A DNA stretch of 64,000 nt from Eledone cirrhosa (lineage: Eukaryota), in the NCBI GenBank assembly GCA_964016885.1, contig OZ024745.1, positions 30,070,001 to 30,134,000 of the forward strand. The letters run 5' to 3'. Shown piece by piece: positions 1 through 64,000 of this stretch. Positions within the stretch are counted from its first letter, which is position 1; the number at the start of each line of letters is the position of its first letter. The translations under genes were made by a program, and so were the position numbers. A model generated the notes under the pieces. That model was not told the DNA's origin and made no database searches. It worked only from the letters and a program-made list of their open reading frames with translations.

Positions 1-695
1 ATCACAGTAAGATTAACAAAACACTACACCTTAGCACGGTTACATCTAGACATGACAACAACACTAATAACCTTAACATCCCTTTAACAGCACCAAATAG
101 GGTGGATGGCCGCCCCGGCAGACGAAACCCACGTAACCGGGGCATGATTGGAGAATATACCGGCGACCCACACGCGTCACTCATGGGCAGCAGAACGGGC
201 TGCGGCGTGCGGAATAATAATGGTATAACACCGTACGCCTCGAGAGATAACAGTACCAACGACGGAGTTAGAGACATAGATAACAACATAGATAGCAATA
301 GTAATAGCTTTACTTTAGGAATTAGGAGAGACCGTGACGGAAAATGCAACTGTCGTGACAGGGGAGGCTGCCCTATCAGGGGAAACTGCCTGACTGATAA
401 AGTTGTTTATAGGTGCACCGTAACTAGCCATAGCGGAGTTAAACATTATCTGGCCAGTTTAAAACGAGATTTAGAACGCATTTCCACTCTTTCAGGAACA
501 AAAAATTAAGGCACTCCACATCGCTTGCCAACTACGTCACCACATTGCAAGATGCCAACATAAGCTTCTCCACACACTGGGATATTGTCAGTAGGGCTGC
601 ACCCTACAACTTCAGGGGGAAATGCCAGCTCTGCCTCATGGAGCTGTACTACATCATAAGAATACCCCATGAGCTCTTAAACAGCCGAGCAGAAT
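1..695 (+). mobile_element. Penelope-like element, 3' part (GIY-YIG endonuclease region), degenerate
   Basis: CNCR..GCPIRGNCLTDKVVYRC and WDIV..AAPY...KCQLCLME...LLNSRAE motifs, frameshifted. Confidence 0.8.
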
Positions 696-725
696 CACAG
701 CGACATCACAGAGCATGCACAGAGC

Positions 726-2493
726 ATGCACAGCGACATCTGCTCTGTGGTGAGAGTGAACAGTCACCTTTCGGAACCGTTCAACATCATGCGCTCGGTC
801 CGCCAAGGATGTCCCTTCTCGTCCCTCTTGTACGTATTGACTCTCGAGCCATTACTGCACAAACTGGAGACGTTGAGGGGCGTCCCGCGCGAACTAGGAT
901 GCGGAAGATCCGTGTCAGCATATGCGGACGATGTCACCGTAGTGGTGTCGAACGCCAAACACATCAAGGCGATCGGCACTACACTAAGAGAATAAGAAGC
1001 GATGACAGGAGCAATGATCAACCAGGAAAAGTCAGTGGGCCTGCAGCTCGGCACCTGGAGAGGCAGGTCCATGCCGTCCAACAGCGTCGTCGGACGCTGG
1101 ACGGACGGACCGGTTAAATTGCTAGGGGTCTGGTTCGGTCCGGACCTCCAGACGGACAAAAACTGGGACGAGGTGATGAGCAGGGTGGCTTCTCTCACCC
1201 AGAAATGGGCCAAGAGGAAGCTATCCCTGAAAGGTCGAGCGGAGGTGGCTAACGCATACATCGCGTCTGTCATCTGCTACCGCCTGACCGTCGTACCTTG
1301 TCCTAAGCCCCGCCTGACTGCGCTGGAGCGTTTCTCTTTCGCTTTTTGTGGAAGGGACGCGCTCCAATGGTCAGGCGGTCCATCTGTTGTCAACACCCGC
1401 TACGTGGAGGGCTGGGCATGCCGTGGCTGATGATGCGCAGACACACGCTCAGGCTACGACATCTCCACCTCTTCCTTGACGGTGATCAGATGTGGTCGCC
1501 GTTTGCTAGACACGTATTTCCCCAGCTCGTTTCCTTGACGAGAGGGAGTGCCTGGAGACTGGAATGTCTTCAGGTGCTCACAGCCCTCGACCAATCGGGC
1601 AATGTGATCGGTGGAAACTCCACCTCGGCGTTCTATAGAGGATTAGTGGAGGGGAAGAGCGACGACGTTCTTGGGGAAACTCTAGGCGTCGACGAAAATC
1701 AACTAGCCAATCTCTTCGGAAGAACTTTCGGGCCGGGGCCTATGGGCCTATCCCGAACTGGCAGTGCTACCGAGGAGCCTTGCCAGTTCGGGATAAACTC
1801 TACAGGCATGGAGGTGCTGTCAGTCGGGCATGTCCGAGATGCGCGCAGGGCGACGAAACCGTCCTGCACGCACTCGTCCAGTGTCCGAAAATTGCTGACT
1901 TGTGGGTTTATGTCGAACACCTGCTGTCGCGTGTAGGACGGATCCGGCTATCATCTGAGTCCATCGTGAGAATTGCCCTGCCCTCTTCCTTTAGCCGGGA
2001 AGGGCAGGCAGTTTTTATCTGTCTGGTGGCCATGGCGAAAGAGATAGTATGGTGGACACGTTTGAAAGGGCTGAAGACGAGCACTTACCTCTTCGGTGAT
2101 GCCCTGATTGACTTTTTCAAATTTCATTTGAAAAGGAAAATCAGAGTAGAGAGGGAAGCGCTATCTTCCCAGCATTTTGTTGAAAGATGGGTGAGAGAAG
2201 CAAGAATGGCCCGAGTGAATGGGCCTACTCTGAGTATGTATCTGTAAATTAAAGGTGGAAAACTGGGAGATGGCACTTGCCTTGGTGGTCAGGGTCATTG
2301 TGGCCTTTTACTGGGCTTTCTCCACAAATGTCCCTCCGAAGTCTCCCCCCTATTGGGGAATTTTTCATTGTTATTTTTTGTTACATCCTCTTTTTGTTTT
2401 TTACACGCAGAAATGCCCATTTGTACCGTCCTGTATTGTCCTGCACTGTCCTTAATGTCTACTTTATGTAAACCCTTGTGGTTAATAAAGAAA

Positions 2494-2528
<35 letters not shown>
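726..2528 (+). mobile_element. 5'-truncated Tx1/L1-clade LINE (RT, zf-RVT, 3' UTR, (ATT)n tail)
   Basis: VRQGCP.S, AYADD, LSLKGR, CPRC...ETVLHALVQCP; AATAAA then (ATT)n at ~2496-2528; absent at the equivalent sites 23671 and 47056. Confidence 0.88.
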
Positions 2529-2530
<2 letters not shown>

Positions 2531-4147
2531 TGTTGCTCCAGTTCACTCATTTGTAGAAATTAGTTGCAATGTCACTAGTGCCAACATGTATTGGCCTTTG
2601 CCTTTCTCTTGGACAACATTGGTAGAATGGAGAGGGGAGACTTATATGCATGGGAAATTGTTTGTCTTCCACATAAACACCATACCCAGGATGGTTCCTT
2701 GGAGGGGAAGTTTCTAGGTACAACTCCCATAGTCATTCATGATAGAAGGGGCTCTTTACCCTTTTTATATATCTATGTATGCATATAGTAAATTTCACAA
2801 AGAAAGTAGGAAATATGCAGGATGAATGTCTTCCTTCCAGGCAGCCCCTGGGCAATGCAATTTCGTACCAAAGGTTGGTATTGCATAATATTGAGATATA
2901 TAGGTTGCACTGCATATGAGACAACACAACATAGACAAAGAGGAGAACATAAATATATATGTATATATAAACCACAATTGAATATGTTATTGTCCCTCAT
3001 TAGACAATAGTGATCTGTAGACAGTTACACACATCTGTAAACAAACCTATATATTTACAACCACACATACACACTATAAGTTAAAAGGAAAAATATCATA
3101 ACCTCAAGGAAACCTCTACAATCCTTTTCCTTTCTTTCTTCCCCCTGTTCCCTCTTTTCCTTGAAATCCTGCAGAAATCAATTCTTTGACAAATTTTTCT
3201 CCCCCCACCCCAAGAATTCCCTTCAATCATGTTTATACATTTTTGTATTTTTATTTTACTTCCCTCCTTTCTTTTCTTGCCTTTATCTACAAACCCTAAA
3301 AACATACATGATAGAAACCTACATACATACACAGGTACACACTCATCACAAGACAAAAGAAAAGCTGTTTATTCCCTCTTAGATATTTTTAGTTCTTTTT
3401 ACAAATCCTGAAAATAACTTGACCTTTTGACACATTAAAACCCCACCTAAATGCACACTCACACTCACACTCACACATTAGAGAACAAAGAATTACCATC
3501 TAGAGTCTAGACCATTTTTATGAATAGAAAAGGAATTTTCTATTTAAACCAAGAGGATTTTCTATTGAATCAATTGGATCCTGATCTGTGGAACCCACTT
3601 CCTTGATCACAACTCCACTTTCACAAAGAACATTTATATATGAAATTTTGACAATAGATTCACATATGTTCCAACTGCCCACAAAATATGAGAACAAACT
3701 TTTTATTTATTATATGATAACATTGACATTCCAATCAAAACCAGTAATATTTGACACAATTTAAATCCATTTAATGTAAAAATTATAAAAAATATTCATT
3801 CTGTCAGATTAAAATGTTAATGCTGGTGCCATGATAAATGGCAACCAGTCCACTGGGTGTTGTGACAAAACTTACCCTCTGCTCACTGTAAGGTGTTTGG
3901 ACTGGTGCCATGACAAAAAAGCAACTAGTTCACTCTGTTAGATGGCACTGCCACAGTCATGATAAAATGCTACTGGTACCTGCATATCTAGTTGATATTA
4001 AGGAGAGCATTCGGCTTTAAAAACAATGCCAGAATGGAATGTATGAGCAAAAAACAGTCATCTGATCTTCCTAACCAGCCTGAGAAGGTGACAACTAACA
4101 CATTTAAGTATATAAAAGTAGACGTAATATGATAATGATAATAATAA

Positions 4148-4219
<72 letters not shown>

Positions 4220-4584
4220 TCATCATCATTTCATTTTACGTCCGCTTTTCCCTGCTTATATATATGTGTTGTTTCCTTGAGCAAGGCACTTTATTTCACA
4301 TTGCTCCAGTTCACTCAGCTGTAGAAATGAGATGATAGGGACTGGAGTCCCTATCATTCCACTGCAAAGTGGTCGTGGAGGTGCCACGGCAAAAAAGCAC
4401 CCAGCACTCACTGTAAATGAGGTTGGTGTTAGGAAGGGCATCTAGCTGTAGAAATCAAGCCAGAATCAGTTCCCGTCCCACCCTTGCAAGCAGGGAAAAG
4501 TGGACGTAAAATGAAATGATGAAAATGAAATGATATATATTCACACACACAAACACACGAATATATAAATTATATTAAACATAC

Positions 4585-4635
4585 CCTCTTCAGGTGTCAG
4601 TTCTACTTTTTTTCTCGAAGCAGCAAGTCGTATTG
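4585..4635 (-). CDS. Micro-exon A1, 51 nt, AIRLAASRKKVELTPEE
   Basis: ttag|CAATAC...GAAGAGG|gtatgt; phase 1-1; the other two frames contain stops. Confidence 0.85.
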
Positions 4636-5629
4636 CTAAAGTTAAACAAAATGGCTTAAATATCATTTGACACAACATATTACATTGACTTTAGCCCCTC
4701 ATTATATTATGTATATTTATAGATCAGTGATTTGCCTTCTTTATGAGGTTGAGTTCCAGTGATGCACTGGGGTCAATTTGATCGACATTCTACTCCCCCA
4801 AAATCTAAATCTGAAACCATTATGTATGGACCCATAACTCCTGATAGAGTCATAGAGACACTAAAGTAAGTTACAGAGTTTCTTGGGCATTTTGTTTAGA
4901 TCTGGTGGAGCCCATCCCCTCTCCAGGTCTGAATAAAAGGGAAGAGTGATAGAGACGAAGTGAGAAAGAGATATTGAGAAAATAAACACTAGTTTTAGAA
5001 AAAAAACTTTTTTTATCAACTGCGAAAGGTTGAATGGCAGAGTAGACCCTGGTAGGATTTGAACTTAGATCATAGAGAATCAGAAGAAATCCTGCAAACT
5101 ATTCTATCCAACATTCTAACAACTCTGCCAATTTGTTGCCTATGTTACGTTTATTATTAAAAATCAAAATCTTTAAATATATTTTTAAATCTGTGCTTCA
5201 CGATTTTTAGTTTTTGCCGATATTCTATGATTTGTGTAGAACTTTACCCCACTTTCGTGTAGTGCTTCCTGGACATCATTTCCTGCCCAACCTACTCTAC
5301 TATCATACCTTACAGTACCAATCAGGAGGATATACAAGTCAAATAGACTTCATCCTCACCATGAGACGAGACAAAAGGTTGTAAATACCAAGTTTTTTCC
5401 TGGGGAGGAATGTACCTCTCAACATAGATTGTCTTGGAAGGGGGTGCAGTGCAGCTGCCAGTAATGTATGTGTAGGGTGTGTGTGAAGTAGTAAAGTTGA
5501 GAATAACTGTTACGGAGTGCTAGTGGAAGGGGTGGGGGGAAGGTCAGGTCACTTTGTAAGTTAAAGTCTCTCTTTCACTATGTATATATATATATACACG
5601 CACAAATATATAAATTATATTAAACATAC

Positions 5630-5680
5630 CTTCTTTATGTGTCAGCACTCTTCTCTTTTCCAAACTAGCAATTAGTTTTT
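5630..5680 (-). CDS. Micro-exon B1, 51 nt, EKLIASLEKRRVLTHKE
   Basis: ttag|...|gtatgt, open phase-1 frame. Confidence 0.85.
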
Positions 5681-6145
5681 CTAAAGTTAAAACAACAAAA
5701 TAGTTTAAATATCATTTGAAACAACATATTACATTGATTTCCGCACTTAATTTTATTATGCACAAAGATCTTTAAATACATATTTAAATCTGTGTTTCTC
5801 AATTTCTATTTCCTGCCAATATTCTATGATTTGTGTATAAGTTTACCCAATTTTGGTGTAGTGCTTCCCAGACATCATTTCCTGCCCACCCTTCCCCACT
5901 ATCATACCTTACAGTACCAACTTGGTGGGTGGGTTTTTTACATCCCCTTCCTCCCTGTGTACTCTTCACCACTATAGTATATGAAATTTTACTGGAAACA
6001 TTATTTAGGGTACAAAAGACTTAGTGAAGGGTTGTGGCTACTACTGACTCAGGTATGGGGGATGACTACATACATTTGTGGGACAAATAAATAACAGATT
6101 ATAAAACATGTAAGAGCTTGACATGCATGTAAATCCCCAGAGACA

Positions 6146-7030
6146 TCTTTGACAACTGCATCATGGAATGTATGAACACTATTGGATTTACCAAGTTCAA
6201 ATCATCCTGAACATTGAACTGCCTTTATCTGTAAAGAGTTCCATTAATATCAATTGGATATTGTTTCTCTCTCTGAAACATGGCTATCTGAGGATGGTCA
6301 GATAGAGTAACCAGAATCAGGATACACATACTACAATGGCTGCTCAGAAAATGAGTGTCATGAATCCGGAGTTGGTTTTGCTCTAAGAACCTCTCTGTTG
6401 CAACATCTGCTGGAACTTCTGTATGGTATCTCCAATCAGATTATGACACATAGGTTGCCACTTCACTTTAACCACATTATGACTTGGGTCAGTGTGTATG
6501 CTCCAACTCTAGTAAGTCCCCAAGAAGGAATAGAGAAATTTTATGTGGATCTGTGATTAGTTTTGAAAAATGTAAAGATGGAAGATAAACCTGTAGTAAT
6601 GGGTGAATTGAATGCTTATATTACATGTGACTTGACTACATGGAGCAGCATAGGTCCTCATGGAATGGAAAAGTGTAATAGCAGTGGATTTCTTCTGCAG
6701 ATGTACCAAGAATTCGATCCTGTCATGGGAAACATGGGAACATCTGGCAACACCGATAATGTGTTAAGAGGATTTTAATGTGATGTGCAAGAGAGAAGAC
6801 TGCATTGGTAAGGACATGTGATGTGTATGGATGATGATGAATCCCAGTGGAGGGAAGCCACAGTAAAGGTAGACCTAGGGAAACTTGGGAAGAGGTGGTG
6901 AGGGCTGATCTCAAATCGCTGAGACTCACAGAGGGGATGAGAAAGTAATACAGCAAGTGGAGAGATGCTATGCTGAAAAAGAACCGTCCAACCTGTGCAA
7001 GCATGGAAAAATGGGCGTGATGGTGATGAT
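6146..7030 (+). mobile_element. Degenerate RTE-type LINE fragments (APE endonuclease piece joined to 3' end); paralogs ~27730-28350 and ~52560-53460
   Basis: ETW, GVGFA, SVYAPT, MG(D/E)LNA, IGPHG remnants; RRLHWYG motif in the paralog; (GAT)n tail. Confidence 0.7.
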
Positions 7031-7051
7031 GATAAATTTTATTAAACTCAC

Positions 7052-7102
7052 CTTCTTCAGTTGGCAGAAAAGTTCCTACACTTGCAGCAGCAAATAGTAT
7101 TT
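7052..7102 (-). CDS. Micro-exon C1, 51 nt, EILFAAASVGTFLPTEE
   Basis: ttag|...|gtgagt (donor variant that is still a consensus 5' splice site). Confidence 0.85.
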
Positions 7103-8614
7103 CTAATTAAAAAAAAATAATAATATCTTATATATCATTTGAAACAACATATTACATTGAGTTTTCCCACTCATTATATTATATTATATATGTTTGTGTG
7201 TGTTTATAGACCTGTACCTCCTGGTAGCGTCATAGGGGTGCTGTAGTGATATATGGCATTTCTTGGGCATTTTGCTTAAGCCTGATGGAACCTATTTCCT
7301 CTCCAGGTCTGAACACAATACATTTCTTCCAGAGTAAAGAAAGAGAGTGATAGAGAGGGTGTAGGAAAGAGACATGGAGGAAGAATCAACTCCAGCACTG
7401 GACTGATACAGTTTTTATTGACCTCGAAAGAATGACTGATAAAGTTGACCTCAGAGGAATTTGATCTCAGAGTACAGAGATCTGGAATAAATACTGCAAA
7501 GCATTCTATTCAATGTTCTAAAATATCTGCCAATTTGATACCTATATATGTATATATATATATATATATTTATACATATGAAAAAGTTATGTATGCATAT
7601 ATATATTTATATATATATATATGATAAAGTTATATCTGTATAAATGCTGTATTATACACCAATATGTATAAATATATACACATATCTGATATGTAGGCAT
7701 GTAAACAAGGTAGAAAGTTTCACTGTAAATTGAAAAAATGAGAAACACAATTGATTTCCAGATCTAATTGGACCCTCATCAAAAGGTATGTTTATCACCC
7801 AACCAACAACAAGAAAACATGCATTTGATGGGTATATATACTCACTTGCTCTTAGTATTATTCAGAAATGGATGTTCTAATTTGCATATAATTAGCATTC
7901 ATGTTGGTAATATATATATTAGGAAGTGTGCTAGCAGCCGAAGTGTACAATAAAGTTATATCTGTATATATACAGTATGTAACTGAGACTGCATCAATAT
8001 AATAACTCCTCTCCCCTCTCTCGAGTTGTTAAATGTTTTGAGGACCTTCTAAGCTGTTTCTAGCTTCATATGTCTTCTCATTAATAGCTATCGGGCACAT
8101 GCACAGGAAATTGGTTTGGTCATTCAAATGTTGTCAATGTTAGCAGTTGCTACTAAAGCTTGGGATTGGTGTGATATGACAGGATCTGTGCACATCTGTA
8201 AGTGTTATTGTTAACCTTGGCAACCTTTGAATGACTGCGCCAATATTGCATGTGGGCACCTGATATGGAATTATTCGTTTGCTTATTTCAGTCAGTCTGA
8301 CACTAGCAATACATGACCACATAAACTCCTCTCCGACGTTCCTTCAGTCTCCCTCTAATGATGGATGAGAAAGCCAAAATATAGGGGTTAATAAGGTAAC
8401 TTCATTGCTGGTTTTCATTTCATTTTACATTTCTTTTTCTTATTTCCTCCCCTCCTCTCAAATCTCAATTCCTCCTACTGCCACCTGATTTTGTTACATG
8501 GAGATTTACCCCTCTGCATTGTAGAGGCTTTCAAAAATGCCCATTTTTACTATTTCACAATGCTTCAAATAAACTTAAACACTCATATATATATATAAAT
8601 TATATTAAACGTAC

Positions 8615-8665
8615 CTTCTTCAGTTGAGAGCATTCCTTCTTTTTTTGCAGCCATAATTAGAATTT
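8615..8665 (-). CDS. Micro-exon D1, 51 nt, EILIMAAKKEGMLSTEE
   Basis: ttag|...|gtacgt, open frame. Confidence 0.85.
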
Positions 8666-8759
8666 CTAATGTTAAAAAAAATTAACATAATGGCTTAAAT
8701 ATCGTTTAAAACCACATATCACATTGAGTCCCCCCCTCATTTTATTATATATATGTATG

Positions 8760-9429
8760 CAGTGGAAGACTGGTAGGTTGCCAGGCAATGGCAAATGGGG
8801 CACTGCAGGGGCCCACTGAAGCATTTTAGGGGCCAATGCTTTGCTTTCAAAAAATATCTTTTAAAAAATGTCTCAGAGAAAGAATAAACATTATTTTTAA
8901 TATAATTAAATAAATAAGTAATGCATTTGGTCAAACAATTCCCTAGGGAATTAATAGAAACCAAAATATATGATAGTGCTAGCAGTTAGAGTCACTGGCT
9001 TACTGTATTCATTCATGTATGCATACATGGACACACATGCACGTATATATATATATATATATACTAGCAGAATGGCCCGGCCTTGCTCGGGATTCTAAAC
9101 ATAGATTGGCATGTTTATCCCTCCTTTCTGAAACAGTACAGAGAAGTACGGAATACCTCGGCCTCGGGATGGTGTCTACATTTTGTGCTTATAAAAAAAT
9201 TTGTCATTGATTACCAGGGTTTTAAAAATATCTCTACACGGATATATATAATTATATATATATATTAAAATAACAGATTAAAGTTTAAGCAAAGAATCGC
9301 TGCTTTCACCCTTAAAAAAATCAATCTGTGAACGCAGAAGTAAATATTTTGAAAAACGTTACACACACTATATATATATATATATAACGATGATGATGAT
9401 GATGATGATGATGATATATGTACACACAC

Positions 9430-9472
<43 letters not shown>

Positions 9473-10641
9473 TTAGCGTCATAATGTCGTAATGCAGACA
9501 GCCAGACATACAGACAGATATTATAAGGGCGCAACATTATGTCTATATATCTATCTAAAAAGAAAGACTAAGAATTATAGAGAGAGATCGCTAAATCGCC
9601 TAATGCGGTCCCTAGGGGATTGAAAATTTGAAATATGTTTTGCTCAAAACACTCACAGGACCATAAGTATTACATGTGTAAAGTTTGAAAACAATCGGTT
9701 GGGTGGTTCTCGAGTTTTAGGGAGTCAGACAGACATTCTCTGTTTTAGATTTATATATATATATATATATACACTTACACATAAACTCGAACTGCGATGA
9801 GCTGCTGGCCAAATAATTTTTGATATCAATGGGTTAAAGACATATGTAAAACCCTTACCATCCTCCATGGAAACGCCTTCTCTATTCGGGGCTGTGGGGA
9901 GGCCAGCACGTGGGACCCCATTTGCTCACCATATGGGGAGGGCGAGAAAGATGGAGGCGATGACAGTGGGAGTTCGGCTTTTCCACGTTCGGATCATATC
10001 ATTGTGGTTGTGTTCATTAAGCAGTTAATGAGTCTGTTTAAGTACAGTAATTATTATATTGCTTATGTATGTTTGAATAACACCATCAATTCATAGTGTT
10101 ATTTTACCAGTAACTATCCCCTTTGCCTTGAAGTTGTCATAATACAAAGGATTTTTATTAGTGGTCAGTTCTTCAGTCTAAAGTCCCCAGGAAGAATGAG
10201 TCAAACAATGTTTGTACAAGTTGAAAACATGTATGCATACATATGTATATAAATCTATATATACACATGTACACACATATACACACTCCCAGATATATAT
10301 ATTGAGAGAGTGTGAAAGACCAAAGTTCATTATTGAAAGTCCCTAGATGTGTATACTTTTTATTGGAGAAGGTAAGACATTCACAATTATTTAAAAATTC
10401 AATTATAACATTCTGTATTAACATTTAGTATTACTGTATACTATCAGTAATACGTACAGTATAATTAGTAAAAAATAAAAAAAATTTTCTGCAAAAATTT
10501 GATTGCACTGTTTTGTTTTCCCTTATGTATTTTTTGAAAATGTTATTTATTCATTATAAAAATTAAACGATAGCATTCTATATATGGGTGGGCCCCCTTT
10601 ATCTCCTGGCAACCAATATTTTTAGATCCAGTCCACCACTG
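8760..10641. mobile_element. Non-autonomous hAT-type DNA transposon with nested insertions
   Basis: TIRs CAGTGGAAGACTGG / CCAGTCCACCACTG (12/14 match), 8-bp TSD TATGTATG (8752-8759, 10642-10649); empty site in unit 2 (~29925). Confidence 0.75.
9063..9752 (-). mobile_element. Helitron-like non-autonomous element nested in the hAT element; related piece at ~55038-55262
   Basis: CTAGT terminus with adjacent CCCG...CGGG hairpin; other end CAGACAGACA...TTTATATA typical of such elements. Confidence 0.5.
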
Positions 10642-11635
10642 TATGTATGTATGGATGTATGGACTCATAATAAAGTCATTGTGACCTACAGCATTTCTTA
10701 AGCATTATGTTTAAGCTTGGCAGAAGCCATCTTCTCTTCAGAATGAAATAAGGCCAATTTCTTTCATAGTAAGAAAAGAGAGTGATAGAATGGAAGTGAG
10801 AAAGAGACATATAGAAAATCGACACCAGTACTAAACTAATAGTAACTATAACTTTTGATTTGTATGGAACATTATCCCCATTTTTTTTTCACTAGAGTAT
10901 ATATATACACCCAGTCTGCACTGAAAAGTAGTTCTATATGTGTCATGACAAAAAGCACCCAGTCCAAACTGTAAAGTGGTCATGTAGGTGTCATGACAAA
11001 AAGCACCCAGTACACTCTGTAAATGTGGTTGGCATTAGGAAGGGCATCCAGCCATAGAAATCAATAAAAAATCAGTTGTATGTGATCAAAACATGGTCCT
11101 CCGACCTGGATCTTTCACAATGAGTCAGCATGTCCGACCCTTTCTAGCATGAAAATGGATTTTAAACAATGATGATATAAACTATTATAAATAGTTTATC
11201 AACACAGTTGCTTGCTAACATATATAAAAATATTTGTGTTTGTACATAACATAAACCTCTCAGTTTCATTTGTCTATTCTATGGAAACTCATGCCACTGA
11301 ATATGTGTGTGTGTGTGAGCATGTGAGTATAGTGGTAGAGCTGGTGATATGACAAAATACATCCAGTTCTTAATCTAAGGAGATAGAAATGGTGACATAA
11401 CAAAAAACACCCAGCCGATTCTGTATGATGGTACTGCCAGAGTCATGATAAAATTTTCCCTGTACATGCCATAAACTGGATGACATTAAGAACGGCATTC
11501 AGCCATTGAAACCATGACAGAATGGAATGTATGAGAGTCATCTGACCTTTCTAACCAGCCTGAGAGGGTGACAACAGGTCTAACCCATGTAAGTATAGAA
11601 AAATAGACATAAAATGATAACAATAATAATGATGA

Positions 11636-11672
<37 letters not shown>

Positions 11673-11818
11673 AGTCTACATGTTAACACATATCTGAGGA
11701 GCTTCCAATTCCAGAGTCAGGTTCAATCATTAATTGATCATTCCTCGAGCTGATCGACAGTGAAACATATGAGATATATAATTAAATATGTGTATGATGC
11801 AACACTGATTCTTTGTTC

Positions 11819-11878
<60 letters not shown>

Positions 11879-11960
11879 ATATATATATATGTATATATAT
11901 ATATGTATATATATGTACACTTAAACATATATATATTATCTTAAATTATATCAAACATAC

Positions 11961-12008
11961 CTTCTTCTGGTGTTACCACTCCTGTTTTTATAGCAGCAAC
12001 TAGTACAT
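11961..12008 (-). CDS. Micro-exon E1, 48 nt, DVLVAAIKTGVVTPEE
   Basis: acag|...|gtatgt, open frame. Confidence 0.85.
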
Positions 12009-12194
12009 CTGTTGATAAAAAAAATTAACACAATGGCTTACATATCATTTGAAACAGCATATTACATTGATGTTCACCCCCTCATTTTATCGTATATATG
12101 TATGTATGGACACATACGTCCTAGTAGAATCATAGGGGTACTGTAGCGATATATTGTATTTCTTGGGTATTTCTTTTAAACTTGGTAGAGCTCA

Positions 12195-14070
12195 GATGTG
12201 TAAAGGTGTGTGTACATGTCTTACTACCAGCACCAACACAGCTTTAGAAACCAGGCTTGGAGAAATGCTACAACACTTTCCAGCCGCACATGGAACCTCT
12301 GCGACAATAACTCCATCTATGAACTGAAATGGAATGTCTTGCCCCAAGCCTAACCTTACACCAGAGGCCACCAACATGCAGTTTATGCCCTGAAGAGACC
12401 ATCCAAATTTTGTCTGCCAAGAAACAACTACTTAATAGAAAGAGTGAACTTGTTACTTTGTGCAAACACCAAACTTACAAGACCTACCATAATGACCCAG
12501 GTGTGTAAGACTATTTCCCAACATTTATTACACACATCCACACAGGCACATATACTCCTGTAGGTGTACACAGTTCATGTGCACACACAACCATGATTCT
12601 ACCATAAAACCCACCAACAGTTTCCACAAAATCACACCGAGAATCAGTATCCAGATAAACACCCAACACATGTGCACACACTTCCACACATGCACACTAG
12701 GACACATAGCACACATCTTTACATAACATTATAGAAACATGCTTATTTTTGAAGACAGATACACAAACATTTAGATATCAACCAAAGCCAATCAGCACCC
12801 CCAACACCAACACTATACATACACCCAGAAATAGGCTGGTATAATGACACCAATCTAACTGCTACACAACAACAACACTCACTCAGGCACTCCATTACAG
12901 AAAAACAGCAACCATACATATGCGAACCAAGCCACATACACATGCATGCACTGAAATCATAAACTAACAAAAGTGCACAACAAATACAAAATTTCAATAC
13001 TACACTCTCTCTCTCTCTCTCACACATACATACCCTTACATGCTCATTGGCAGACACAGGCACACCCACATATACACATGCACATACACACATATGCACT
13101 CACAACATTTCATAACACACACATGTCAACTCTTGTCTTACACACCCCATCAAGTACACATAACACTGAAATCCTTACCAAAATAACAACACTCACCCAC
13201 ACACATGCTCACATACACACACACTCAATTTTATACTGAATTTACTTATATTTAGAATAATTTACACATAAGTAACACTGAAGAACATATCAATTACAAC
13301 AACATGCACTTACATGCAAACACATGCATATGCAACCTTACATACAAACCTAATGTAGCTTTAGAACAATACACGTATACATGCAAATACAAACATATGC
13401 CGGTAAAACAAAAGCACAAATATATTTTAGCTCAACACTCACCCCAACACCCCACAACAAATACAACAAACACAGTGACAACAACCCTACATCTCCAAAA
13501 CAACAACAATCACAATACTGACAAGACAGTTAGTAGATATTTAATAAAATAAAAAAATAAATAGGAAGGTCAGTGGTTTTGTTGACATGGGTGGGGGCAT
13601 ACAAAATAAGTAACTGGGTATATGTGTGTGTAGTGTCTGTGTGTAGTCCTTCTAAAATCTCTGATCCCTCTAATGCACCTTTGGCAACTACCACACACAA
13701 ACTCAAGATGACATAGGGAAAACATACATTCTTTAACAATTGACAATTCTTCACCACTCCCAAACTACAATATGTCAAACCCAAATACACATTGACAATG
13801 AAACATTCACACACACATATACACACATACACACACAACCAATCCATGAGAATACATAATGTATAAACAATTGATTATAGACCCTACAATTATGACCTTC
13901 AAAGGGCCAATATCCCCTTCTTAACCACTTATCTACTTACTCCACATGTCAATCACTTCAGGCCACACCCCTGATGAGAAGCTTATACACAGCAGGGAGA
14001 TATATCTCCAGTTTGGAATTTGCTGCTGAAACAGCAAGACCTCAGCCATTGGGCCCCAAACTCACTAATA
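12195..14070 (+). mobile_element. Old Penelope-like relic (GIY-YIG C-terminus, CA-rich tail, hammerhead-like core); paralogs ~36815-38700 and ~58870-60955
   Basis: CSLCPEE..I...LLNRKSELVTLCKH-like coding remnant at ~12375-12470; CTGATGA...GAAAC at 13971-14032. Confidence 0.6.
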
Positions 14071-14086
14071 TATATATATGTATATA

Positions 14087-14690
14087 AGGCACCACTGATG
14101 CTCTCTTCCTTGTGAGGCAGTTACAGGAAAAGTACCTAGCTAAAAGTAAGACACTCTACCTGGCATTTGTCGATCTGGAAAAATCTGGAGGAGGTTGCGT
14201 TGGTATGGACATTTGATGCATACGAAGGATGACAGTTGCATAAAAAGGTGCGAAGCACTAAAAGTCGACGGAAGCCATAGAGTGGGGAGACCCTGGGATG
14301 TGGCGATAAAAGCTGACATTACCTAATTGGACCTCTCAAAGGCGATGACCCAGGACCATGACCTCTGGTGTCACTCAGTAATACAAAAGACCTGGCTTCC
14401 CACAGGAACAAGCTGACGCTGAAGCATATAGACAATATGCCCCCATCCCCTCCCACTTCAAAGTGGTCGTGGAGGTGTCACGGCAATAAAGCACCAAGCT
14501 CACACTGTAAAGTGGTCTTGTAGGCGCCACGGAAAAAAAGCACCCAGCACTCACTGTAAATGAGGTTGGTGTTAGAAAACTGCTGTAGAAATCGAGCCAG
14601 AATCAGTTCCCATACGAACAAGACAAGGTCACCTGACATGGCACTGCCGACAACAGGACAACCCATCTAACCCATGCTAGCGTGGATGAT
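14087..14690 (+). mobile_element. Internally deleted RTE LINE fragment with 3' UTR
   Basis: RQLQEKYLAKSK.LYLAFVDLEK homologous to 34440-34510, joined to RRLRWYGH and tail. Confidence 0.75.
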
Positions 14691-14740
14691 GACACATATA
14701 TAATGAATGATGACACATATATAAACCATATTAAACATAC

Positions 14741-14788
14741 CTTTTTTAGTTGCCAGCACTTCTGTTTTTGCAGTAGCAAGTATTATTT
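14741..14788 (-). CDS. Micro-exon F1, 48 nt, EIILATAKTEVLATKK
   Basis: tcag|...|gtatgt, open frame. Confidence 0.85.
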
Positions 14789-15975
14789 CTGATGTTAAAA
14801 AAATTAACAAAATGGCTTAAATATCATTTGAAACAGCATATTAACATTTTCCCTTCATTTTATTATATTATATATATGTATGGACCGAAGCCCAGCCCCT
14901 CTCCAGATCTGAATAAAATCGATTTCTTCCAGAGTTAACAAAGAGTAAGAAAGAGAAAGTGAGGAAGAGATATGGAGGAAAAATCAACCCCAGTTCTAGA
15001 CGGATAATTTTTTTATCAACCTTGAAAGGACAAATGGCAAAGTTGAACTTGGCAGAATTTGAATTCATAGCACAGAGAATCAAAAAAAATCCAGCAAAGC
15101 AGTCTATCTGCCTTCTAACAACTCTGCCAATTTACTGCATATATTGTTTGTAGATATAAACAAAAAAGAATGAATCTTTAAATACACTTTTCCATATCTA
15201 TTTTTACCTATTATCTATGATATATATATAATATAGAAAACGTTAGTGAATAGAATGGTCAGTGGGCAGATTTGAATGGTCAAACACACAGATGATGTCT
15301 CAGACTATCAACCAATCGACGTGCCACGCAAACAGGATGATGGCAGATGATAGAAATTCGAAGGGTTGGAGTCCAGCAGAAAGAGGATTTGCTTCGAAAT
15401 CACTAGATGTATCTGAGGAACTTGCGAATCCAGAGTCAGAGAAACAATTGTAATACGTAATAAATTGTGTTCCGATGCATCACTGATTCTTCATTTTCCA
15501 TATTATCATACTCTGCTCTGAAGGAGTATAGAGTGCTCAACTGGCATACCGCCTATCGACACATCCAAGCAACCTTACTTCAAATATACACACACACACA
15601 CAGACACACGCACGCGCACACACACACAAACACACACTCTGTAAGGTTATAGTGATGGTGCCATGAAAAAAAGCACCCCGTCCAATCTGTTAGGAGTTAA
15701 AACTGGTAACATGAAAAACACCCAGCTGATTCTGTAAGATGGTACTGCCAGAGTCATTATAAAATGGTCCCTGTACAAGCCATGAATTGGATGACATTAG
15801 GAAGGGCATTCAGCCATAGAAACCATGCCAGAATGGAATGTATGAGCAGAAGATAGTCATTTGACCTTCCTAATCAGCCACAGAATGTGACAACATTCTA
15901 GATAGAGACATAAAATGCTAATATAATAACAATGAGGATATATATATATATATAAATAAATTATATCAAATATAC

Positions 15976-16026
15976 CTTCTTCCTGTGACCGCACTCCTTT
16001 CTTTTTTGCAGCACTAAGTATTATAT
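15976..16026 (-). CDS. Micro-exon G1, 51 nt, DIILSAAKKKGVRSQEE
   Basis: ttag|...|gtatat (weaker donor), open frame. Confidence 0.8.
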
Positions 16027-16523
16027 CTAATGTTGAAAAAATTAACAAAATATCATTTGAAACAACATATTACATTGACTTTCCCCTCCTCATATTATAT
16101 ATGTTAGAGTTCTAGAGATAACTCCTGTTAGAGTTCTAGAGATACTATAATGACATAGCATTTCTGCGGCATTTTGTTTAAACCTGGTGGAGCCCATACC
16201 TTCTGATCTGAATTTAGCATATTATTCTAGTGAAGGAGAGAGAGCGTGAGAGAAAGGAAGTGTAAAAGCATTATAGAGGAAGAGTCATCTCCAGTACATT
16301 TTTATCGACCTTGGCAAGATGTAAAAAAAAGTTAACCTCAGCAAGATTTGAACTCATATCACATCTGAATTGGAAGAAATTTGTATCAGCATTTGATTCC
16401 TTGTTGAGTACTTCTTTACAGTGCTCTGCTTAAGGTTTTATTATATCCTGCTGATCTGTCAAGAGATTGTCCTCAACTGATAGGATGGGAGAGTATCCCT
16501 CCCTGTTTGGTTCAAACACTCCC

Positions 16524-16775
16524 TTCAAATTTCAATAAAAGCCTTCATGTCATGCCTCTTAAATGATTCTTGAAGAGCTTTCACTCTTTCATCCCACCAT
16601 TTTTGCTTCATTTCCCATAGCTTTGCTTGAATCAAGTTTTTTGCCGCTTTGTAATGTTTTATTCGTTTTAGAATTTTGTCTGCTCTCCATTTCTTTTTGT
16701 GTAGCCTGTACATTTCTTGAAGCTCCCCAAATATAATGTCAATATTTTCATCAAACCAGTCTTGGCGATTGTCAA
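16524..16775 (-). mobile_element. RTE (BovB-like) LINE fragment
   Basis: QDWFDEN...MKQKWW...DMKAF motifs. Confidence 0.6.
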
Positions 16776-17394
16776 ACTGAGATCTTGTGTTGTGATGTAT
16801 AACTATATATATAAGAGAGATTTGGATGTGTCTGGGGTGTGGTGTTAATGAGTGTTGATGAAGATTTACAGGAATTAAAGCATTCACACACATTCACACA
16901 CATACACGCGCGCGCACACACATACACAGAGAAAATGGTGAGATTGACATCAAGATAAGGGAGTTTAAGAAAGTCATTGTAAAAATCCCCTCCTGCTGGT
17001 TTTATTTCAATAGATGACCTTTGGTGAATATATAATGGCAGAGTGTTTTTCAAATTCGTTTCTTATAGCTGAATCAACTCTCTTAAATTTATAAAGAACT
17101 AGCAGCAGTACCCAGCGTTGCCTGGGTAGATAAAATAATGTCTGCTTTGATGAAAAGGTGTTGATCTTAGTGACTGCTTCTCGATGACTCATCTATGGCC
17201 ACACACAGGCAGTATCGGTAGAGAGTCGGATGCCATGCTTTCCAGCATAGATACGTCTCTTTACGGTCTGAGTTCAAATCCCACCGAGGTTAACTTTGCC
17301 TTTCATCCTTACGGGATTGATAAAATAAAGTACCAGTAATGTACTGGGTAATTGCTGGTCTTGTGCCAAAAGTAGAAACAATTATTAGACGTAA

Positions 17395-17800
17395 ATTTTG
17401 CCTTGGTAAGCAGTTTCTTTAGGTTGGGTGCTTGGCGTCTACTATAATAATTTGTGCGTCTTTTATGAATGCATTTATTTTAGAGGACTGCTGGAGAATC
17501 AGGAGATATTGTTTAGTGGCTTTCACAATGTTGAAGTTCCTTGGATTGTGAGTGATGACAAAAGGGATAACTGTTTTTTCTATTCTATTTTGTTGCTTTG
17601 TTTTTCTCAGTGTTGTCACTGGGATCTTCTGGGCTTTGGAGATGGCTGTGTTGATGAGGTTCACCTGATATTCTTGTCTTTTAAGGAACTCTTTTTAATT
17701 AATATAATCTTTTTTCCTGTAGTGTGGGGTGTGTTACTAGGGTGCAGATGCATCTTGCCATGTTAAAAGGAATGTTCCTTTTGATATGTGAGGGGTGTGC
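17395..17800 (-). mobile_element. Penelope-like element fragment (linker between RT and endonuclease)
   Basis: LINTAISKA...IPFVITHNP motif. Confidence 0.6.
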
Positions 17801-18889
17801 TGATTGGAAATTCAAGTATTGGTGTGTGTCTGTTTATATGTGAACTTGAGTAGATGTGTGTACATATATGTATGTATAGATGTGTTTTTTTATATATATG
17901 TCTGTAGGTGTACAGATATGTGTGTACATGTGTATATGTGTGTGTGTGTATATATATATGTATGTATGCATGTGTGTGTGTATGCTCTATATGTGTGTAT
18001 ATATATATGTGTGTGTCATCATCATCATTATCATCACTGTTTTACGTCCGTTCTTCCATGCTAGCATGGGTTAGACGGGTTGTCCTGTTGTGGGCAGTGT
18101 CTGGTCGGCTGACCATACCTTGCTCATACAGGAACTGATTTTGGCTTGATTTCTACAGCTGGATGCCCTTCCTAACACCAACCTCATTTACAGTGAGTGC
18201 TGGGTGCTTTTTCGTGGCGCCTACATGTCCACTTTACAGTGTGGGCTGGGTGTTTTTTTGCCATGGCACCTCCACGACCACCTTGCAGTGGGAGGGTGTG
18301 GGGGCATATTGTCTATATGCTTCAGCTTGTACCCATGGGAGGTCGGGTACTCTGTATTACTGCGTGATGCCAGAGGTCACGGTCGTGTGTCATCGCCTTT
18401 GAGAGGTGTAATTGGGTAAAGTCGGCTTTTATCACCTCATCCCAGGTCTTCTTGGTCTTTGTGTGTGTATGTTTATGTGTATATGTATGTACATGTATGT
18501 GTGGCTGTATGCATGTGTATGTATATATATATGTGTGTATATATATGTGTATGCGTATGCATGTGTATATGTATATATATATATATGTATGTATATATGT
18601 GTGTGTGGGTATGTATGTATATATATATATATGTGTGTAGATATATATGTGTGTGTATGTGTGTGTGAATGTATGTTATATATATGGACTGTAAATATAT
18701 TTACATATGAAGTGAATATGTGAGCTAGCATGTCTCCTCCCCCCACACTTCCCCTCCCAAACCAATATCAACAACACACATTTCTGGCAAATGTTCCAAA
18801 ACTATCCTTCTATTTTTCTCTTTTTACTGTCATCCCAGTCTTATCAAAAGACCTAAATTCATCTTTGATATAGAAATTTGCAGAAGATA

Positions 18890-19463
18890 TTCTTTATAAA
18901 TTTAAGAGAGTTGATTCAGCTATAAGAAACGAATTGGAAAAACACTCTGCCATCATCTTTTCTTTTATTGCAGCCACAGCTATGACTTCTGAAGTTAAAA
19001 AAATTAACACAATGTCTTACAAATCATTTGAAACAACATAATACATTGACATTATATATTTCTACCACATTGTACCTGCTTTTTGAAACTTATCAGTCAT
19101 TTATTACATATCTCACCAAAGGTCATCTATTGAAATAAAACCAGCAGGAGGGGATTTTTACAATGACTTTCTTAAACTCCCTTATCTTGATGTCAATTTC
19201 ACCATTTTCTCTGTGTATGTGTGTGCGCGCGCGTGTATGTGTGTGAATGCTTTAATTCCTGTAAATCTTCATCAACACTCATTAACACCACACCCCAGAC
19301 ACATCCAAATCTCTCTTATATATATAGTTATACATCACAACACAAGATCTCAGTTTGACAATCGCTAAGACTGGTTTGATGAAAATATTGACATTATATT
19401 TGGGGAGCTTCAAGAAATGTACAGGCTACACAAAAAGAAATGGAGAGCAGACAAAATTCTAAA
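18890..19463. repeat. Inverted duplication of ~16667-17098 with an internal templated insertion
   Basis: Reverse-complement match; 18952-19116 replaced by a copy of the exon H1 region. Confidence 0.85.
18952..19116 (-). pseudogene. Truncated duplicate of exon H1 with its acceptor block but no donor
   Basis: Identical to 19889-20053; reads on into unrelated sequence to a TAA. Confidence 0.8.
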
Positions 19464-19877
19464 CACCCTTATCTTGATGTCAATCTCACCATTTTCTGTG
19501 TGTATATATGTATGTGTGTGTATGCTTTAATTCCTTTAAATCTTCATCAACACTCATTAACACCCCAACCCACGCCTCAGACACATCCAAATCTCTCTTA
19601 TATATATATAGAGTCACACATCACAACACAACCTGATCTCAGTTTGACAATCGCCACCAACGAATGCTAGAAAGTTCTCCAAGACAGTTAACCAGGAATC
19701 TTTAAAATTCTTCCCACCGAAGTTAACAAAGAACTTACTACCAACTCATAATATTATAATATTATAAAATTAAATCAAATTATTTAGCACTACAAGTGAA
19801 GTCATTCTTTTCCTTTTTTTCAAATATATATATATATGCACACACACACATATATATGTAAATTATATTAAACATAC

Positions 19878-19925
19878 CTTTTTCCTTTATCATCTTTTCT
19901 TTTATTGCAGCCACAGCTATGACTT
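19878..19925 (-). CDS. Micro-exon H1, 48 nt, EVIAVAAIKEKMIKEK
   Basis: tcag|...|gtatgt, open frame. Confidence 0.85.
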
Positions 19926-20623
19926 CTGAAGTTAAAAAAATTAACACAATGTCTTACAAATCATTTGAAACAACATAATACATTGACATTATATATTTCT
20001 ACCACATTGTACCTGCTTTTTGAAACTTATCAGTCATTTATTACATATCTCACAGTAAGTATATTAACTATACTACTACTATATATATAAGTATATACAT
20101 TGTATATATGGATTGAAAAAGTAGCAGGAGAAATGAAATATTTGGAATGAATGAACAAAAGAATGAAGCTTCCTCTTCAGCCACCCATGGGCAATGCAAT
20201 TTCATGCCAAAAGTGTTATTTTCAATATTGAGCCCAGATTGCACAACAGCTTAGAGCAAGCCACTGAAAAGATGTATATGAGACAATACAGCATAGAAAT
20301 GGAGGATAACATATACATATATCTTCTGTTATGTGGTAGTGCTGGTGACATGAAAAACGGCATCCAGTCAATCATGTAAAGTGTGAATGCTGGTGCTATG
20401 GTAAAAAACACTCAGTTCATTCTATAAGATCAAACTGCCACAGACATGATAAAATGCTACTTGATATTAGAGAGGGCATCCAGTTTTAAAAACAATATCA
20501 GAATGAAACAAATAAGCAACAAACAGGCATCAGATCTGCCTAACCAGCCTCAGTAGGTGACAAGAAGTCTAACCCTTGCAAGCATAGAAAATAGACATAT
20601 AATGGTAATGGTAATAATGATGA

Positions 20624-20702
<79 letters not shown>

Positions 20703-20719
20703 TATTATATTCAACATAC

Positions 20720-20770
20720 CATTTTCAGGTGTCAGCATTCCTTCTTTTTTCACAGTAGTGATTCGATTTT
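20720..20770 (-). CDS. Micro-exon I1, 51 nt, ENRITTVKKEGMLTPEN
   Basis: ttag|...|gtatgt, open frame. Confidence 0.85.
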
Positions 20771-20861
20771 CTAATGTTAAAGAAAAAAAAAAAAAAATGG
20801 TTACATTTCATTAGAAACAACATATTACATTGACTTTCCCCTCCTCATATATATACATATT

Positions 20862-20919
<58 letters not shown>

Positions 20920-21029
20920 GGGAAGTGAGGTTCTACACACGTGCACTAAATTTTTTTCTAAATTTTAAACTTCTGGATTCTGAGAACCCTTTGGCTCTTA
21001 GCCTTTAGGGAATTTTTGGGAATTTTCAG

Positions 21030-21790
21030 AATTTTGTGGGAAAAAAATGTTACTTAATTCCCTCTGTGTGTATATATTTATCTATTTACTCATTCATTTA
21101 TATGTATACACACACTGTGTCTCGATTTTGGAAAGATTTTTTGTGATCTTTTAAAAATTTCTCTTTAAGAATGATTTTTTGGAGAGAGAGTTTTTTTAAG
21201 GCTCCTTTTGAAGGGTTCTTTTTGAAGAAGAGTTCTCTTAACTCTCTTAACTTCTTTAATTTTAAAATTTTTGGATTCTGCGAATCCTTTGGCTTTCAGC
21301 TCTTAACTATTGCCAATTTTCTGAATTTTGGAGAGAGAAGAATATTTTCTTTGTTCCCCTCCACACAAGTAACTTTAACAGACAAACTGTAAAAACACAC
21401 ACACAATTTTCGGAATTTTGTAGAAAAAAATGTTATTTAATTCCTTCTGTGTATATATTTATTTATTTACTCATTCATTTTTATATATACACGCACTGTG
21501 TCTCATTTTTTGAAAAGATTTTTTAAGATCTTTTAAAAATTTCTTCTAAAGAATGATTTTTTGGAGAGAAAGACTTCTTAAGGTTTCTTTTGAAAGGTAT
21601 TTTCTGAAGTTTTTTGGAAGAGTTCTCTTGACTCTCTTAACTTCTTTAATTTAAACATTTTTGGATTCTGGGAATCCTTTAGATTTCAGCTCTTAACTTT
21701 TGCCAATTTTGTGAATTTTGGAGAGAGAAGAAATTTTTCTTAATTTCCCTCTACAAAAGTAACTTTAACAGACAAACTGTAAAAACACAC
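21030..21790. repeat. ~380-bp tandem duplication inside a unit-1-specific T-rich insertion (~20910-22330)
   Basis: 21030-21400 matches 21410-21790. Confidence 0.75.
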
Positions 21791-22326
21791 ACAACAACGC
21801 CACACATATATACGCACACATATTTATGCATACATATACACACAAACTTACATGTGTGTACTCTTGTGTGTGTGTGTGTATGTGTGTGTGTGGGTATGTA
21901 CACATCCCAACCTACCACAATAGTCAGCTCCTACAACCCCCTACTCCCTTTTGAACTATTGACCACCAGATTAAACAAAACAACTTGGCCTCATTCCATG
22001 CCAACTTTTCAGAAGGCATGTTGGAAGAAATTTTGCTCAAACATTCGTTTTTGATTTTAATTTTAATTTTAAACCCTTTTTTTACTCCCTTTTTAATTAA
22101 CTTTTTTCACTGAATTTGACAAGATGGATTTTAATACATCGAAACCTGTAATTTTTTCATACACTTTACATACTTCATAAAAACAGTTTCAAAAACGAAT
22201 TGTCCCTCTTTCTTTAATAACACTATCTTTTTAATAACACTATCTTTTCAATAATGTCGCTTTGACGAATCAAAAAAGAAAAACAGACCCTTAAACATAT
22301 CTCCCGTGCTATTTCCAACTTCATCT

Positions 22327-22371
<45 letters not shown>

Positions 22372-23382
22372 GGTACCATAACTCCTGGTAGAGTTGTAAA
22401 GTTGTTATAGTGACACAGCATTTCTTGAGCATTTTGTTTAAACCTGGTAGAGCCCATCCCTTCTCTAGATCTAAATATATCATAATTCATCAAGAGAAGG
22501 AGAGAGAGCACGAGAGAAATGAAGTGAAAAAGAGTTATAGAGGAAAGATCATCTTCCTTGGCAAGATGAAAAGAAAAGTTGACCTCAGCAGGATTTGAAC
22601 TCAGATCATATTTGAGTTGGAAGAAGAAATCCTGATAAGCCTATTGAATGTTCTAACAACTGCCAATTTGTGGCCTATACCATATATATATATATACATA
22701 TGGAAGCCTTGGAGTGGGAGACCCAGGAAGATTTGGGATGAGGTGATAAAAGCTGACCATGCCCAATTTCACCTCTCAACGATGATGACATTGGACCGAG
22801 ACCTCAGGCGTTACTCCAGTGGACGGATAATAGTAATATACATAAATGACAAAGCATAAACAAACAGCGAAACTAAGCATAAGAGGAATCAGATGCAGTG
22901 TGCAGGAGAGGAGATTGTGTTGGTATAGGCATGTGATGCGTATATAAAGGATGACAGTAGTATAAAAAGGTGCAGAATGCTCAAAGTCGATGAAAGCCTT
23001 GGAGTGGGAAGATCCAGGAAAACTTGGATTGAGGTGATAAAAGCTGACCTTCCCTAATTGCACCTCTTAAAGAAAATGACACAGGACCAAGATTTCTGTT
23101 GTTAAGCAATAATACAGAAGACCCGCCTTCCCACTGGCACAGGCTGAAGCTGAAGTGTATATATAGTATGAATATAGATAGAATATTTTTTTATGATATT
23201 ATTTATAGTTATGTATATACTTTAAACAGGAAAGGTCAGAAAATTATTACTACCTTATCACCAGTAAGGGAAATAGCTCAATGTAAGAACATCAGGTGTT
23301 TTACAGAGCAGGAATATAAATATATAAATATATATAAATATATATATATATATTTATATATGTTATTATTATTATATCAGTA

Positions 23383-23590
23383 GGGGCGGTGGATTGGCAG
23401 TATCAGTTGGACACCATGCTTTGCAGCAGAGTTACGGCCCTTTATGATCAGAGTTCAAATTCCGCCGAGGTTAACTTTGCCTTTCATCCTTACGGGGTTA
23501 ATAAAATAAAGTACCAGTAACGTACTAGGGTCGATTTAATCGACTTTCCCTCCCCCAAAATTGCTGGCCTTGTGCTTATATAAGAAATTA
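23383..23590 (+). mobile_element. tRNA-derived SINE (resembles octopus OK/OR-type); other copies ~17200-17385, ~39615-40010 (two, minus), ~46720-46890, ~60570-60750
   Basis: GAGTTCAAATTCCGCCGAGGTTAACTTTGCCTTTCATCCT...AAAGTACCAGT core. Confidence 0.7.
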
Positions 23591-25128
23591 TTATGTTTCT
23601 TAAGGGTTAGAGAGTTGAATTCACAATTGTGAGGGTGATATGTTGTGTTCTTGGGCAAAATATTTAAATTCATGTTGCTCCAGTTTGTCTTCCACATAAA
23701 CACCATACCTTGGAGGGGAAGTTTCTAGGTACAAATCCCATAGTCATTCATGATAGAAGGGGCTCTTTACCCTTTTTATATGTCTATGTATGCAAATAGT
23801 AAATTTCACAAGGAAAGTAGGAAATATTCAGAATGAATGTTTTCCTCTCCAGCCATCCCCTGGGCAATGCAATTTCGTACCAAAGGTAGGTATTGCATAA
23901 TATTGAGATATATAGGTTGCACTGCATATGAGACAACACAACATAGCCAAAGACGAGAACATAAATATATATGTATATATAAACCACCATTAAATATGTA
24001 ATTGTCCCTCATTAGACAATAGTGATCTGTAGACAGTTACACACATCTGTAAACAAACCTATATATTTACAACCACACATAAACACTACAAGTTAAAAGG
24101 AAAAATATCATAACCTCAAGGAAACCTCTACAAACCTTTCCTTTCTTCCCCTGTTCCTTTTTTTCCTTGAAATCCTGCAGAACCAATTCTTTGACAAATT
24201 TTACTCCCCCCACCCCAAGGATTCCTTTCAATCATGTTTATACATCTTTGTATTTTTATTTTACTTCCCTTCTTTCTTTTCTTGCCTTTATCTACAAACC
24301 CTAAAAACATACATGATAGAAACCTACATACATACACAGGTACACACCTCAAGACAAAAGAAAAGCTGTTTATTCCCTCTTAGATATTTTTAGTTATTTT
24401 TACAAATCCTGAAAATAACTTGACCTATTGACACATTAAAACCCCACCTAAATGCACACTCACACTCACACTCACACATTAGAGAACAAAGAATTACCAT
24501 CTAGAGTCTAGACCATTTTTATGAATAGAAAAGAAATTTTCTATTTAAAAATATTTATATATAAGAACATATTTATATATGAAATTTTTACAATAGATTC
24601 ACATGTGCTCCAACTGCCCACAAAATATGAGAACAAACCTTTTATTTATTGTGACAAAATTGACATTACAATTAAAACCAGTAATCTTTGACAAAATTTA
24701 AAACCATTTAATGTAAAAATTATAAAAGTATTCATTCTGTCAGATTAAAATGGTAATGCTGGTGCCATGATAAATGGCAACCAGTCCACTGGGTGCTGTG
24801 ACAAAATCTCACCCTCTCTTCACTGTAAGGAGTTTGCAGTGGTGCCATGACAAAAAAGCACCTAGTTCACTCTGTTAGATGGTACTGCCAGAGTCATGAT
24901 AAAATGCTACTGGTACCTGCATATCTAGTTGATATTAGGGAGAGCATTCGGTTTTAAAGACAATGCCAGAATGGAATGTATGAGCAAAAAACAGTCATCT
25001 GATCTTCCTAACCAGCCTGAGAAGGTGACAACTAACACATTTAAGTATATAAAAATAAACATAAAATGATAATAATAATAATAAGGATATATATATTTAT
25101 ACACACACACACACATATATATATATAC

Positions 25129-25179
<51 letters not shown>

Positions 25180-25214
25180 CACACACACAAATATATAAAT
25201 TATATTAAACATAC

Positions 25215-25265
25215 CATCTTCAGGCATCAGTTCTACTTTTTTTCTTGAAGAAAGAAGTTGTATTG
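25215..25265 (-). CDS. Micro-exon A2, 51 nt, AIQLLSSRKKVELMPED
   Basis: ttag|...|gtatgt, open frame. Confidence 0.85.
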
Positions 25266-26253
25266 CTAAAGAAAAAACAATAAAATGGCTTAAATATCAT
25301 TTGACACAACATATTACATTGATTTTAGCCCCTCATTTTATTATGTATATTTATAGATCAGGGATTTGCCTTTCATCTTTACGGGGTTGATAAAATAAAG
25401 TCCCAGTGATGCACTGGGGTCAATTTAATCGACGTTTTACTCACCCAAATTTATTTGGTCTTGTGTCTAAATCTGAAACCATTATGTATGGACCCATAAC
25501 TTCTGATAGAGTTATAGAGACACTAATGTAAGTTACGGAGTTTCTTGGGCTTTTGTTTAGATCTGGTGGAGCCCAAGCCCTCTCCAGGTCTGAATAATTT
25601 TAATTTCTTCCAGAGAAAGGGAAGAGTGATAGAGAGGAAGTGAGAAAGAGATATTGAGAAAATAAACACTAGTATTAGACTAATACATTTTTTATCAACT
25701 GCGAAAGGATGATTGGCAGAGTAGACCCTGGTAGGATTTGAACTTAGATCATAGAGAACCAGAAGAAATCCTGCAAACTATTCTATCCAACATTCTAACA
25801 ACTCTGCCAATTTGCTGCTTATGTTACGTTTATTATTAAAAATGAAAATCTTTAAATACATTTTTAAATCTGTGCTTCTCAATTTTTATTTACTGCCAAT
25901 ATTCTATGATTTGTGTGGAAGTTTACCCCACTTCAGTGAAGTGCTTCCTGGACATCATTTCCTGCCCAACCTACCCTACTGTCATACCTTACAGTACAGA
26001 CTTGGTGCGTGGGGTTTTACATCCCCTTCCTCCCTGTGTACTCTTCACTGCTATAGTATATAAAGTTTTAATGGAAACATTATTTAGGGTACAAAAGACT
26101 TAGTGAAGGGTTGTGGCTACTACTGACTCAGGTATGGGGGATGACTACATACATTTGTGTGACAAATAAACAACAGAGTATAAAACATGTAAGAGCTTGA
26201 CACACATCTAAATCCCTAGAGAATCACTGAACAGTTAGGTGGCCCTCCTACCC

Positions 26254-27012
26254 TTAAAACCCAGGAGAAGAAAAAGACAGCCCTGCAGCTTTTTTCCTAT
26301 CAAGCACGAGACCGAAGATTTGCCACATTGAATGTTGGAACAATGAGGTAAGGGCAGAGGGATTGTGGAAATGTTAGAGAGGTGAAAAGTAGATGTGTGC
26401 TGTGTGCAAGAAGTGGAGGGGAAGTTCAACCAGATTCATCACAGGCAAGGAACACAGGTTCAAATTCTTCTAGATGGGTGACAAAAGCAGGGTGGGCATA
26501 GTAGAAATACTCCTTGCTTAGAGATGGGTAGACTAGGTAATTGAGGTAGTTTGGGAGAGTGATAGAATAATTAAACTTAGACTAGTCCTGGGCAATACTA
26601 CAGCCACTATACTATCTACATATGCCCTGCAAGCTGGACATGCTGATGAACAAAATGATCATTTCTATGAGGCCCTCCTACAGATTACCTCAATGACAGA
26701 GGACTTTGATCTTATGATTGTAGTTGGAAACTTCAATTGACATGTTGGGAAACATCAGGATGGATTTCTTGTCATACACAGAGGCTATGGATATGGCACA
26801 AGAAAAGATGAATGAACTAGGCTTCTAGAGTTCTGTAATGTCTTCACTTAATGATCTGTAACACAAACTTCAAGAAACCAACCAATCACCTGATTACCTA
26901 CCAATCAGGGGACATACAAGTCAAGTAGACTTCATCCTCACCAGGTGACAAGACAAGACGTTGTAAATACCAAGTCTTTTCCTGGGGAGGAATGTACCTC
27001 ACAACATAGATT
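26254..27012 (+). mobile_element. Degenerate RTE APE-endonuclease fragment; paralog ~51077-51852; mostly deleted in unit 1
   Basis: Homologous to 32705-33400 (LNVGT, VDVCCVQE, GYGYG, ICNTNFKK, HLITY, EECTSQHRL). Confidence 0.75.
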
Positions 27013-27216
27013 GTCTTGGAAGGAGGGGGGGGGGGAGTGCAGCTGCCAGGAATGTGTGTGTGTGTGTGTGTGTGTGTAGGATGTGTGTGAAGTAGTAAAG
27101 TTGAGAATAACTGTTACGGAGAGCTAGTGGCAGGGTGGGGTGTACATTGTAAGGTAAAGTCTCTCTTTCTCTCTCTATATATACACACACAAATACATAA
27201 ATTATATTAAACATAC

Positions 27217-27267
27217 CTTCTTTATATGTCAGCACTCCTTTCCTTTCCAAACCAGCAATTAGTTTTT
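27217..27267 (-). CDS. Micro-exon B2, 51 nt, EKLIAGLERKGVLTYKE
   Basis: ttag|...|gtatgt, open frame. Confidence 0.85.
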
Positions 27268-28369
27268 CTAAAGATAAAACAACAAAACAACAATATCATT
27301 TGAAACGACATATTACATTGATTTCCCCACTTAACTTTATTATGTAAAAAAAATCTTTAAATATATTTTAAATCTGTGCTTCTCAATGTCTATTTCCTGC
27401 CAATATTCTATGATTTGTGTAGAAGTTTACCCAATTTTGGTGTAGTGCTTCCTGGATATCATTTCCTGCCCACCCTACTCTACTATTATACCTTACAGTA
27501 CCAGCTTGGTGGGTGGATTTTTTACATCCCCTTCCTCCCTGTGCACTCTTCACCACTATAGTATATGAAATTTTACTGGAAACATTATTTAGGGTACAAA
27601 AGACTTAGTGAAGGGTTGTGGCTACTACTGACACAGGTATGGGGGATGACTACATACATTTGTGGGACAAATAAACAACAGAATATAAAACATGTAAGAG
27701 CTTGACATGCATGTAAATCCCCAAAGACATCTTTGACAACTGTATCATGGAATGTATTAACACTATTGGATTTACCAAGCTCAAATCATATATGCACCAA
27801 CTCAGTAAGTCCCCAAGAAGAAATAGAGAAATTTTATGTGGATCTGTGAATAGTTTTGAAAAATGTAAAGATGGAAGATAAACCTGTAGTAATGGGTGAT
27901 ATGAATGCTTATATTACATGTGACTTGACTACATGGAGCAGCATAGGTCCTCATGGAATGGAAAAGTGTAAAAGCAGTGTATTTCTTCTGCAGATGTACC
28001 AAGAATTCGATCCTGTGATGGGAAACATGGGAACATCTGGCAACACTGATAATATGTTAAGAGGAATTTGAAGTGGTGTGAAAGAGAGAAGACTGCATTG
28101 GTATGGACAAGTGATGTGTATGGATGATGATTGCTGGGTGAAGAAGTGCCAGAAAATCTCAGTGGAAGGGAGCCACAGTAGAGGTAGACATAGGAAGACC
28201 TGGACATGGGCAGAGTTGGTGAGGACTGATCTTAAATCGCTGAGACTCACAGAGGTGATGAGAAAGGAATACAGCAAATGGAGAGATGATATGCTGATAA
28301 AGAACTGTCCAACCCATTCAAGCATGGAAAAATGGACGTGATGGTGATGATTAATTTTATTAAACATAC

Positions 28370-28420
28370 CTTCTTCAGTTAGTGGTAATCTTCCTACTTT
28401 TGCAGCAGCAAATAGTATTT
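28370..28420 (-). CDS. Micro-exon C2, 51 nt, EILFAAAKVGRLPLTEE
   Basis: ttag|...|gtatgt, open frame. Confidence 0.85.
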
Positions 28421-29714
28421 CTAATGAAAAAAGATAATAATGTCTTATATATCATTTGAAACAACATATTACATTGAGTTTCCCCCTTGTTTTATTATAT
28501 TATTGAGCTCAGAGTACAGAGAACTGGAATGAATACTGCAAAGCATTCTATTCAACATTCTAAAATCTCTGCCAATTTGACACCTATATATGTACGTATA
28601 TATATATTTATACATATGATAAAGTTGTGTATATATATATATTTATATATATATACATGATAAAGTTATATCTGTATAAATACTGTATTATGCTCCAACA
28701 TGTATAAATATATACACATATCTGATATGTAGGCATGTAAACATGCCAGAAAATACAAATTTCAAGATCCAATTGGACCCTCATCAAAAGGTGTGTTTAC
28801 CATCCAATCAACAAGAAAACATGCATTTGATGGGTGTATATACTCACTTGCTGTTAGTATTATTCAGAAATGGGTGTTCTAATGAGCATATAATTAGCAT
28901 TCATGCTGGTAATATATATATTAGGAAATGTGCTAGCAGCGGAAGTGTACAATAAAGTTATATCTGTATAAATACAGTATGTAACTGAGACTGCATCAAT
29001 ATAATAACTCCTACCCCCTCTCATTTTTATTTTTATTTTTATTTACAGTTTTTTCTTTTATTCTGTCTTTATTCTACTCTCCGAACTCTGTTATTGTTGA
29101 TGAAGGGCAAATGCCCAACACGTTGACTGTTTCACTCTCTTTTAAACATGAAACTAATAAGACATCGTTAATGCATCCTTTTGTTTGTTTTTGTATTCTT
29201 AATACATATATATATATAGTTAATTAATCAAATTAATTTCAGATTGGGTTGTTAAATGTTTTGAGGACCTTCTAAGCTGTTTCTAGCTTCATATGTCTTC
29301 TCATTAATAACTATCAAGCACATGCACAGAAAATTAGTTAGCAGTTGCTACTAAAGCTTGGGATTGGTGTGATATGGCAGGGTCTGTGCACATCTGTAAG
29401 TGTTATTGTTAGCCTTGGCGACCTTTGAATGACTGCGCCAATATTGCATGTGGGCACCTGATATGGAATTATTTGTTTGCTTATTTCAGTCAGTCTGACA
29501 CTAGCAATACATAACCACATAAACTCTTCTCCGACGTTCCTTCCATCTCCCCCAATGATGGATGAGAAAGTCAAAATATAGGGGCTAATAAGGTAACTTC
29601 ATCACTGGTTTTCATTTCATTTTACATTTCTTTTTCTTATTTCCTCCTGCATTGTAGAGGTTTCCCAAAACGACCATTTTTACTATTCGACAATGCTTCA
29701 AGCAAACTTAAACA

Positions 29715-29762
<48 letters not shown>

Positions 29763-29783
29763 TAAAAATTATATTAAACGTAC

Positions 29784-29834
29784 CTTCTTCAGTTGACAGC
29801 ATTCCTTCTTTTGTTGCAGCCATAATTAGAATTT
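29784..29834 (-). CDS. Micro-exon D2, 51 nt, EILIMAATKEGMLSTEE
   Basis: ttag|...|gtacgt, open frame. Confidence 0.85.
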
Positions 29835-30657
29835 CTAATGTTTGAAAAAAATTAACATAATGGCTTAAATATCATTTGAAACTGCATATCATACTGAGTT
29901 TTTCCCTTATTTTATTATATATATGGATGTATGGATGTATGGACTCATAATAATATCATAGTGCCCTACAGCATTTCTTAAGCATTTTGTTCAAACCTGG
30001 CAGAGCCCACCTTCTCTTCAGAATGAAATAAAGCCAATTTCTTCCAGAGTAAGAAAAGAGAGTGATAGAGAGGAAGTGAGAAAGAGACATACAGAAAATA
30101 TACACCAGTACTAAACTGATAGTAACTATAACTTTTTATTTGTATGGAACAATATCCCCATTTTTTTTCGCTATAATATATACACCCAGTCTCCACTGTA
30201 AAGTGGTTCAATGGGTGTCACGACAAAACACGCCCAGCCCAGACTGTAAAGCGGTCATGTAGGGGCCATGACCAAAAACACCCAGTCCAAACTGTAAAGT
30301 GGTCATGTAGGTGTCATGAGAAAAATCACCCAGTATGCTCTGTAAATGTGGTTGGCCTTAGGAAGGACATCAAGCCACAAAAAAAAAGAATAATCAGTTC
30401 AAAATCAGTTCAATGTCATCAAAACATGGTCCTCCAACCTGGATATCTCACAATAGGTCAGCATGTCCTACCCATGCTAGCATGACAATAGATGTTAAAC
30501 GATGATGATGATGATAATGATGATAATGATGATATAAACTATTAAAAATAGTTTATCAACACAGTTGCTTGCTAACATTTATAATAATATTTGTGTTTGT
30601 ACATAACATAAACCTCTTGGTTTCCTTTGTCTATTCTATGGAAACTCATGACACTGA

Positions 30658-30719
<62 letters not shown>

Positions 30720-31174
30720 ATTGGTAGAGCTGGTGCTATCCAGTTCTCAATCTAAGGAGAGAGAAATAGTGACATAACAAAAAACACCCAGCCGATTCTG
30801 TAAGATGCCAGAGTCATGATAAAATTCTCCCTGTACATGCCATAAACTGGATGACATTAAGAATGGCATTCAGCCATTTAAACCATGCCAGAATGGAATG
30901 TATGAGAGTCATCTGACCTTCCTAACCAGCCTGAGAAGGTGACAACTTGTCTAACCCATGTAAATATAGAAAAATAGACATAAAATGATAACGATAATAA
31001 TGATGAGGATATATATATACATGCATGTCTTCATGTTAACACATATCTGAAGAGCTTCCAATTCCAGAGTGATGTTCTATCGTTAATCGATTGTTCCTCG
31101 AGCTGTTCGACAGTGAAACATATGTGATATTTAATTAAATATAGGTATGATGCAACACTGATTCTTTGTTGCCT

Positions 31175-31206
<32 letters not shown>

Positions 31207-31208
<2 letters not shown>

Positions 31209-32030
31209 TTCAGGGAGCAAGAAATTCCGGGAGCTACTGCCACTGCTAGCTGCAATAGCCTTTTCCTTCAAAATGAAAGGCAGACTGTATGATGTGTGTA
31301 TACAAACAGCAGTGTTACATGGTAGTGAGGCCTGGGTGCTGTCTGTAGAAGACTTGTGTAGATTAGAAAGAAATGAAGCTTGCATGCTCCGATGGATGTG
31401 TAATAGTAATATAAGTTAATGGCAAAGCATAAACAAGAGAGAGACTGAGCCTAAGAGGAATCAAATGCTGTGTGCAGGAGAGGAGGTTGTGTTGGTATGG
31501 ACATGTGATGTGTATGAAGGATGACAGCTGCCTCAAAAGGTGGTGCAGATCACTAGAAGTCAATGGAAGCCGCGGAGTGGAGAGATGCAAGAAGACCTGT
31601 GATGAGGTTATGAAAGCCGACCTTACCCAGTTGCACCTCTCAAGGGTGATGGCACATGACTATGACCTCTGGTGTCACGCAGTAATATGGAAGACCCGAC
31701 TTCACACGGGTACAAGCCAAAGCTGAAGCAAGCATATAGACAATAAACCCCCACCCCCTCCCACTGCAAAGTGGTCGTAGAGGTGGCATGGCAAAAAAGC
31801 ACCCAGCCCACACTGTAAAGTGGACGTGTAGGTGCCACTGAAAAAAATCACCCAGCACTCACTCTAAATGAGGTTGGTGTAAGGAAGGGCATCCAGCTGT
31901 AGAAATCAAGCCAGAATCAGTTCCTGTATGAGCAAGACAAGGTCAGCCAACTAGACATTGCCCACAACAGGACAACCCATCTAACCCATGATAGCGTGGA
32001 AGAACAGACGTAAAATGGTGATGATGATGA
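31207..32030 (+). mobile_element. 5'-truncated RTE LINE with 3' UTR and (GAT)n tail
   Basis: KKFRELLP, KGRLY..C, RRLCWYGHV motifs. Confidence 0.8.
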
Positions 32031-32149
32031 TTATATATACATATATATATATATATATACATATATAGATATATATATATATACACATACATATATATAT
32101 ATACATACATATATCTATATTCATATATATATATATATATATACATACA

Positions 32150-35100
32150 TATATCTGGTATGGCTGTCTCCTTGGTATAATGTAATGTACACAAATATTT
32201 TCTCTCCATTCTCCTCTCCATTTTAATACATTAGTCCATTCATTCGCCATTCCCTATCATTTTTTCCAATCTTTGTCTTTCTCATCGATACAGTCGTATT
32301 TTTATTTTCCAAAACAATCTTGTATTTTTGTTTATGCTTGTTAAATTATGCCCCAAATACGGGGATCTTATTTATAACATTACCTTCTCGCTAACTACCC
32401 AACATCCCTCTCCCCCGCGCGCCATGCACACCATTATTACGTGGACCAATCATAAGTCAGAGGCCTATACTATCGCTTACCTGGTTGCCTTTCGATATGA
32501 TGGATGGACTACGGAATTCTGGAGAGTTGAAGAGAGAAAAATCTGGACGCTCAGCGACAATGCCAAAGATAAAGACAAATTCACCTCGTGGACGAGAATG
32601 CAAGCACTCCTCCTTGTTTCAGCCGCGGATGTCTAACATAACCCCCCCCCCCCCCCCCCGCGCCCCACCCTCCAAACGCAATCCAAAACTTCTGAGTTGG
32701 TACCTTGAATGTAGGCACCTTAAAGAGTCACTCTAACGAGGTTGTAGAAATGCTTGAACGTAAGGAGGTCGATGTTTGCTGTATTCAAGAGACCAGGTGG
32801 AGAGGAGGGTCTGCTAGATTCATCGTGGGTAAAGAACGATGCTATAAGCTTTTCTGGGTGGGAAATGACAATGGGCTGGGTGGAGTAGGAATCATGGTAG
32901 CAGAAAAGTGGGCAGATAAGATAATAGACATAAATAGAGTGAACGACAGAATAATTAAAATAAGATTTGTCCTCAATAGAACTACGGTGACAGTAATATC
33001 TGTGTACGCACCCCAATCTGGACTGCCCGGCGCTATAAAAGACAGATTCTATGAGACACTGATGCTCGCTACCTCCCAAATAACCGACAGTGACTATATA
33101 ATTATTGCAGGTGACCTAAATGGTCACGTTGGACAACATTGTGACGGCTATGACGGAATCCATGGAGGCTATGGGTTCGGTACTAGAAATGAGGAAGGCT
33201 CCAGAATCCTGGAATTCTGTGACGCAAATAACCTAACTATCTGTAACACTAACTTCAAAAAACGAGACAATCACTTAATCACCTATAGATCGGGGGAACA
33301 CACAAGCCAGGTAGATTATATCCTTACCAGAAGACGTGACAGAGTGTCTGTTGTAAACACTAAATCCCTCCCCCATGAAGAATGCACCTCCCAACATAGA
33401 CTGCTAATTAGCGACCTCATAGTCAGGACGAGACATACTAGACAACAGAAGAGGACTATCCTCAGGAGAAAAATATGGAAGCTAAAGGACCCCACAGCCA
33501 GAAATAAATTTCAAAGCATGTTACTTGATGCTTTCAACAGTAAGGAAGAGCAATTAGAGTCGTATAATATAGAGGAACAGTGGGAATTCCTGAAATCAAA
33601 CCTGCGGCGGCAGACGAAGTCTGTGGCTGGAGCAGGCCTGTAGGTAGGAGGAGAGTAACATGGTGGTGGAACAGTAAGGTGGAGGAGTCAATTAAGGCCA
33701 AAAAGCAGGCTTGGAAAGTATGGCGGGATGGGGGAAGTGAGAAGACTATCAAGTGGCCAGGAGGGAAGCTAGGAGACAAGTGTACTTCGCAAGAAGGGAA
33801 GCAGAGGAAAGAAAGTTCAAGCATGTTCTACAACATGAGGACCAAAAACGTGAGGTGTTCAGGATTGCTAGGCAATGTGTCAAGGAAAACCTTGATATTG
33901 TCGGGGAGAAGTGTGTACTTAATGATGATGGCATACTTGCCATCACTGACGCTGATAAGAAGGTAGCTTGGAAGTGTCACTACGAAAGGCTTCTAAATGA
34001 GGAGAATAAATGGGAGAAAGACAGTCTCCCCCACATCGACCCAATAGAGGGACCGGCAGTGTTAGTCGAAGGTAGTATAATAAGTAAGGCAATCAAAGAT
34101 ATGAAGATGGGTAAGGCGGCCGGGCCTTCGGAAATAGTTGCTGAGATGCTGAAAGCCTCTGGAACGGTGGGACACACCATGGTCACCCGGATAGTAAACC
34201 AAGTCATACAGAATGGGGTTGTTCCGAAGGACTGGCGTAGCATCATCATCATTAACTGTTACAAGGGTAAAGGAGATGCCCTAGATAGGAGTAACTATAG
34301 AGGCATTAAATTAATCAACCAGGTCATGAAGGTCACGGAAAAAGTAATAGCGCAACTAATCAGGGAGAGAATTGATCTAGATGAAATGCAGTTCGGTTTT
34401 GTGTCAGGCAAAAGTACCACAGACGCTCTTTTCATTGAACGACAACTACAGGAGAAGTACCTAGCTAAAAGTAAACCCCTATACTTAGCTTTTGTTGACT
34501 TGGAGAAAGCCTTCGATAGAATCCCCCGTTCCATTATCTGGTGGGCTCTTAGAAAACTAGGTGTTGACGAATGGCTTGTGAGAGCTATACAAGCCATGTA
34601 TAAAAAAAACAGTCAGCAAGGTTAGAATTAACAACGAATATAGTGAAGAGTTTAGTGTAAAAGTTGGTGTTCATCAAGGCTCTGTTCTTAGCCCCCTACT
34701 ATTTATTATTGCCCTTCAGGCTATAACAGTGGAGTTCAAGACCGGCTGCCCATGGTAACTCCTATACGCAGATGATCTAACGCTCATAGCTGAATCAATG
34801 GCCGAGCTAGAGAAGAAATTCCAAACATGGAAGCACGGCCTAGAATCAAAAGGCCTTAAAATTAACCTGGCTAAGACTAAAGTTCTAGTTTGTAGGAAAG
34901 AAAATAAGGCGCCGGTCCCTTCCGGGAAATGGCCATGCTCAGTGTGTAGGAAAGGCGTAGGTAGAAACTCCATTTTATGTCCCAAATGCAAAGTATGGGT
35001 GCATAAAAGATGTAGTGGGATCACAGGTAAGCTAACTAAGAACATAGATTTTACATGTGGCCGGTGCTCTGGTGCAATAAGTAGCAGCAAGTGCCCACAA

Positions 35101-36107
35101 AATACTAGCTCTTTCAATTGCGCAGAGGGTTCTATAGAAATAGTGGACAGCTTCTGTTACCTGGGTGACAAAATCAGCAGTGGGGGAGGGTGCTCTGAAA
35201 GTACAGTAGCCAGAGTCAGAACTGGATGGAAAAGTTCAGAGAGCTTATACCACTATTAGCCGCTAAAGGGTTCTCTCTAAAAATGAAAGGCAGGTTGTAT
35301 GATGCCTGCATACGAACAGCAATGTTGCATGACAGTGAGACCTGGCCATTGTGTGCAGAGGATATACGCAGACTAGAGAGGAACGAAGCTTGCATGCTCC
35401 GCTGGATGTCTAATACTAATATACGTGAACGGCAAAGCATAAACGAACTAAGGAAAAAATTAGAAATAAGAGGGATCAGATGTTGTTTACTCGAGAGAAG
35501 GCTACGTTAGTATGGTCACGTGATGCGCATGAAAGACGACAGCTGTATAACAAAGTGCAAGGCAATAAAGATAGACGGTAGCCACGGAGTAGGCAGACCC
35601 AGAAAAACCTGGGACGAGCTGATAAATTCCGACCTCACACACTTACACCTCTCCAAGACAATGTCACTGGACCGAGACCTTTGGCAGTACTCAGTAATAG
35701 AGAAGACCCGTCTTACCTAAATACAAAGTAAAACCTACTACAGCCAGTAGGCATCTCTAACAAAATACACCCCGTCCCACCCACCCCACCCCATCCACAC
35801 CGCCCCTTTCAATGTAAAGTTACGTTGGTGCCACAACATCCAGGCTGAAACAAATGAGATTGTGTAGGTGTCACGACAAAAAAACACACAGTCCACGCTG
35901 TAATGTGGCCGTGTAGGCAGCACGGGAAAAACCTCCCAGCCCCAAACTGTAAATGTGGTTGGGGTTAGGAAGGGCATCCAGCTGTAGAAAACCCGCCAGA
36001 CAGTCCTACGCGAGCAAGACAATCACTCTTGCCTCAAGTGGGAAACTCCCGTCCAAACCCATGCAAGCATGGAACACGGACGTTAAACGATGATGATGAT
36101 GATGATG
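32150..36107 (+). mobile_element. Near full-length RTE-clade LINE (APE endonuclease, RT, Cys-rich PHD-like finger), disabled by frameshifts and stops
   Basis: ORF pieces 32705-35720: NVGTL, QETRW, GDLNGH, QVDYIL, NYRGI, QFGF, FVDLEKAFD, GVHQG, YADD, CSVC..CPKC..WVHKRC; (GAT)n tail; flanking duplication ATATCTATATTCA(TA)n at 32111 and 36108. Confidence 0.93.
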
Positions 36108-36139
36108 ATATCTATATTCATATATATATATATATATAT

Positions 36140-36516
36140 CATCATCATCAATATCATCATCATTTTATGTCCGCTTTTCCCTGCTTGCAAGGGTGGGACG
36201 GGAACTGATTCTGGCTTGATTTCTACAGCTGGATGCCCTTCGTAACACCAACCTCATTTACAGTGAGTGCTGGGTGCTTTTTTACCGTGGCACCTACACA
36301 TCCACTTTACAGTGTGGGCTGGGTGCACCTCCATTCTTTGCAGTGGAATGAAAGGGACCCCAGTCCCTATCATCTCATTTCTACAGCTGAGTAAACTGGA
36401 GCAATGTGAAATAAAGTGTCTTGCTCAAGGAAACAACACATCACCTGGTCTGAGAATTGAACTCACAACCTTTCTATTGTAAGGCCAATACTCTAACCAC
36501 TAAGCCATGTGCCTCC
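36140..36516 (-). mobile_element. tRNA-derived SINE with RTE-like 3' tail; related copy at ~4258-4530
   Basis: Head TGGCTTAGTGGTTAG...GAGTTCAATTC (A/B boxes), central domain CCTTGAGCAAGACACTT, tail shared with the RTE 3' UTR. Confidence 0.75.
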
Positions 36517-36581
36517 TATATATATGTGTGTGTGTATACTTAAACATATATATAAATTATCTTAAAATATATCAAACATAC

Positions 36582-36629
36582 CTTCTTCTGGTGTTACCAC
36601 TCCTGTTTTCATAGCAGAAAGTAGTACAT
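36582..36629 (-). CDS. Micro-exon E2, 48 nt, DVLLSAMKTGVVTPEE
   Basis: acag|...|gtatgt, open frame. Confidence 0.85.
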
Positions 36630-38711
36630 CTGTTGATAAAAAAATTAACATAAAGGCTTACATATAATTTGAAACAGCATATTACATTGATGTTCACCCC
36701 CTCATTTTATCATATATATGTATGTATGGACACATACGTCCTAGTAGAATCATAGGGGTACTGTAGTGGTATATATTATTTCTTGGGCATTTCCTTTAAA
36801 CTTGGTAGAGCCCAGATGTGTAAAGTTGTGTGTACATGTCTTACACCCAGCACCAACACAGCTTTAGAAACCAGGCCCAGAGAAATGCTACAACACTTTC
36901 CAACTGCACATGGAACCTCTGCGACAATAACTCCATCTATGAACTGAAATGGAGTATCTTGTCCCAAGCTTAACCTTACACCATGGCCCACCAACATGCA
37001 GTTTATGCCCTGAAGAGACCATCCAAATTTTGTCTGCCAAGAAACAACTACTTAATAGAAAGAGCTAACTTGTTACTTTGTGCAAACACCAAACTTACAA
37101 GACCTACCATAATGACCCAGGTGTGTAAGACTATTTCCCACCCTTTATTACACACATCCACACAGGCACGTGTATCCCTGTAGGTGTACACAGTTCATGT
37201 GCACACACAACCATGATTCTACCGTAAAATCCACCAACAGTTTCCACAAAACCACACCGAGAATCAGTATCCAGATAAACACCCAACACATGTGCACACA
37301 CTTCCACACATGCACACTAGGACACATAGCACACATCTTTACATAATATTATAGAAACATGCTTATTTTTGAAGACAGATACACAAACATTTAGATATCA
37401 ACCAAAGCCAATCAGCACCCCCAACACCAACACTATACACATACACCCAGAAATAGGCTGGTATAACAACACCAATCTAACTGCTACACAACAACAACAC
37501 TCACTCAGGCACTCCATTACAGAAAAACAACAACCATTCATATGCGAACCAGGCCACATACACATGCATGCACTGAAATCATAAACTAACAAAAGTGCAC
37601 AACAAATACAAAATTTCAATACTACACTCTCTCTCTCTCACACATACATACCCTTACATGCTCATTGGCAGACACAGGCACACCCACATATACACATGCA
37701 CATACACACCTATGCCCTCACAACATTTCATAACACACACATGTCAACACTTGTCTTACACACCCCCTCAAGTACACATAACACTGAAATCCTTACCAAA
37801 ATAACAACACTCACACACACATATGCTCACATACACACACACTCAATTTTATACTGAATTTACTTATATTGAGAATAATTTACACATAAGTAACACTGCA
37901 GAACATATCAATAACAACAACATGCACTTACATACAAACACATGCATATGCAACCTTATATACAAACCTAATGTAGCTTTAGAACAATACACGTATACAT
38001 GCAAATACAAACATATGCCGGTAAAACAAAAGCACAAATATATTTTAGCTCAACACTCACCCCATACCCCACAACAAATACAACAAACACAGTGACAACA
38101 ACCCTACATCTCCAAAACAACAACAATCACAATACTGACAAGACAGTTAGTAGATATTTAATAAAATAAAAAAATGATAGGAAGGCCAGTGTTTTTGTTG
38201 ACATGGGTGTGGGCATACAAAATAAGTAACTGGGTATATGTGTGTGTAGTGTCTGCGTGTAGTTCTTCTAAAATCTCTGATCTCTCCAATGCACCTTTGG
38301 AAACTACCACACACACCCTCCAACTCAAGATGACATAGGGAAAACATACATTCTTTAACAATTGACAATTCTTCATCACTCCCAAACTACAATATGTCAA
38401 ACCGAAATACACATTGACAATGAAACATGCACACACACACACCCACACACACACAACCAATCCCTGAGAATACATAATGTATAAACAATTGATTATAGAC
38501 CCTCCAATAGACCCTACAATAATGACCTTCAAAGGGCCAATATCCCCTTCTTAACTACTTATCTACTTACTCCACATGACAATCATTTCAGGGCACACCC
38601 CTGATGAGAAGCTTATTCACAGCAGGGAGATATATCTCCCGTTTGGAAATTGCTGCTGAAACAGCAAGACATCAGACATTTGGCCCCAAGTCGCTAATAT
38701 ATATATATGTG

Positions 38712-38745
<34 letters not shown>

Positions 38746-38770
38746 GATATATAAATCATATTAAACATAC

Positions 38771-38818
38771 CTTTTTTAGTTGCCAGCACTTTAGCTTTTG
38801 CAGCAGTTAGTCTTATTT
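38771..38818 (-). CDS. Micro-exon F2, 48 nt, EIRLTAAKAKVLATKK
   Basis: tcag|...|gtatgt, open frame. Confidence 0.85.
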
Positions 38819-40059
38819 CTGATGTTAAAAAAATTAACAAAATGGCTTAAATATCATTTGACACAGCATATTGACATTTTCCCCAAATTTTATTATATTA
38901 TATATATATATGGACCCGAATCCCATCACTCCTCCAGATCTGAATAAAATTGATTTCTTCCAGAGTTAGAAAAGAGATTGATAAAGAGGAAGTGAGGAAA
39001 AGATATGGAGGAAAAATCAACCCCAGTTCTCGACAAATATTTTTTTTATCAACCTCGAAAGAACAAATGGCAAAGTTGAACTTGGTGGGATTTGAATTCA
39101 CAGCACAGAGAACCAAAACGAATCTTGCAAAGCAGTCTATCTGCCTTCTAACAACTCTGCCAATTTACTGCATATATTGTTTGCATATATTTAAAAAAAA
39201 GAAAGAATCTTTAAATACACTTTTCCATAGCTATTTTTACCTATTATCTATGATATATATATATATATATATATATATAGATAGATAGATAGATATACAC
39301 ACACACACTCTGTAAGGTCATAGTGCTGGTGCCATGAAAAAAGTACACTGTCCAATCTGTTAGAGATAAAACTGGTAACATGATGAAAACACCCAGCTGA
39401 TTCTGTAAGGTGGTACTGCCAGAGTCATTATAAAATACTCCCTGTGCAAGCAATGAATTGGATGACATTAGGAAGGGCATTCAGCCATAGAGACCATGCT
39501 AGAATGGAACGTATGAGCAGAAGAGAGTCATCTGACCTTCCTACCCAGCCACAGGATATGACAACAGGTCTGACACATACAAGCATGGAAAATAGATATA
39601 AAATGCTAATATAATAATTGTTTCTACTTTTGGCACAAGGCCAGAAATTATTTTCCAGGTATTACTGGTACTTTATTTTATCGACCCCATAAGGATGAAA
39701 GGTAAAGTTTACCTCGGCGGGATTTGAACTCAGATCATAAAGGTCCATAACTCTTTGCTGCAAAGCATGGTGTCCGACCCTTTACCGCTACTGCCAATCC
39801 ACTGCTAATATAATAATTGTTTCTACTTTTTTGGCACAAGGCCAGCAATTTTCCAGTACATTACTGGTACTTTATTTTATCGACCCCGTAAGGATGAAAG
39901 GCAAAGTGAACTTCGGTGGGATTTGAACTCAGACCGTAAAGTGACGTTTCTATGCTGGAAAGCATGGCGTCCGACTCTCTACCGATACTGCCAATCCACT
40001 GCTAATATAATAATGATGTATATATATATATATATTAATATAAAATATATTAAACATAC

Positions 40060-40110
40060 CGTCTGCATGTGTCCACACTTGTTCTTTTTTTGCAGCAACA
40101 AATATTATAT
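40060..40110 (-). CDS. Micro-exon G2, 51 nt, DIIFVAAKKEQVWTHAD
   Basis: ttag|...|gtatgt, open frame. Confidence 0.85.
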
Positions 40111-41239
40111 CTAATGTTGAAAAAATTAACAAAATGGCTTAAATATGATTAGAAACAACATATTACATTGACTTTCCCTTCCTCATATTGTAGCAATGCT
40201 ATAGTGGCACAGAATTTCTGGGGTATTTTGTTTAAAACTAGTGGAGCCTATCCCTTCTTCAGTTCTGAATATAGCATATTCTTCCAGAGAAGGAGAGAGA
40301 GCATGAGAGAAAGGAAGTAAAAAAGAGTTATAGAGGAAGAATCATACATATATATATATATATATATATATACGCTATAATATGGTAGTGCTGGTGACAT
40401 GTAAAAAGCATCCAGTCACTTTGTAAAGTGTGAGTTTTGGTACTATGACAAAAAAAACAAAACAAAACACCATGACTTTATTGTTCGGAGGTAGCAAAAA
40501 GCACCTAATTCAGTCTGTTAGATGGTACTGCCAGAGTCAAGATAAAATGCTACTGGTACATGTCGTTAACTAGTTGATATTAGGAAGGGCATCCAGCTTT
40601 AAAAACAATGCCAGAATCGACTGTCATCTGATCTTATTAACTAGTTACAGAAGGTGACAACAGATCTAATCCATATATGTATGGAAAATAATAATAATAT
40701 GATAATCTAAACTATAATAAAGTAAGGTCTGTGGGACTGCATACGATTTATTTCTTTTAATCCAGTTAGTAAAATAAGTTCGATTACTTTGAATAAATAA
40801 TGAATGAATATTACATAATTTATGTACTAAATTTCGTAAACATAAATAATTTCGTAAAAATAAATAATTTGAAATTGACTTCTTTTCAAAGTTGCACTTT
40901 CGCCATCAGCACCACTTCAACTACCATATATATAGAGAGAGTGTGTGATGAGAGAGATAGAGAGATTATGATTTTCTACATGCTGATGCGTATGAATGTA
41001 CACATACATACATCTATATGTATGAGTATATAACTATTATGAGTACTTAACTATAATTACGCAAACACAAACTTATAAAAATACACTCTCACGGACATAA
41101 TTCACACAAATACACATACATTCACACATACTTTCACACAGACATACATACATTCACACATATACATTTACACAAACACACACATATAGTCATGATAGTG
41201 TTCGGTGAATTAGAGATGGGAGGGTAAAACAAGTATAAC

Positions 41240-41880
41240 ATTTTATTTATTTATTAACCTTTTTTTTAAAAACTCATTTAATATAATGGTTACAGAACGA
41301 AAACACTAACAAATATGATATATACAAAGGAAAGGGAAAAAATACACAAGCAGGTAATACACATCTTATGCCACAGAACAATATGCAGGTGAAAGAGTGA
41401 GAAAACGAGCCGCTACCAGAACAAAAGATAGCAATATAGCGAGGAGCACTGGGAAACCTCTCTAATAATTTTTGAGGCAAGCCAGCACGCTCGCAGCATT
41501 ACCTGGGGTGATGGCGAGGCTCAGGTACTGGAACAACCAAGTGCTCTCACAAGCATCACCAGTTACCTCTGTTTGGCGAGCCGCCAGAGAAGATAAGAAC
41601 CTCGCTGTCAGTAGCCCGACTCCCCCAAACGTCTCAAACGCCACAGCCTGGATAATGTAGTTAGCTGACAGAACACGGTATTTTAGGATTTTGTTCCGTT
41701 CAGCTGTAGATGCTGTAGCTCTCGCCCTTAACGCTGGATCCAGAATGTGGGAAGAAGCAAAAGAGTCACTGACTGTGACGTCCCAGGTAAGGCACCTGCC
41801 TCTTGACCAGGAGCACAGAGTAAGACCGTCAAGTCTTTTTCCATCAATCAGAAAAACCCAGAGGTTCCAAAATTAAGGGG
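41240..41880 (-). mobile_element. 3' end of a CRE/R2-superfamily non-LTR element (restriction-like endonuclease)
   Basis: Minus strand reads KRLDGLT...LTWDVTV...KILKY...AFETFG...LSLAI..GNA; A-rich tail. Confidence 0.7.
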
Positions 41881-42109
41881 ATGTTTGCCCGGGCCAAAGC
41901 TCTTGAGTGGTAATAGGACAGTGTATGTGTGCGCGCGTGAGTTTGTCAGCGTTCTTAAATTAGAGACACGTGTGTGTGTCACTGTTTTTAAATTAGACAT
42001 ATATATGTGTGTATCCCTTTCCTTCCTTTTACACACACATACATTCACACAAACACACATACACATTGCGTGATGGACGGGTGGTCAGAAGTCCCTCAAA
42101 TTTATATAC

Positions 42110-42700
42110 ATGTGAATGGAGTTCTACTGAAGCAGTTAGAGAAGTTCAAGTATCTTGGAGCCGTGTTCATGAGTGATGGAATGCAGGAGGCTGAATTGAG
42201 TGCAAGAATTGCAAAAGCTGATGCAGTAAAGCACCAGCCTCAGCATTCAGCAATCAGGTGTAAAAGCCAAACCCGCTGTCTTCCTGGTATTCCTGCCAAC
42301 TCTTACCGAGGATCATGAATCTTGAGTAATGACCAAAAGAATACAATTACAAATAAAAGCGGCAGAAATGGGATTCCTCCGAAGGATACTTGATAAAGTA
42401 CATAGCTCAGACACCAGAGAGTCACTTCTGATAGAGCTGCTACTTCTCCGAATTGAGAGATCACAACTCTGATATTATGAGCATGTGGTTAGAATGTCTC
42501 AGTAAAGAATCGCTTAACACATTTTACGGCAAGAGACCCAGAGGTAGACCCTGAGCAAGATAGTTGGATAACATCCATGAGCATGGCTGGTCACGCTTTA
42601 CGATCCAGCTGGATCAGTTAGAGATGTTTGCTACTGATGAGACTCGCTGGAAGGAGTGTTTGAGAAGGACTCTGCCCCCACGACCAGAAATAAGTGGGTG
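42110..42700 (+). mobile_element. Degenerate RTE LINE 3' fragment
   Basis: LEKFKYLG...ARIAKA and RPRGRP remnants. Confidence 0.65.
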
Positions 42701-42916
42701 AAGATATTGTCAATTTACTTTTCAATTTAAATATATCTATATGCATATATATTTGTGTATAATACCGATATGCACACTACACATACTAGTAGAAAACCGC
42801 CCGAACGGTGATAGAAAACCGCCTGCTGGTGATAGTAATGATGAGGATATATGTATATGTATGTATATATATATATATATATATATATACAAACACACAA
42901 ATTATATTAAACATAC

Positions 42917-42964
42917 CTTTTTCTTTTGTCATCTCTTCTTTTATTGCTGTCACAGCTATGACTT
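42917..42964 (-). CDS. Micro-exon H2, 48 nt, EVIAVTAIKEEMTKEK
   Basis: tcag|...|gtatgt, open frame. Confidence 0.85.
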
Positions 42965-43732
42965 CTGATGTTAAAAAAATTAACACAATGTCTTACATAT
43001 CATTTGAAACAACATAACACATTGACATTATATATTTCTACTACATTGTACTTGCTTTTTGAAACTTATCAGTCATTTATTACATATCTCACAGTAAGTA
43101 TATTAACTATACTACTACTATATATATGAGTATATACATTGTATATATGGATTGAAAAAGTAGCAGGAGAAATGAAATATTTGGAACGAATGATCAAAGA
43201 ATGAAGTTTCCTCTTCAGCCACCCATGGGCAATGCAATTTCATGCCAAAAGTGTTATTTCATAATATTGAGCCCAGATTGCATAACAGCTTAGAGCAAGC
43301 CACTGGAAAGATGTATATGAGACAATACAGCATAGAAAGAGAGGACAACATATACATATATCTTCTGTTATGTGGTAGTGCTGGTGCCATGAAAAATGGC
43401 ATCCAGTCAATCATGTAAATGTCAGTACTGGTGCTATGACAAAAAAACACTCAGTTCATTCTATAAGATCAAACAGTCAGAGTCATGATAAAATGATACT
43501 GGTATACATCGTTAGCTAGTTGATAATAGGGAGGGCATCCAGCTTTAAAAACATTGTCAGAATGGAACATATGAGCAAAAGACAGGCATCTGATCTGCCT
43601 AACCAGCCTCAGAAGGTGACAGGAAATCTAGCCCTTGCAAATATAGAAAATAGACATAAAATGATAATGGTAATAATGATAAAGATATATATATATATGT
43701 ATGTATATATATACACATTATATTCAACATAC

Positions 43733-43783
43733 CGTCTTCAAGTGTCAGCATTTCTCCTTTTTTCAAAGTAGCAATTAGGTTTT
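43733..43783 (-). CDS. Micro-exon I2, 51 nt, ENLIATLKKGEMLTLED
   Basis: ttag|...|gtatgt, open frame; a LINE is inserted ~37 nt upstream of the acceptor. Confidence 0.8.
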
Positions 43784-43820
43784 CTAATGTTAAAGAAAAA
43801 AATTAACAGAATGGCTTACA

Positions 43821-44988
43821 ATAATAATAATAATAATAATAATAATGAAATTATTGTGTACAGTGCTCAGGTGCACTACAACTCATCAAAGGTGCATGTA
43901 TAGTACATAGAATAATGTACAAATGTCAGGAAAATAAACAGTGTATGAGTCATGATATAATAACAATAACAATAATGAAATATTGTGCACAGTGCCCAGG
44001 TGCACCACAACCCATCAAAAAAGTGCATGTACAGTACATAGGGCAATGTACAAACATCAGTAAAATGAACAGTGCACACATGTGTGCATGTGTATGGAAG
44101 GGGCACATCAGGTGTAGTTTTGGCGTATTTCGGGAAGCATGAGTGTCTTAAAGGATGCAGTGTCTCGGCAGCTAACAATTGACGCAGGCAGTTTGTTCCA
44201 TGTTTCAGCAACTCTGAGCGTGAAAAAATGTCTGCGAAAGTCATGGGAGCTGTGCTGTTTTCTTATCTTGTAGGCATGTCCACGTGTGTTAGATACATGG
44301 AGATCAAAGAGGCGCTCAGGGTTGCAGTTGGCGAGATGGTTAAAAACTTTGTGGGTATTCACCAAGTCCACTGCCAGACGTCGGAGCTTCAATGAATCCA
44401 TGCCCAGGGAAGCAAGGCGTTCAGAGTATGGTAGGTGTCTGATGGAGGGTATGCGCTTGGTTGCACGTCTCTGAACAGTTTCCAGGAGGTCAATGTTCCG
44501 AGCAAGATAGGGGTTCCAGACTGATGATGCGAATTCCAAGTGTGGTCGCACCATAGCTGTATACAGTTTTAAATAGATGGCTGGAGAGCGGCTAACAAAG
44601 GTCTTGCTGAGTGATGCCAAGACACCCTCGGCCTTCTTGACAATCTTAGAGACATGCTTTGTCCAACGCAAATCGTTGCTGACAGTAATGCCCAGGTCAC
44701 GTTCACAAGAGGACTTTTTGATGTCAGTGTTGTGGAGGGAGTATGTGGACGCTGGATTTTTCCTTCCAAAATGCATGGTGGTACACTTGTCCACAGCCAG
44801 CTTCAGTTGCCAGTCTGTGATCCATTGCTGCATTGTGTCCAGGTCTGATTGTAGGAAAGAGTTGTAAATTTCAGGATCAGTCCTTTTGATTTCAAGGTAC
44901 AGCTTGATGTCATCTGCATATTTTAGTACCGTGGCATTCTGTAAGTTGGCATCTATGTCATTAATATATGCCACAAACAAAAGAGGAC
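43821..44988 (-). mobile_element. 5'-truncated CR1/L2-group LINE, intact ORF end, (TTA)n tail
   Basis: YINDI, KYADDIKLY, RDLGI, VRPHLEFASSVWNP, LETVQRRATK, WNKLP; splits the conserved block upstream of exon I2. Confidence 0.9.
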
Positions 44989-45229
44989 ATTTCATTAGAA
45001 ACAATATATTACATTGACTTTCCCTTCCTCATATTATATATATATATATATATAGTTGTTATATAGTAAGGTGTATTATTGGTTGTGTCATACTGTCCAA
45101 TAAACTTTTGTTAGCAATATTAAGTTCTCCATGCTTTTGTATATCTCCAATTCCATTTATGGGAACAGCTAGATGATGTAAAACGGAGTATTTGTATCAA
45201 AATAAAGATCTGAAGGCATGGTATAAATT

Positions 45230-45308
45230 CCGTAACTCTTTGCTGCAAAACATGGTGTCAGACCCTCTACCTATACTGTCAATCCACCAATAATAATTAC
45301 ATATATAA

Positions 45309-45349
<41 letters not shown>

Positions 45350-46664
45350 TATATTATATTATATTATATTATATTATATTATATTATATTATGATTGAGA
45401 AAAACTCTCTTTATGGGAGTACAAACAAGATAGACACAAAAAATATTCTCTCTATATTCATATTATATATATACTTCAGCTTCAGTCTGTGGGAAGGGGG
45501 GATCTTCTGTATTATTGCATAACGACTGTTATGTTGCTGCACCAGAATAACACCAGAGGTCTCTGTCATCGTCTTCAAGGGGTGCAATTGGGTATGGTCA
45601 GGATCCAAATGCTGCTGAGGGCAACTTTTCTTTTCATCTTGCCAGAGGAAATTATCCTTCCTCTATAACTCTTTTTCACATCCTTTCTCTCATGCTCTCT
45701 CTCCTTCTCTCTCTCCTTCTCTGGAAGAACATTCTATATTCAGATCTAGAGAAGGGATGGGCTCCACCAGGTTTAAACAAAATGCCCCAGAAATGCTGTG
45801 TCACTATAAGATCTTTACAATTCTACCAGGAGTATGGGACCATATATATATATATCAAAATAAAGATCTGAAGGCATGGTTTAAATTTCCAATCATTTTA
45901 ATCATGACACCTGTTTCAATAAGAAATAGATCGATCGTGCGGCCATGATCGATTATCACTGATCTCGTCAGGTGAAAATGAATTGTCTTCAAATCATTGA
46001 TATGAGGGAGAAAATTTAACGATGTTCACTCACTAAAGTTTTGTCCCCCATATTTTCACCTGACGAGATCAGTGATAATCGATCATGGCCGCACGATCGA
46101 TCTATTTCTTATTGAAACAGGTGTCATGATTAAAATGATTGGAAATTTAAACCATGCCTTCAGATCTTTATTTTGATATATATATATATGGTCCCATACT
46201 CCTGGTAGAATTGTAAAGATCTTATAGTGACACAGCATTTCTGGGGCATTTTGTTTAAACCTGGTGGAGCCCATCCCTTCTCTAGATCTGAATATAGAAT
46301 GTTCTTCCAGAGAAGGAGAGAGAGAAGGAGAGAGAGCATGAGAGAAAGGATGTGAAAAAGAGTTATAGAGGAAGGATAATTTCCTCTGGCAAGATGAAAA
46401 GAAAAGTTGCCCTCAGCAGCATTTGGATTCTGACCATACCCAATTGCACCCCTTGAAGACGATGACAGAGACCTCTGGTGTTATTCTGGTGCAGCAACAT
46501 AACAGTCGTTATGCAATAATACAGAAGATCCCCCCTTCCCACAGACTGAAGCTGAAGTATATATATAGTATGAATATAGAGAGAATATTTTTTGTGTCTA
46601 TCTTGTTTGTACTCCCATAAAGAGAGTTTTTCTCAATCATAATATAATATAATATAATATAATA

Positions 46665-46698
<34 letters not shown>

Positions 46699-46777
46699 TT
46701 ATATATGTAATTATTATTGGTGGATTGACAGTATAGGTAGAGGGTCTGACACCATGATTTGCAGCAAAGAGTTACGG
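45230..46777. repeat. Long inverted duplication (arms 45230-45979 and 46052-46777, 72-bp spacer)
   Basis: Arms are near-perfect reverse complements; identical ORFs 45757-45948(+) and 46083-46274(-). Confidence 0.92.
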
Positions 46778-47523
46778 CCCTTTCAAAGAGTTATGGCTGA
46801 GGTTAATTTTGCCTTTCATCCTTACGGGGTCGATAAAATAACGTACCGGTAATGTACTGGGTAATCACTGGCCTTGAGCCAAAAGTAGAAACATCATGAT
46901 CATCCATCATCATCATCGTTTAATGTCTATCTTCCACGCTAGCATGGGTTACTATTATTATCATTGTTATTAAAGATGTGTTTCTTAAGAGTTAGAGAGT
47001 TGAATTCACAATTGTGAGTATGATATGTTGTGTTCTTGGGTGAAATATTTTAATTCATGTTGCTCCAGTTCACTCATTTGTAGAAATTAGTTGCAATGTC
47101 ACTAGTGCCAACATGTATTGGCCTTTGCCTTTCTCTTGGACAACATTGGTGGAATGGAGAGGGGAGACTTATATGCATGGGAAATTGTTTGTCTTCCACA
47201 TAAACACCATACCCAGGATGGTTCCTTGGAGGGGAAGTTTCTAGGTACAACTCTCATAGTCATTCATGATAGAAGGGGCTCTTTACCCTTTTTATATATC
47301 TATGTATGCATATAGTAAATTTCACAAGAAAAGTAGGAAATGTGCAGGATGAATGTCTTCCTCTCCAGCCATCCCCTGGGCAATGCAATTTCGTACCAAA
47401 GGTTGGTATTGCATAATATTGAGATATATAGGTTGCACTGCATATGAGACAACACAACATAGACAAAGAGGAGAACATAAATATATATGTATATATAAAC
47501 CACAATTGAATATGTAATTGAAT

Positions 47524-48664
47524 ACATAAAAGACGTAGTGGGATCACAGGTAAACTATCTAAGAATGCAGACTTTATATGTGGCTAATGCTCAGGTGCAA
47601 TAAGTAGCAGGTGTCCACAGGATACTAGCTCCTTCTATTGCCCAGATGGTTCTATAGAAATAGTAGACACTTTTCGTTACTTAAGTGACAAAATCAGCAG
47701 TGGTGGAGGGTGCTCTGAAAGTACGGTAGCTAGAGTCAGAATGGTATGGAAAAAGTTCAGAGAGCTTATACCGCTGTTGGCCACAAAAGGTTTCTCTCTA
47801 AAAATGAAAGGCAGATTGTATGATGCCTGTATACGAACAGCAATGCTACATGGCAGTGAGACATGGGCATTGCGTGCAGAGGACCTACACAGACTGGAAA
47901 GGAACGAAGCATGCATGCTCCGTTGGATGTGTAATAGTAATATACATGAACGGAAAAGCATAAATGAACTAAGTAAGAAATTAGGAATAAGAGGGATCAG
48001 ATGCTGTTTACTCGAGAGAAGACTACGTTGGTATGGTCACGTGATGCGCATGAAAGATGACAGCTACATAAAAAAGTGCAGGGCGATCAAAATTGATGGT
48101 AGTTACGGAGTAGGTAGACCCAGAAAAACCTGGGACGATCTGATAAATTCCGACCTTAGACACTTGCACTTCTCTAAGACAATGTCACTGGACCGAGATC
48201 TTTGGCACTACGCAGTAATACAGAAGACCTGCCTTGCCTATGTACAAAGCGAAACCTACAGTCAGTAGGCACCTCCTATCCAAATATACACCCCAATCCA
48301 CTACCCCTACCCTATCCTTCCACTCCCACCAACACCACCCTCTCTCTGTAAACTTGGTACCACAACATCCAGTCCAAATAAATGAGATAATGAGATCGAG
48401 ATCATGTATGTGTCTCGACAAAAAAAACCAAAAAAATTACTCACAGTCCACTCTGTAATGTGGTCGTGTAGGTAACATGGTAAAATGTTCCCAGTTCCAC
48501 ACTGTAAATGTGGTTGGTATTAGGAAGGGCATCCGGCCGTAGAAAGCCTGCCAGATAGTCCTATATGAGCGAGACACGATCACCAATCCAACCTTGCCTC
48601 AAGTGGCACCACTCCCGTCTAACCGATGCTAGTGTGGAAGATGGACGTTAAACGATGATGATGG
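47524..48664 (+). mobile_element. 5'-truncated RTE LINE, same family as 32150-36107
   Basis: ORF 47741-48268 homologous to 35226-35720; (GAT)n tail. Confidence 0.88.
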
Positions 48665-49348
48665 TGAATTGTACCTTATTAGACAATAGTGATCTGTAGA
48701 TGGGAAAAACCAGTTTACACACATCTGTAAACAAACCTATATATTTACAACCACACATACACACTACAAGTTTAAAGGAAAAATATCATAACCTCAAGGA
48801 AACCTCTACAAACCTTTTCCTTCCTTTCTTCCCCCTGTTCTCTTTTTTCCTTGAAATCCTGCAGAAACCAATTCTTTGACACATTTTATTCCCCCCACCC
48901 CAAGGATTCCCTTCAATCATGTTTATACATATTTGTATTTTTATTTTACTTCGCTTCTTTCTTTTCTTGCCTTTATCTACAAACCCTAAAAACATACATG
49001 ATAGAAACCTACATACATACACAGGTACACACCACAAGACAAAAGAAAAGCTGTTTATTCCCTCTTAGATATTTTTAGTTATTTTTACAAATCCTGAAAA
49101 TAACTTGACTTTTTGACACATTAAAACCCCACCTAAATGCACACTCACACTCACACATTAGAGAACAAAGAATTACCATCTAGACCATTTTTATGAATAG
49201 AAAAGGAATTTTCTATTTAAACCAAGATAATTTTCTATTGAATCAATTGGATCCTGATCTGTGGAACCCCACTTCCTTGATCACAACTCCACTTTCACAA
49301 AGAACATTTATATATGAAATTTTGACAATAGATTCACATATGTTCCAA

Positions 49349-49572
49349 TCATCATCATCATCGTTTAACATCCGTGTTCCACGCTTGCATGGGTTTGGAT
49401 GGGGGTTTTCCCACTTGAGGCAAGAGTGATTGTCTTGCTCGCATAGGACTGTCTGGCGGGTTTTCTACAGCTGGATGCCCTTCCTAACACCAACCACATT
49501 TACAGTGTGGGGCTGGGAGGTTTTTACCGTGTTGCCTACACGGCCACATTACAGCGTGGACTGTCTGGCGGG
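49349..49572 (-). mobile_element. Short RTE 3' UTR insertion
   Basis: Reverse complement of ~35890-36105; absent at the equivalent unit 1 site (~3673). Confidence 0.8.
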
Positions 49573-50089
49573 GCTGTCCACAAAATGAGAACAAACTTTT
49601 TATTTATTATATGACAAAATTGACATTCCAATCAAAACCAGTAATATTTGACAAAATTAAATCCATAAAAATATTCATTCTGTCAGATTAAACTGTTAAT
49701 GCTGGTGCCATGATAAATGGCAACCAGTCCACTGGGTGCTGTGACAAAAACTCACCCTCTCCTCACTGTACGGAGTTTGAACTGGTGCCATGACAAAAAA
49801 GCACCTAGTTCGCTCGGTTAGATGATACTGCCAGAGTCATGATAAAATGCTTCTGGTACCTGCATATCTAGTTGATATTAAGGAGAGCATCTGGCTTTAA
49901 AAACAATGCCAGATTGGAATGTATGAGCAAAAAACAGTCATCTGATATTCCTAGCCAGCCTGAGAAGGTGACAACTAACACATTTAAGTATATAAAAATA
50001 GACATATAATGATAATAATAAGGATATATATATATACATATATATATATATACACACACACATAAATATATAAATTATATTAAACATAC

Positions 50090-50140
50090 CATCTTCAGGT
50101 GTCAGTTCGACTTTTTTTCTTGAAGCAGCAAGTTTTATTG
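50090..50140 (-). CDS. Micro-exon A3, 51 nt, AIKLAASRKKVELTPED
   Basis: ttag|...|gtatgt, open frame. Confidence 0.85.
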
Positions 50141-52038
50141 CTAAAGTTAAAACAATAAAATGGCTTAAATATCATTTGACACAATATATTACATTGAATT
50201 TAGCCTTCATTTTATTATGTATATTTATAGATCATTGATTTGCCTTTCATTTTTAGGGGGTCGATAACATAAAGTCCCTGTGATGCACTGAGGTTGATTT
50301 AACCGATGTTCAACTCCTCCAAATTTATTTGTGTCTAAATCAGAAAATATTACGTATGGACCCATAACTCCTGATAGATTCATAGTTACAAAGTTTCTTG
50401 AGCATTTTATTTAGATCTGGTGGAGCCCAACCCCTCTCAAGGTCTGAATAAGTTTAATTTCTTCCAGAGAAAGGGAAGAGTGATAGAGAGGAAGTGAGAA
50501 AGAGATATTGAGAAAATAAACACTAGTATTTATCAACTACGAAAGGATGAATCGCAGAGTAGACCCTGGTAGGATTTGAACTTAGATCATAGAGAATCAG
50601 AAGAAATCCTGCAAACTATTTTATCGAACATTCTAACAACTCTGCCAATTTGTTGCCTATGTTACGCTTATTATTAAAAATCAAAATCTTTGAATATATT
50701 TTTAAATCTGTGTTTCTCAATATTTATTTCCTGCCAATATTCTATGATTTGTGTGGAAGTTTACCCCACTACAGTGAAGTGCTTTCTGGATATCATTTCC
50801 TGTCCACCCTACCCTACTATCATACCTTACAGTACCAACTTGGTGGGTGGGTTTTCTACATCCCCTTCCTCCCTGTGTACTCTCCACCACTATAGTATAT
50901 GAAATTTTACTGGAAACATTATTTAGGGTACAAAAGACTTAGCGAAGGGTTGTGGCTACTACTGACTCAGGTATGGGGGATGACTACATACATTTGTGTG
51001 ACAAATGAACAACAGAATATAAAACATGTAAGAGCTTGACATACATGTAAATCCCCAGAGAATCACCAAACAGTTGGGTGGCCCTCCTACCCTTAAAACC
51101 CAGGAAAAGAAAAGACAGCCCTGCAGCTTTCTTCCCATCAAGCATGAGACCTAAGATGTGCCACATTGAATGTTGGAACAATGAGGTAAGTGTAGAGGGA
51201 TTGTGGAAATGTTAGAGAGGTGAAAAGTAGATGTGTGCTGTGTGCAAGAAGTGGAGGGGAAGTTCAACCAGATTCATTACAGGCAAGGAACACAGGTTCA
51301 AATTCTTCTGGATGAGTGGCAAAAACAGGGTGGGCAAAGCTGGAATACTCCTTGCTTAGAGATGGGTAGACTAGGTAATTGAGGTAGTTTGGGAGAGTGA
51401 TAGAATAATTAAACGTAGACTAGCCCTGGGCAATACTACAGCCACTATACTATCTACAGATGACCTACAAGATGGACATGCTGATGAACAAAATGATCAT
51501 TTCTAGGAGGACCTCCTGCAGATTACCTCAATGACAGAGGACTTTGATCTTCTGATTGTAGTTGGAAACTTCAATTGACATGTTGGGAAACATCAGGATG
51601 GATTTCTTGGCATACACAGAGGCTATGCATATGGCACAAGAAACGAGGAATGAACTAGGCCTCTAGAGTTCTGTAATGTCTTCACTTAATGATCTGTAAC
51701 ACAAAATTCAAGAAACCAACCAATCACCTGATTACCTACCAATCAGGGAGACATACAAATCAAATAGACTTCATTCTCACCAGGAGACAAGACAAGAGGT
51801 TGTAAATACCAAGTCTTTTCCTGGAAAGGAATGTACCTCTCAACATAGATTGTCTTGGAAGGGGGTGCAGTGCAGCTGCCAGTAATGTGTGTAGGGTGTG
51901 TGTGAAGTAGTAAAGTTGAGAATAACTGTTACGGAGTACTAGTGGAAGGGGGAATGTCAGGTCACATTGTAAGTTAAAGTCTCTCTCTTTCTCTCTATGT
52001 ATATATACACACAAATACATAAATTATATTAAACATAC

Positions 52039-52089
52039 CTTCTTTATGTGTCAGCACTTCTTTCTTTTCCAAATCAGCAAATAGTTTTT
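52039..52089 (-). CDS. Micro-exon B3, 51 nt, EKLFADLEKKEVLTHKE
   Basis: ttag|...|gtatgt, open frame. Confidence 0.85.
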
Positions 52090-53481
52090 CTAAAGATAAA
52101 ACAACAACATGGCTTCAATATCATTTTAAACAACATGTTACATTGATTTCCCCACTTAATGTTATTATGCACAAAGATCTTTAAATACATATTTAAACCT
52201 GTGTTTCTCAATTTCTATTTCCTGCCAATATTCTATGATTTGTGTATAAGTTTACCCAATTTTGGTGTAGTGTTTCCCAGACATCATTTCCTGCCCACCC
52301 TTCCCCACTATCATACCTTACAGTACCAACTTGGTGGGTGGGTTTTTTACATCCCCTTCCTCCCTGTGTACTCTCCACCACTATAGTATATGAAATTTTA
52401 CTGGAAACATTATTTAGGGTACAAAAGACTTAGTGAAGGGTTGTGGCTACTACTGACTCAGGTATGGGGGATGACTACATACATTTGTGTGACAAATAAA
52501 CAACAGAATATAAAACATGTAAGAGATTGACATGCATGTAAAATCCCCAGAGACATCTTTGACAACTGTATCATGGAATGTATGAACACTATTGGATTTC
52601 CCAAGCTCAAATCATCCTGAACATTGAACTGCCTTTATCTGTAAAGAGTTCCATTAATATCAATTGGATATTGCTGCTCTCTCTGAAACATGGCTATCTG
52701 AGGATGGTCAGATAGAGTAACCAGAATCAGGATACACATTCTACAATGGTTGCTCAGAAAATGAGCGTTTTGAAGCCGGAGTTGGTTTTGCTCTAAGAAC
52801 CTCTCTGGTGCAACATCTGCTGGAACTTCTGTATGGTATCTCCAATCAGATTATGACACTTAGGTTGCCACTTCACTTTCATCACAGTATCACTTGGGTC
52901 AGTGTGTATGCTCCAACTCTAGTAAGTCCCCAAGAAGAAATAGAGAAATTTTATATGGATCTGTGAATAGTTTTGAAAAATGTAAAGATGGAAGATAAAC
53001 CTGTAGTAATGGGTGATTTGAATGCTTATATTACATGTGACTTGACTAACTACATGGAGCAGCATAGGTCCTCATGGAATGGAAAAGTGTAATAGCAGTG
53101 GATTTCTTCTGCAGATGTACCAAGAATCCCATCCTGCTATGGAAAACATGGGAACATGTGGCAATATTGATAATATGTTAAGAGGAATTTGAAGTTGTGT
53201 GCAAGAGAGAAGACTGCATTGGTATGGACATGGGATGTGTGTGGATGATGATTGCTGGGTGAAGAAGTGCCTGGAAATCCCAGTGGAGGGGAGCCACAGT
53301 AGAGGTAGACATAGGAAGACCTGGACATGGGCCTAGGTGGTGAGGACTGATCCCAAATTGCTGAGACTCACAGAGGTGATGAGAAAGGAATACAGCAAGT
53401 GGAGAGTTGAAAAGAACCGTCCAACCCATGCAAGCATGGAAAAATAGACGTGATGATGATGATTAATTTTATGAAACATAC

Positions 53482-53532
53482 CTTCTTCAGCTGGCGATAA
53501 TCTTCCTACTTTTGCAGCAGCAAATAGTATTT
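53482..53532 (-). CDS. Micro-exon C3, 51 nt, EILFAAAKVGRLSPAEE
   Basis: ttag|...|gtatgt, open frame. Confidence 0.85.
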
Positions 53533-54820
53533 CTAATGAAAAAAAATAATAATGTCTTATATATCATTTGAAACAACATATTACATTGAGTTTCCACCTC
53601 ATTTTATTATATTATTGAGCTCAGAGTACAGAGAACTGGAATGAATACTGCAAAGCATTCTATTCAACATTCTAAAATCTCTGCCAATTTGACACCTATA
53701 TAGGTATGTATGTATATATATATTTATACATATAAAGTTATGTATATAATAATATATATGATAAAATTTTATCTGTATAAATTCTGTATTATACACCAAC
53801 ATGTATAAATATATACACATATCTGATATGTAAGCATGTAAACATGCCAGAAAATACAAATATCCAGATCCAGATCTAATTGGACTCTCATCAAAAGGTG
53901 TGTTTACCATCCAATCAACAAGAAAACATGCATTTGATGGGTGTATATACTCATTTGCTGTTAGTATTATTCAGAAATGGATGTTCTAATTTGCATATAA
54001 TTGCCATTCATGCTAGTAATATATATATTAGGAAGTGTGCTAGCAGCCGAAGTGTACAATAAAGTTATATCTGTATAAATACAGTATGTAACTGAGACTG
54101 CATCAATATAATAACTCCTCCCCCCTCTCATTTTTATTTTTATTTTTATTTGCAGTTTTTTCTTTTATTCTGTCTTTATTCAGATCTCCGAACTCTATTG
54201 TTGATGAAGGGCAAATGCCCAACACGTAGACTGTTTCACTCTCTTTTAAGCATGAAACTAATAAGACATAGTTAATGCATCCTTTTGTTTGTTTTTGTAT
54301 TCTTGATATATATATATAGTTAATTAATCAAATTAATTTCAGATTGAGTTGTTAAGCTGTTTCTAGCTTCATATGTCTTCTCATTAATAGCTATCAAGCA
54401 TGCGCATATGTAATCATTTTTGTTATTCAAAGGTTGTCAATGTTAGCAGTCGCTACTAAAGCTTGGGATTGGTGTGATATGGCAGGGTCTGTGCACATCT
54501 GTAAGTATTATTGTTAACCTTTGCGACCTTTGAATGACTGCGCCAATATTGCATGTGGGCACCTGATATGGAATTATTTGGTTGCTTATTTCAGTCAGTC
54601 TGACACTAGCAATACATGACCACATAAACTCTTCTCCGACGTTCCTTCAGTCTCCCTCTAATGATGGATGAGAAAGCCAAAATATAGGGGCTAATAAGGT
54701 AACTTCATCACTGGTTTTCATTTCATTTTACATTTCTTTTTCTTATTTCCTCCTGCATTGTAGAGGTTTCCCAAAACGACCATTTTTACTATTCCACAAT
54801 GCTTCAAGCAAACTTAAACA

Positions 54821-54892
<72 letters not shown>

Positions 54893-54921
54893 TATATATA
54901 TATAAATTGTTTTAAACATAC

Positions 54922-54972
54922 CTTCTTCAGCTGACAACAGTCCTTCTTTTTTTGCAGCCACAAGTAGGATTC
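54922..54972 (-). CDS. Micro-exon D3, 51 nt, GILLVAAKKEGLLSAEE
   Basis: ttag|...|gtatgt, open frame. Confidence 0.85.
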
Positions 54973-55455
54973 CTAATGTTTAAAAAAATTAACATAATGG
55001 CTTAAATATCATTTGAAACCATATATCACATTGAGTTTTCCCTTCATTTAATTATATACTACCAGAATGGCCCGGCGTTCCTCGGAATTTGCTCTAGGGT
55101 TCTTATAAATTTGATATATATTTACCCTTATCGAGCCTCGTGAAATAAATGAGTTTGTTTATATTTTGTTAATGTGTATGCAAAAATATCTGTACACGAA
55201 TATATAATTATATATATATATATATTTATAACAGTACAGAGAAGTACGGAATACCTCGGCCTACGGCATTTTTTAAGCCTTTTGTTTAAATCTGGCAGAG
55301 ACCAGTTCAGAATGAAATAAAACCAATTTTTTCAAAAGTAAGAAAAGAGAGTGATAGAGAGGAAGTGAGAAAAAGACAGAGAATATTGACAGCAGTACTA
55401 AACTAATAGTAACTATAACTTTTGATTTGTATGGAACATTATCCCCCTTTTATTC

Positions 55456-57258
55456 ACACAGAATTGATTCTATTAAGGATTCTAATGCTGTGCACGTCCA
55501 CTCTGATAAAACTGGCAATCTATATCAAGTGGAGCGCAGTACTTACCATCAACTGCTACATAATGCTGTAACTAAGGATTACCGGAAAACCAATCGGAGC
55601 GTCATTAATGACATCAACGATGCTGGATTTAAAATCACTTGTGAACTCAACATCCAGGACCGGACTGAACCTCTGGACCCTATTTCTCCCCTCTTTACCC
55701 TGAAGGATCACAAACCCAATTTTGCCAACAACCCCTCTATTTGGCTAATTAACCCTACGAAGTCTGATTTAGGTAGACTTAGTAAAAAGATTTTAGATAG
55801 AATTATACCTGAAATTAGAAGCTTGGCCTCTTTTGCACCGTGGAATAATTTTTTCGCGGTGATTGATTGGTTCAACGGCATATGCAACAAGGAACATTTC
55901 CGTTTTACCCAATTCGACATAAATAACTACTACTCCTCCATCACTTTACCAATTCTTCTTAGAGCTATCAATTTCGCTAAAACGCTCACGGTGTTAAGGA
56001 TTTCGAGGTTGATGTCATCCTCCATGCCCGTAAATCGGTGATTAATTTTGACGACTCTATTTGGATAAAAAAATCTAATAGTACCCTATTTGACGTGAGT
56101 ATGGGTGCCAGCGATTTGGTGGAGGTTACAGATCTTATCGGCCTTTTCCTTCTTTTCTCTATCAAGGAAGAATTCCCCAACGTGGGCGGTGGTTTGTACC
56201 ATGATGACGGTCTTTTGACCATGACAAAGTGTGGTCCACACATTTGCGACAGGTTTAGAAAAGAACTTACAGCCTTCTATAAAGGCTTCAACCTCTCCAT
56301 ACAGGTTGAGGCCAACCTCTCGGTCGTTAATTACCTCAACGTTACCCTCAATTTGTCGAATGGCTTGCACTACCCGTAGAGCAAGTCGAATAATACACTT
56401 AATTACATAAGTAAGCATTCTAACCATTCTGCCAACATAACCAAGAACCTGGTAAGAAACGTTTCTTTGAGGCTTTCCAGTCTATCTACAAATGAGCATA
56501 TTTTCACCGACCATTCCACATATTACAATGAAGCTCTTGTTTGGAGTGGATTTATTGATAAGGTAGCATATACTAAGTATGAGCCTAAACCAAGGAAAAA
56601 TAGATCCCGACGCATTATATGGTATAACCCACCATATAATATGGAGGTGGCCATACCATTAGCTAAGATCTTTCTCTCCCTTATTAAGAAGCATTTCCCC
56701 TCAGCACATAAATATAATAACATTTTTAATAGAAATACCATTAAAATATCTTACTCTATGACTCCTAACTTTGCACATAACATCACTGCTTCAAATTTAG
56801 CTAAATTACCTAGCCGTAGGAACACGTGCAACCCCGTAGCTAATACTAACTGTAATTGTAGGAATTGGGTTGACTGCCCTCTATCCGGGAAATGCCCCTC
56901 CAGTAACATTGTCTACAAATGAAAGGTCGAAACACCCACATCTAGTAGGGCCTACATAGGGTTAACCATCAATACATCCAAGCAGCGTCTTTACATGCAC
57001 ACCCATTCTTTTCTTAACCCTTTAAGAAGGAATATGACATCACTGTCAGCTTATATCTAGAGTCTAAAAGACAACCACACCCAATATAGGTTACACTGGG
57101 AGATCCTAGCTAAAGCTAGAGCGTATAACGGAAATAAAAGACCATGCGATCTTTGCGCTGCTGAAGCACTGGAAATACTCTACGCCAATGATCACATCTT
57201 AAACAAAAAATCTGAGGCAATTTCGGCTTGTAAACACAAATTGCATAAAACCTTTTAA
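55456..57258 (+). mobile_element. Penelope-like element, RT + GIY-YIG, disabled
   Basis: LKDHKPNF, LINPTKS, QFDINNYYSSI, MGA, YHDDG, NYLNVT, IIWYNPPY, CNCR..CPLSGKC; empty site in units 1 and 2. Confidence 0.9.
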
Positions 57259-58641
57259 TAAATATATATATATATATACATATACCTAGTCTGCACTGTA
57301 AATTGGTTCTATAGGTGTCACGACAAAAAACACCCAGTCCACACTGTAAGGTGGCCATATAGGTGTCATGACAAAAAACACCCAGTCCAAACAGTAAAGT
57401 TGTCATGTAGATGTTATGACAAAAAGCACCCAGTGCATATTCTAAAGTGGTCATGTAAGTGTCATGAGAAAAAGCACCCAGTACACTCTGAAAATGTGGT
57501 TGGCATTAGGAAGGACATCCAGCTATAGAAATGAGTAAAAAATCAGATCTGTGTCATCTAAACATGGTCCTCCAGCCTGGATCTCTCACAATGGGTCAGC
57601 ATGTCCTACCCTTGCTAGCATGACAATGGATGTTAAACGATGATGATGATGATAATAATGATATAAACTATTAAAAATAGTTTATCAACACAGTTGCTTG
57701 CTAACATTTTTAATAATATTTGGGTTTGTACATAACATAAACCTCTCAGTTTCCTTTGTCTATTCTATGGAAATTAAATATGTGTGTGTGTACTTGAGTG
57801 TATATTGGTAGAGCTGGTGATATGACAAAAAGCATCCAATTCTCAATGTAAGGAGATAGAAATGGTGACATAACAAAAAACACCCAGCTGATTCTGTAAG
57901 ATGGTACTGCCAGAGTCATGATAAAATTCTCCCTGTACATGCCATAAACTGAATGACATTAAGAACGGCATTCAGCCATAGAAACCATGCCAGAATGGAA
58001 TGTATGAGAGTCATCTGACCTTTCTAACCAGCTTGAGAGGGTGACAACAGAAAAATAATGATGAGGATATATATATATATGCAAGTCTACATGTTAACAT
58101 GTATCTGAGGAGCTTCCAATTCTAGAGTGATATTCTATCGTTAATCGATTGTTCCTCGAGCTGATCGGCAGTGAAACATATGTAATATGTAATTAAATAT
58201 ATGTATGATGCACCACTGATTCTTTGTCCCTTATATATATATATATATACAAGCCGGAGCTGAAGCATATAAACAATATGCTCCACCCCTCCCACTGCAA
58301 AGTGGTCGTGGAGGTGCCACGGAAAAAAAAGCACCCAGCACTCACTGTAAAGTGGATGTGTAGACGCCACAGAAAAAAAAGCACCCAGCACTCACTGTAA
58401 ATGAGGTTGGTGTTAGGAAGGGCATCCAGCTGTAGAAATGAGGCCAGAATCAGTTCCCGTTTGAGCAAGACAAAGTCAGCCTACAACAGAACAACCTGTC
58501 TAACCCATGCTAGTGTGGAAGAACAGACTTAAAACGGTGATGATGATTATGATGATGATGATGGTATATATATATATATACATATATATATATGTACACT
58601 TAAACATATACATAAATTATCTTAAAATATATCAAACATAC

Positions 58642-58689
58642 CTTCTTCTGGTGTTACCACTCCTGTTTTTATAGCAGCAAGTAGTACAT
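58642..58689 (-). CDS. Micro-exon E3, 48 nt, DVLLAAIKTGVVTPEE
   Basis: tcag|...|gtatgt, open frame. Confidence 0.85.
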
Positions 58690-60958
58690 CTGATGTTAAA
58701 AAAAATTAACATAATGGCTTACATATCATTGGAAACATTGATGTCACCCCCCCCTCATTTTAACATATATATATGTATGTATGGACACATACCTCCTAGT
58801 AGAATCATGGGGGCACTGTAGTGATATATAGTATTTCTTGGGTATTTCATTTAAACTTGGTAGAGCAGAGCTCTGTAAAAGTGTATGTACATGTCTTACT
58901 ACCAGCACCAACACAGCTTTAGAAACCAGGCCCGGAAAAATGCTACAATACTTTCCAACTGCACATGGAACCTCTGCGACAATAAATTCATCTATGAACT
59001 GAAATGGAGTGTCTTGTCCCAAGCTTAACCTTACACCAGGGGCCACCAACATGCAATTTATGCTCTCAAGAGACCATCCAAATTTTGTCTGCCAAGAAAC
59101 AACTACTTAATAGAAAGAGCTAATTTGTTACTTTGTGCAAACACCAAACTTACAAGACCTACCATAATGACCCAGGTGTGTAAGACTATTTCCCAACATT
59201 TATTACACATATCCACACAGGCGCATATACCCCTGTACGTGTACACAGTTCATGTTCACACACAACCATGTCTCTACCATAAAACCCACCAACAGTTTCC
59301 ACAAAATCACACTGAGAATCAGTATCCAAATAGATCCTCAACACATGTACAAACTCTTGCATTCATGGACACTAGGACACATAGCAGACATCTTTACATA
59401 ATATTATAGAAACATGCATATTTTTGAAGACAGATACACAAACATTTAGATATCAACCAAAGCCAATCAGCACCCCCAACACCAACACTATACACATACA
59501 CCCAGAAATAGGCTGGTATAACAACACCAATCTAACTGCTACACAACAACAACACTCACTCAGGCACTCCATTACAGAAAAACAACAACCATTCATATGC
59601 GAACCAGGCCACATACACATGCATGCACTGAAATCATAATCTAACAAAAGTGCACAACAAATACAAAATTTCAATACTACAATCTCTCTCTCTCACACAC
59701 GCACACATACCCTTACATGCTCATTGGCAGACACAGGCACACCCACATATACACATGAACATACACACCTATGCACTCACAACATTTCATAACACACACA
59801 TGTCAACACTTGTCTTACACACCCCATCAAGTACACATAACACTGAAATCTTTACCAAAATAACAACACTCACCCACACACATGCTCACATACACACACA
59901 CTCAATTTTATACTGAATTTACTTATATTTAGAATAATTTACACAGAAGTAACACTGCAGAACATATCAATTACAACAACATGCACTTACATGCAAACAC
60001 ATGCATATGCAACCTTATATACAAACCTAATGTAGCTTTAGAACAATACACGTATACATGTAAATACAAACATATGCCGGTAAAACAAAAGCACAAATAT
60101 ATTTTCTCACAACACTCACCCCATACCCCACAACAAATACAACAAACACAGTGACAACAACCCTACATCTCCAAAACAACAACAATCACAATACTGACAA
60201 GACAGTTAGTAGATATTTAATAAAACAAAAAAATAATAGGAAGGTCAGTGGTTTTGTTGATATGGGTGGGGGCATACAAAATAAGTAACTGGGTACATGT
60301 GTGTGTAGTGTCTGTGTGTAGTCCTGCTAAAATCTCTGATCCCTCCAATGCACCTTTGGAAACTACCACACACACACCAACTCAAGATGACATAGGAAAA
60401 ACATACATTCTTCATCCCTTGACAATTCTTCACCACTCCCAAACTACAATATGTCAAACCCATATTACACATTGACAATGAAACATTCACACACATACAC
60501 ACACACACACACACACAACTAATCCTTGAGAATACAATGTATAAACAATTGATTATAGACCCTACAATAATTGTTTCTACTTTTGGCACAAGGCCAGCAA
60601 TTACCCAGTACATTATTGGTACATTATTTTATCGACCCCGTAAGGATGAAAGGCAAAGTTAACCTCCAGGGGATTTGAACTCAGACCATAAAGGGCCGTA
60701 ACTATGCTAGAAAGCATGGTGTCCAATCCTCTTCCAATACTGCCAATTCACTCCCCCCCCCCTATATAGACCCTACAATAATGACCTTCAAAGGGCCAAT
60801 ATCCCCTTCTTAACCACTTATCTACTTACTCCACATGACAATCACTTCAGGCCACACCCATGATGAGAAGCTTATTTACAGCAGGGAGATATATCTCCAG
60901 TTTGGAATTTGCTGCTGAAACAGAAAGACCTCAGCCAATGGGCCCCAACTCGCTAATA

Positions 60959-61691
60959 TCATCATCGTCATCATCATCAACGTTTAACGTCCGTGTTCCA
61001 CGCTTGCATGGGTTTGGACGGGGGTTTTCCCACTTGAGGCAAGAGTGATTATCTTGCTCGCATAGGACTATCTGGCGGGTTTTCTACAGCTGGATGCCCT
61101 TCCTAACACCAACCACATTTACAGTGTGGGGCTGGGAGGTTTTTACCGTGTTGCCTACACGGCCACATTACAGCGTGGACTGTCTGGTGGGTTTTCTACA
61201 GCTGGATGCCCTTCCTAACACCAACCACATTTACAGTGTGGGGCTGGGAGGTTTTTACCGTGTTGCCTACACGGCCACATTACAGCGTGAACTGTGTGTT
61301 TTTTTGTCGTGACACCTACACGATCTCATTTGTTTCGGCCTGGATGTTGTGGCACCAACATAACTTTACATTGAAAGGGGCGGTGTGGATGGGGTGGGGT
61401 GGTGAGACGGGGTGTATTTTGTTAGAGATGCCTACTGACTGTAGTAGGTTTTACTTTGTATTTAGGTAAGGCGGGTCTTCTCTATTACTGAGTACCGCCA
61501 AAGGTCTCGGTCCAGTGACATTGTCTTGGAGAGGTGTAAGTGTGTGAGGTCGGAATTTATCAGCTCGTCCGAGGTTTTTCTGGGTCTGCCTATTCCATGG
61601 CTACCGTCTATTTTTATTGCCCTGCACTTTTTTATACAGCTGTCGTCTTTCATGCGCATCACGTGACCATACCAACGTAGCCTTCTCTCGA
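60959..61691 (-). mobile_element. 5'-truncated RTE LINE with a ~120-bp tandem duplication in the 3' UTR
   Basis: Reverse complement of 35491-36105; 61078-61190 repeated. Confidence 0.88.
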
Positions 61692-61780
61692 ATATATATA
61701 TATATATATATTATACATATATATATACATATACATATATATACACACACACACAGATATATAAATGATATTAAACATAC

Positions 61781-61825
61781 CTTTTCTAGTTTCCAGCACT
61801 TTAGTTTTTGCAGCAGCAAGTATTT
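61781..61825 (-). CDS. Micro-exon F3, 45 nt, EILAAAKTKVLETRK
   Basis: tcag|...|gtatgt; one codon shorter than F1/F2, frame kept. Confidence 0.85.
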
Positions 61826-62257
61826 CTGATGTTAGAAAAATTAACAAAATGGCTTAAATATCATTTGAAACAGCATATTGACTTTTCTCCTTTTATTATA
61901 TTATATATATATATGGACCCCAATCCCATCACTCCTCCAGATCTGAATAAAATCTATTTCCTCCAGTGTTATGAAAGAGATTGATAAAGAGGAAGTGAGG
62001 AAGAGATATGGAGGAAAAATCAACCCCAGTTCTAGATGAATATTTTTTTTATCAACCTCGAAAGAACAAATGGCAAAGTTGAACTTGGTGGGATTTGAAT
62101 TCAGAGCACAGAGAACCAAAACAAATCTTGCAAAGCAGTCTATCTGCCTTCTAACAACTCTGCCAATTTACTGCATATATTGTTTATATATATATTAAAA
62201 AAAAAGAAAGAATCTTTAAATACACTTTTCCATATCTATTTTTACCTATTATCTATG

Positions 62258-62295
<38 letters not shown>

Positions 62296-62301
<6 letters not shown>

Positions 62302-62450
62302 GGAGCTTCTACAGGACTAGTACTGTTTCATTCAGATGAAATCTTCAGGAAGCTGGGTGTCATATTAAGTTCTGAACTTAATATGACACCCAGCTTCCTG
62401 AAGATTTCATCTGAATGAAACAGTACTAGTCCTGTAGAAGCTCCTTCTAT
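62296..62450. repeat. Perfect palindrome (77-bp arms, 1-nt centre at 62373), probably an inverted Penelope pseudo-LTR
   Basis: Exact reverse-complement arms containing CTGAAGA-N12-GAAAC. Confidence 0.85.
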
Positions 62451-62528
62451 AAAATAAAAATTTTTTACTCTGCCATGTATTGAGTACCTTACTTACTGTG
62501 GTTATCCCCGACTCAACCCGGGACCTAC

Positions 62529-62578
<50 letters not shown>

Positions 62579-63369
62579 ACTAGAGATTGGTTAACATATA
62601 AATAAACATGAATAATCACAGGAGATAATTTTTACAAGTGTGTAACCACACATAGCTAGGTAGGTAACTAAATAAAGTTGACCAGAACTTCAAAAATAGA
62701 TACCTTATAATATGATTAATCTTTCCTGTATATATTCCATTAAAGAAATATATTTCACCAATTAATCAGATGGTAAACCAAAGAAGTGGAGACTTGGATT
62801 TTCAACAAGGAAGATTATTCATGTTTATTTATATGTTAATCAATCTCTAGTTATTATAAAATGCTCGGACCTACTCGTTAGAATCTTAGAGCTTATTTTG
62901 TGGGTGATATGGCGCATGTCTTTCTGGCATGACACCCATAATTTTGATTTAGATTAAATTTGTTTGATTTATCTTAATTTTGGATATATATATATATATA
63001 TAAAAATATACACACACACACTCTGTAAGGTCATAGTGCTGGTCCCATAAAAAAAAGCGCGCTATCCAATCTGTTACGAGATAAAACTGGTAACATGATG
63101 AAAAACACCCAGCTGATTCTGTAAGATGGTACTGCCAGAGTCATTATAAAATGGTCCCTGTGCAAGCCATGAATTGGATGACATTAGGAAGGGCATTCAG
63201 CCATAGAAACCATGCTAGAATGGAATGTATGAGCAGAAGACAGTCATCTGACCTTCCTACCCAGCCACAGGATGTGACAACATGTCTGACACATACAACA
63301 TCGAAAATAGACATAATATGCTAATCGAATAATAATGAGGATATATATATATATATGTATTAAACATAC

Positions 63370-63420
63370 CATTTTCCTGCGTCCACACTCCTTCCATTTT
63401 TGCAGCACTAAGTATTATAT
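63370..63420 (-). CDS. Micro-exon G3, 51 nt, DIILSAAKMEGVWTQEN
   Basis: ttag|...|gtatgt, open frame. Confidence 0.85.
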
Positions 63421-63519
63421 CTAATGTTGAAAAAATTAACAAAATAGCTTAAATAGCATTTGAAACAACATATTACATTGACTTTCCCTTCCTCATAGTA
63501 TATATATATATATATAAGG

Positions 63520-64000
63520 CTGGCGAAACATGGAAAAGAGACACCAGCTGGTCTGAAAACACTGTACCCACAACAACTGACAATAAAGAAACTGAAAAAA
63601 CTCTGGGAAACTAAATCAGAACAACCTGCCATCCCCTGCACATAATCATAGACTGGAATCAAGGTACAAATTGTTGTCCTTGAATGCACGTAGTCTATGC
63701 AATAAGATTCATCTTTTTCCCTCCTCCGTCAAAAGTATCAACCCTGACTTCATTACAGTCACGGAAACTTGGGCACATCCCTTACTCTGTGATGGGGTTT
63801 TCAGCAGGACTGGCTACAACCTGTTTCGTAAAGACCGCATTAATCGTGGTGGTGGTGGTGTAATGGTCTACGTTCGGTCAAATCTGTCGGCAATTCCTTG
63901 TGCTGATTTGAACCAATCACAGCAGGAAGTTTTTTTCTGGGATATACATATGACCATGTCAACACTGCTACTTGGAGTCGTTTACCGTCCCCCCAAATTA
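63520..64000 (+). mobile_element. Start of a CR1/L2-group LINE ORF2 (APE endonuclease), runs off window
   Basis: LNARSLCNK, ITVTETW, GYNLFRKDR..RGGGGVMVYV, LGVVYRPP. Confidence 0.82.

Follow-up and report, generated by a model that had tools for sequence, protein, structure and literature searches.

A two-level array of 18 nine-exon blocks, predicted to encode a repeat rod, probably within one giant gene of Eledone cirrhosa

The 64,000-nt stretch of DNA analyzed here (the window) carries on its minus strand 25 micro-exons of 45-51 nt in the form AG...GTATGT, all in phase 1-1, that fall into nine classes in the order A-I, A-I, A-G (Table 1). Joined in transcript order, these exons have no stop in one frame, versus 43 and 26 in the others, and with high confidence they are predicted to be coding exons. 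Because every exon is a multiple of three nucleotides and symmetric in phase, the frame survives duplication of any exon or block.

Table 1. Positions of the repeat exons and associated features in the window
Feature	Position	Strand	Remarks
Class A exon, copy 1	4585..4635	-	51 nt, phase 1-1, IRLAASRKKVELTPEE
Class B exon, copy 1	5630..5680	-	51 nt; opens a unit in transcript order
Class C exon, copy 1	7052..7102	-	51 nt; donor GTGAGT
Class D exon, copy 1	8615..8665	-	51 nt; donor GTACGT
Class E exon, copy 1	11961..12008	-	48 nt
Class F exon, copy 1	14741..14788	-	48 nt
Class G exon, copy 1	15976..16026	-	51 nt
Class H exon, copy 1	19878..19925	-	48 nt; 45 nt possible via tandem AG
Class I exon, copy 1	20720..20770	-	51 nt
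Class A exon, copy 2	25215..25265	-	
Class B exon, copy 2	27217..27267	-	
Class C exon, copy 2	28370..28420	-	
Class D exon, copy 2	29784..29834	-	
Class E exon, copy 2	36582..36629	-	
Class F exon, copy 2	38771..38818	-	48 nt
Class G exon, copy 2	40060..40110	-	
Class H exon, copy 2	42917..42964	-	
Class I exon, copy 2	43733..43783	-	
Class A exon, copy 3	50090..50140	-	
Class B exon, copy 3	52039..52089	-	
Class C exon, copy 3	53482..53532	-	
Class D exon, copy 3	54922..54972	-	
Class E exon, copy 3	58642..58689	-	
Class F exon, copy 3	61781..61825	-	45 nt, shorter by one codon
Class G exon, copy 3	63370..63420	-	
Shared monomer block, example	4819..4955 (end approximate)	+	old dispersed repeat, putatively fixed in the ancestral monomer
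SINE fragment after block, example	5006..5150	-	B-box-like GTTCAAATCC on minus strand
Orphan half H exon	18952..19063	-	acceptor, no donor; 100% identical to 19889-20000; not counted
I-A intron patch	2519..3700	.	96-98% identical in most units vs ~91% for introns overall
Host gene, covering the whole window (predicted)	1..64000	-	gene at least C5:30,019,239-30,741,575

The two-level architecture is real and extends far beyond the window. A profile search of 664 kb gives 169 matches, 167 of them to intact exons, the remainder being the orphan half-exon and a fragment of 37 nt. The whole array (C5:30,043,598-30,471,361) comprises 18 x 9 = 162 classed exons over 428 kb and five unclassed monomers at its 5' end; these five were labelled C-G by position, and they are left out of all unit statistics (162 of 167 exons used) because the tree places them outside those classes. 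In transcript order a unit reads B-A-I-H-G-F-E-D-C, and the nine-class order is unbroken in all 18 units, with no exon lost or decayed. The array introns are transposon-rich, with a median of 1.8 kb; splice sites are near-consensus, with the donor GTATGT in 146 of 167 exons. There is no N gap inside the 18-unit array, the sole gap lying at C5:30,497,929.

The first-pass annotation, made from the window, described nine monomers A-I (51, 51, 51, 51, 48, 48, 51, 48, and 51 nt, 450 nt in all) duplicated at least three times as a unit of 21-23 kb. The monomer lengths hold for the first two units; the third-unit F exon in the window is 45 nt, and the unit exon total ranges from 444 to 450 nt across the array. 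The unit has indeed been multiplied, and three copies understated an array of 18. A length of 21-23 kb is typical, with spacing in the window of 20.6-25.1 kb (A-A 20,630 and 24,875; I-I 23,013) and over the whole array of 16.3-38.1 kb (median 22.8 kb, 17 intervals). The same annotation proposed that a single-exon monomer was amplified and diverged into nine classes before the block was multiplied, and expected monomers to cluster by letter; they do so, in nine clades of 18, one per class, in trees of the exons alone and of exons plus flanks, and flank homology agrees. Identity is 0.80-0.93 within classes and 0.49-0.75 between them.

Common to all nine classes is a core of ~200 bp consisting of the donor flank, exon, and acceptor-side block, which across classes are 85%, 67%, and 78% alike, respectively. 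A microsatellite adjoins the donor in 145 of 162 copies. The wider ~1-kb context suggested at first is only partly shared: the core is universal, and the full context is kept in a third of copies. The shared block is present in 99 of 162 copies (17/25 in the window), none of them of class B or H, and in 54 of 162 copies (8/25 in the window) it is accompanied by the SINE; the literal CTCCTGGTAGAG has one exact occurrence and 10 with up to two mismatches. On the other side, the RTE/SINE tail is common to only ~2.5-3.5 of the eight other classes (in classes A, E, G, H, and I). The SINE fragment at 5006..5150 is putatively of tRNA origin, judging from its B-box-like motif GTTCAAATCC. The shared block is also dispersed, with 15 matches outside the array (8 plus, 7 minus), whereas 106 of 107 matches inside the array lie on one strand, as expected had the block belonged to the ancestral monomer. 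The ~1-kb monomer itself has been reconstructed; a minority of copies keep its outer parts.

A two-step origin of the array is highly probable. The tree and the homology of the flanks suggest that the array began with a single symmetric phase-1 micro-exon, lying in an E/K-rich linker, whose duplication together with its flanks gave 14 or more monomers, now diverged to ~67% identity; a run of nine monomers would then have been multiplied to 18 units by unequal crossing-over; finally, transposon insertions may have altered unit lengths, and the units would have become mosaic through patchy gene conversion. For each unit pair 7-15 kb of intron is alignable at 84-94.5%, showing that introns were duplicated along with exons. 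Exon identity between units is 82-95% (88.0% overall), intron identity is 91.4% overall, and every unit pair stays at or below 95% in exons and in introns. Identity matrices of the different classes show almost no correlation with one another (Spearman -0.12 to 0.44); units 9 and 10 are alike in E, F, and G at 97.6-97.8%.

The host gene spans at least 722 kb of the minus strand (C5:30,019,239-30,741,575 at least), with the array inside. The Octopus bimaculoides protein A0A0L8H5Y7 (XP_014775115.1), which has a HEAT-like start and an E/K-rich body, is collinear around the array: aa 37-306 and 614-734 align in order to C5:30,741,575-30,704,525, aa 1119-1543 to C5:30,028,159-30,027,026, and aa 1634-1680 to C5:30,019,905-30,019,239, all on the minus strand, and an E/K-rich repeat exon is present. 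This protein and an Argonauta hians protein (GAB1604762.1), both uncharacterised, are the only two matches among 1.84 billion representatives and are likely orthologues, matching at 36% over the 3' exon and 45-73% over the 5' exons. The array very probably belongs to the same gene as these flanking exons, as judged from position and phase rather than from a transcript. In run X4, a contig of depth 3 departs from the big 3' exon precisely at its GT; the 30 letters left over align with the following exon, 1.5 kb away, and the frame is kept. This junction lies outside the array. Among the runs listed none is recorded as RNA, and X4 is treated as RNA solely on account of the spliced join. Run X1 reads through unspliced.

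No Pfam family passes the cut-off in A0A0L8H5Y7, whose RefSeq name 'CCDC173-like' is automatic; HEAT_2 appears at a weak E of 0.094. The 16-17 aa repeat is absent from the O. bimaculoides model and the A. hians fragment (best domain score <0 bits), models that may be incomplete. Word-based searches, which distant relatives escape, found no non-cephalopod homologue with aa 40-310 (near lengths) or aa 36-300 (shorter). Among structural resources, the ESM Atlas returns HEAT-family look-alikes at 0.89 or below plus chance-level matches, PDB sequence searches return one weak match (E 0.25) to a designed protein, a 16-position repeat profile has no PDB match at E<=10, and the single-sequence fold of the 3' exon has a pLDDT of 49.5. 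Literature searches for the locus or for octopus exon arrays, covering few subscription papers and no supplements, returned nothing on this locus; PMC11703226 and PMC12198301 have no bearing on it.

The repeat is E/K/A/L/V/I-rich, and each copy runs through an acidic cap, a hydrophobic helix, a basic pair, Gly, a hydrophobic residue, and Thr-Pro; from inspection of the repeat, short capped helices following one another in a chain are predicted. Our main reading, to which we give a probability of about 70%, is that the 18 nine-exon blocks are spliced into a predicted repeat rod of ~2,700 residues inside one 722-kb gene. The repeat segment would likely act as a long helical spacer or a multivalent binding rod.

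That selection has preserved splice sites, reading frame, and a few core positions is strongly supported. All 167 exons keep AG and GT, and there is no stop in 2,769 codons; at intron rates, drift would be expected to produce ~14.5 splice changes and 6.2 stops (~21 together) and ~24 frameshifted exons. Columns common to all classes change at 3.1%, versus 8.4% elsewhere.

Between units, exons have diverged more than introns, and diversifying selection on the repeat exons is reasonably likely. Between units dN is 0.144 and dS 0.092, with a tree-free pairwise ratio of 1.56. Under MGK+F1X4, ω is 1.70 (2ΔlnL 17.5 versus ω=1) and under MG+F3X4 2ΔlnL is 7.6, whereas GY+F, one of the three codon models, does not reject ω=1 (2ΔlnL 0.6); in these tests the braced value is taken to fix ω, and recombination can inflate tree-based estimates. 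Relative to intron rates, with CpG sites excluded, non-synonymous changes run at 2.02x (95% 1.65-2.50) and synonymous changes at 1.05x (0.78-1.37), the intron rate being lowered by filtering of columns for alignability; counted by distinct alleles, the ratio falls to 1.43 (1.14-1.89) and the synonymous rate rises to 1.37x. A dN/dS of about 1.4-2, with excess amino-acid change at non-core codons, is thus supported by most tests but not all. Two of the G>T changes tallied would turn the consensus codon into a stop, although every copy is free of stops.

The divergence could also be that of a passive linker under relaxed selection, in which only frame and splicing are selected and ω >1 is an artefact of synonymous constraint (splicing enhancers), biased baselines, or between-class conversion. 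The GY+F result is in keeping with this, third positions are 81% A/T, and intron identity ranges from ~85% to 99% between 200-bp windows, making the neutral baseline uneven. Derived alleles match another class slightly too often (152/277 versus 132 expected), so that some between-class conversion may contribute, and 5 of the 162 exons contain candidate conversion tracts, eight in all. We nevertheless consider a passive linker somewhat unlikely: synonymous rates match those of near-exon introns rather than falling below them, the non-synonymous excess spans 11 of 12 base-change types (it is about level for T>C), and the pairwise ratio requires no tree.

A different product would result if the 167 exons were alternatively spliced cassettes, titin-PEVK-like or Dscam-like, giving isoforms variable in length and sequence. 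Any subset keeps the frame, the exons are tiny beside their introns, the flanks are more alike across classes than the exons, and the TTN PEVK region is described as extensively alternatively spliced (PMC9142044). Such use is unlikely, given the near-consensus splice sites and a class order that is perfect 18 times over, which suggests that order matters in the product. Improbable, too, is the combined proposal of a library of 167 frame-compatible micro-exons made in two duplication rounds, kept diverse by positive selection and variably included; if true, the gene would encode a lineage-specific hypervariable repeat protein, e.g. in sperm, as a diversity generator rather than a ruler.

The first-pass annotation further suggested that growth of the super-repeat may be ongoing and copy-number polymorphic, which is not borne out by the comparison of units. 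Recent events are small, namely the 112-bp, 100%-identical half-exon duplicate and conversion-like patches; intron patches are 96-99% identical across units, the 3' end of the gene has a 99.4%-identical duplicate, and TTN and NEB blocks differ in copy number among people (PMC9142044, PMC7863720). Among 1,364 same-class 1-kb pairs, however, none reaches 99% and one reaches 98%; with no near-identical unit pair, recent gain of a whole unit is argued against, unless the assembly collapsed such a pair. Continued expansion is therefore improbable, and the array is probably no longer growing wholesale. The conserved intron patch at 2519..3700 contains no long ORF and is not a known RNA, since all 20 Rfam matches in window positions 2300-25300, mostly to microsatellite-type miRNA models, fall under the gathering score. 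Lastly, that the array is a satellite-like, non-coding segmental repeat, or an artefact of assembly that resembles exons, is almost certainly the wrong explanation, as, despite the transposon-rich introns, there are no disruptions against ~45 expected, every unit is distinct within gap-free sequence, and exons collinear with a known protein model flank the array on both sides.

Exon super-repeats that grew by block duplication are known from a few giant vertebrate genes, where the recent copies are almost the same in sequence. Among known systems, the nine-exon triplicate of titin PEVK and the NBPF triplets come closest. The TTN segmental duplication (exons 172-180, 181-189, and 190-198) is, like the Eledone array, a nine-exon block in tandem, and it too is set in a giant gene, within an E/V/K-rich region (PMC9142044); as described there, titin has three near-identical copies, in contrast to 18 at 84-95% here. 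The Eledone repeat is not PEVK because of its composition, with 70 Pro in 2,769; the two genes are not homologous, the orthologue is without an Ig or Fn3 domain, and neither it nor the 3' exon has a Pfam match to Ig/Fn3, PEVK, or nebulin modules. In NBPF20, exon-bearing monomers of ~1-1.6 kb, ~18-20% diverged, were likewise amplified as a higher-order unit, the Olduvai (DUF1220) 3-mer, with 19 copies ~1.6% apart (PMC9584774); by that account NBPF has two exons per monomer and three monomers per unit, versus one and nine here, and the Eledone copies are 5-16% apart and without an Olduvai domain. In nebulin, short simple repeats are grouped in a seven-module super-repeat that was block-duplicated to 21-31 copies (PMC7863720, PMC1553488), which parallels the Eledone array. 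In the chicken gene as described, four exons make seven modules with borders inside modules, whereas here one exon is one repeat, and there is no period-7 organisation. Near-identical copies like those of the TTN duplication and the NEB triplicate are absent from the array (0/1,364 pairs at 99%). Grass CENP-C resembles it in that exons were repeatedly duplicated in tandem and the duplicated part shows positive selection (PMC549713); that unrelated protein has, in the same source, two to three copies of exon pairs, as opposed to 162 exons at two levels.

In the proteins WDR87 and WDR97 a HEAT-like region is preceded by a short motif, and long E/K-rich repeats come after it. The host gene may be WDR87-like in this respect. 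Membership is not assigned, as there is no WD40 upstream and no sequence match to any WDR87 in the word-based and ESM Atlas searches: of 1,634 minus-strand ORFs over 292 kb upstream, 494 pass the filters, and the 300 longest of these, a set that passes over repeat-masked sequence and short exons, contain no WD40, nor does A0A0L8H5Y7. Literature searches on WDR87/97 in molluscs (few subscription papers, no supplements) found nothing on this locus. WDR87 is described as acting with CFAP47 in sperm mid-piece assembly (PMC11506864). The function that we tentatively favour is a structural one in sperm or cilia, judging from fast evolution, E/K-rich repeats, and a possible resemblance to WDR87.

The locus offers a strict one-exon-one-repeat 9-mer in 18 copies with all introns readable, and therefore a single locus lets one trace both duplication levels, the layering of transposons, and the patches of conversion. 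Coding positions outpace adjoining introns and synonymous sites, whereas arrays of this kind would be expected to undergo concerted homogenisation; the contrast points to a protein repeat under pressure to remain diverse. The gene is predicted to encode at least 4,600 aa, and its 45-51 nt exons are likely missed by gene finders; this suggests that the short public cephalopod models of the host gene may hide lineage-specific arrays.

Within the window, a motif scan combined with splice-site reading finds 25 short minus-strand exons, all AG/GT-bounded and in phase 1-1, arranged in the class order A-I, A-I, A-G. The class lengths proposed in the first-pass annotation (51, 51, 51, 51, 48, 48, 51, 48, and 51 nt for A to I) are borne out except in the third F exon, which is 45 nt; a tandem AG in the H exon also permits a 45-nt reading. 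Read in transcript order, the 25 exons are free of stops in one frame, whereas the other two frames contain 43 and 26. In a self-BLAST the window aligns collinearly with itself at offsets of ~19-27 kb and 45-47 kb, in blocks that are 79-94% identical. An orphan H half-exon with an acceptor and no donor is also present (100% identical to window 19889-20000), and the H region has a second partial copy (table).

A profile built from these 25 exons with their flanks was applied to 29.97-31.03 Mb of C5, the same contig in genome numbering, where the window occupies 30,070,001-30,134,000. Its 169 matches in the first 664 kb share the minus-strand orientation. Intact exons account for 167 of them (111 of 51 nt, 43 of 48 nt, and 13 of 45 nt); the remaining two are the orphan H half-exon of the window and a 37-nt fragment. 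No additional repeat exons were found in the next 400 kb upstream, and the best 40 candidates of each genome search, which give lower bounds, all lie at the C5 locus. Trees of the exons alone and of the exons with flanks both resolve nine clades of exactly 18 members, the clustering by letter class that the first-pass annotation had proposed as a check. The two-level architecture it described is real, and its extent is larger than reported: the array runs to 18 complete units, each ordered B-A-I-H-G-F-E-D-C in the transcript, and spans 427,764 bp. Unit coding length is 444-450 nt (exactly 450 in 6 of 18) and unit spacing 16.3-38.1 kb. Five unclassed monomers lie on the 5' side and one very diverged monomer, possibly LINE-damaged, on the 3' side, an arrangement reminiscent of satellite higher-order arrays with bordering monomers. 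The diverged 48-nt exon near the big 3' exon carries the donor flank of the array; its acceptor side falls in a repeat of high copy number, probably part of a LINE.

Features of the array, the host gene, and their surroundings (C5, genome numbering; window, window positions; L-prefixed positions, the same features in segment numbering)
Feature	Position	Strand	Remark
Host gene, A0A0L8H5Y7 aa 37-306 and 614-734	C5:30,741,575-30,704,525	minus	upstream of array, in order
Host gene, A0A0L8H5Y7 aa 1119-1680	C5:30,028,159-30,019,239	minus	downstream of array, in order
3.1-kb exon	C5:30,711,009-30,714,130 (L068:7009-10000 into L069)	minus	between the 5' parts
Diverged repeat-type exon, 48 nt	C5:30,028,361-30,028,408 (L046:8361-8408)	minus	120 bp before big 3' exon
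Last-exon duplicate, first segment	C5:29,995,597-30,005,918 vs 30,016,538-30,026,870		99.4% identical
Last-exon duplicate, second segment	C5:29,987,168-29,995,587 vs 30,005,837-30,014,257		98.6% identical
Satellite, ~90 kb	C5:30,542,000-30,630,700		host-gene intron between 5' exons and array
Sole N gap	C5:30,497,929-30,498,128
Helitron-like and LTR-retrotransposon-like ORF fragments	C5:30,503,600-30,507,500 and 30,029,100-30,032,500		host-gene introns; by eye
UDP-glucose pyrophosphorylase ORF	C5:30,810,528-30,812,093 (L078:6528-8093)	minus	522 codons, intronless
311-bp tandem array	C5:30,421,526-30,424,996		inside one I-A intron
Orphan H half-exon	window 18952-19063
Second partial copy of H region	C5:30,184,132-195
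LINE fragment	window 1-2528		ends in (ATT)n tail
Conserved intron patch	window 2519-3700

All copies retain AG and GT, and none is interrupted by a stop or a frameshift. Exon boundaries were set by looking for AG and GT at 3n spacing, a procedure that could have skipped broken copies; it skipped none, because every position of the 18 x 9 order is filled. At the rates seen in near-exon intron columns, ~14.5 changes at splice dinucleotides and 6.2 stops would be expected (the chance of seeing none is P about 1e-9), along with ~24 exons carrying a frameshifting indel. The predicted repeat exons are under selection.

All nine classes have in common ~200 bp around the exon; the wider context of the proposed ~1-kb ancestral monomer is patchy and partly gone in most copies. 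The microsatellite is kept in 145 of 162 copies and the shared block in 99, and block and SINE occur together in only 54. The shared block is an old dispersed repeat; it has one orientation in 106 of 107 matches in the array and is split 8 vs 7 outside it. Given this orientation bias, the common core, and a shortest intron of 693 bp, an ancestral monomer measuring some 0.7-1.3 kb can fairly be inferred. The sequence supports an origin in two levels, from a single monomer and then from a nine-exon block.

Between-unit identity is 82-95% for exons and 84-94.5% for introns. Among 1,364 same-class 1-kb comparisons six reach 97%, one reaches 98%, and none reaches 99%, so the assembly does not support the suggestion that the array is still expanding. 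A unit's nearest neighbour changes from class to class, and the identity matrices of the classes show almost no correlation with one another; unequal exchange and gene conversion that break within units would be expected to leave this pattern. The youngest multi-exon tract is common to units 9 and 10, and the most homogeneous class with flanks is H (94%). Several intron patches (one in the table; others in the introns of E, B, and H) show 96-99% identity across most units vs ~91% overall, and probably represent conversion sweeps; they have no Rfam match and no long ORF, and an old dispersed repeat is the source of their first 200 bp. The array thus seems to have done its wholesale growing long ago, with local exchange continuing until recently. 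A LINE fragment is inserted at the edge of the tabulated patch in this unit only; its terminal 78 bp are 100% identical to three copies near C5:30.66-30.67 Mb. The copies of the 311-bp tandem array are 99.7-100% identical, with an inversion.

Exons diverge more than introns between units (mean identity 88.0 vs 91.4%), and between classes they are 67% identical vs 78-85% for the flanks. Pairwise dN is 0.144 and dS 0.092; omega is 1.70 (2dlnL 17.5) under MGK+F1X4, and 2dlnL is 7.6 under MG+F3X4 and only 0.6 under GY+F. When codon change is calibrated against introns, by base and with CpG sites left out, the non-synonymous rate is 2.02x (1.65-2.50) and the synonymous rate 1.05x (0.78-1.37); their ratio is 1.95 (1.44-2.64) when taken by frequency and 1.43 (1.14-1.89) when taken by distinct allele. 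Interclass conversion seems to contribute little: 152 of 277 derived alleles match another class vs 132 expected, and there are eight candidate tracts in five exons. Diversifying selection may act on the repeat, at a probability of roughly 0.6; its main rival is relaxed selection read against a biased baseline.

The host gene was recognized from a 416-codon ORF 15 kb downstream that is 36% identical to Octopus bimaculoides XP_014775115.1, whose cluster includes the longer model A0A0L8H5Y7 (1,681 aa); Argonauta hians GAB1604762.1 is the sole other match among 1.84 billion representatives. With an extent of at least 722,337 bp, the gene is predicted from the sum of its matched parts to encode at least 4,600 aa; further short exon candidates in apparent phase 1 lie on both flanks of the array. 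A second repeat expansion, here within a single exon, is seen in the 3.1-kb exon: a 20-residue E/K/M/D repeat, separate from that of the array, is present in 29 near-perfect copies. At roughly the corresponding position, the O. bimaculoides model carries a short repeat that differs from it. The 16-17 aa repeat was found in neither A0A0L8H5Y7 nor GAB1604762.1, so the array is either lineage-specific or missed in the public models. In sequencing run X4, one contig breaks off where the big 3' exon has its donor, resumes in frame in the next exon, 1.5 kb away, and shows splicing of the 3' part only; the 30 letters past the junction also match a duplicate of that next exon further downstream. Run X1 reads through the same donor unspliced. 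The duplicated last exons (table) are either a recent tandem duplication or a haplotype retained in the assembly. The UDP-glucose pyrophosphorylase ORF (PF01704, E 7.8e-190), 69 kb upstream of the first matched host exon, is either a retrocopy or an intron-free gene.

A literature search, mostly without subscription papers, found neither this locus nor any comparable cephalopod array described. Comparable systems are described for NBPF20, with 19 three-monomer units ~1.6% apart (PMC9584774), for nebulin, which grows by seven-module blocks on four exons (PMC1553488, PMC7863720), and for grass CENP-C, with duplicated exons under positive selection (PMC549713). The array arose in the same way and has no domain in common with them; what sets it apart is a 9-mer with strictly one repeat per exon, the age and mosaic make-up of its 18 copies, and a surplus of amino-acid changes.

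A sperm or ciliary role for the host protein is the leading but tentative guess, from fast evolution, E/K-rich repeats, and a presumed likeness to WDR87, a protein described as acting in sperm mid-piece assembly (PMC11506864). The WD40 test of the host gene, covering the 300 longest of 494 filtered minus-strand ORFs over 292 kb upstream, is negative, and the gene is therefore not assigned to WDR87. The repeat consensus is I-L-L-A-A-A-K-K-E-G-V-L-T-P-E-E plus a split codon; its strongest hydropathy periods are 8.3 and 16.6 residues, and the 2,769 residues have a pI of 5.4 and a net charge of -61. No PDB chain matching the repeat was found. Established helix-capping patterns include T-x-x-E at the start and Gly at the end, and their occurrence here suggests a chain of short helices. 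Placed between a putative HEAT-like head (a weak match) and a helical tail (a low-confidence model), such a chain may serve as an extensible spacer, or as a rod with many weak binding sites.

Follow-up and report, generated by a model that had tools for sequence, protein, structure and literature searches.

Frame and splice sites are kept, but amino acids change, in a 475-kb array of symmetric mini-exons of Eledone cirrhosa

The window considered here, a stretch of 64,000 nucleotides from Eledone cirrhosa, carries a run of very short exons on its minus strand, and this raises the question of whether they encode a long repeat protein, form a cassette system from which exons are selected, or are not translated at all. 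A sequence-only reading had placed 25 such segments between positions 4585 and 63420 and left open the choice between the first two. All 25 were found where they had been placed, and all are intact. Their lengths (51 nt, n = 17; 48 nt, n = 7; 45 nt, n = 1) sum to 416 codons, which bears out the figure of at least 416 aa given for these phase-1 exons. The final base is G in 25/25, and every exon lies between an acceptor AG (TAG or CAG) and a donor GT (gtatgt 21, gtacgt 2, gtatat 1, gtgagt 1). The phase-1 frame is free of stops, as had been claimed, in all 24 parsed exons, against 22 and 18 exons with a stop in the other two frames, and the 25th (43733-43783) is likewise open. Profile E-values of full copies, 1e-23 to 1e-45, exclude a chance origin. 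The label 'micro-exon' is less apt: as that term is defined in the available part of its source (10.1101/868786), it covers exons of <=39 nt, so that 'mini-exon' is the more exact term for 45-51 nt.

Block structure of the array

The first reading missed that the exons belong to nine classes in a fixed order, A-I, the window reading ABCDEFGHI ABCDEFGHI ABCDEFG. It also missed that the repeated unit extends into the introns, by ~70 nt upstream and ~20 nt downstream of the exon, and overlooked both a reverse transcriptase (RT)-type insertion at about 43820-45039, which splits the upstream flank of one class H exon, and a class I pseudo-exon. The two halves of the split flank lie ~1.15 kb apart, and the gap includes an RT-like ORF (44108-45028). 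The features of the window, in the order in which the minus strand is read, are as follows.

4585-63420, minus: the window's share (25 exons) of the 167-exon array, from a profile search
63370-63420, minus: exon class A, 51 nt
61781-61825, minus: exon class B, 45 nt
58642-58689, minus: exon class C, 48 nt
54922-54972, minus: exon class D, 51 nt
53482-53532, minus: exon class E, 51 nt
52039-52089, minus: exon class F, 51 nt
50090-50140, minus: exon class G, 51 nt
44977-45039, minus: 5' half of the conserved flank upstream of the next exon, displaced
43733-43783, minus: exon class H, 51 nt, conserved upstream flank split by insertion
42917-42964, minus: exon class I, 48 nt
40060-40110, minus: exon class A, 51 nt
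38771-38818, minus: exon class B, 48 nt
36582-36629, minus: exon class C, 48 nt
29784-29834, minus: exon class D, 51 nt
28370-28420, minus: exon class E, 51 nt
27217-27267, minus: exon class F, 51 nt
25215-25265, minus: exon class G, 51 nt
20720-20770, minus: exon class H, 51 nt
19878-19925, minus: exon class I, 48 nt
18947-19054, minus: pseudo-exon, an extra class I unit with flank and acceptor kept, exon cut short and no donor
15976-16026, minus: exon class A, 51 nt
14741-14788, minus: exon class B, 48 nt
11961-12008, minus: exon class C, 48 nt
8615-8665, minus: exon class D, 51 nt
7052-7102, minus: exon class E, 51 nt
5630-5680, minus: exon class F, 51 nt
4585-4635, minus: exon class G, 51 nt

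When the neighbouring DNA is scanned, further copies appear. The array spans 475 kb (contig C5 30,043,598-30,518,794) and gives 173 profile matches, all on the minus strand, 167 of them intact exons. Its order is GCDFFFGHI + (ABCDEFGHI)x17 + ABCDE, that is, an irregular nine, 17 full nine-exon super-repeats of 149-150 aa each and a final five; an assembly gap (200 N at C5 30,497,929) lies within the irregular first repeat. Joined, the 167 exons make 8,310 nt and 2,769 aa with 0 stops. No slot in the 17 full super-repeats is empty or dead, and the two extra partial copies in the array are both broken. A block measures ~15 kb with its introns, some reaching 30 kb after insertions, and introns within super-repeats are at least 693 nt long. 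The super-repeats are 4-12% diverged in a star-like pattern, their homologous introns being 80-96% identical where alignable; among the nine classes, ~70 nt of intron upstream of the exon can be aligned and deeper intron cannot. A unit of exon plus flank (~175 nt) diversified into nine types, and the whole block was duplicated in tandem at least 17 times.

A transposon or satellite would be expected at many loci, in both orientations and with random decay. Instead, exact matches to the flank motif across the genome all fall at the array on one strand (63/63), as do the scored DNA matches (40/40, the best 40 of 144 candidates), and together with the single strand of the 173 profile matches and the lack of decay this rules out such an element. 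The array unit is not a transposon, being found at one locus only.

Selection on frame and splice sites

What is conserved in the array was measured on its 158 regular exons (17 x nine + five, the irregular first nine being left out). They contain no true stop, where the mutation spectrum of the exons themselves predicts 11.4; no internal frameshift, where intron indel rates predict about 32; and no broken AG/GT, where 27 would follow from the 8.6% rate at which such dinucleotides are lost in homologous deep introns. Selection purges stops, frameshifts and splice-site losses in every exon, but it leaves the amino-acid sequence free to change. Divergence is higher in exons than in introns (0.104 vs 0.071, the intron rate being BLAST-based and possibly biased low), and this is so in 8/9 classes; replacement divergence, at 0.126, exceeds both the synonymous value of 0.086 and that of introns, and pN/pS among array exons is 1.47. 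Synonymous variants number 48/251 against 24.5% expected (p = 0.048), and replacements gather at module positions 9-15 (101 vs 81.6 expected). Within the block expansion no significant constraint on amino-acid chemistry was detected, either as core-to-polar changes (7 vs 8.9 expected) or as new prolines in the helical part of the module (3 vs 5.6 expected).

Maintenance of frame and splice sites while amino acids change freely suggests a long molecular spacer. The raised pN/pS and the exons outpacing introns are also compatible with a system that generates diversity, and the lack of any detected amino-acid constraint is odd for a folded repeat and counts against the reading favoured below, as do the fixed A-I order, for which block duplication would suffice, and the intact alternatives that true cassette clusters such as those of Dscam also keep.

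The host gene and its predicted product

The exons flanking the array are also in phase 1, and on both sides of it the gene is colinear, on the same strand, with Octopus bimaculoides A0A0L8H5Y7. The array is not a stand-alone gene but an insert within a conserved cephalopod gene. This host gene runs along the minus strand at least from C5 30,741,574 to about 30,019,240, at least 720 kb, and its product of at least about 4,700 aa, of which the array contributes about 2,770 aa, has a helical HEAT-like region and K/E-rich exons. The same strand carries an intronless UGP2 69 kb farther upstream. The first coding exon was sought in the genome and not found. Among 1.84 billion representatives, the downstream 408-aa exon has only 2 matches, both orthologues of the host gene's product: A0A0L8H5Y7 (XP_014775115, 'CCDC173-like') and Argonauta hians GAB1604762; the 'CCDC173-like' name is without support from any Pfam match. 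In the slot of the array, A0A0L8H5Y7 has ~385 aa of other K/E-rich low-complexity sequence and no detectable copy of the module, which points either to an expansion confined to one lineage or to an incomplete model.

The earlier reading had recognized no protein family, and no family name emerged from our searches either. A seven-helix model of the HEAT-like region (pLDDT 69) gives HEAT/TOG-type matches that are generic (best Z 6.2, none at E <= 0.001), and its HEAT_2 Pfam match (E = 0.094) is below the cut-off. Protein P0004 matches one designed helical protein in the PDB (E 0.25), and the ESM Atlas offers leads only (FSIP2 fragment 0.78; SDA1/HEAT 0.89). Word-based searches, which are limited for distant relatives, returned nothing for the downstream exon among proteins of 729-2,080 aa or for P0004 residues 30-310 among proteins of 924-2,942 aa and 2,943-5,000 aa. 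The accessions XP_014775115, XP_014775116, A0A0L8H5Y7 and GAB1604762 were found in no paper; titles or abstract openings on octopus microexons do not name the gene, no title on cephalopod tandem exons, repeat proteins or testis was relevant, and the supplementary material of a study on O. maya testis (six files) contains no match to it. No signal peptide was seen in the orthologue, and in the sequence outside the missing first exon hydrophobic runs are too short for a signal or transmembrane segment (maximum 19-aa hydropathy 0.89 in P0004, 1.35 in the array).

The module itself comprises 15-17 aa, one per exon, rich in E, K, A, L, V and I with 2.5% proline, and shows hydropathy periods of 8.3 and 16.6 aa. 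Its profile has 0 matches among PDB sequences. By eye it resembles the LTxEE-type repeats of P0004 and the 20-aa repeat of the giant exon, but homology to both was rejected, with no domain at >= 0 bits.

The choice offered by the sequence-only reading, repeat protein or cassette system, leans towards a long repeat protein: block duplication is strictly by nine exons, no slot is empty or dead, the extra copies are broken and neither docking-selector pairing nor conserved RNA structure was found. On this evidence the gene probably encodes a giant intracellular scaffold or ruler protein, mostly constitutively spliced and enlarged by nebulin-like block duplication. A short HEAT-like helical region would come first, then a K/E-rich exon of ~1,035 aa that contains a separate tandem repeat of 20 aa, the modules (about 2,770 aa), the K/E-rich exon of 408 aa and finally a C-terminus that is short and conserved. 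Most or all array exons would be spliced consecutively, each join forming a short amphipathic helix (T-x-E-E before the junction, E-I-L-x-A-A-x-K-K after it) closed by G-x-L, so that the chain would consist of 16.6-aa units with a super-period of 149-150 aa. Its role may be that of a long spacer, ruler or scaffold in which length and register outweigh sequence. The lack of a signal peptide, the giant K/E-rich make-up and the fast divergence hint at a germ-line (sperm) or cytoskeletal setting.

Regulated or stochastic in-frame skipping, in the manner of titin PEVK or schistosome MEGs, would instead yield variable subsets of exons or whole super-repeats with positive selection on the copies, a possibility that deserves to be kept in view even if it is not the one we expect. 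All exons are symmetric in phase 1 and no ordered pair of them creates a stop when joined; the excess of replacements, its clustering and the shortage of synonymous variants fit such a scheme, and the alignable upstream intron could be a splicing-regulatory element. Dispensable exons, however, should have suffered nearly free splice-site losses, about 27 of them where none is seen in 158, donors are uniformly strong (gtatgt in 146/169 parsed array exons), the class H exon at 43733-43783 keeps frame and sites although its upstream element is interrupted ~35 nt from the acceptor, and the intron rate may be biased low. The fuller version, in which 167 positively selected mini-exons serve as an isoform-diversifying device with variable subsets or nine-exon blocks and tunable length and surface, we regard as rather unlikely. 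Were it true, one gene would give a large protein family, with sperm competition and cell recognition as conceivable settings, through a MEG- or PEVK-like system several times the size of Dscam's biggest cluster and built on a periodic super-repeat. Three sequencing runs from one sample over 50060-54800 of the window are DNA-like, covering 30/30 bins with depth above 10^4 on repeats, and show no exon-to-exon joint among the 15 joints listed (189 further); they may come from the source sample and so not be independent.

It is very unlikely that one of 167 exons is chosen per transcript by docking-selector pairing, as in Dscam1. In favour of this reading, many paralogous exons of equal length each follow a conserved intronic element. 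The best duplex partners in the downstream intron nevertheless differ among the nine classes, and no common docking site was found when one copy of each class was scanned against the introns on either side of the array. In a first pass 2/6 class-by-intron tests beat 6/6 shuffles, both in the 3' intron; class D failed on re-test, its energy being reached by 8/20 shuffles and lying within the range of 10 unrelated regions, while the class A result dates from that first pass with 6 shuffles only. RNAalifold finds no pairs, symmetric exons preclude exclusion by nonsense-mediated decay, the length of the introns within super-repeats precludes steric exclusion, and a 475-kb cluster would change only 17 of about 2,000 residues. 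Most improbable is that the array is untranslated, whether as an intronic repeat without coding function, as what is left of a transposon or as a region that died recently. This would explain the undetectable amino-acid constraint and the absence of the module from the O. bimaculoides model, but stops, frameshifts and splice dinucleotide losses are each far below neutral expectation, the flank-motif and scored DNA matches lie at one locus, and no Rfam match occurs in the array.

This coding region of ~2,800 aa would be overlooked by annotation pipelines and short-read aligners, because its 50-nt exons lie in kilobase-long, repeat-rich introns and are absent from the related public model. The array offers a natural experiment in 17 parallel replicates, in which frame and splice sites are kept while amino acids are free or driven, and selection on length and register can be told apart from selection on sequence, a distinction that is difficult to draw in titin or nebulin. 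Constitutive splicing of 167 mini-exons in a row would test how far exon definition can go in a mollusc; skipping would make them a new large system of isoform diversity in cephalopods.

Comparison with known systems

WDR87 and WDR97 are testis-enriched vertebrate proteins with N-terminal WD40 propellers, a HEAT/ARM-like block and a very long K/E-rich region, and we take the resemblance of the host gene to them as a lead, not an assignment. The likeness, a helical HEAT/ARM-like block and then a long K/E-rich region, is not specific to WDR87/97. WD40 repeats were found neither as PF00400 matches near the locus among the best 150 of 553 candidates nor in 39 and 99 selected ORFs, searches that short or divergent exons would escape, and three word-based searches, of limited sensitivity to distant relatives, retrieved no WDR87/97 protein. 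WDR87 works in sperm tail assembly, according to the available part of PMC11462348.

The accessible text of PMC5825161 gives schistosome MEG exons as 6-36 bp, making up about 80% of the coding region of secreted or membrane proteins. The array shares with these its short symmetric exons and fast amino-acid change, but differs in exon size (45-51 nt) and in its share (~59%) of a protein of at least 4,700 aa, in whose orthologue no signal peptide was seen, and by that description it lies outside the MEG range of exon size and coding share. Drosophila Dscam1, as far as the available source describes it, likewise has many paralogous exons of equal length and conserved upstream intron elements, whereas here no docking or selector signal was found, the order is block-periodic and the exons on either side do not supply the rest of a folded domain.

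Titin PEVK and the array both string many small symmetric exons together into a spacer, charged and of low complexity, within a giant protein, and in-frame skipping is possible in both. The array differs in being proline-poor, helical-looking and strictly ordered in nine classes, and in having no Ig or FN3 domains. In the available parts of the sources, TTN exons are symmetric, as are 97% of those of NEB (PMC9222585), and in NEB a 32-kb region comprising eight exons is present in triplicate (PMC7369045). Nebulin, so described, has these traits in common with the locus: a giant gene of mostly symmetric exons, multi-exon blocks duplicated with their introns, super-repeats and a plausible length-regulating role. 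The nebulin/titin-type trait of a long symmetric-exon run built from tandem multi-exon blocks is present as 17 full blocks with homologous introns. No nebulin, Ig or FN3 Pfam match was found in P0004, P0002 or the flanking exons, single modules being too short for Pfam. Nor was any sequence relation found between the two systems, the present one being built of 15-17-aa modules, one per 45-51-nt exon, in a nine-exon block repeated about 18 times; and where nebulin repeats keep an actin-binding motif, the amino acids here are unconstrained or diversifying.

The exon array and its surroundings

The repeated unit measures ~175 nt; besides the exon itself it includes ~70 nt of intron on the upstream side and ~20 nt downstream. 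A profile made from one such unit recovered 27 copies on the minus strand of the window. Of these, 25 are complete and the other two are partial:

window 18947-19054, minus strand: extra class I copy, truncated (profile match)
window 44977-45039, minus strand: one half of a flank, which an RT-type insertion has displaced (profile match)

Profile search and parsing of the window bore out the 25 minus-strand exons proposed by the sequence-only reading, together with their lengths (seventeen of 51 nt, seven of 48 nt and one of 45 nt; 416 codons in total), terminal G, AG/GT ends and donor variants. The phase-1 frame is likewise stop-free, with stops in 0/24 parsed exons versus 22 and 18 in the other two frames. 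The introns of the window hold LINE/reverse-transcriptase-type ORF fragments, recognized by eye from translations (443-2247, 32696-35259, 44108-45028, 47588-48268, 55358-56922 and 63596-64000).

The window covers positions 30,070,001-30,134,000 of contig C5 in a genome of 3.0 Gb. When run over 564 kb of DNA around it (cut-off E <= 0.01), the profile gave 173 matches, 173/173 on the minus strand. After four unparsed matches (three flank fragments and one weak match) and two broken partial duplicates were left out, 167 intact exons remained between C5 30,518,794 and 30,043,598. Unique exons flank the array at C5 30,536,227 and 30,034,762. For two array exons the call was extended from 39 to 48 nt, using a CAG further upstream. 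Exon lengths are 51 nt (111), 48 nt (43) and 45 nt (13), and the last base is G in 163 and A in four. Sorted into nine classes, A to I, the exons follow the order GCDFFFGHI, (ABCDEFGHI)x17, ABCDE; a 200-N gap at C5 30,497,929 lies between exons 3 and 4 of the irregular first group. Concatenated by script, they measure 8,310 nt and read through 2,769 aa without a stop.

A dispersed transposon, whose other genomic copies might have carried the same motifs, is ruled out, because all 63 exact genome-wide matches of a 23-nt flank motif fall at the array locus and on the array strand (63/63; reversed control, 0). Rfam returned no match for the array element and no consensus RNA structure was found for it.

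Each of the 17 full blocks of nine exons encodes 149 or 150 aa and spans 15-30 kb. Divergence between blocks is 4-12%, on average about 9-10%; their tree is star-like, and their orthologous introns are 80-96% identical where alignable. The array is judged to be no assembly artefact, since the blocks are too diverged from one another. It arose by duplication of single exons to give nine types, followed by copying of the nine-exon block many times in a short period, after which insertions lengthened individual introns. Two flanks are near-invariant between copies, namely the class I upstream flank (e.g. window 42965-43040; p-distance 0.009, other upstream flanks ~0.1) and the class G downstream flank (e.g. 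window 50066-50089; p-distance 0.011); splicing-regulatory elements or gene conversion are possible explanations.

Selection on the exons and their probable use

Selection statistics cover the 158 regular exons and exclude the irregular nine; for codon statistics, each class is represented by its majority-length members alone. The 253 distinct variants from the class consensus include no true stops versus 11.4 expected, the two single-base variants flagged as stops being double-hit codons that actually read TAC and TCA. Internal gap events are absent from the exon alignments; upstream flanks contain 30 (25 not a multiple of three) and downstream flanks three. Deep introns accumulate 0.125 frameshifting indels per substitution (four alignments, 53/70 rows kept), a rate predicting ~32 frameshifts for the exons, to an order of magnitude only, with indel events binned roughly. 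Similarly, AG or GT dinucleotides are lost in 8.6% of cells of homologous deep introns, whereas the exons have lost 0/316 splice dinucleotides against 27 predicted, and no class slot is empty. On three independent tests, the array is real and codes for protein.

The amino-acid sequence, by contrast, is not conserved. The pN/pS ratio is 1.47 (0.126 and 0.086), and exon divergence exceeds that of homologous introns in 8/9 classes (0.104 vs 0.071; local alignment may have biased the intron value downwards). Synonymous variants number 48/251, a marginal deficit (p = 0.048), and tests for hydrophobic-core or anti-proline constraint on the modules were not significant. Selection acts on the frame, length and inclusion of the exons, with the amino-acid sequence free or diversifying; each 16-17-aa module seems to be needed although its sequence is not.

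Across the 111 modules of 51 nt, the profile by position reads E-I-L-L/I-A-A-A-K-K-K/E-G-V/M-L-T-x-E-E. All of them have a hydrophobic residue at position 4, positions 8 and 16 carry a charge in 93%, 50/52 prolines fall at positions 13-15, and joined modules show hydropathy periods of 8.3 and 16.6 aa. Under helix-capping rules, T-x-E-E opens a helix and G-x-L closes one; a helix would therefore span each splice junction, with two adjacent exons forming one structural unit. Consecutive splicing would then line up the short helices in one long chain whose super-period is 150 aa.

The sequence-only reading had left open a long repeat protein or a cassette system. The former is favoured, the main argument being zero splice-site loss, and the exons are probably spliced consecutively into a helical chain serving as spacer or scaffold. 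In-frame skipping of array exons would be compatible with the fact that no exon pair creates a junction stop and with the apparent diversification of the copies, but we regard it as the less likely reading. Dscam-like choice of one exon among many is unlikely: two of six first-pass duplex tests beat six shuffles, yet on re-testing the class D duplex energy was reached by 8/20 shuffles, and the best duplex sites are not the same between classes.

The host gene

Downstream of the array lie further small phase-1 exons and a K/E-rich exon of 408 aa, which matched two proteins among 1.84 billion representatives: Octopus bimaculoides XP_014775115 (E 1e-52, 44%), whose cluster includes A0A0L8H5Y7 (P0004; 1,681 aa), and Argonauta hians GAB1604762. 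P0004 is colinear with the host gene on the same strand, and a Pfam scan placed UGP2 upstream:

C5 30,741,575-30,717,903, minus strand: colinear match, P0004 aa 37-306
C5 30,707,177-30,704,525, minus strand: colinear match, P0004 aa 614-734
C5 30,028,159-30,027,026, minus strand: colinear match, P0004 aa 1119-1543
near C5 30,019,900-30,019,240, minus strand: colinear match, P0004 C-terminus
69 kb upstream of the host gene, same strand: UGP2 (Pfam scan)

As the matches are colinear on both sides, the array is assigned to the slot between P0004 aa 734 and 1119, where P0004 carries ~385 aa of different low-complexity sequence (by eye) and no copy of the module is detectable in that protein. The coding region of the array is hidden from the related public gene model. 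A single exon of ~1,035 codons, at about C5 30,714,120-30,711,012 (pieces L076-L077 of the surrounding DNA), contains 31 copies, all in frame, of a repeat of 60 bp (20 aa) and is a second, intra-exonic repeat expansion in the host gene. Altogether this gene encodes ~4,700 aa and spans at least 720 kb, combining the array with the exons found (~1,940 aa; the first exon is missing from this set and some boundaries are approximate). A single-sequence model of its conserved N-terminal part has seven helices (pLDDT 69), and its fold matches were of generic HEAT/TOG type only. No signal or transmembrane stretch was found in P0004 or the array, and no family name was obtained.

Several further features were recorded around the gene. 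The UGP2 ORF (UDP-glucose pyrophosphorylase; L086:6528-8093, minus; 522 aa; PF01704, E 8e-190) is intronless, possibly a retrocopy or a gene without introns. Host-gene introns hold, upstream of the array, a satellite of ~88 kb built from a 60-bp unit with 95% matches and single-base indels (C5 30,542,250-30,630,700; L049-L068), as well as three tandem copies of a 6.3-kb unit at ~98% identity (C5 30,660,153-30,679,219; L071-L073). Just past the downstream end of the array, two small exons are separated by an inserted LTR-retrotransposon-like element (L004:90-2461 and L005:8889-10000, minus) with gag, protease, RT and integrase-like ORFs and, by eye, direct terminal repeats. A ~21-kb tandem duplication (C5 29,987,168-30,026,870; L005-L008, L051; 99.4% and 98.6% identity), either recent or an uncollapsed haplotype, supplies a second copy of the 3' terminal exons. 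The 3' side of the host gene is bounded by plus-strand exons that, by eye, resemble a RhoGAP gene (C5 29,975-29,982 kb) and adenylate-kinase-type genes (C5 29,895-29,912 kb; together L051-L052 and L058-L060). A 409-aa ORF at L093:580-1806 (plus) combines a hydrophobic leader with a cysteine motif and a long stretch resembling a coiled coil; it has no Pfam match.

Comparison with known systems

The HEAT-plus-K/E layout of the host gene presumably resembles WDR87/WDR97; no WD40 was detected upstream. A sperm role for the protein is a guess from its size, composition and rate. Titin possesses a spacer made from small exons, and the host gene would work alike. PMC11462348 gives WDR87 a role in the sperm tail. 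Block-duplicated symmetric exons are described for nebulin in PMC7369045 and PMC9222585, and the host gene works in a similar way. The host gene is a member of neither nebulin nor titin, and the array falls outside the MEG size definition of PMC5825161. Searches of the openly accessible literature found nothing on this locus and no paper naming the orthologues' accessions. What is new here is the scale, with 167 exons spread over 475 kb, a nine-exon periodicity that is strictly kept, and the way in which every exon is retained while its amino acids change freely.
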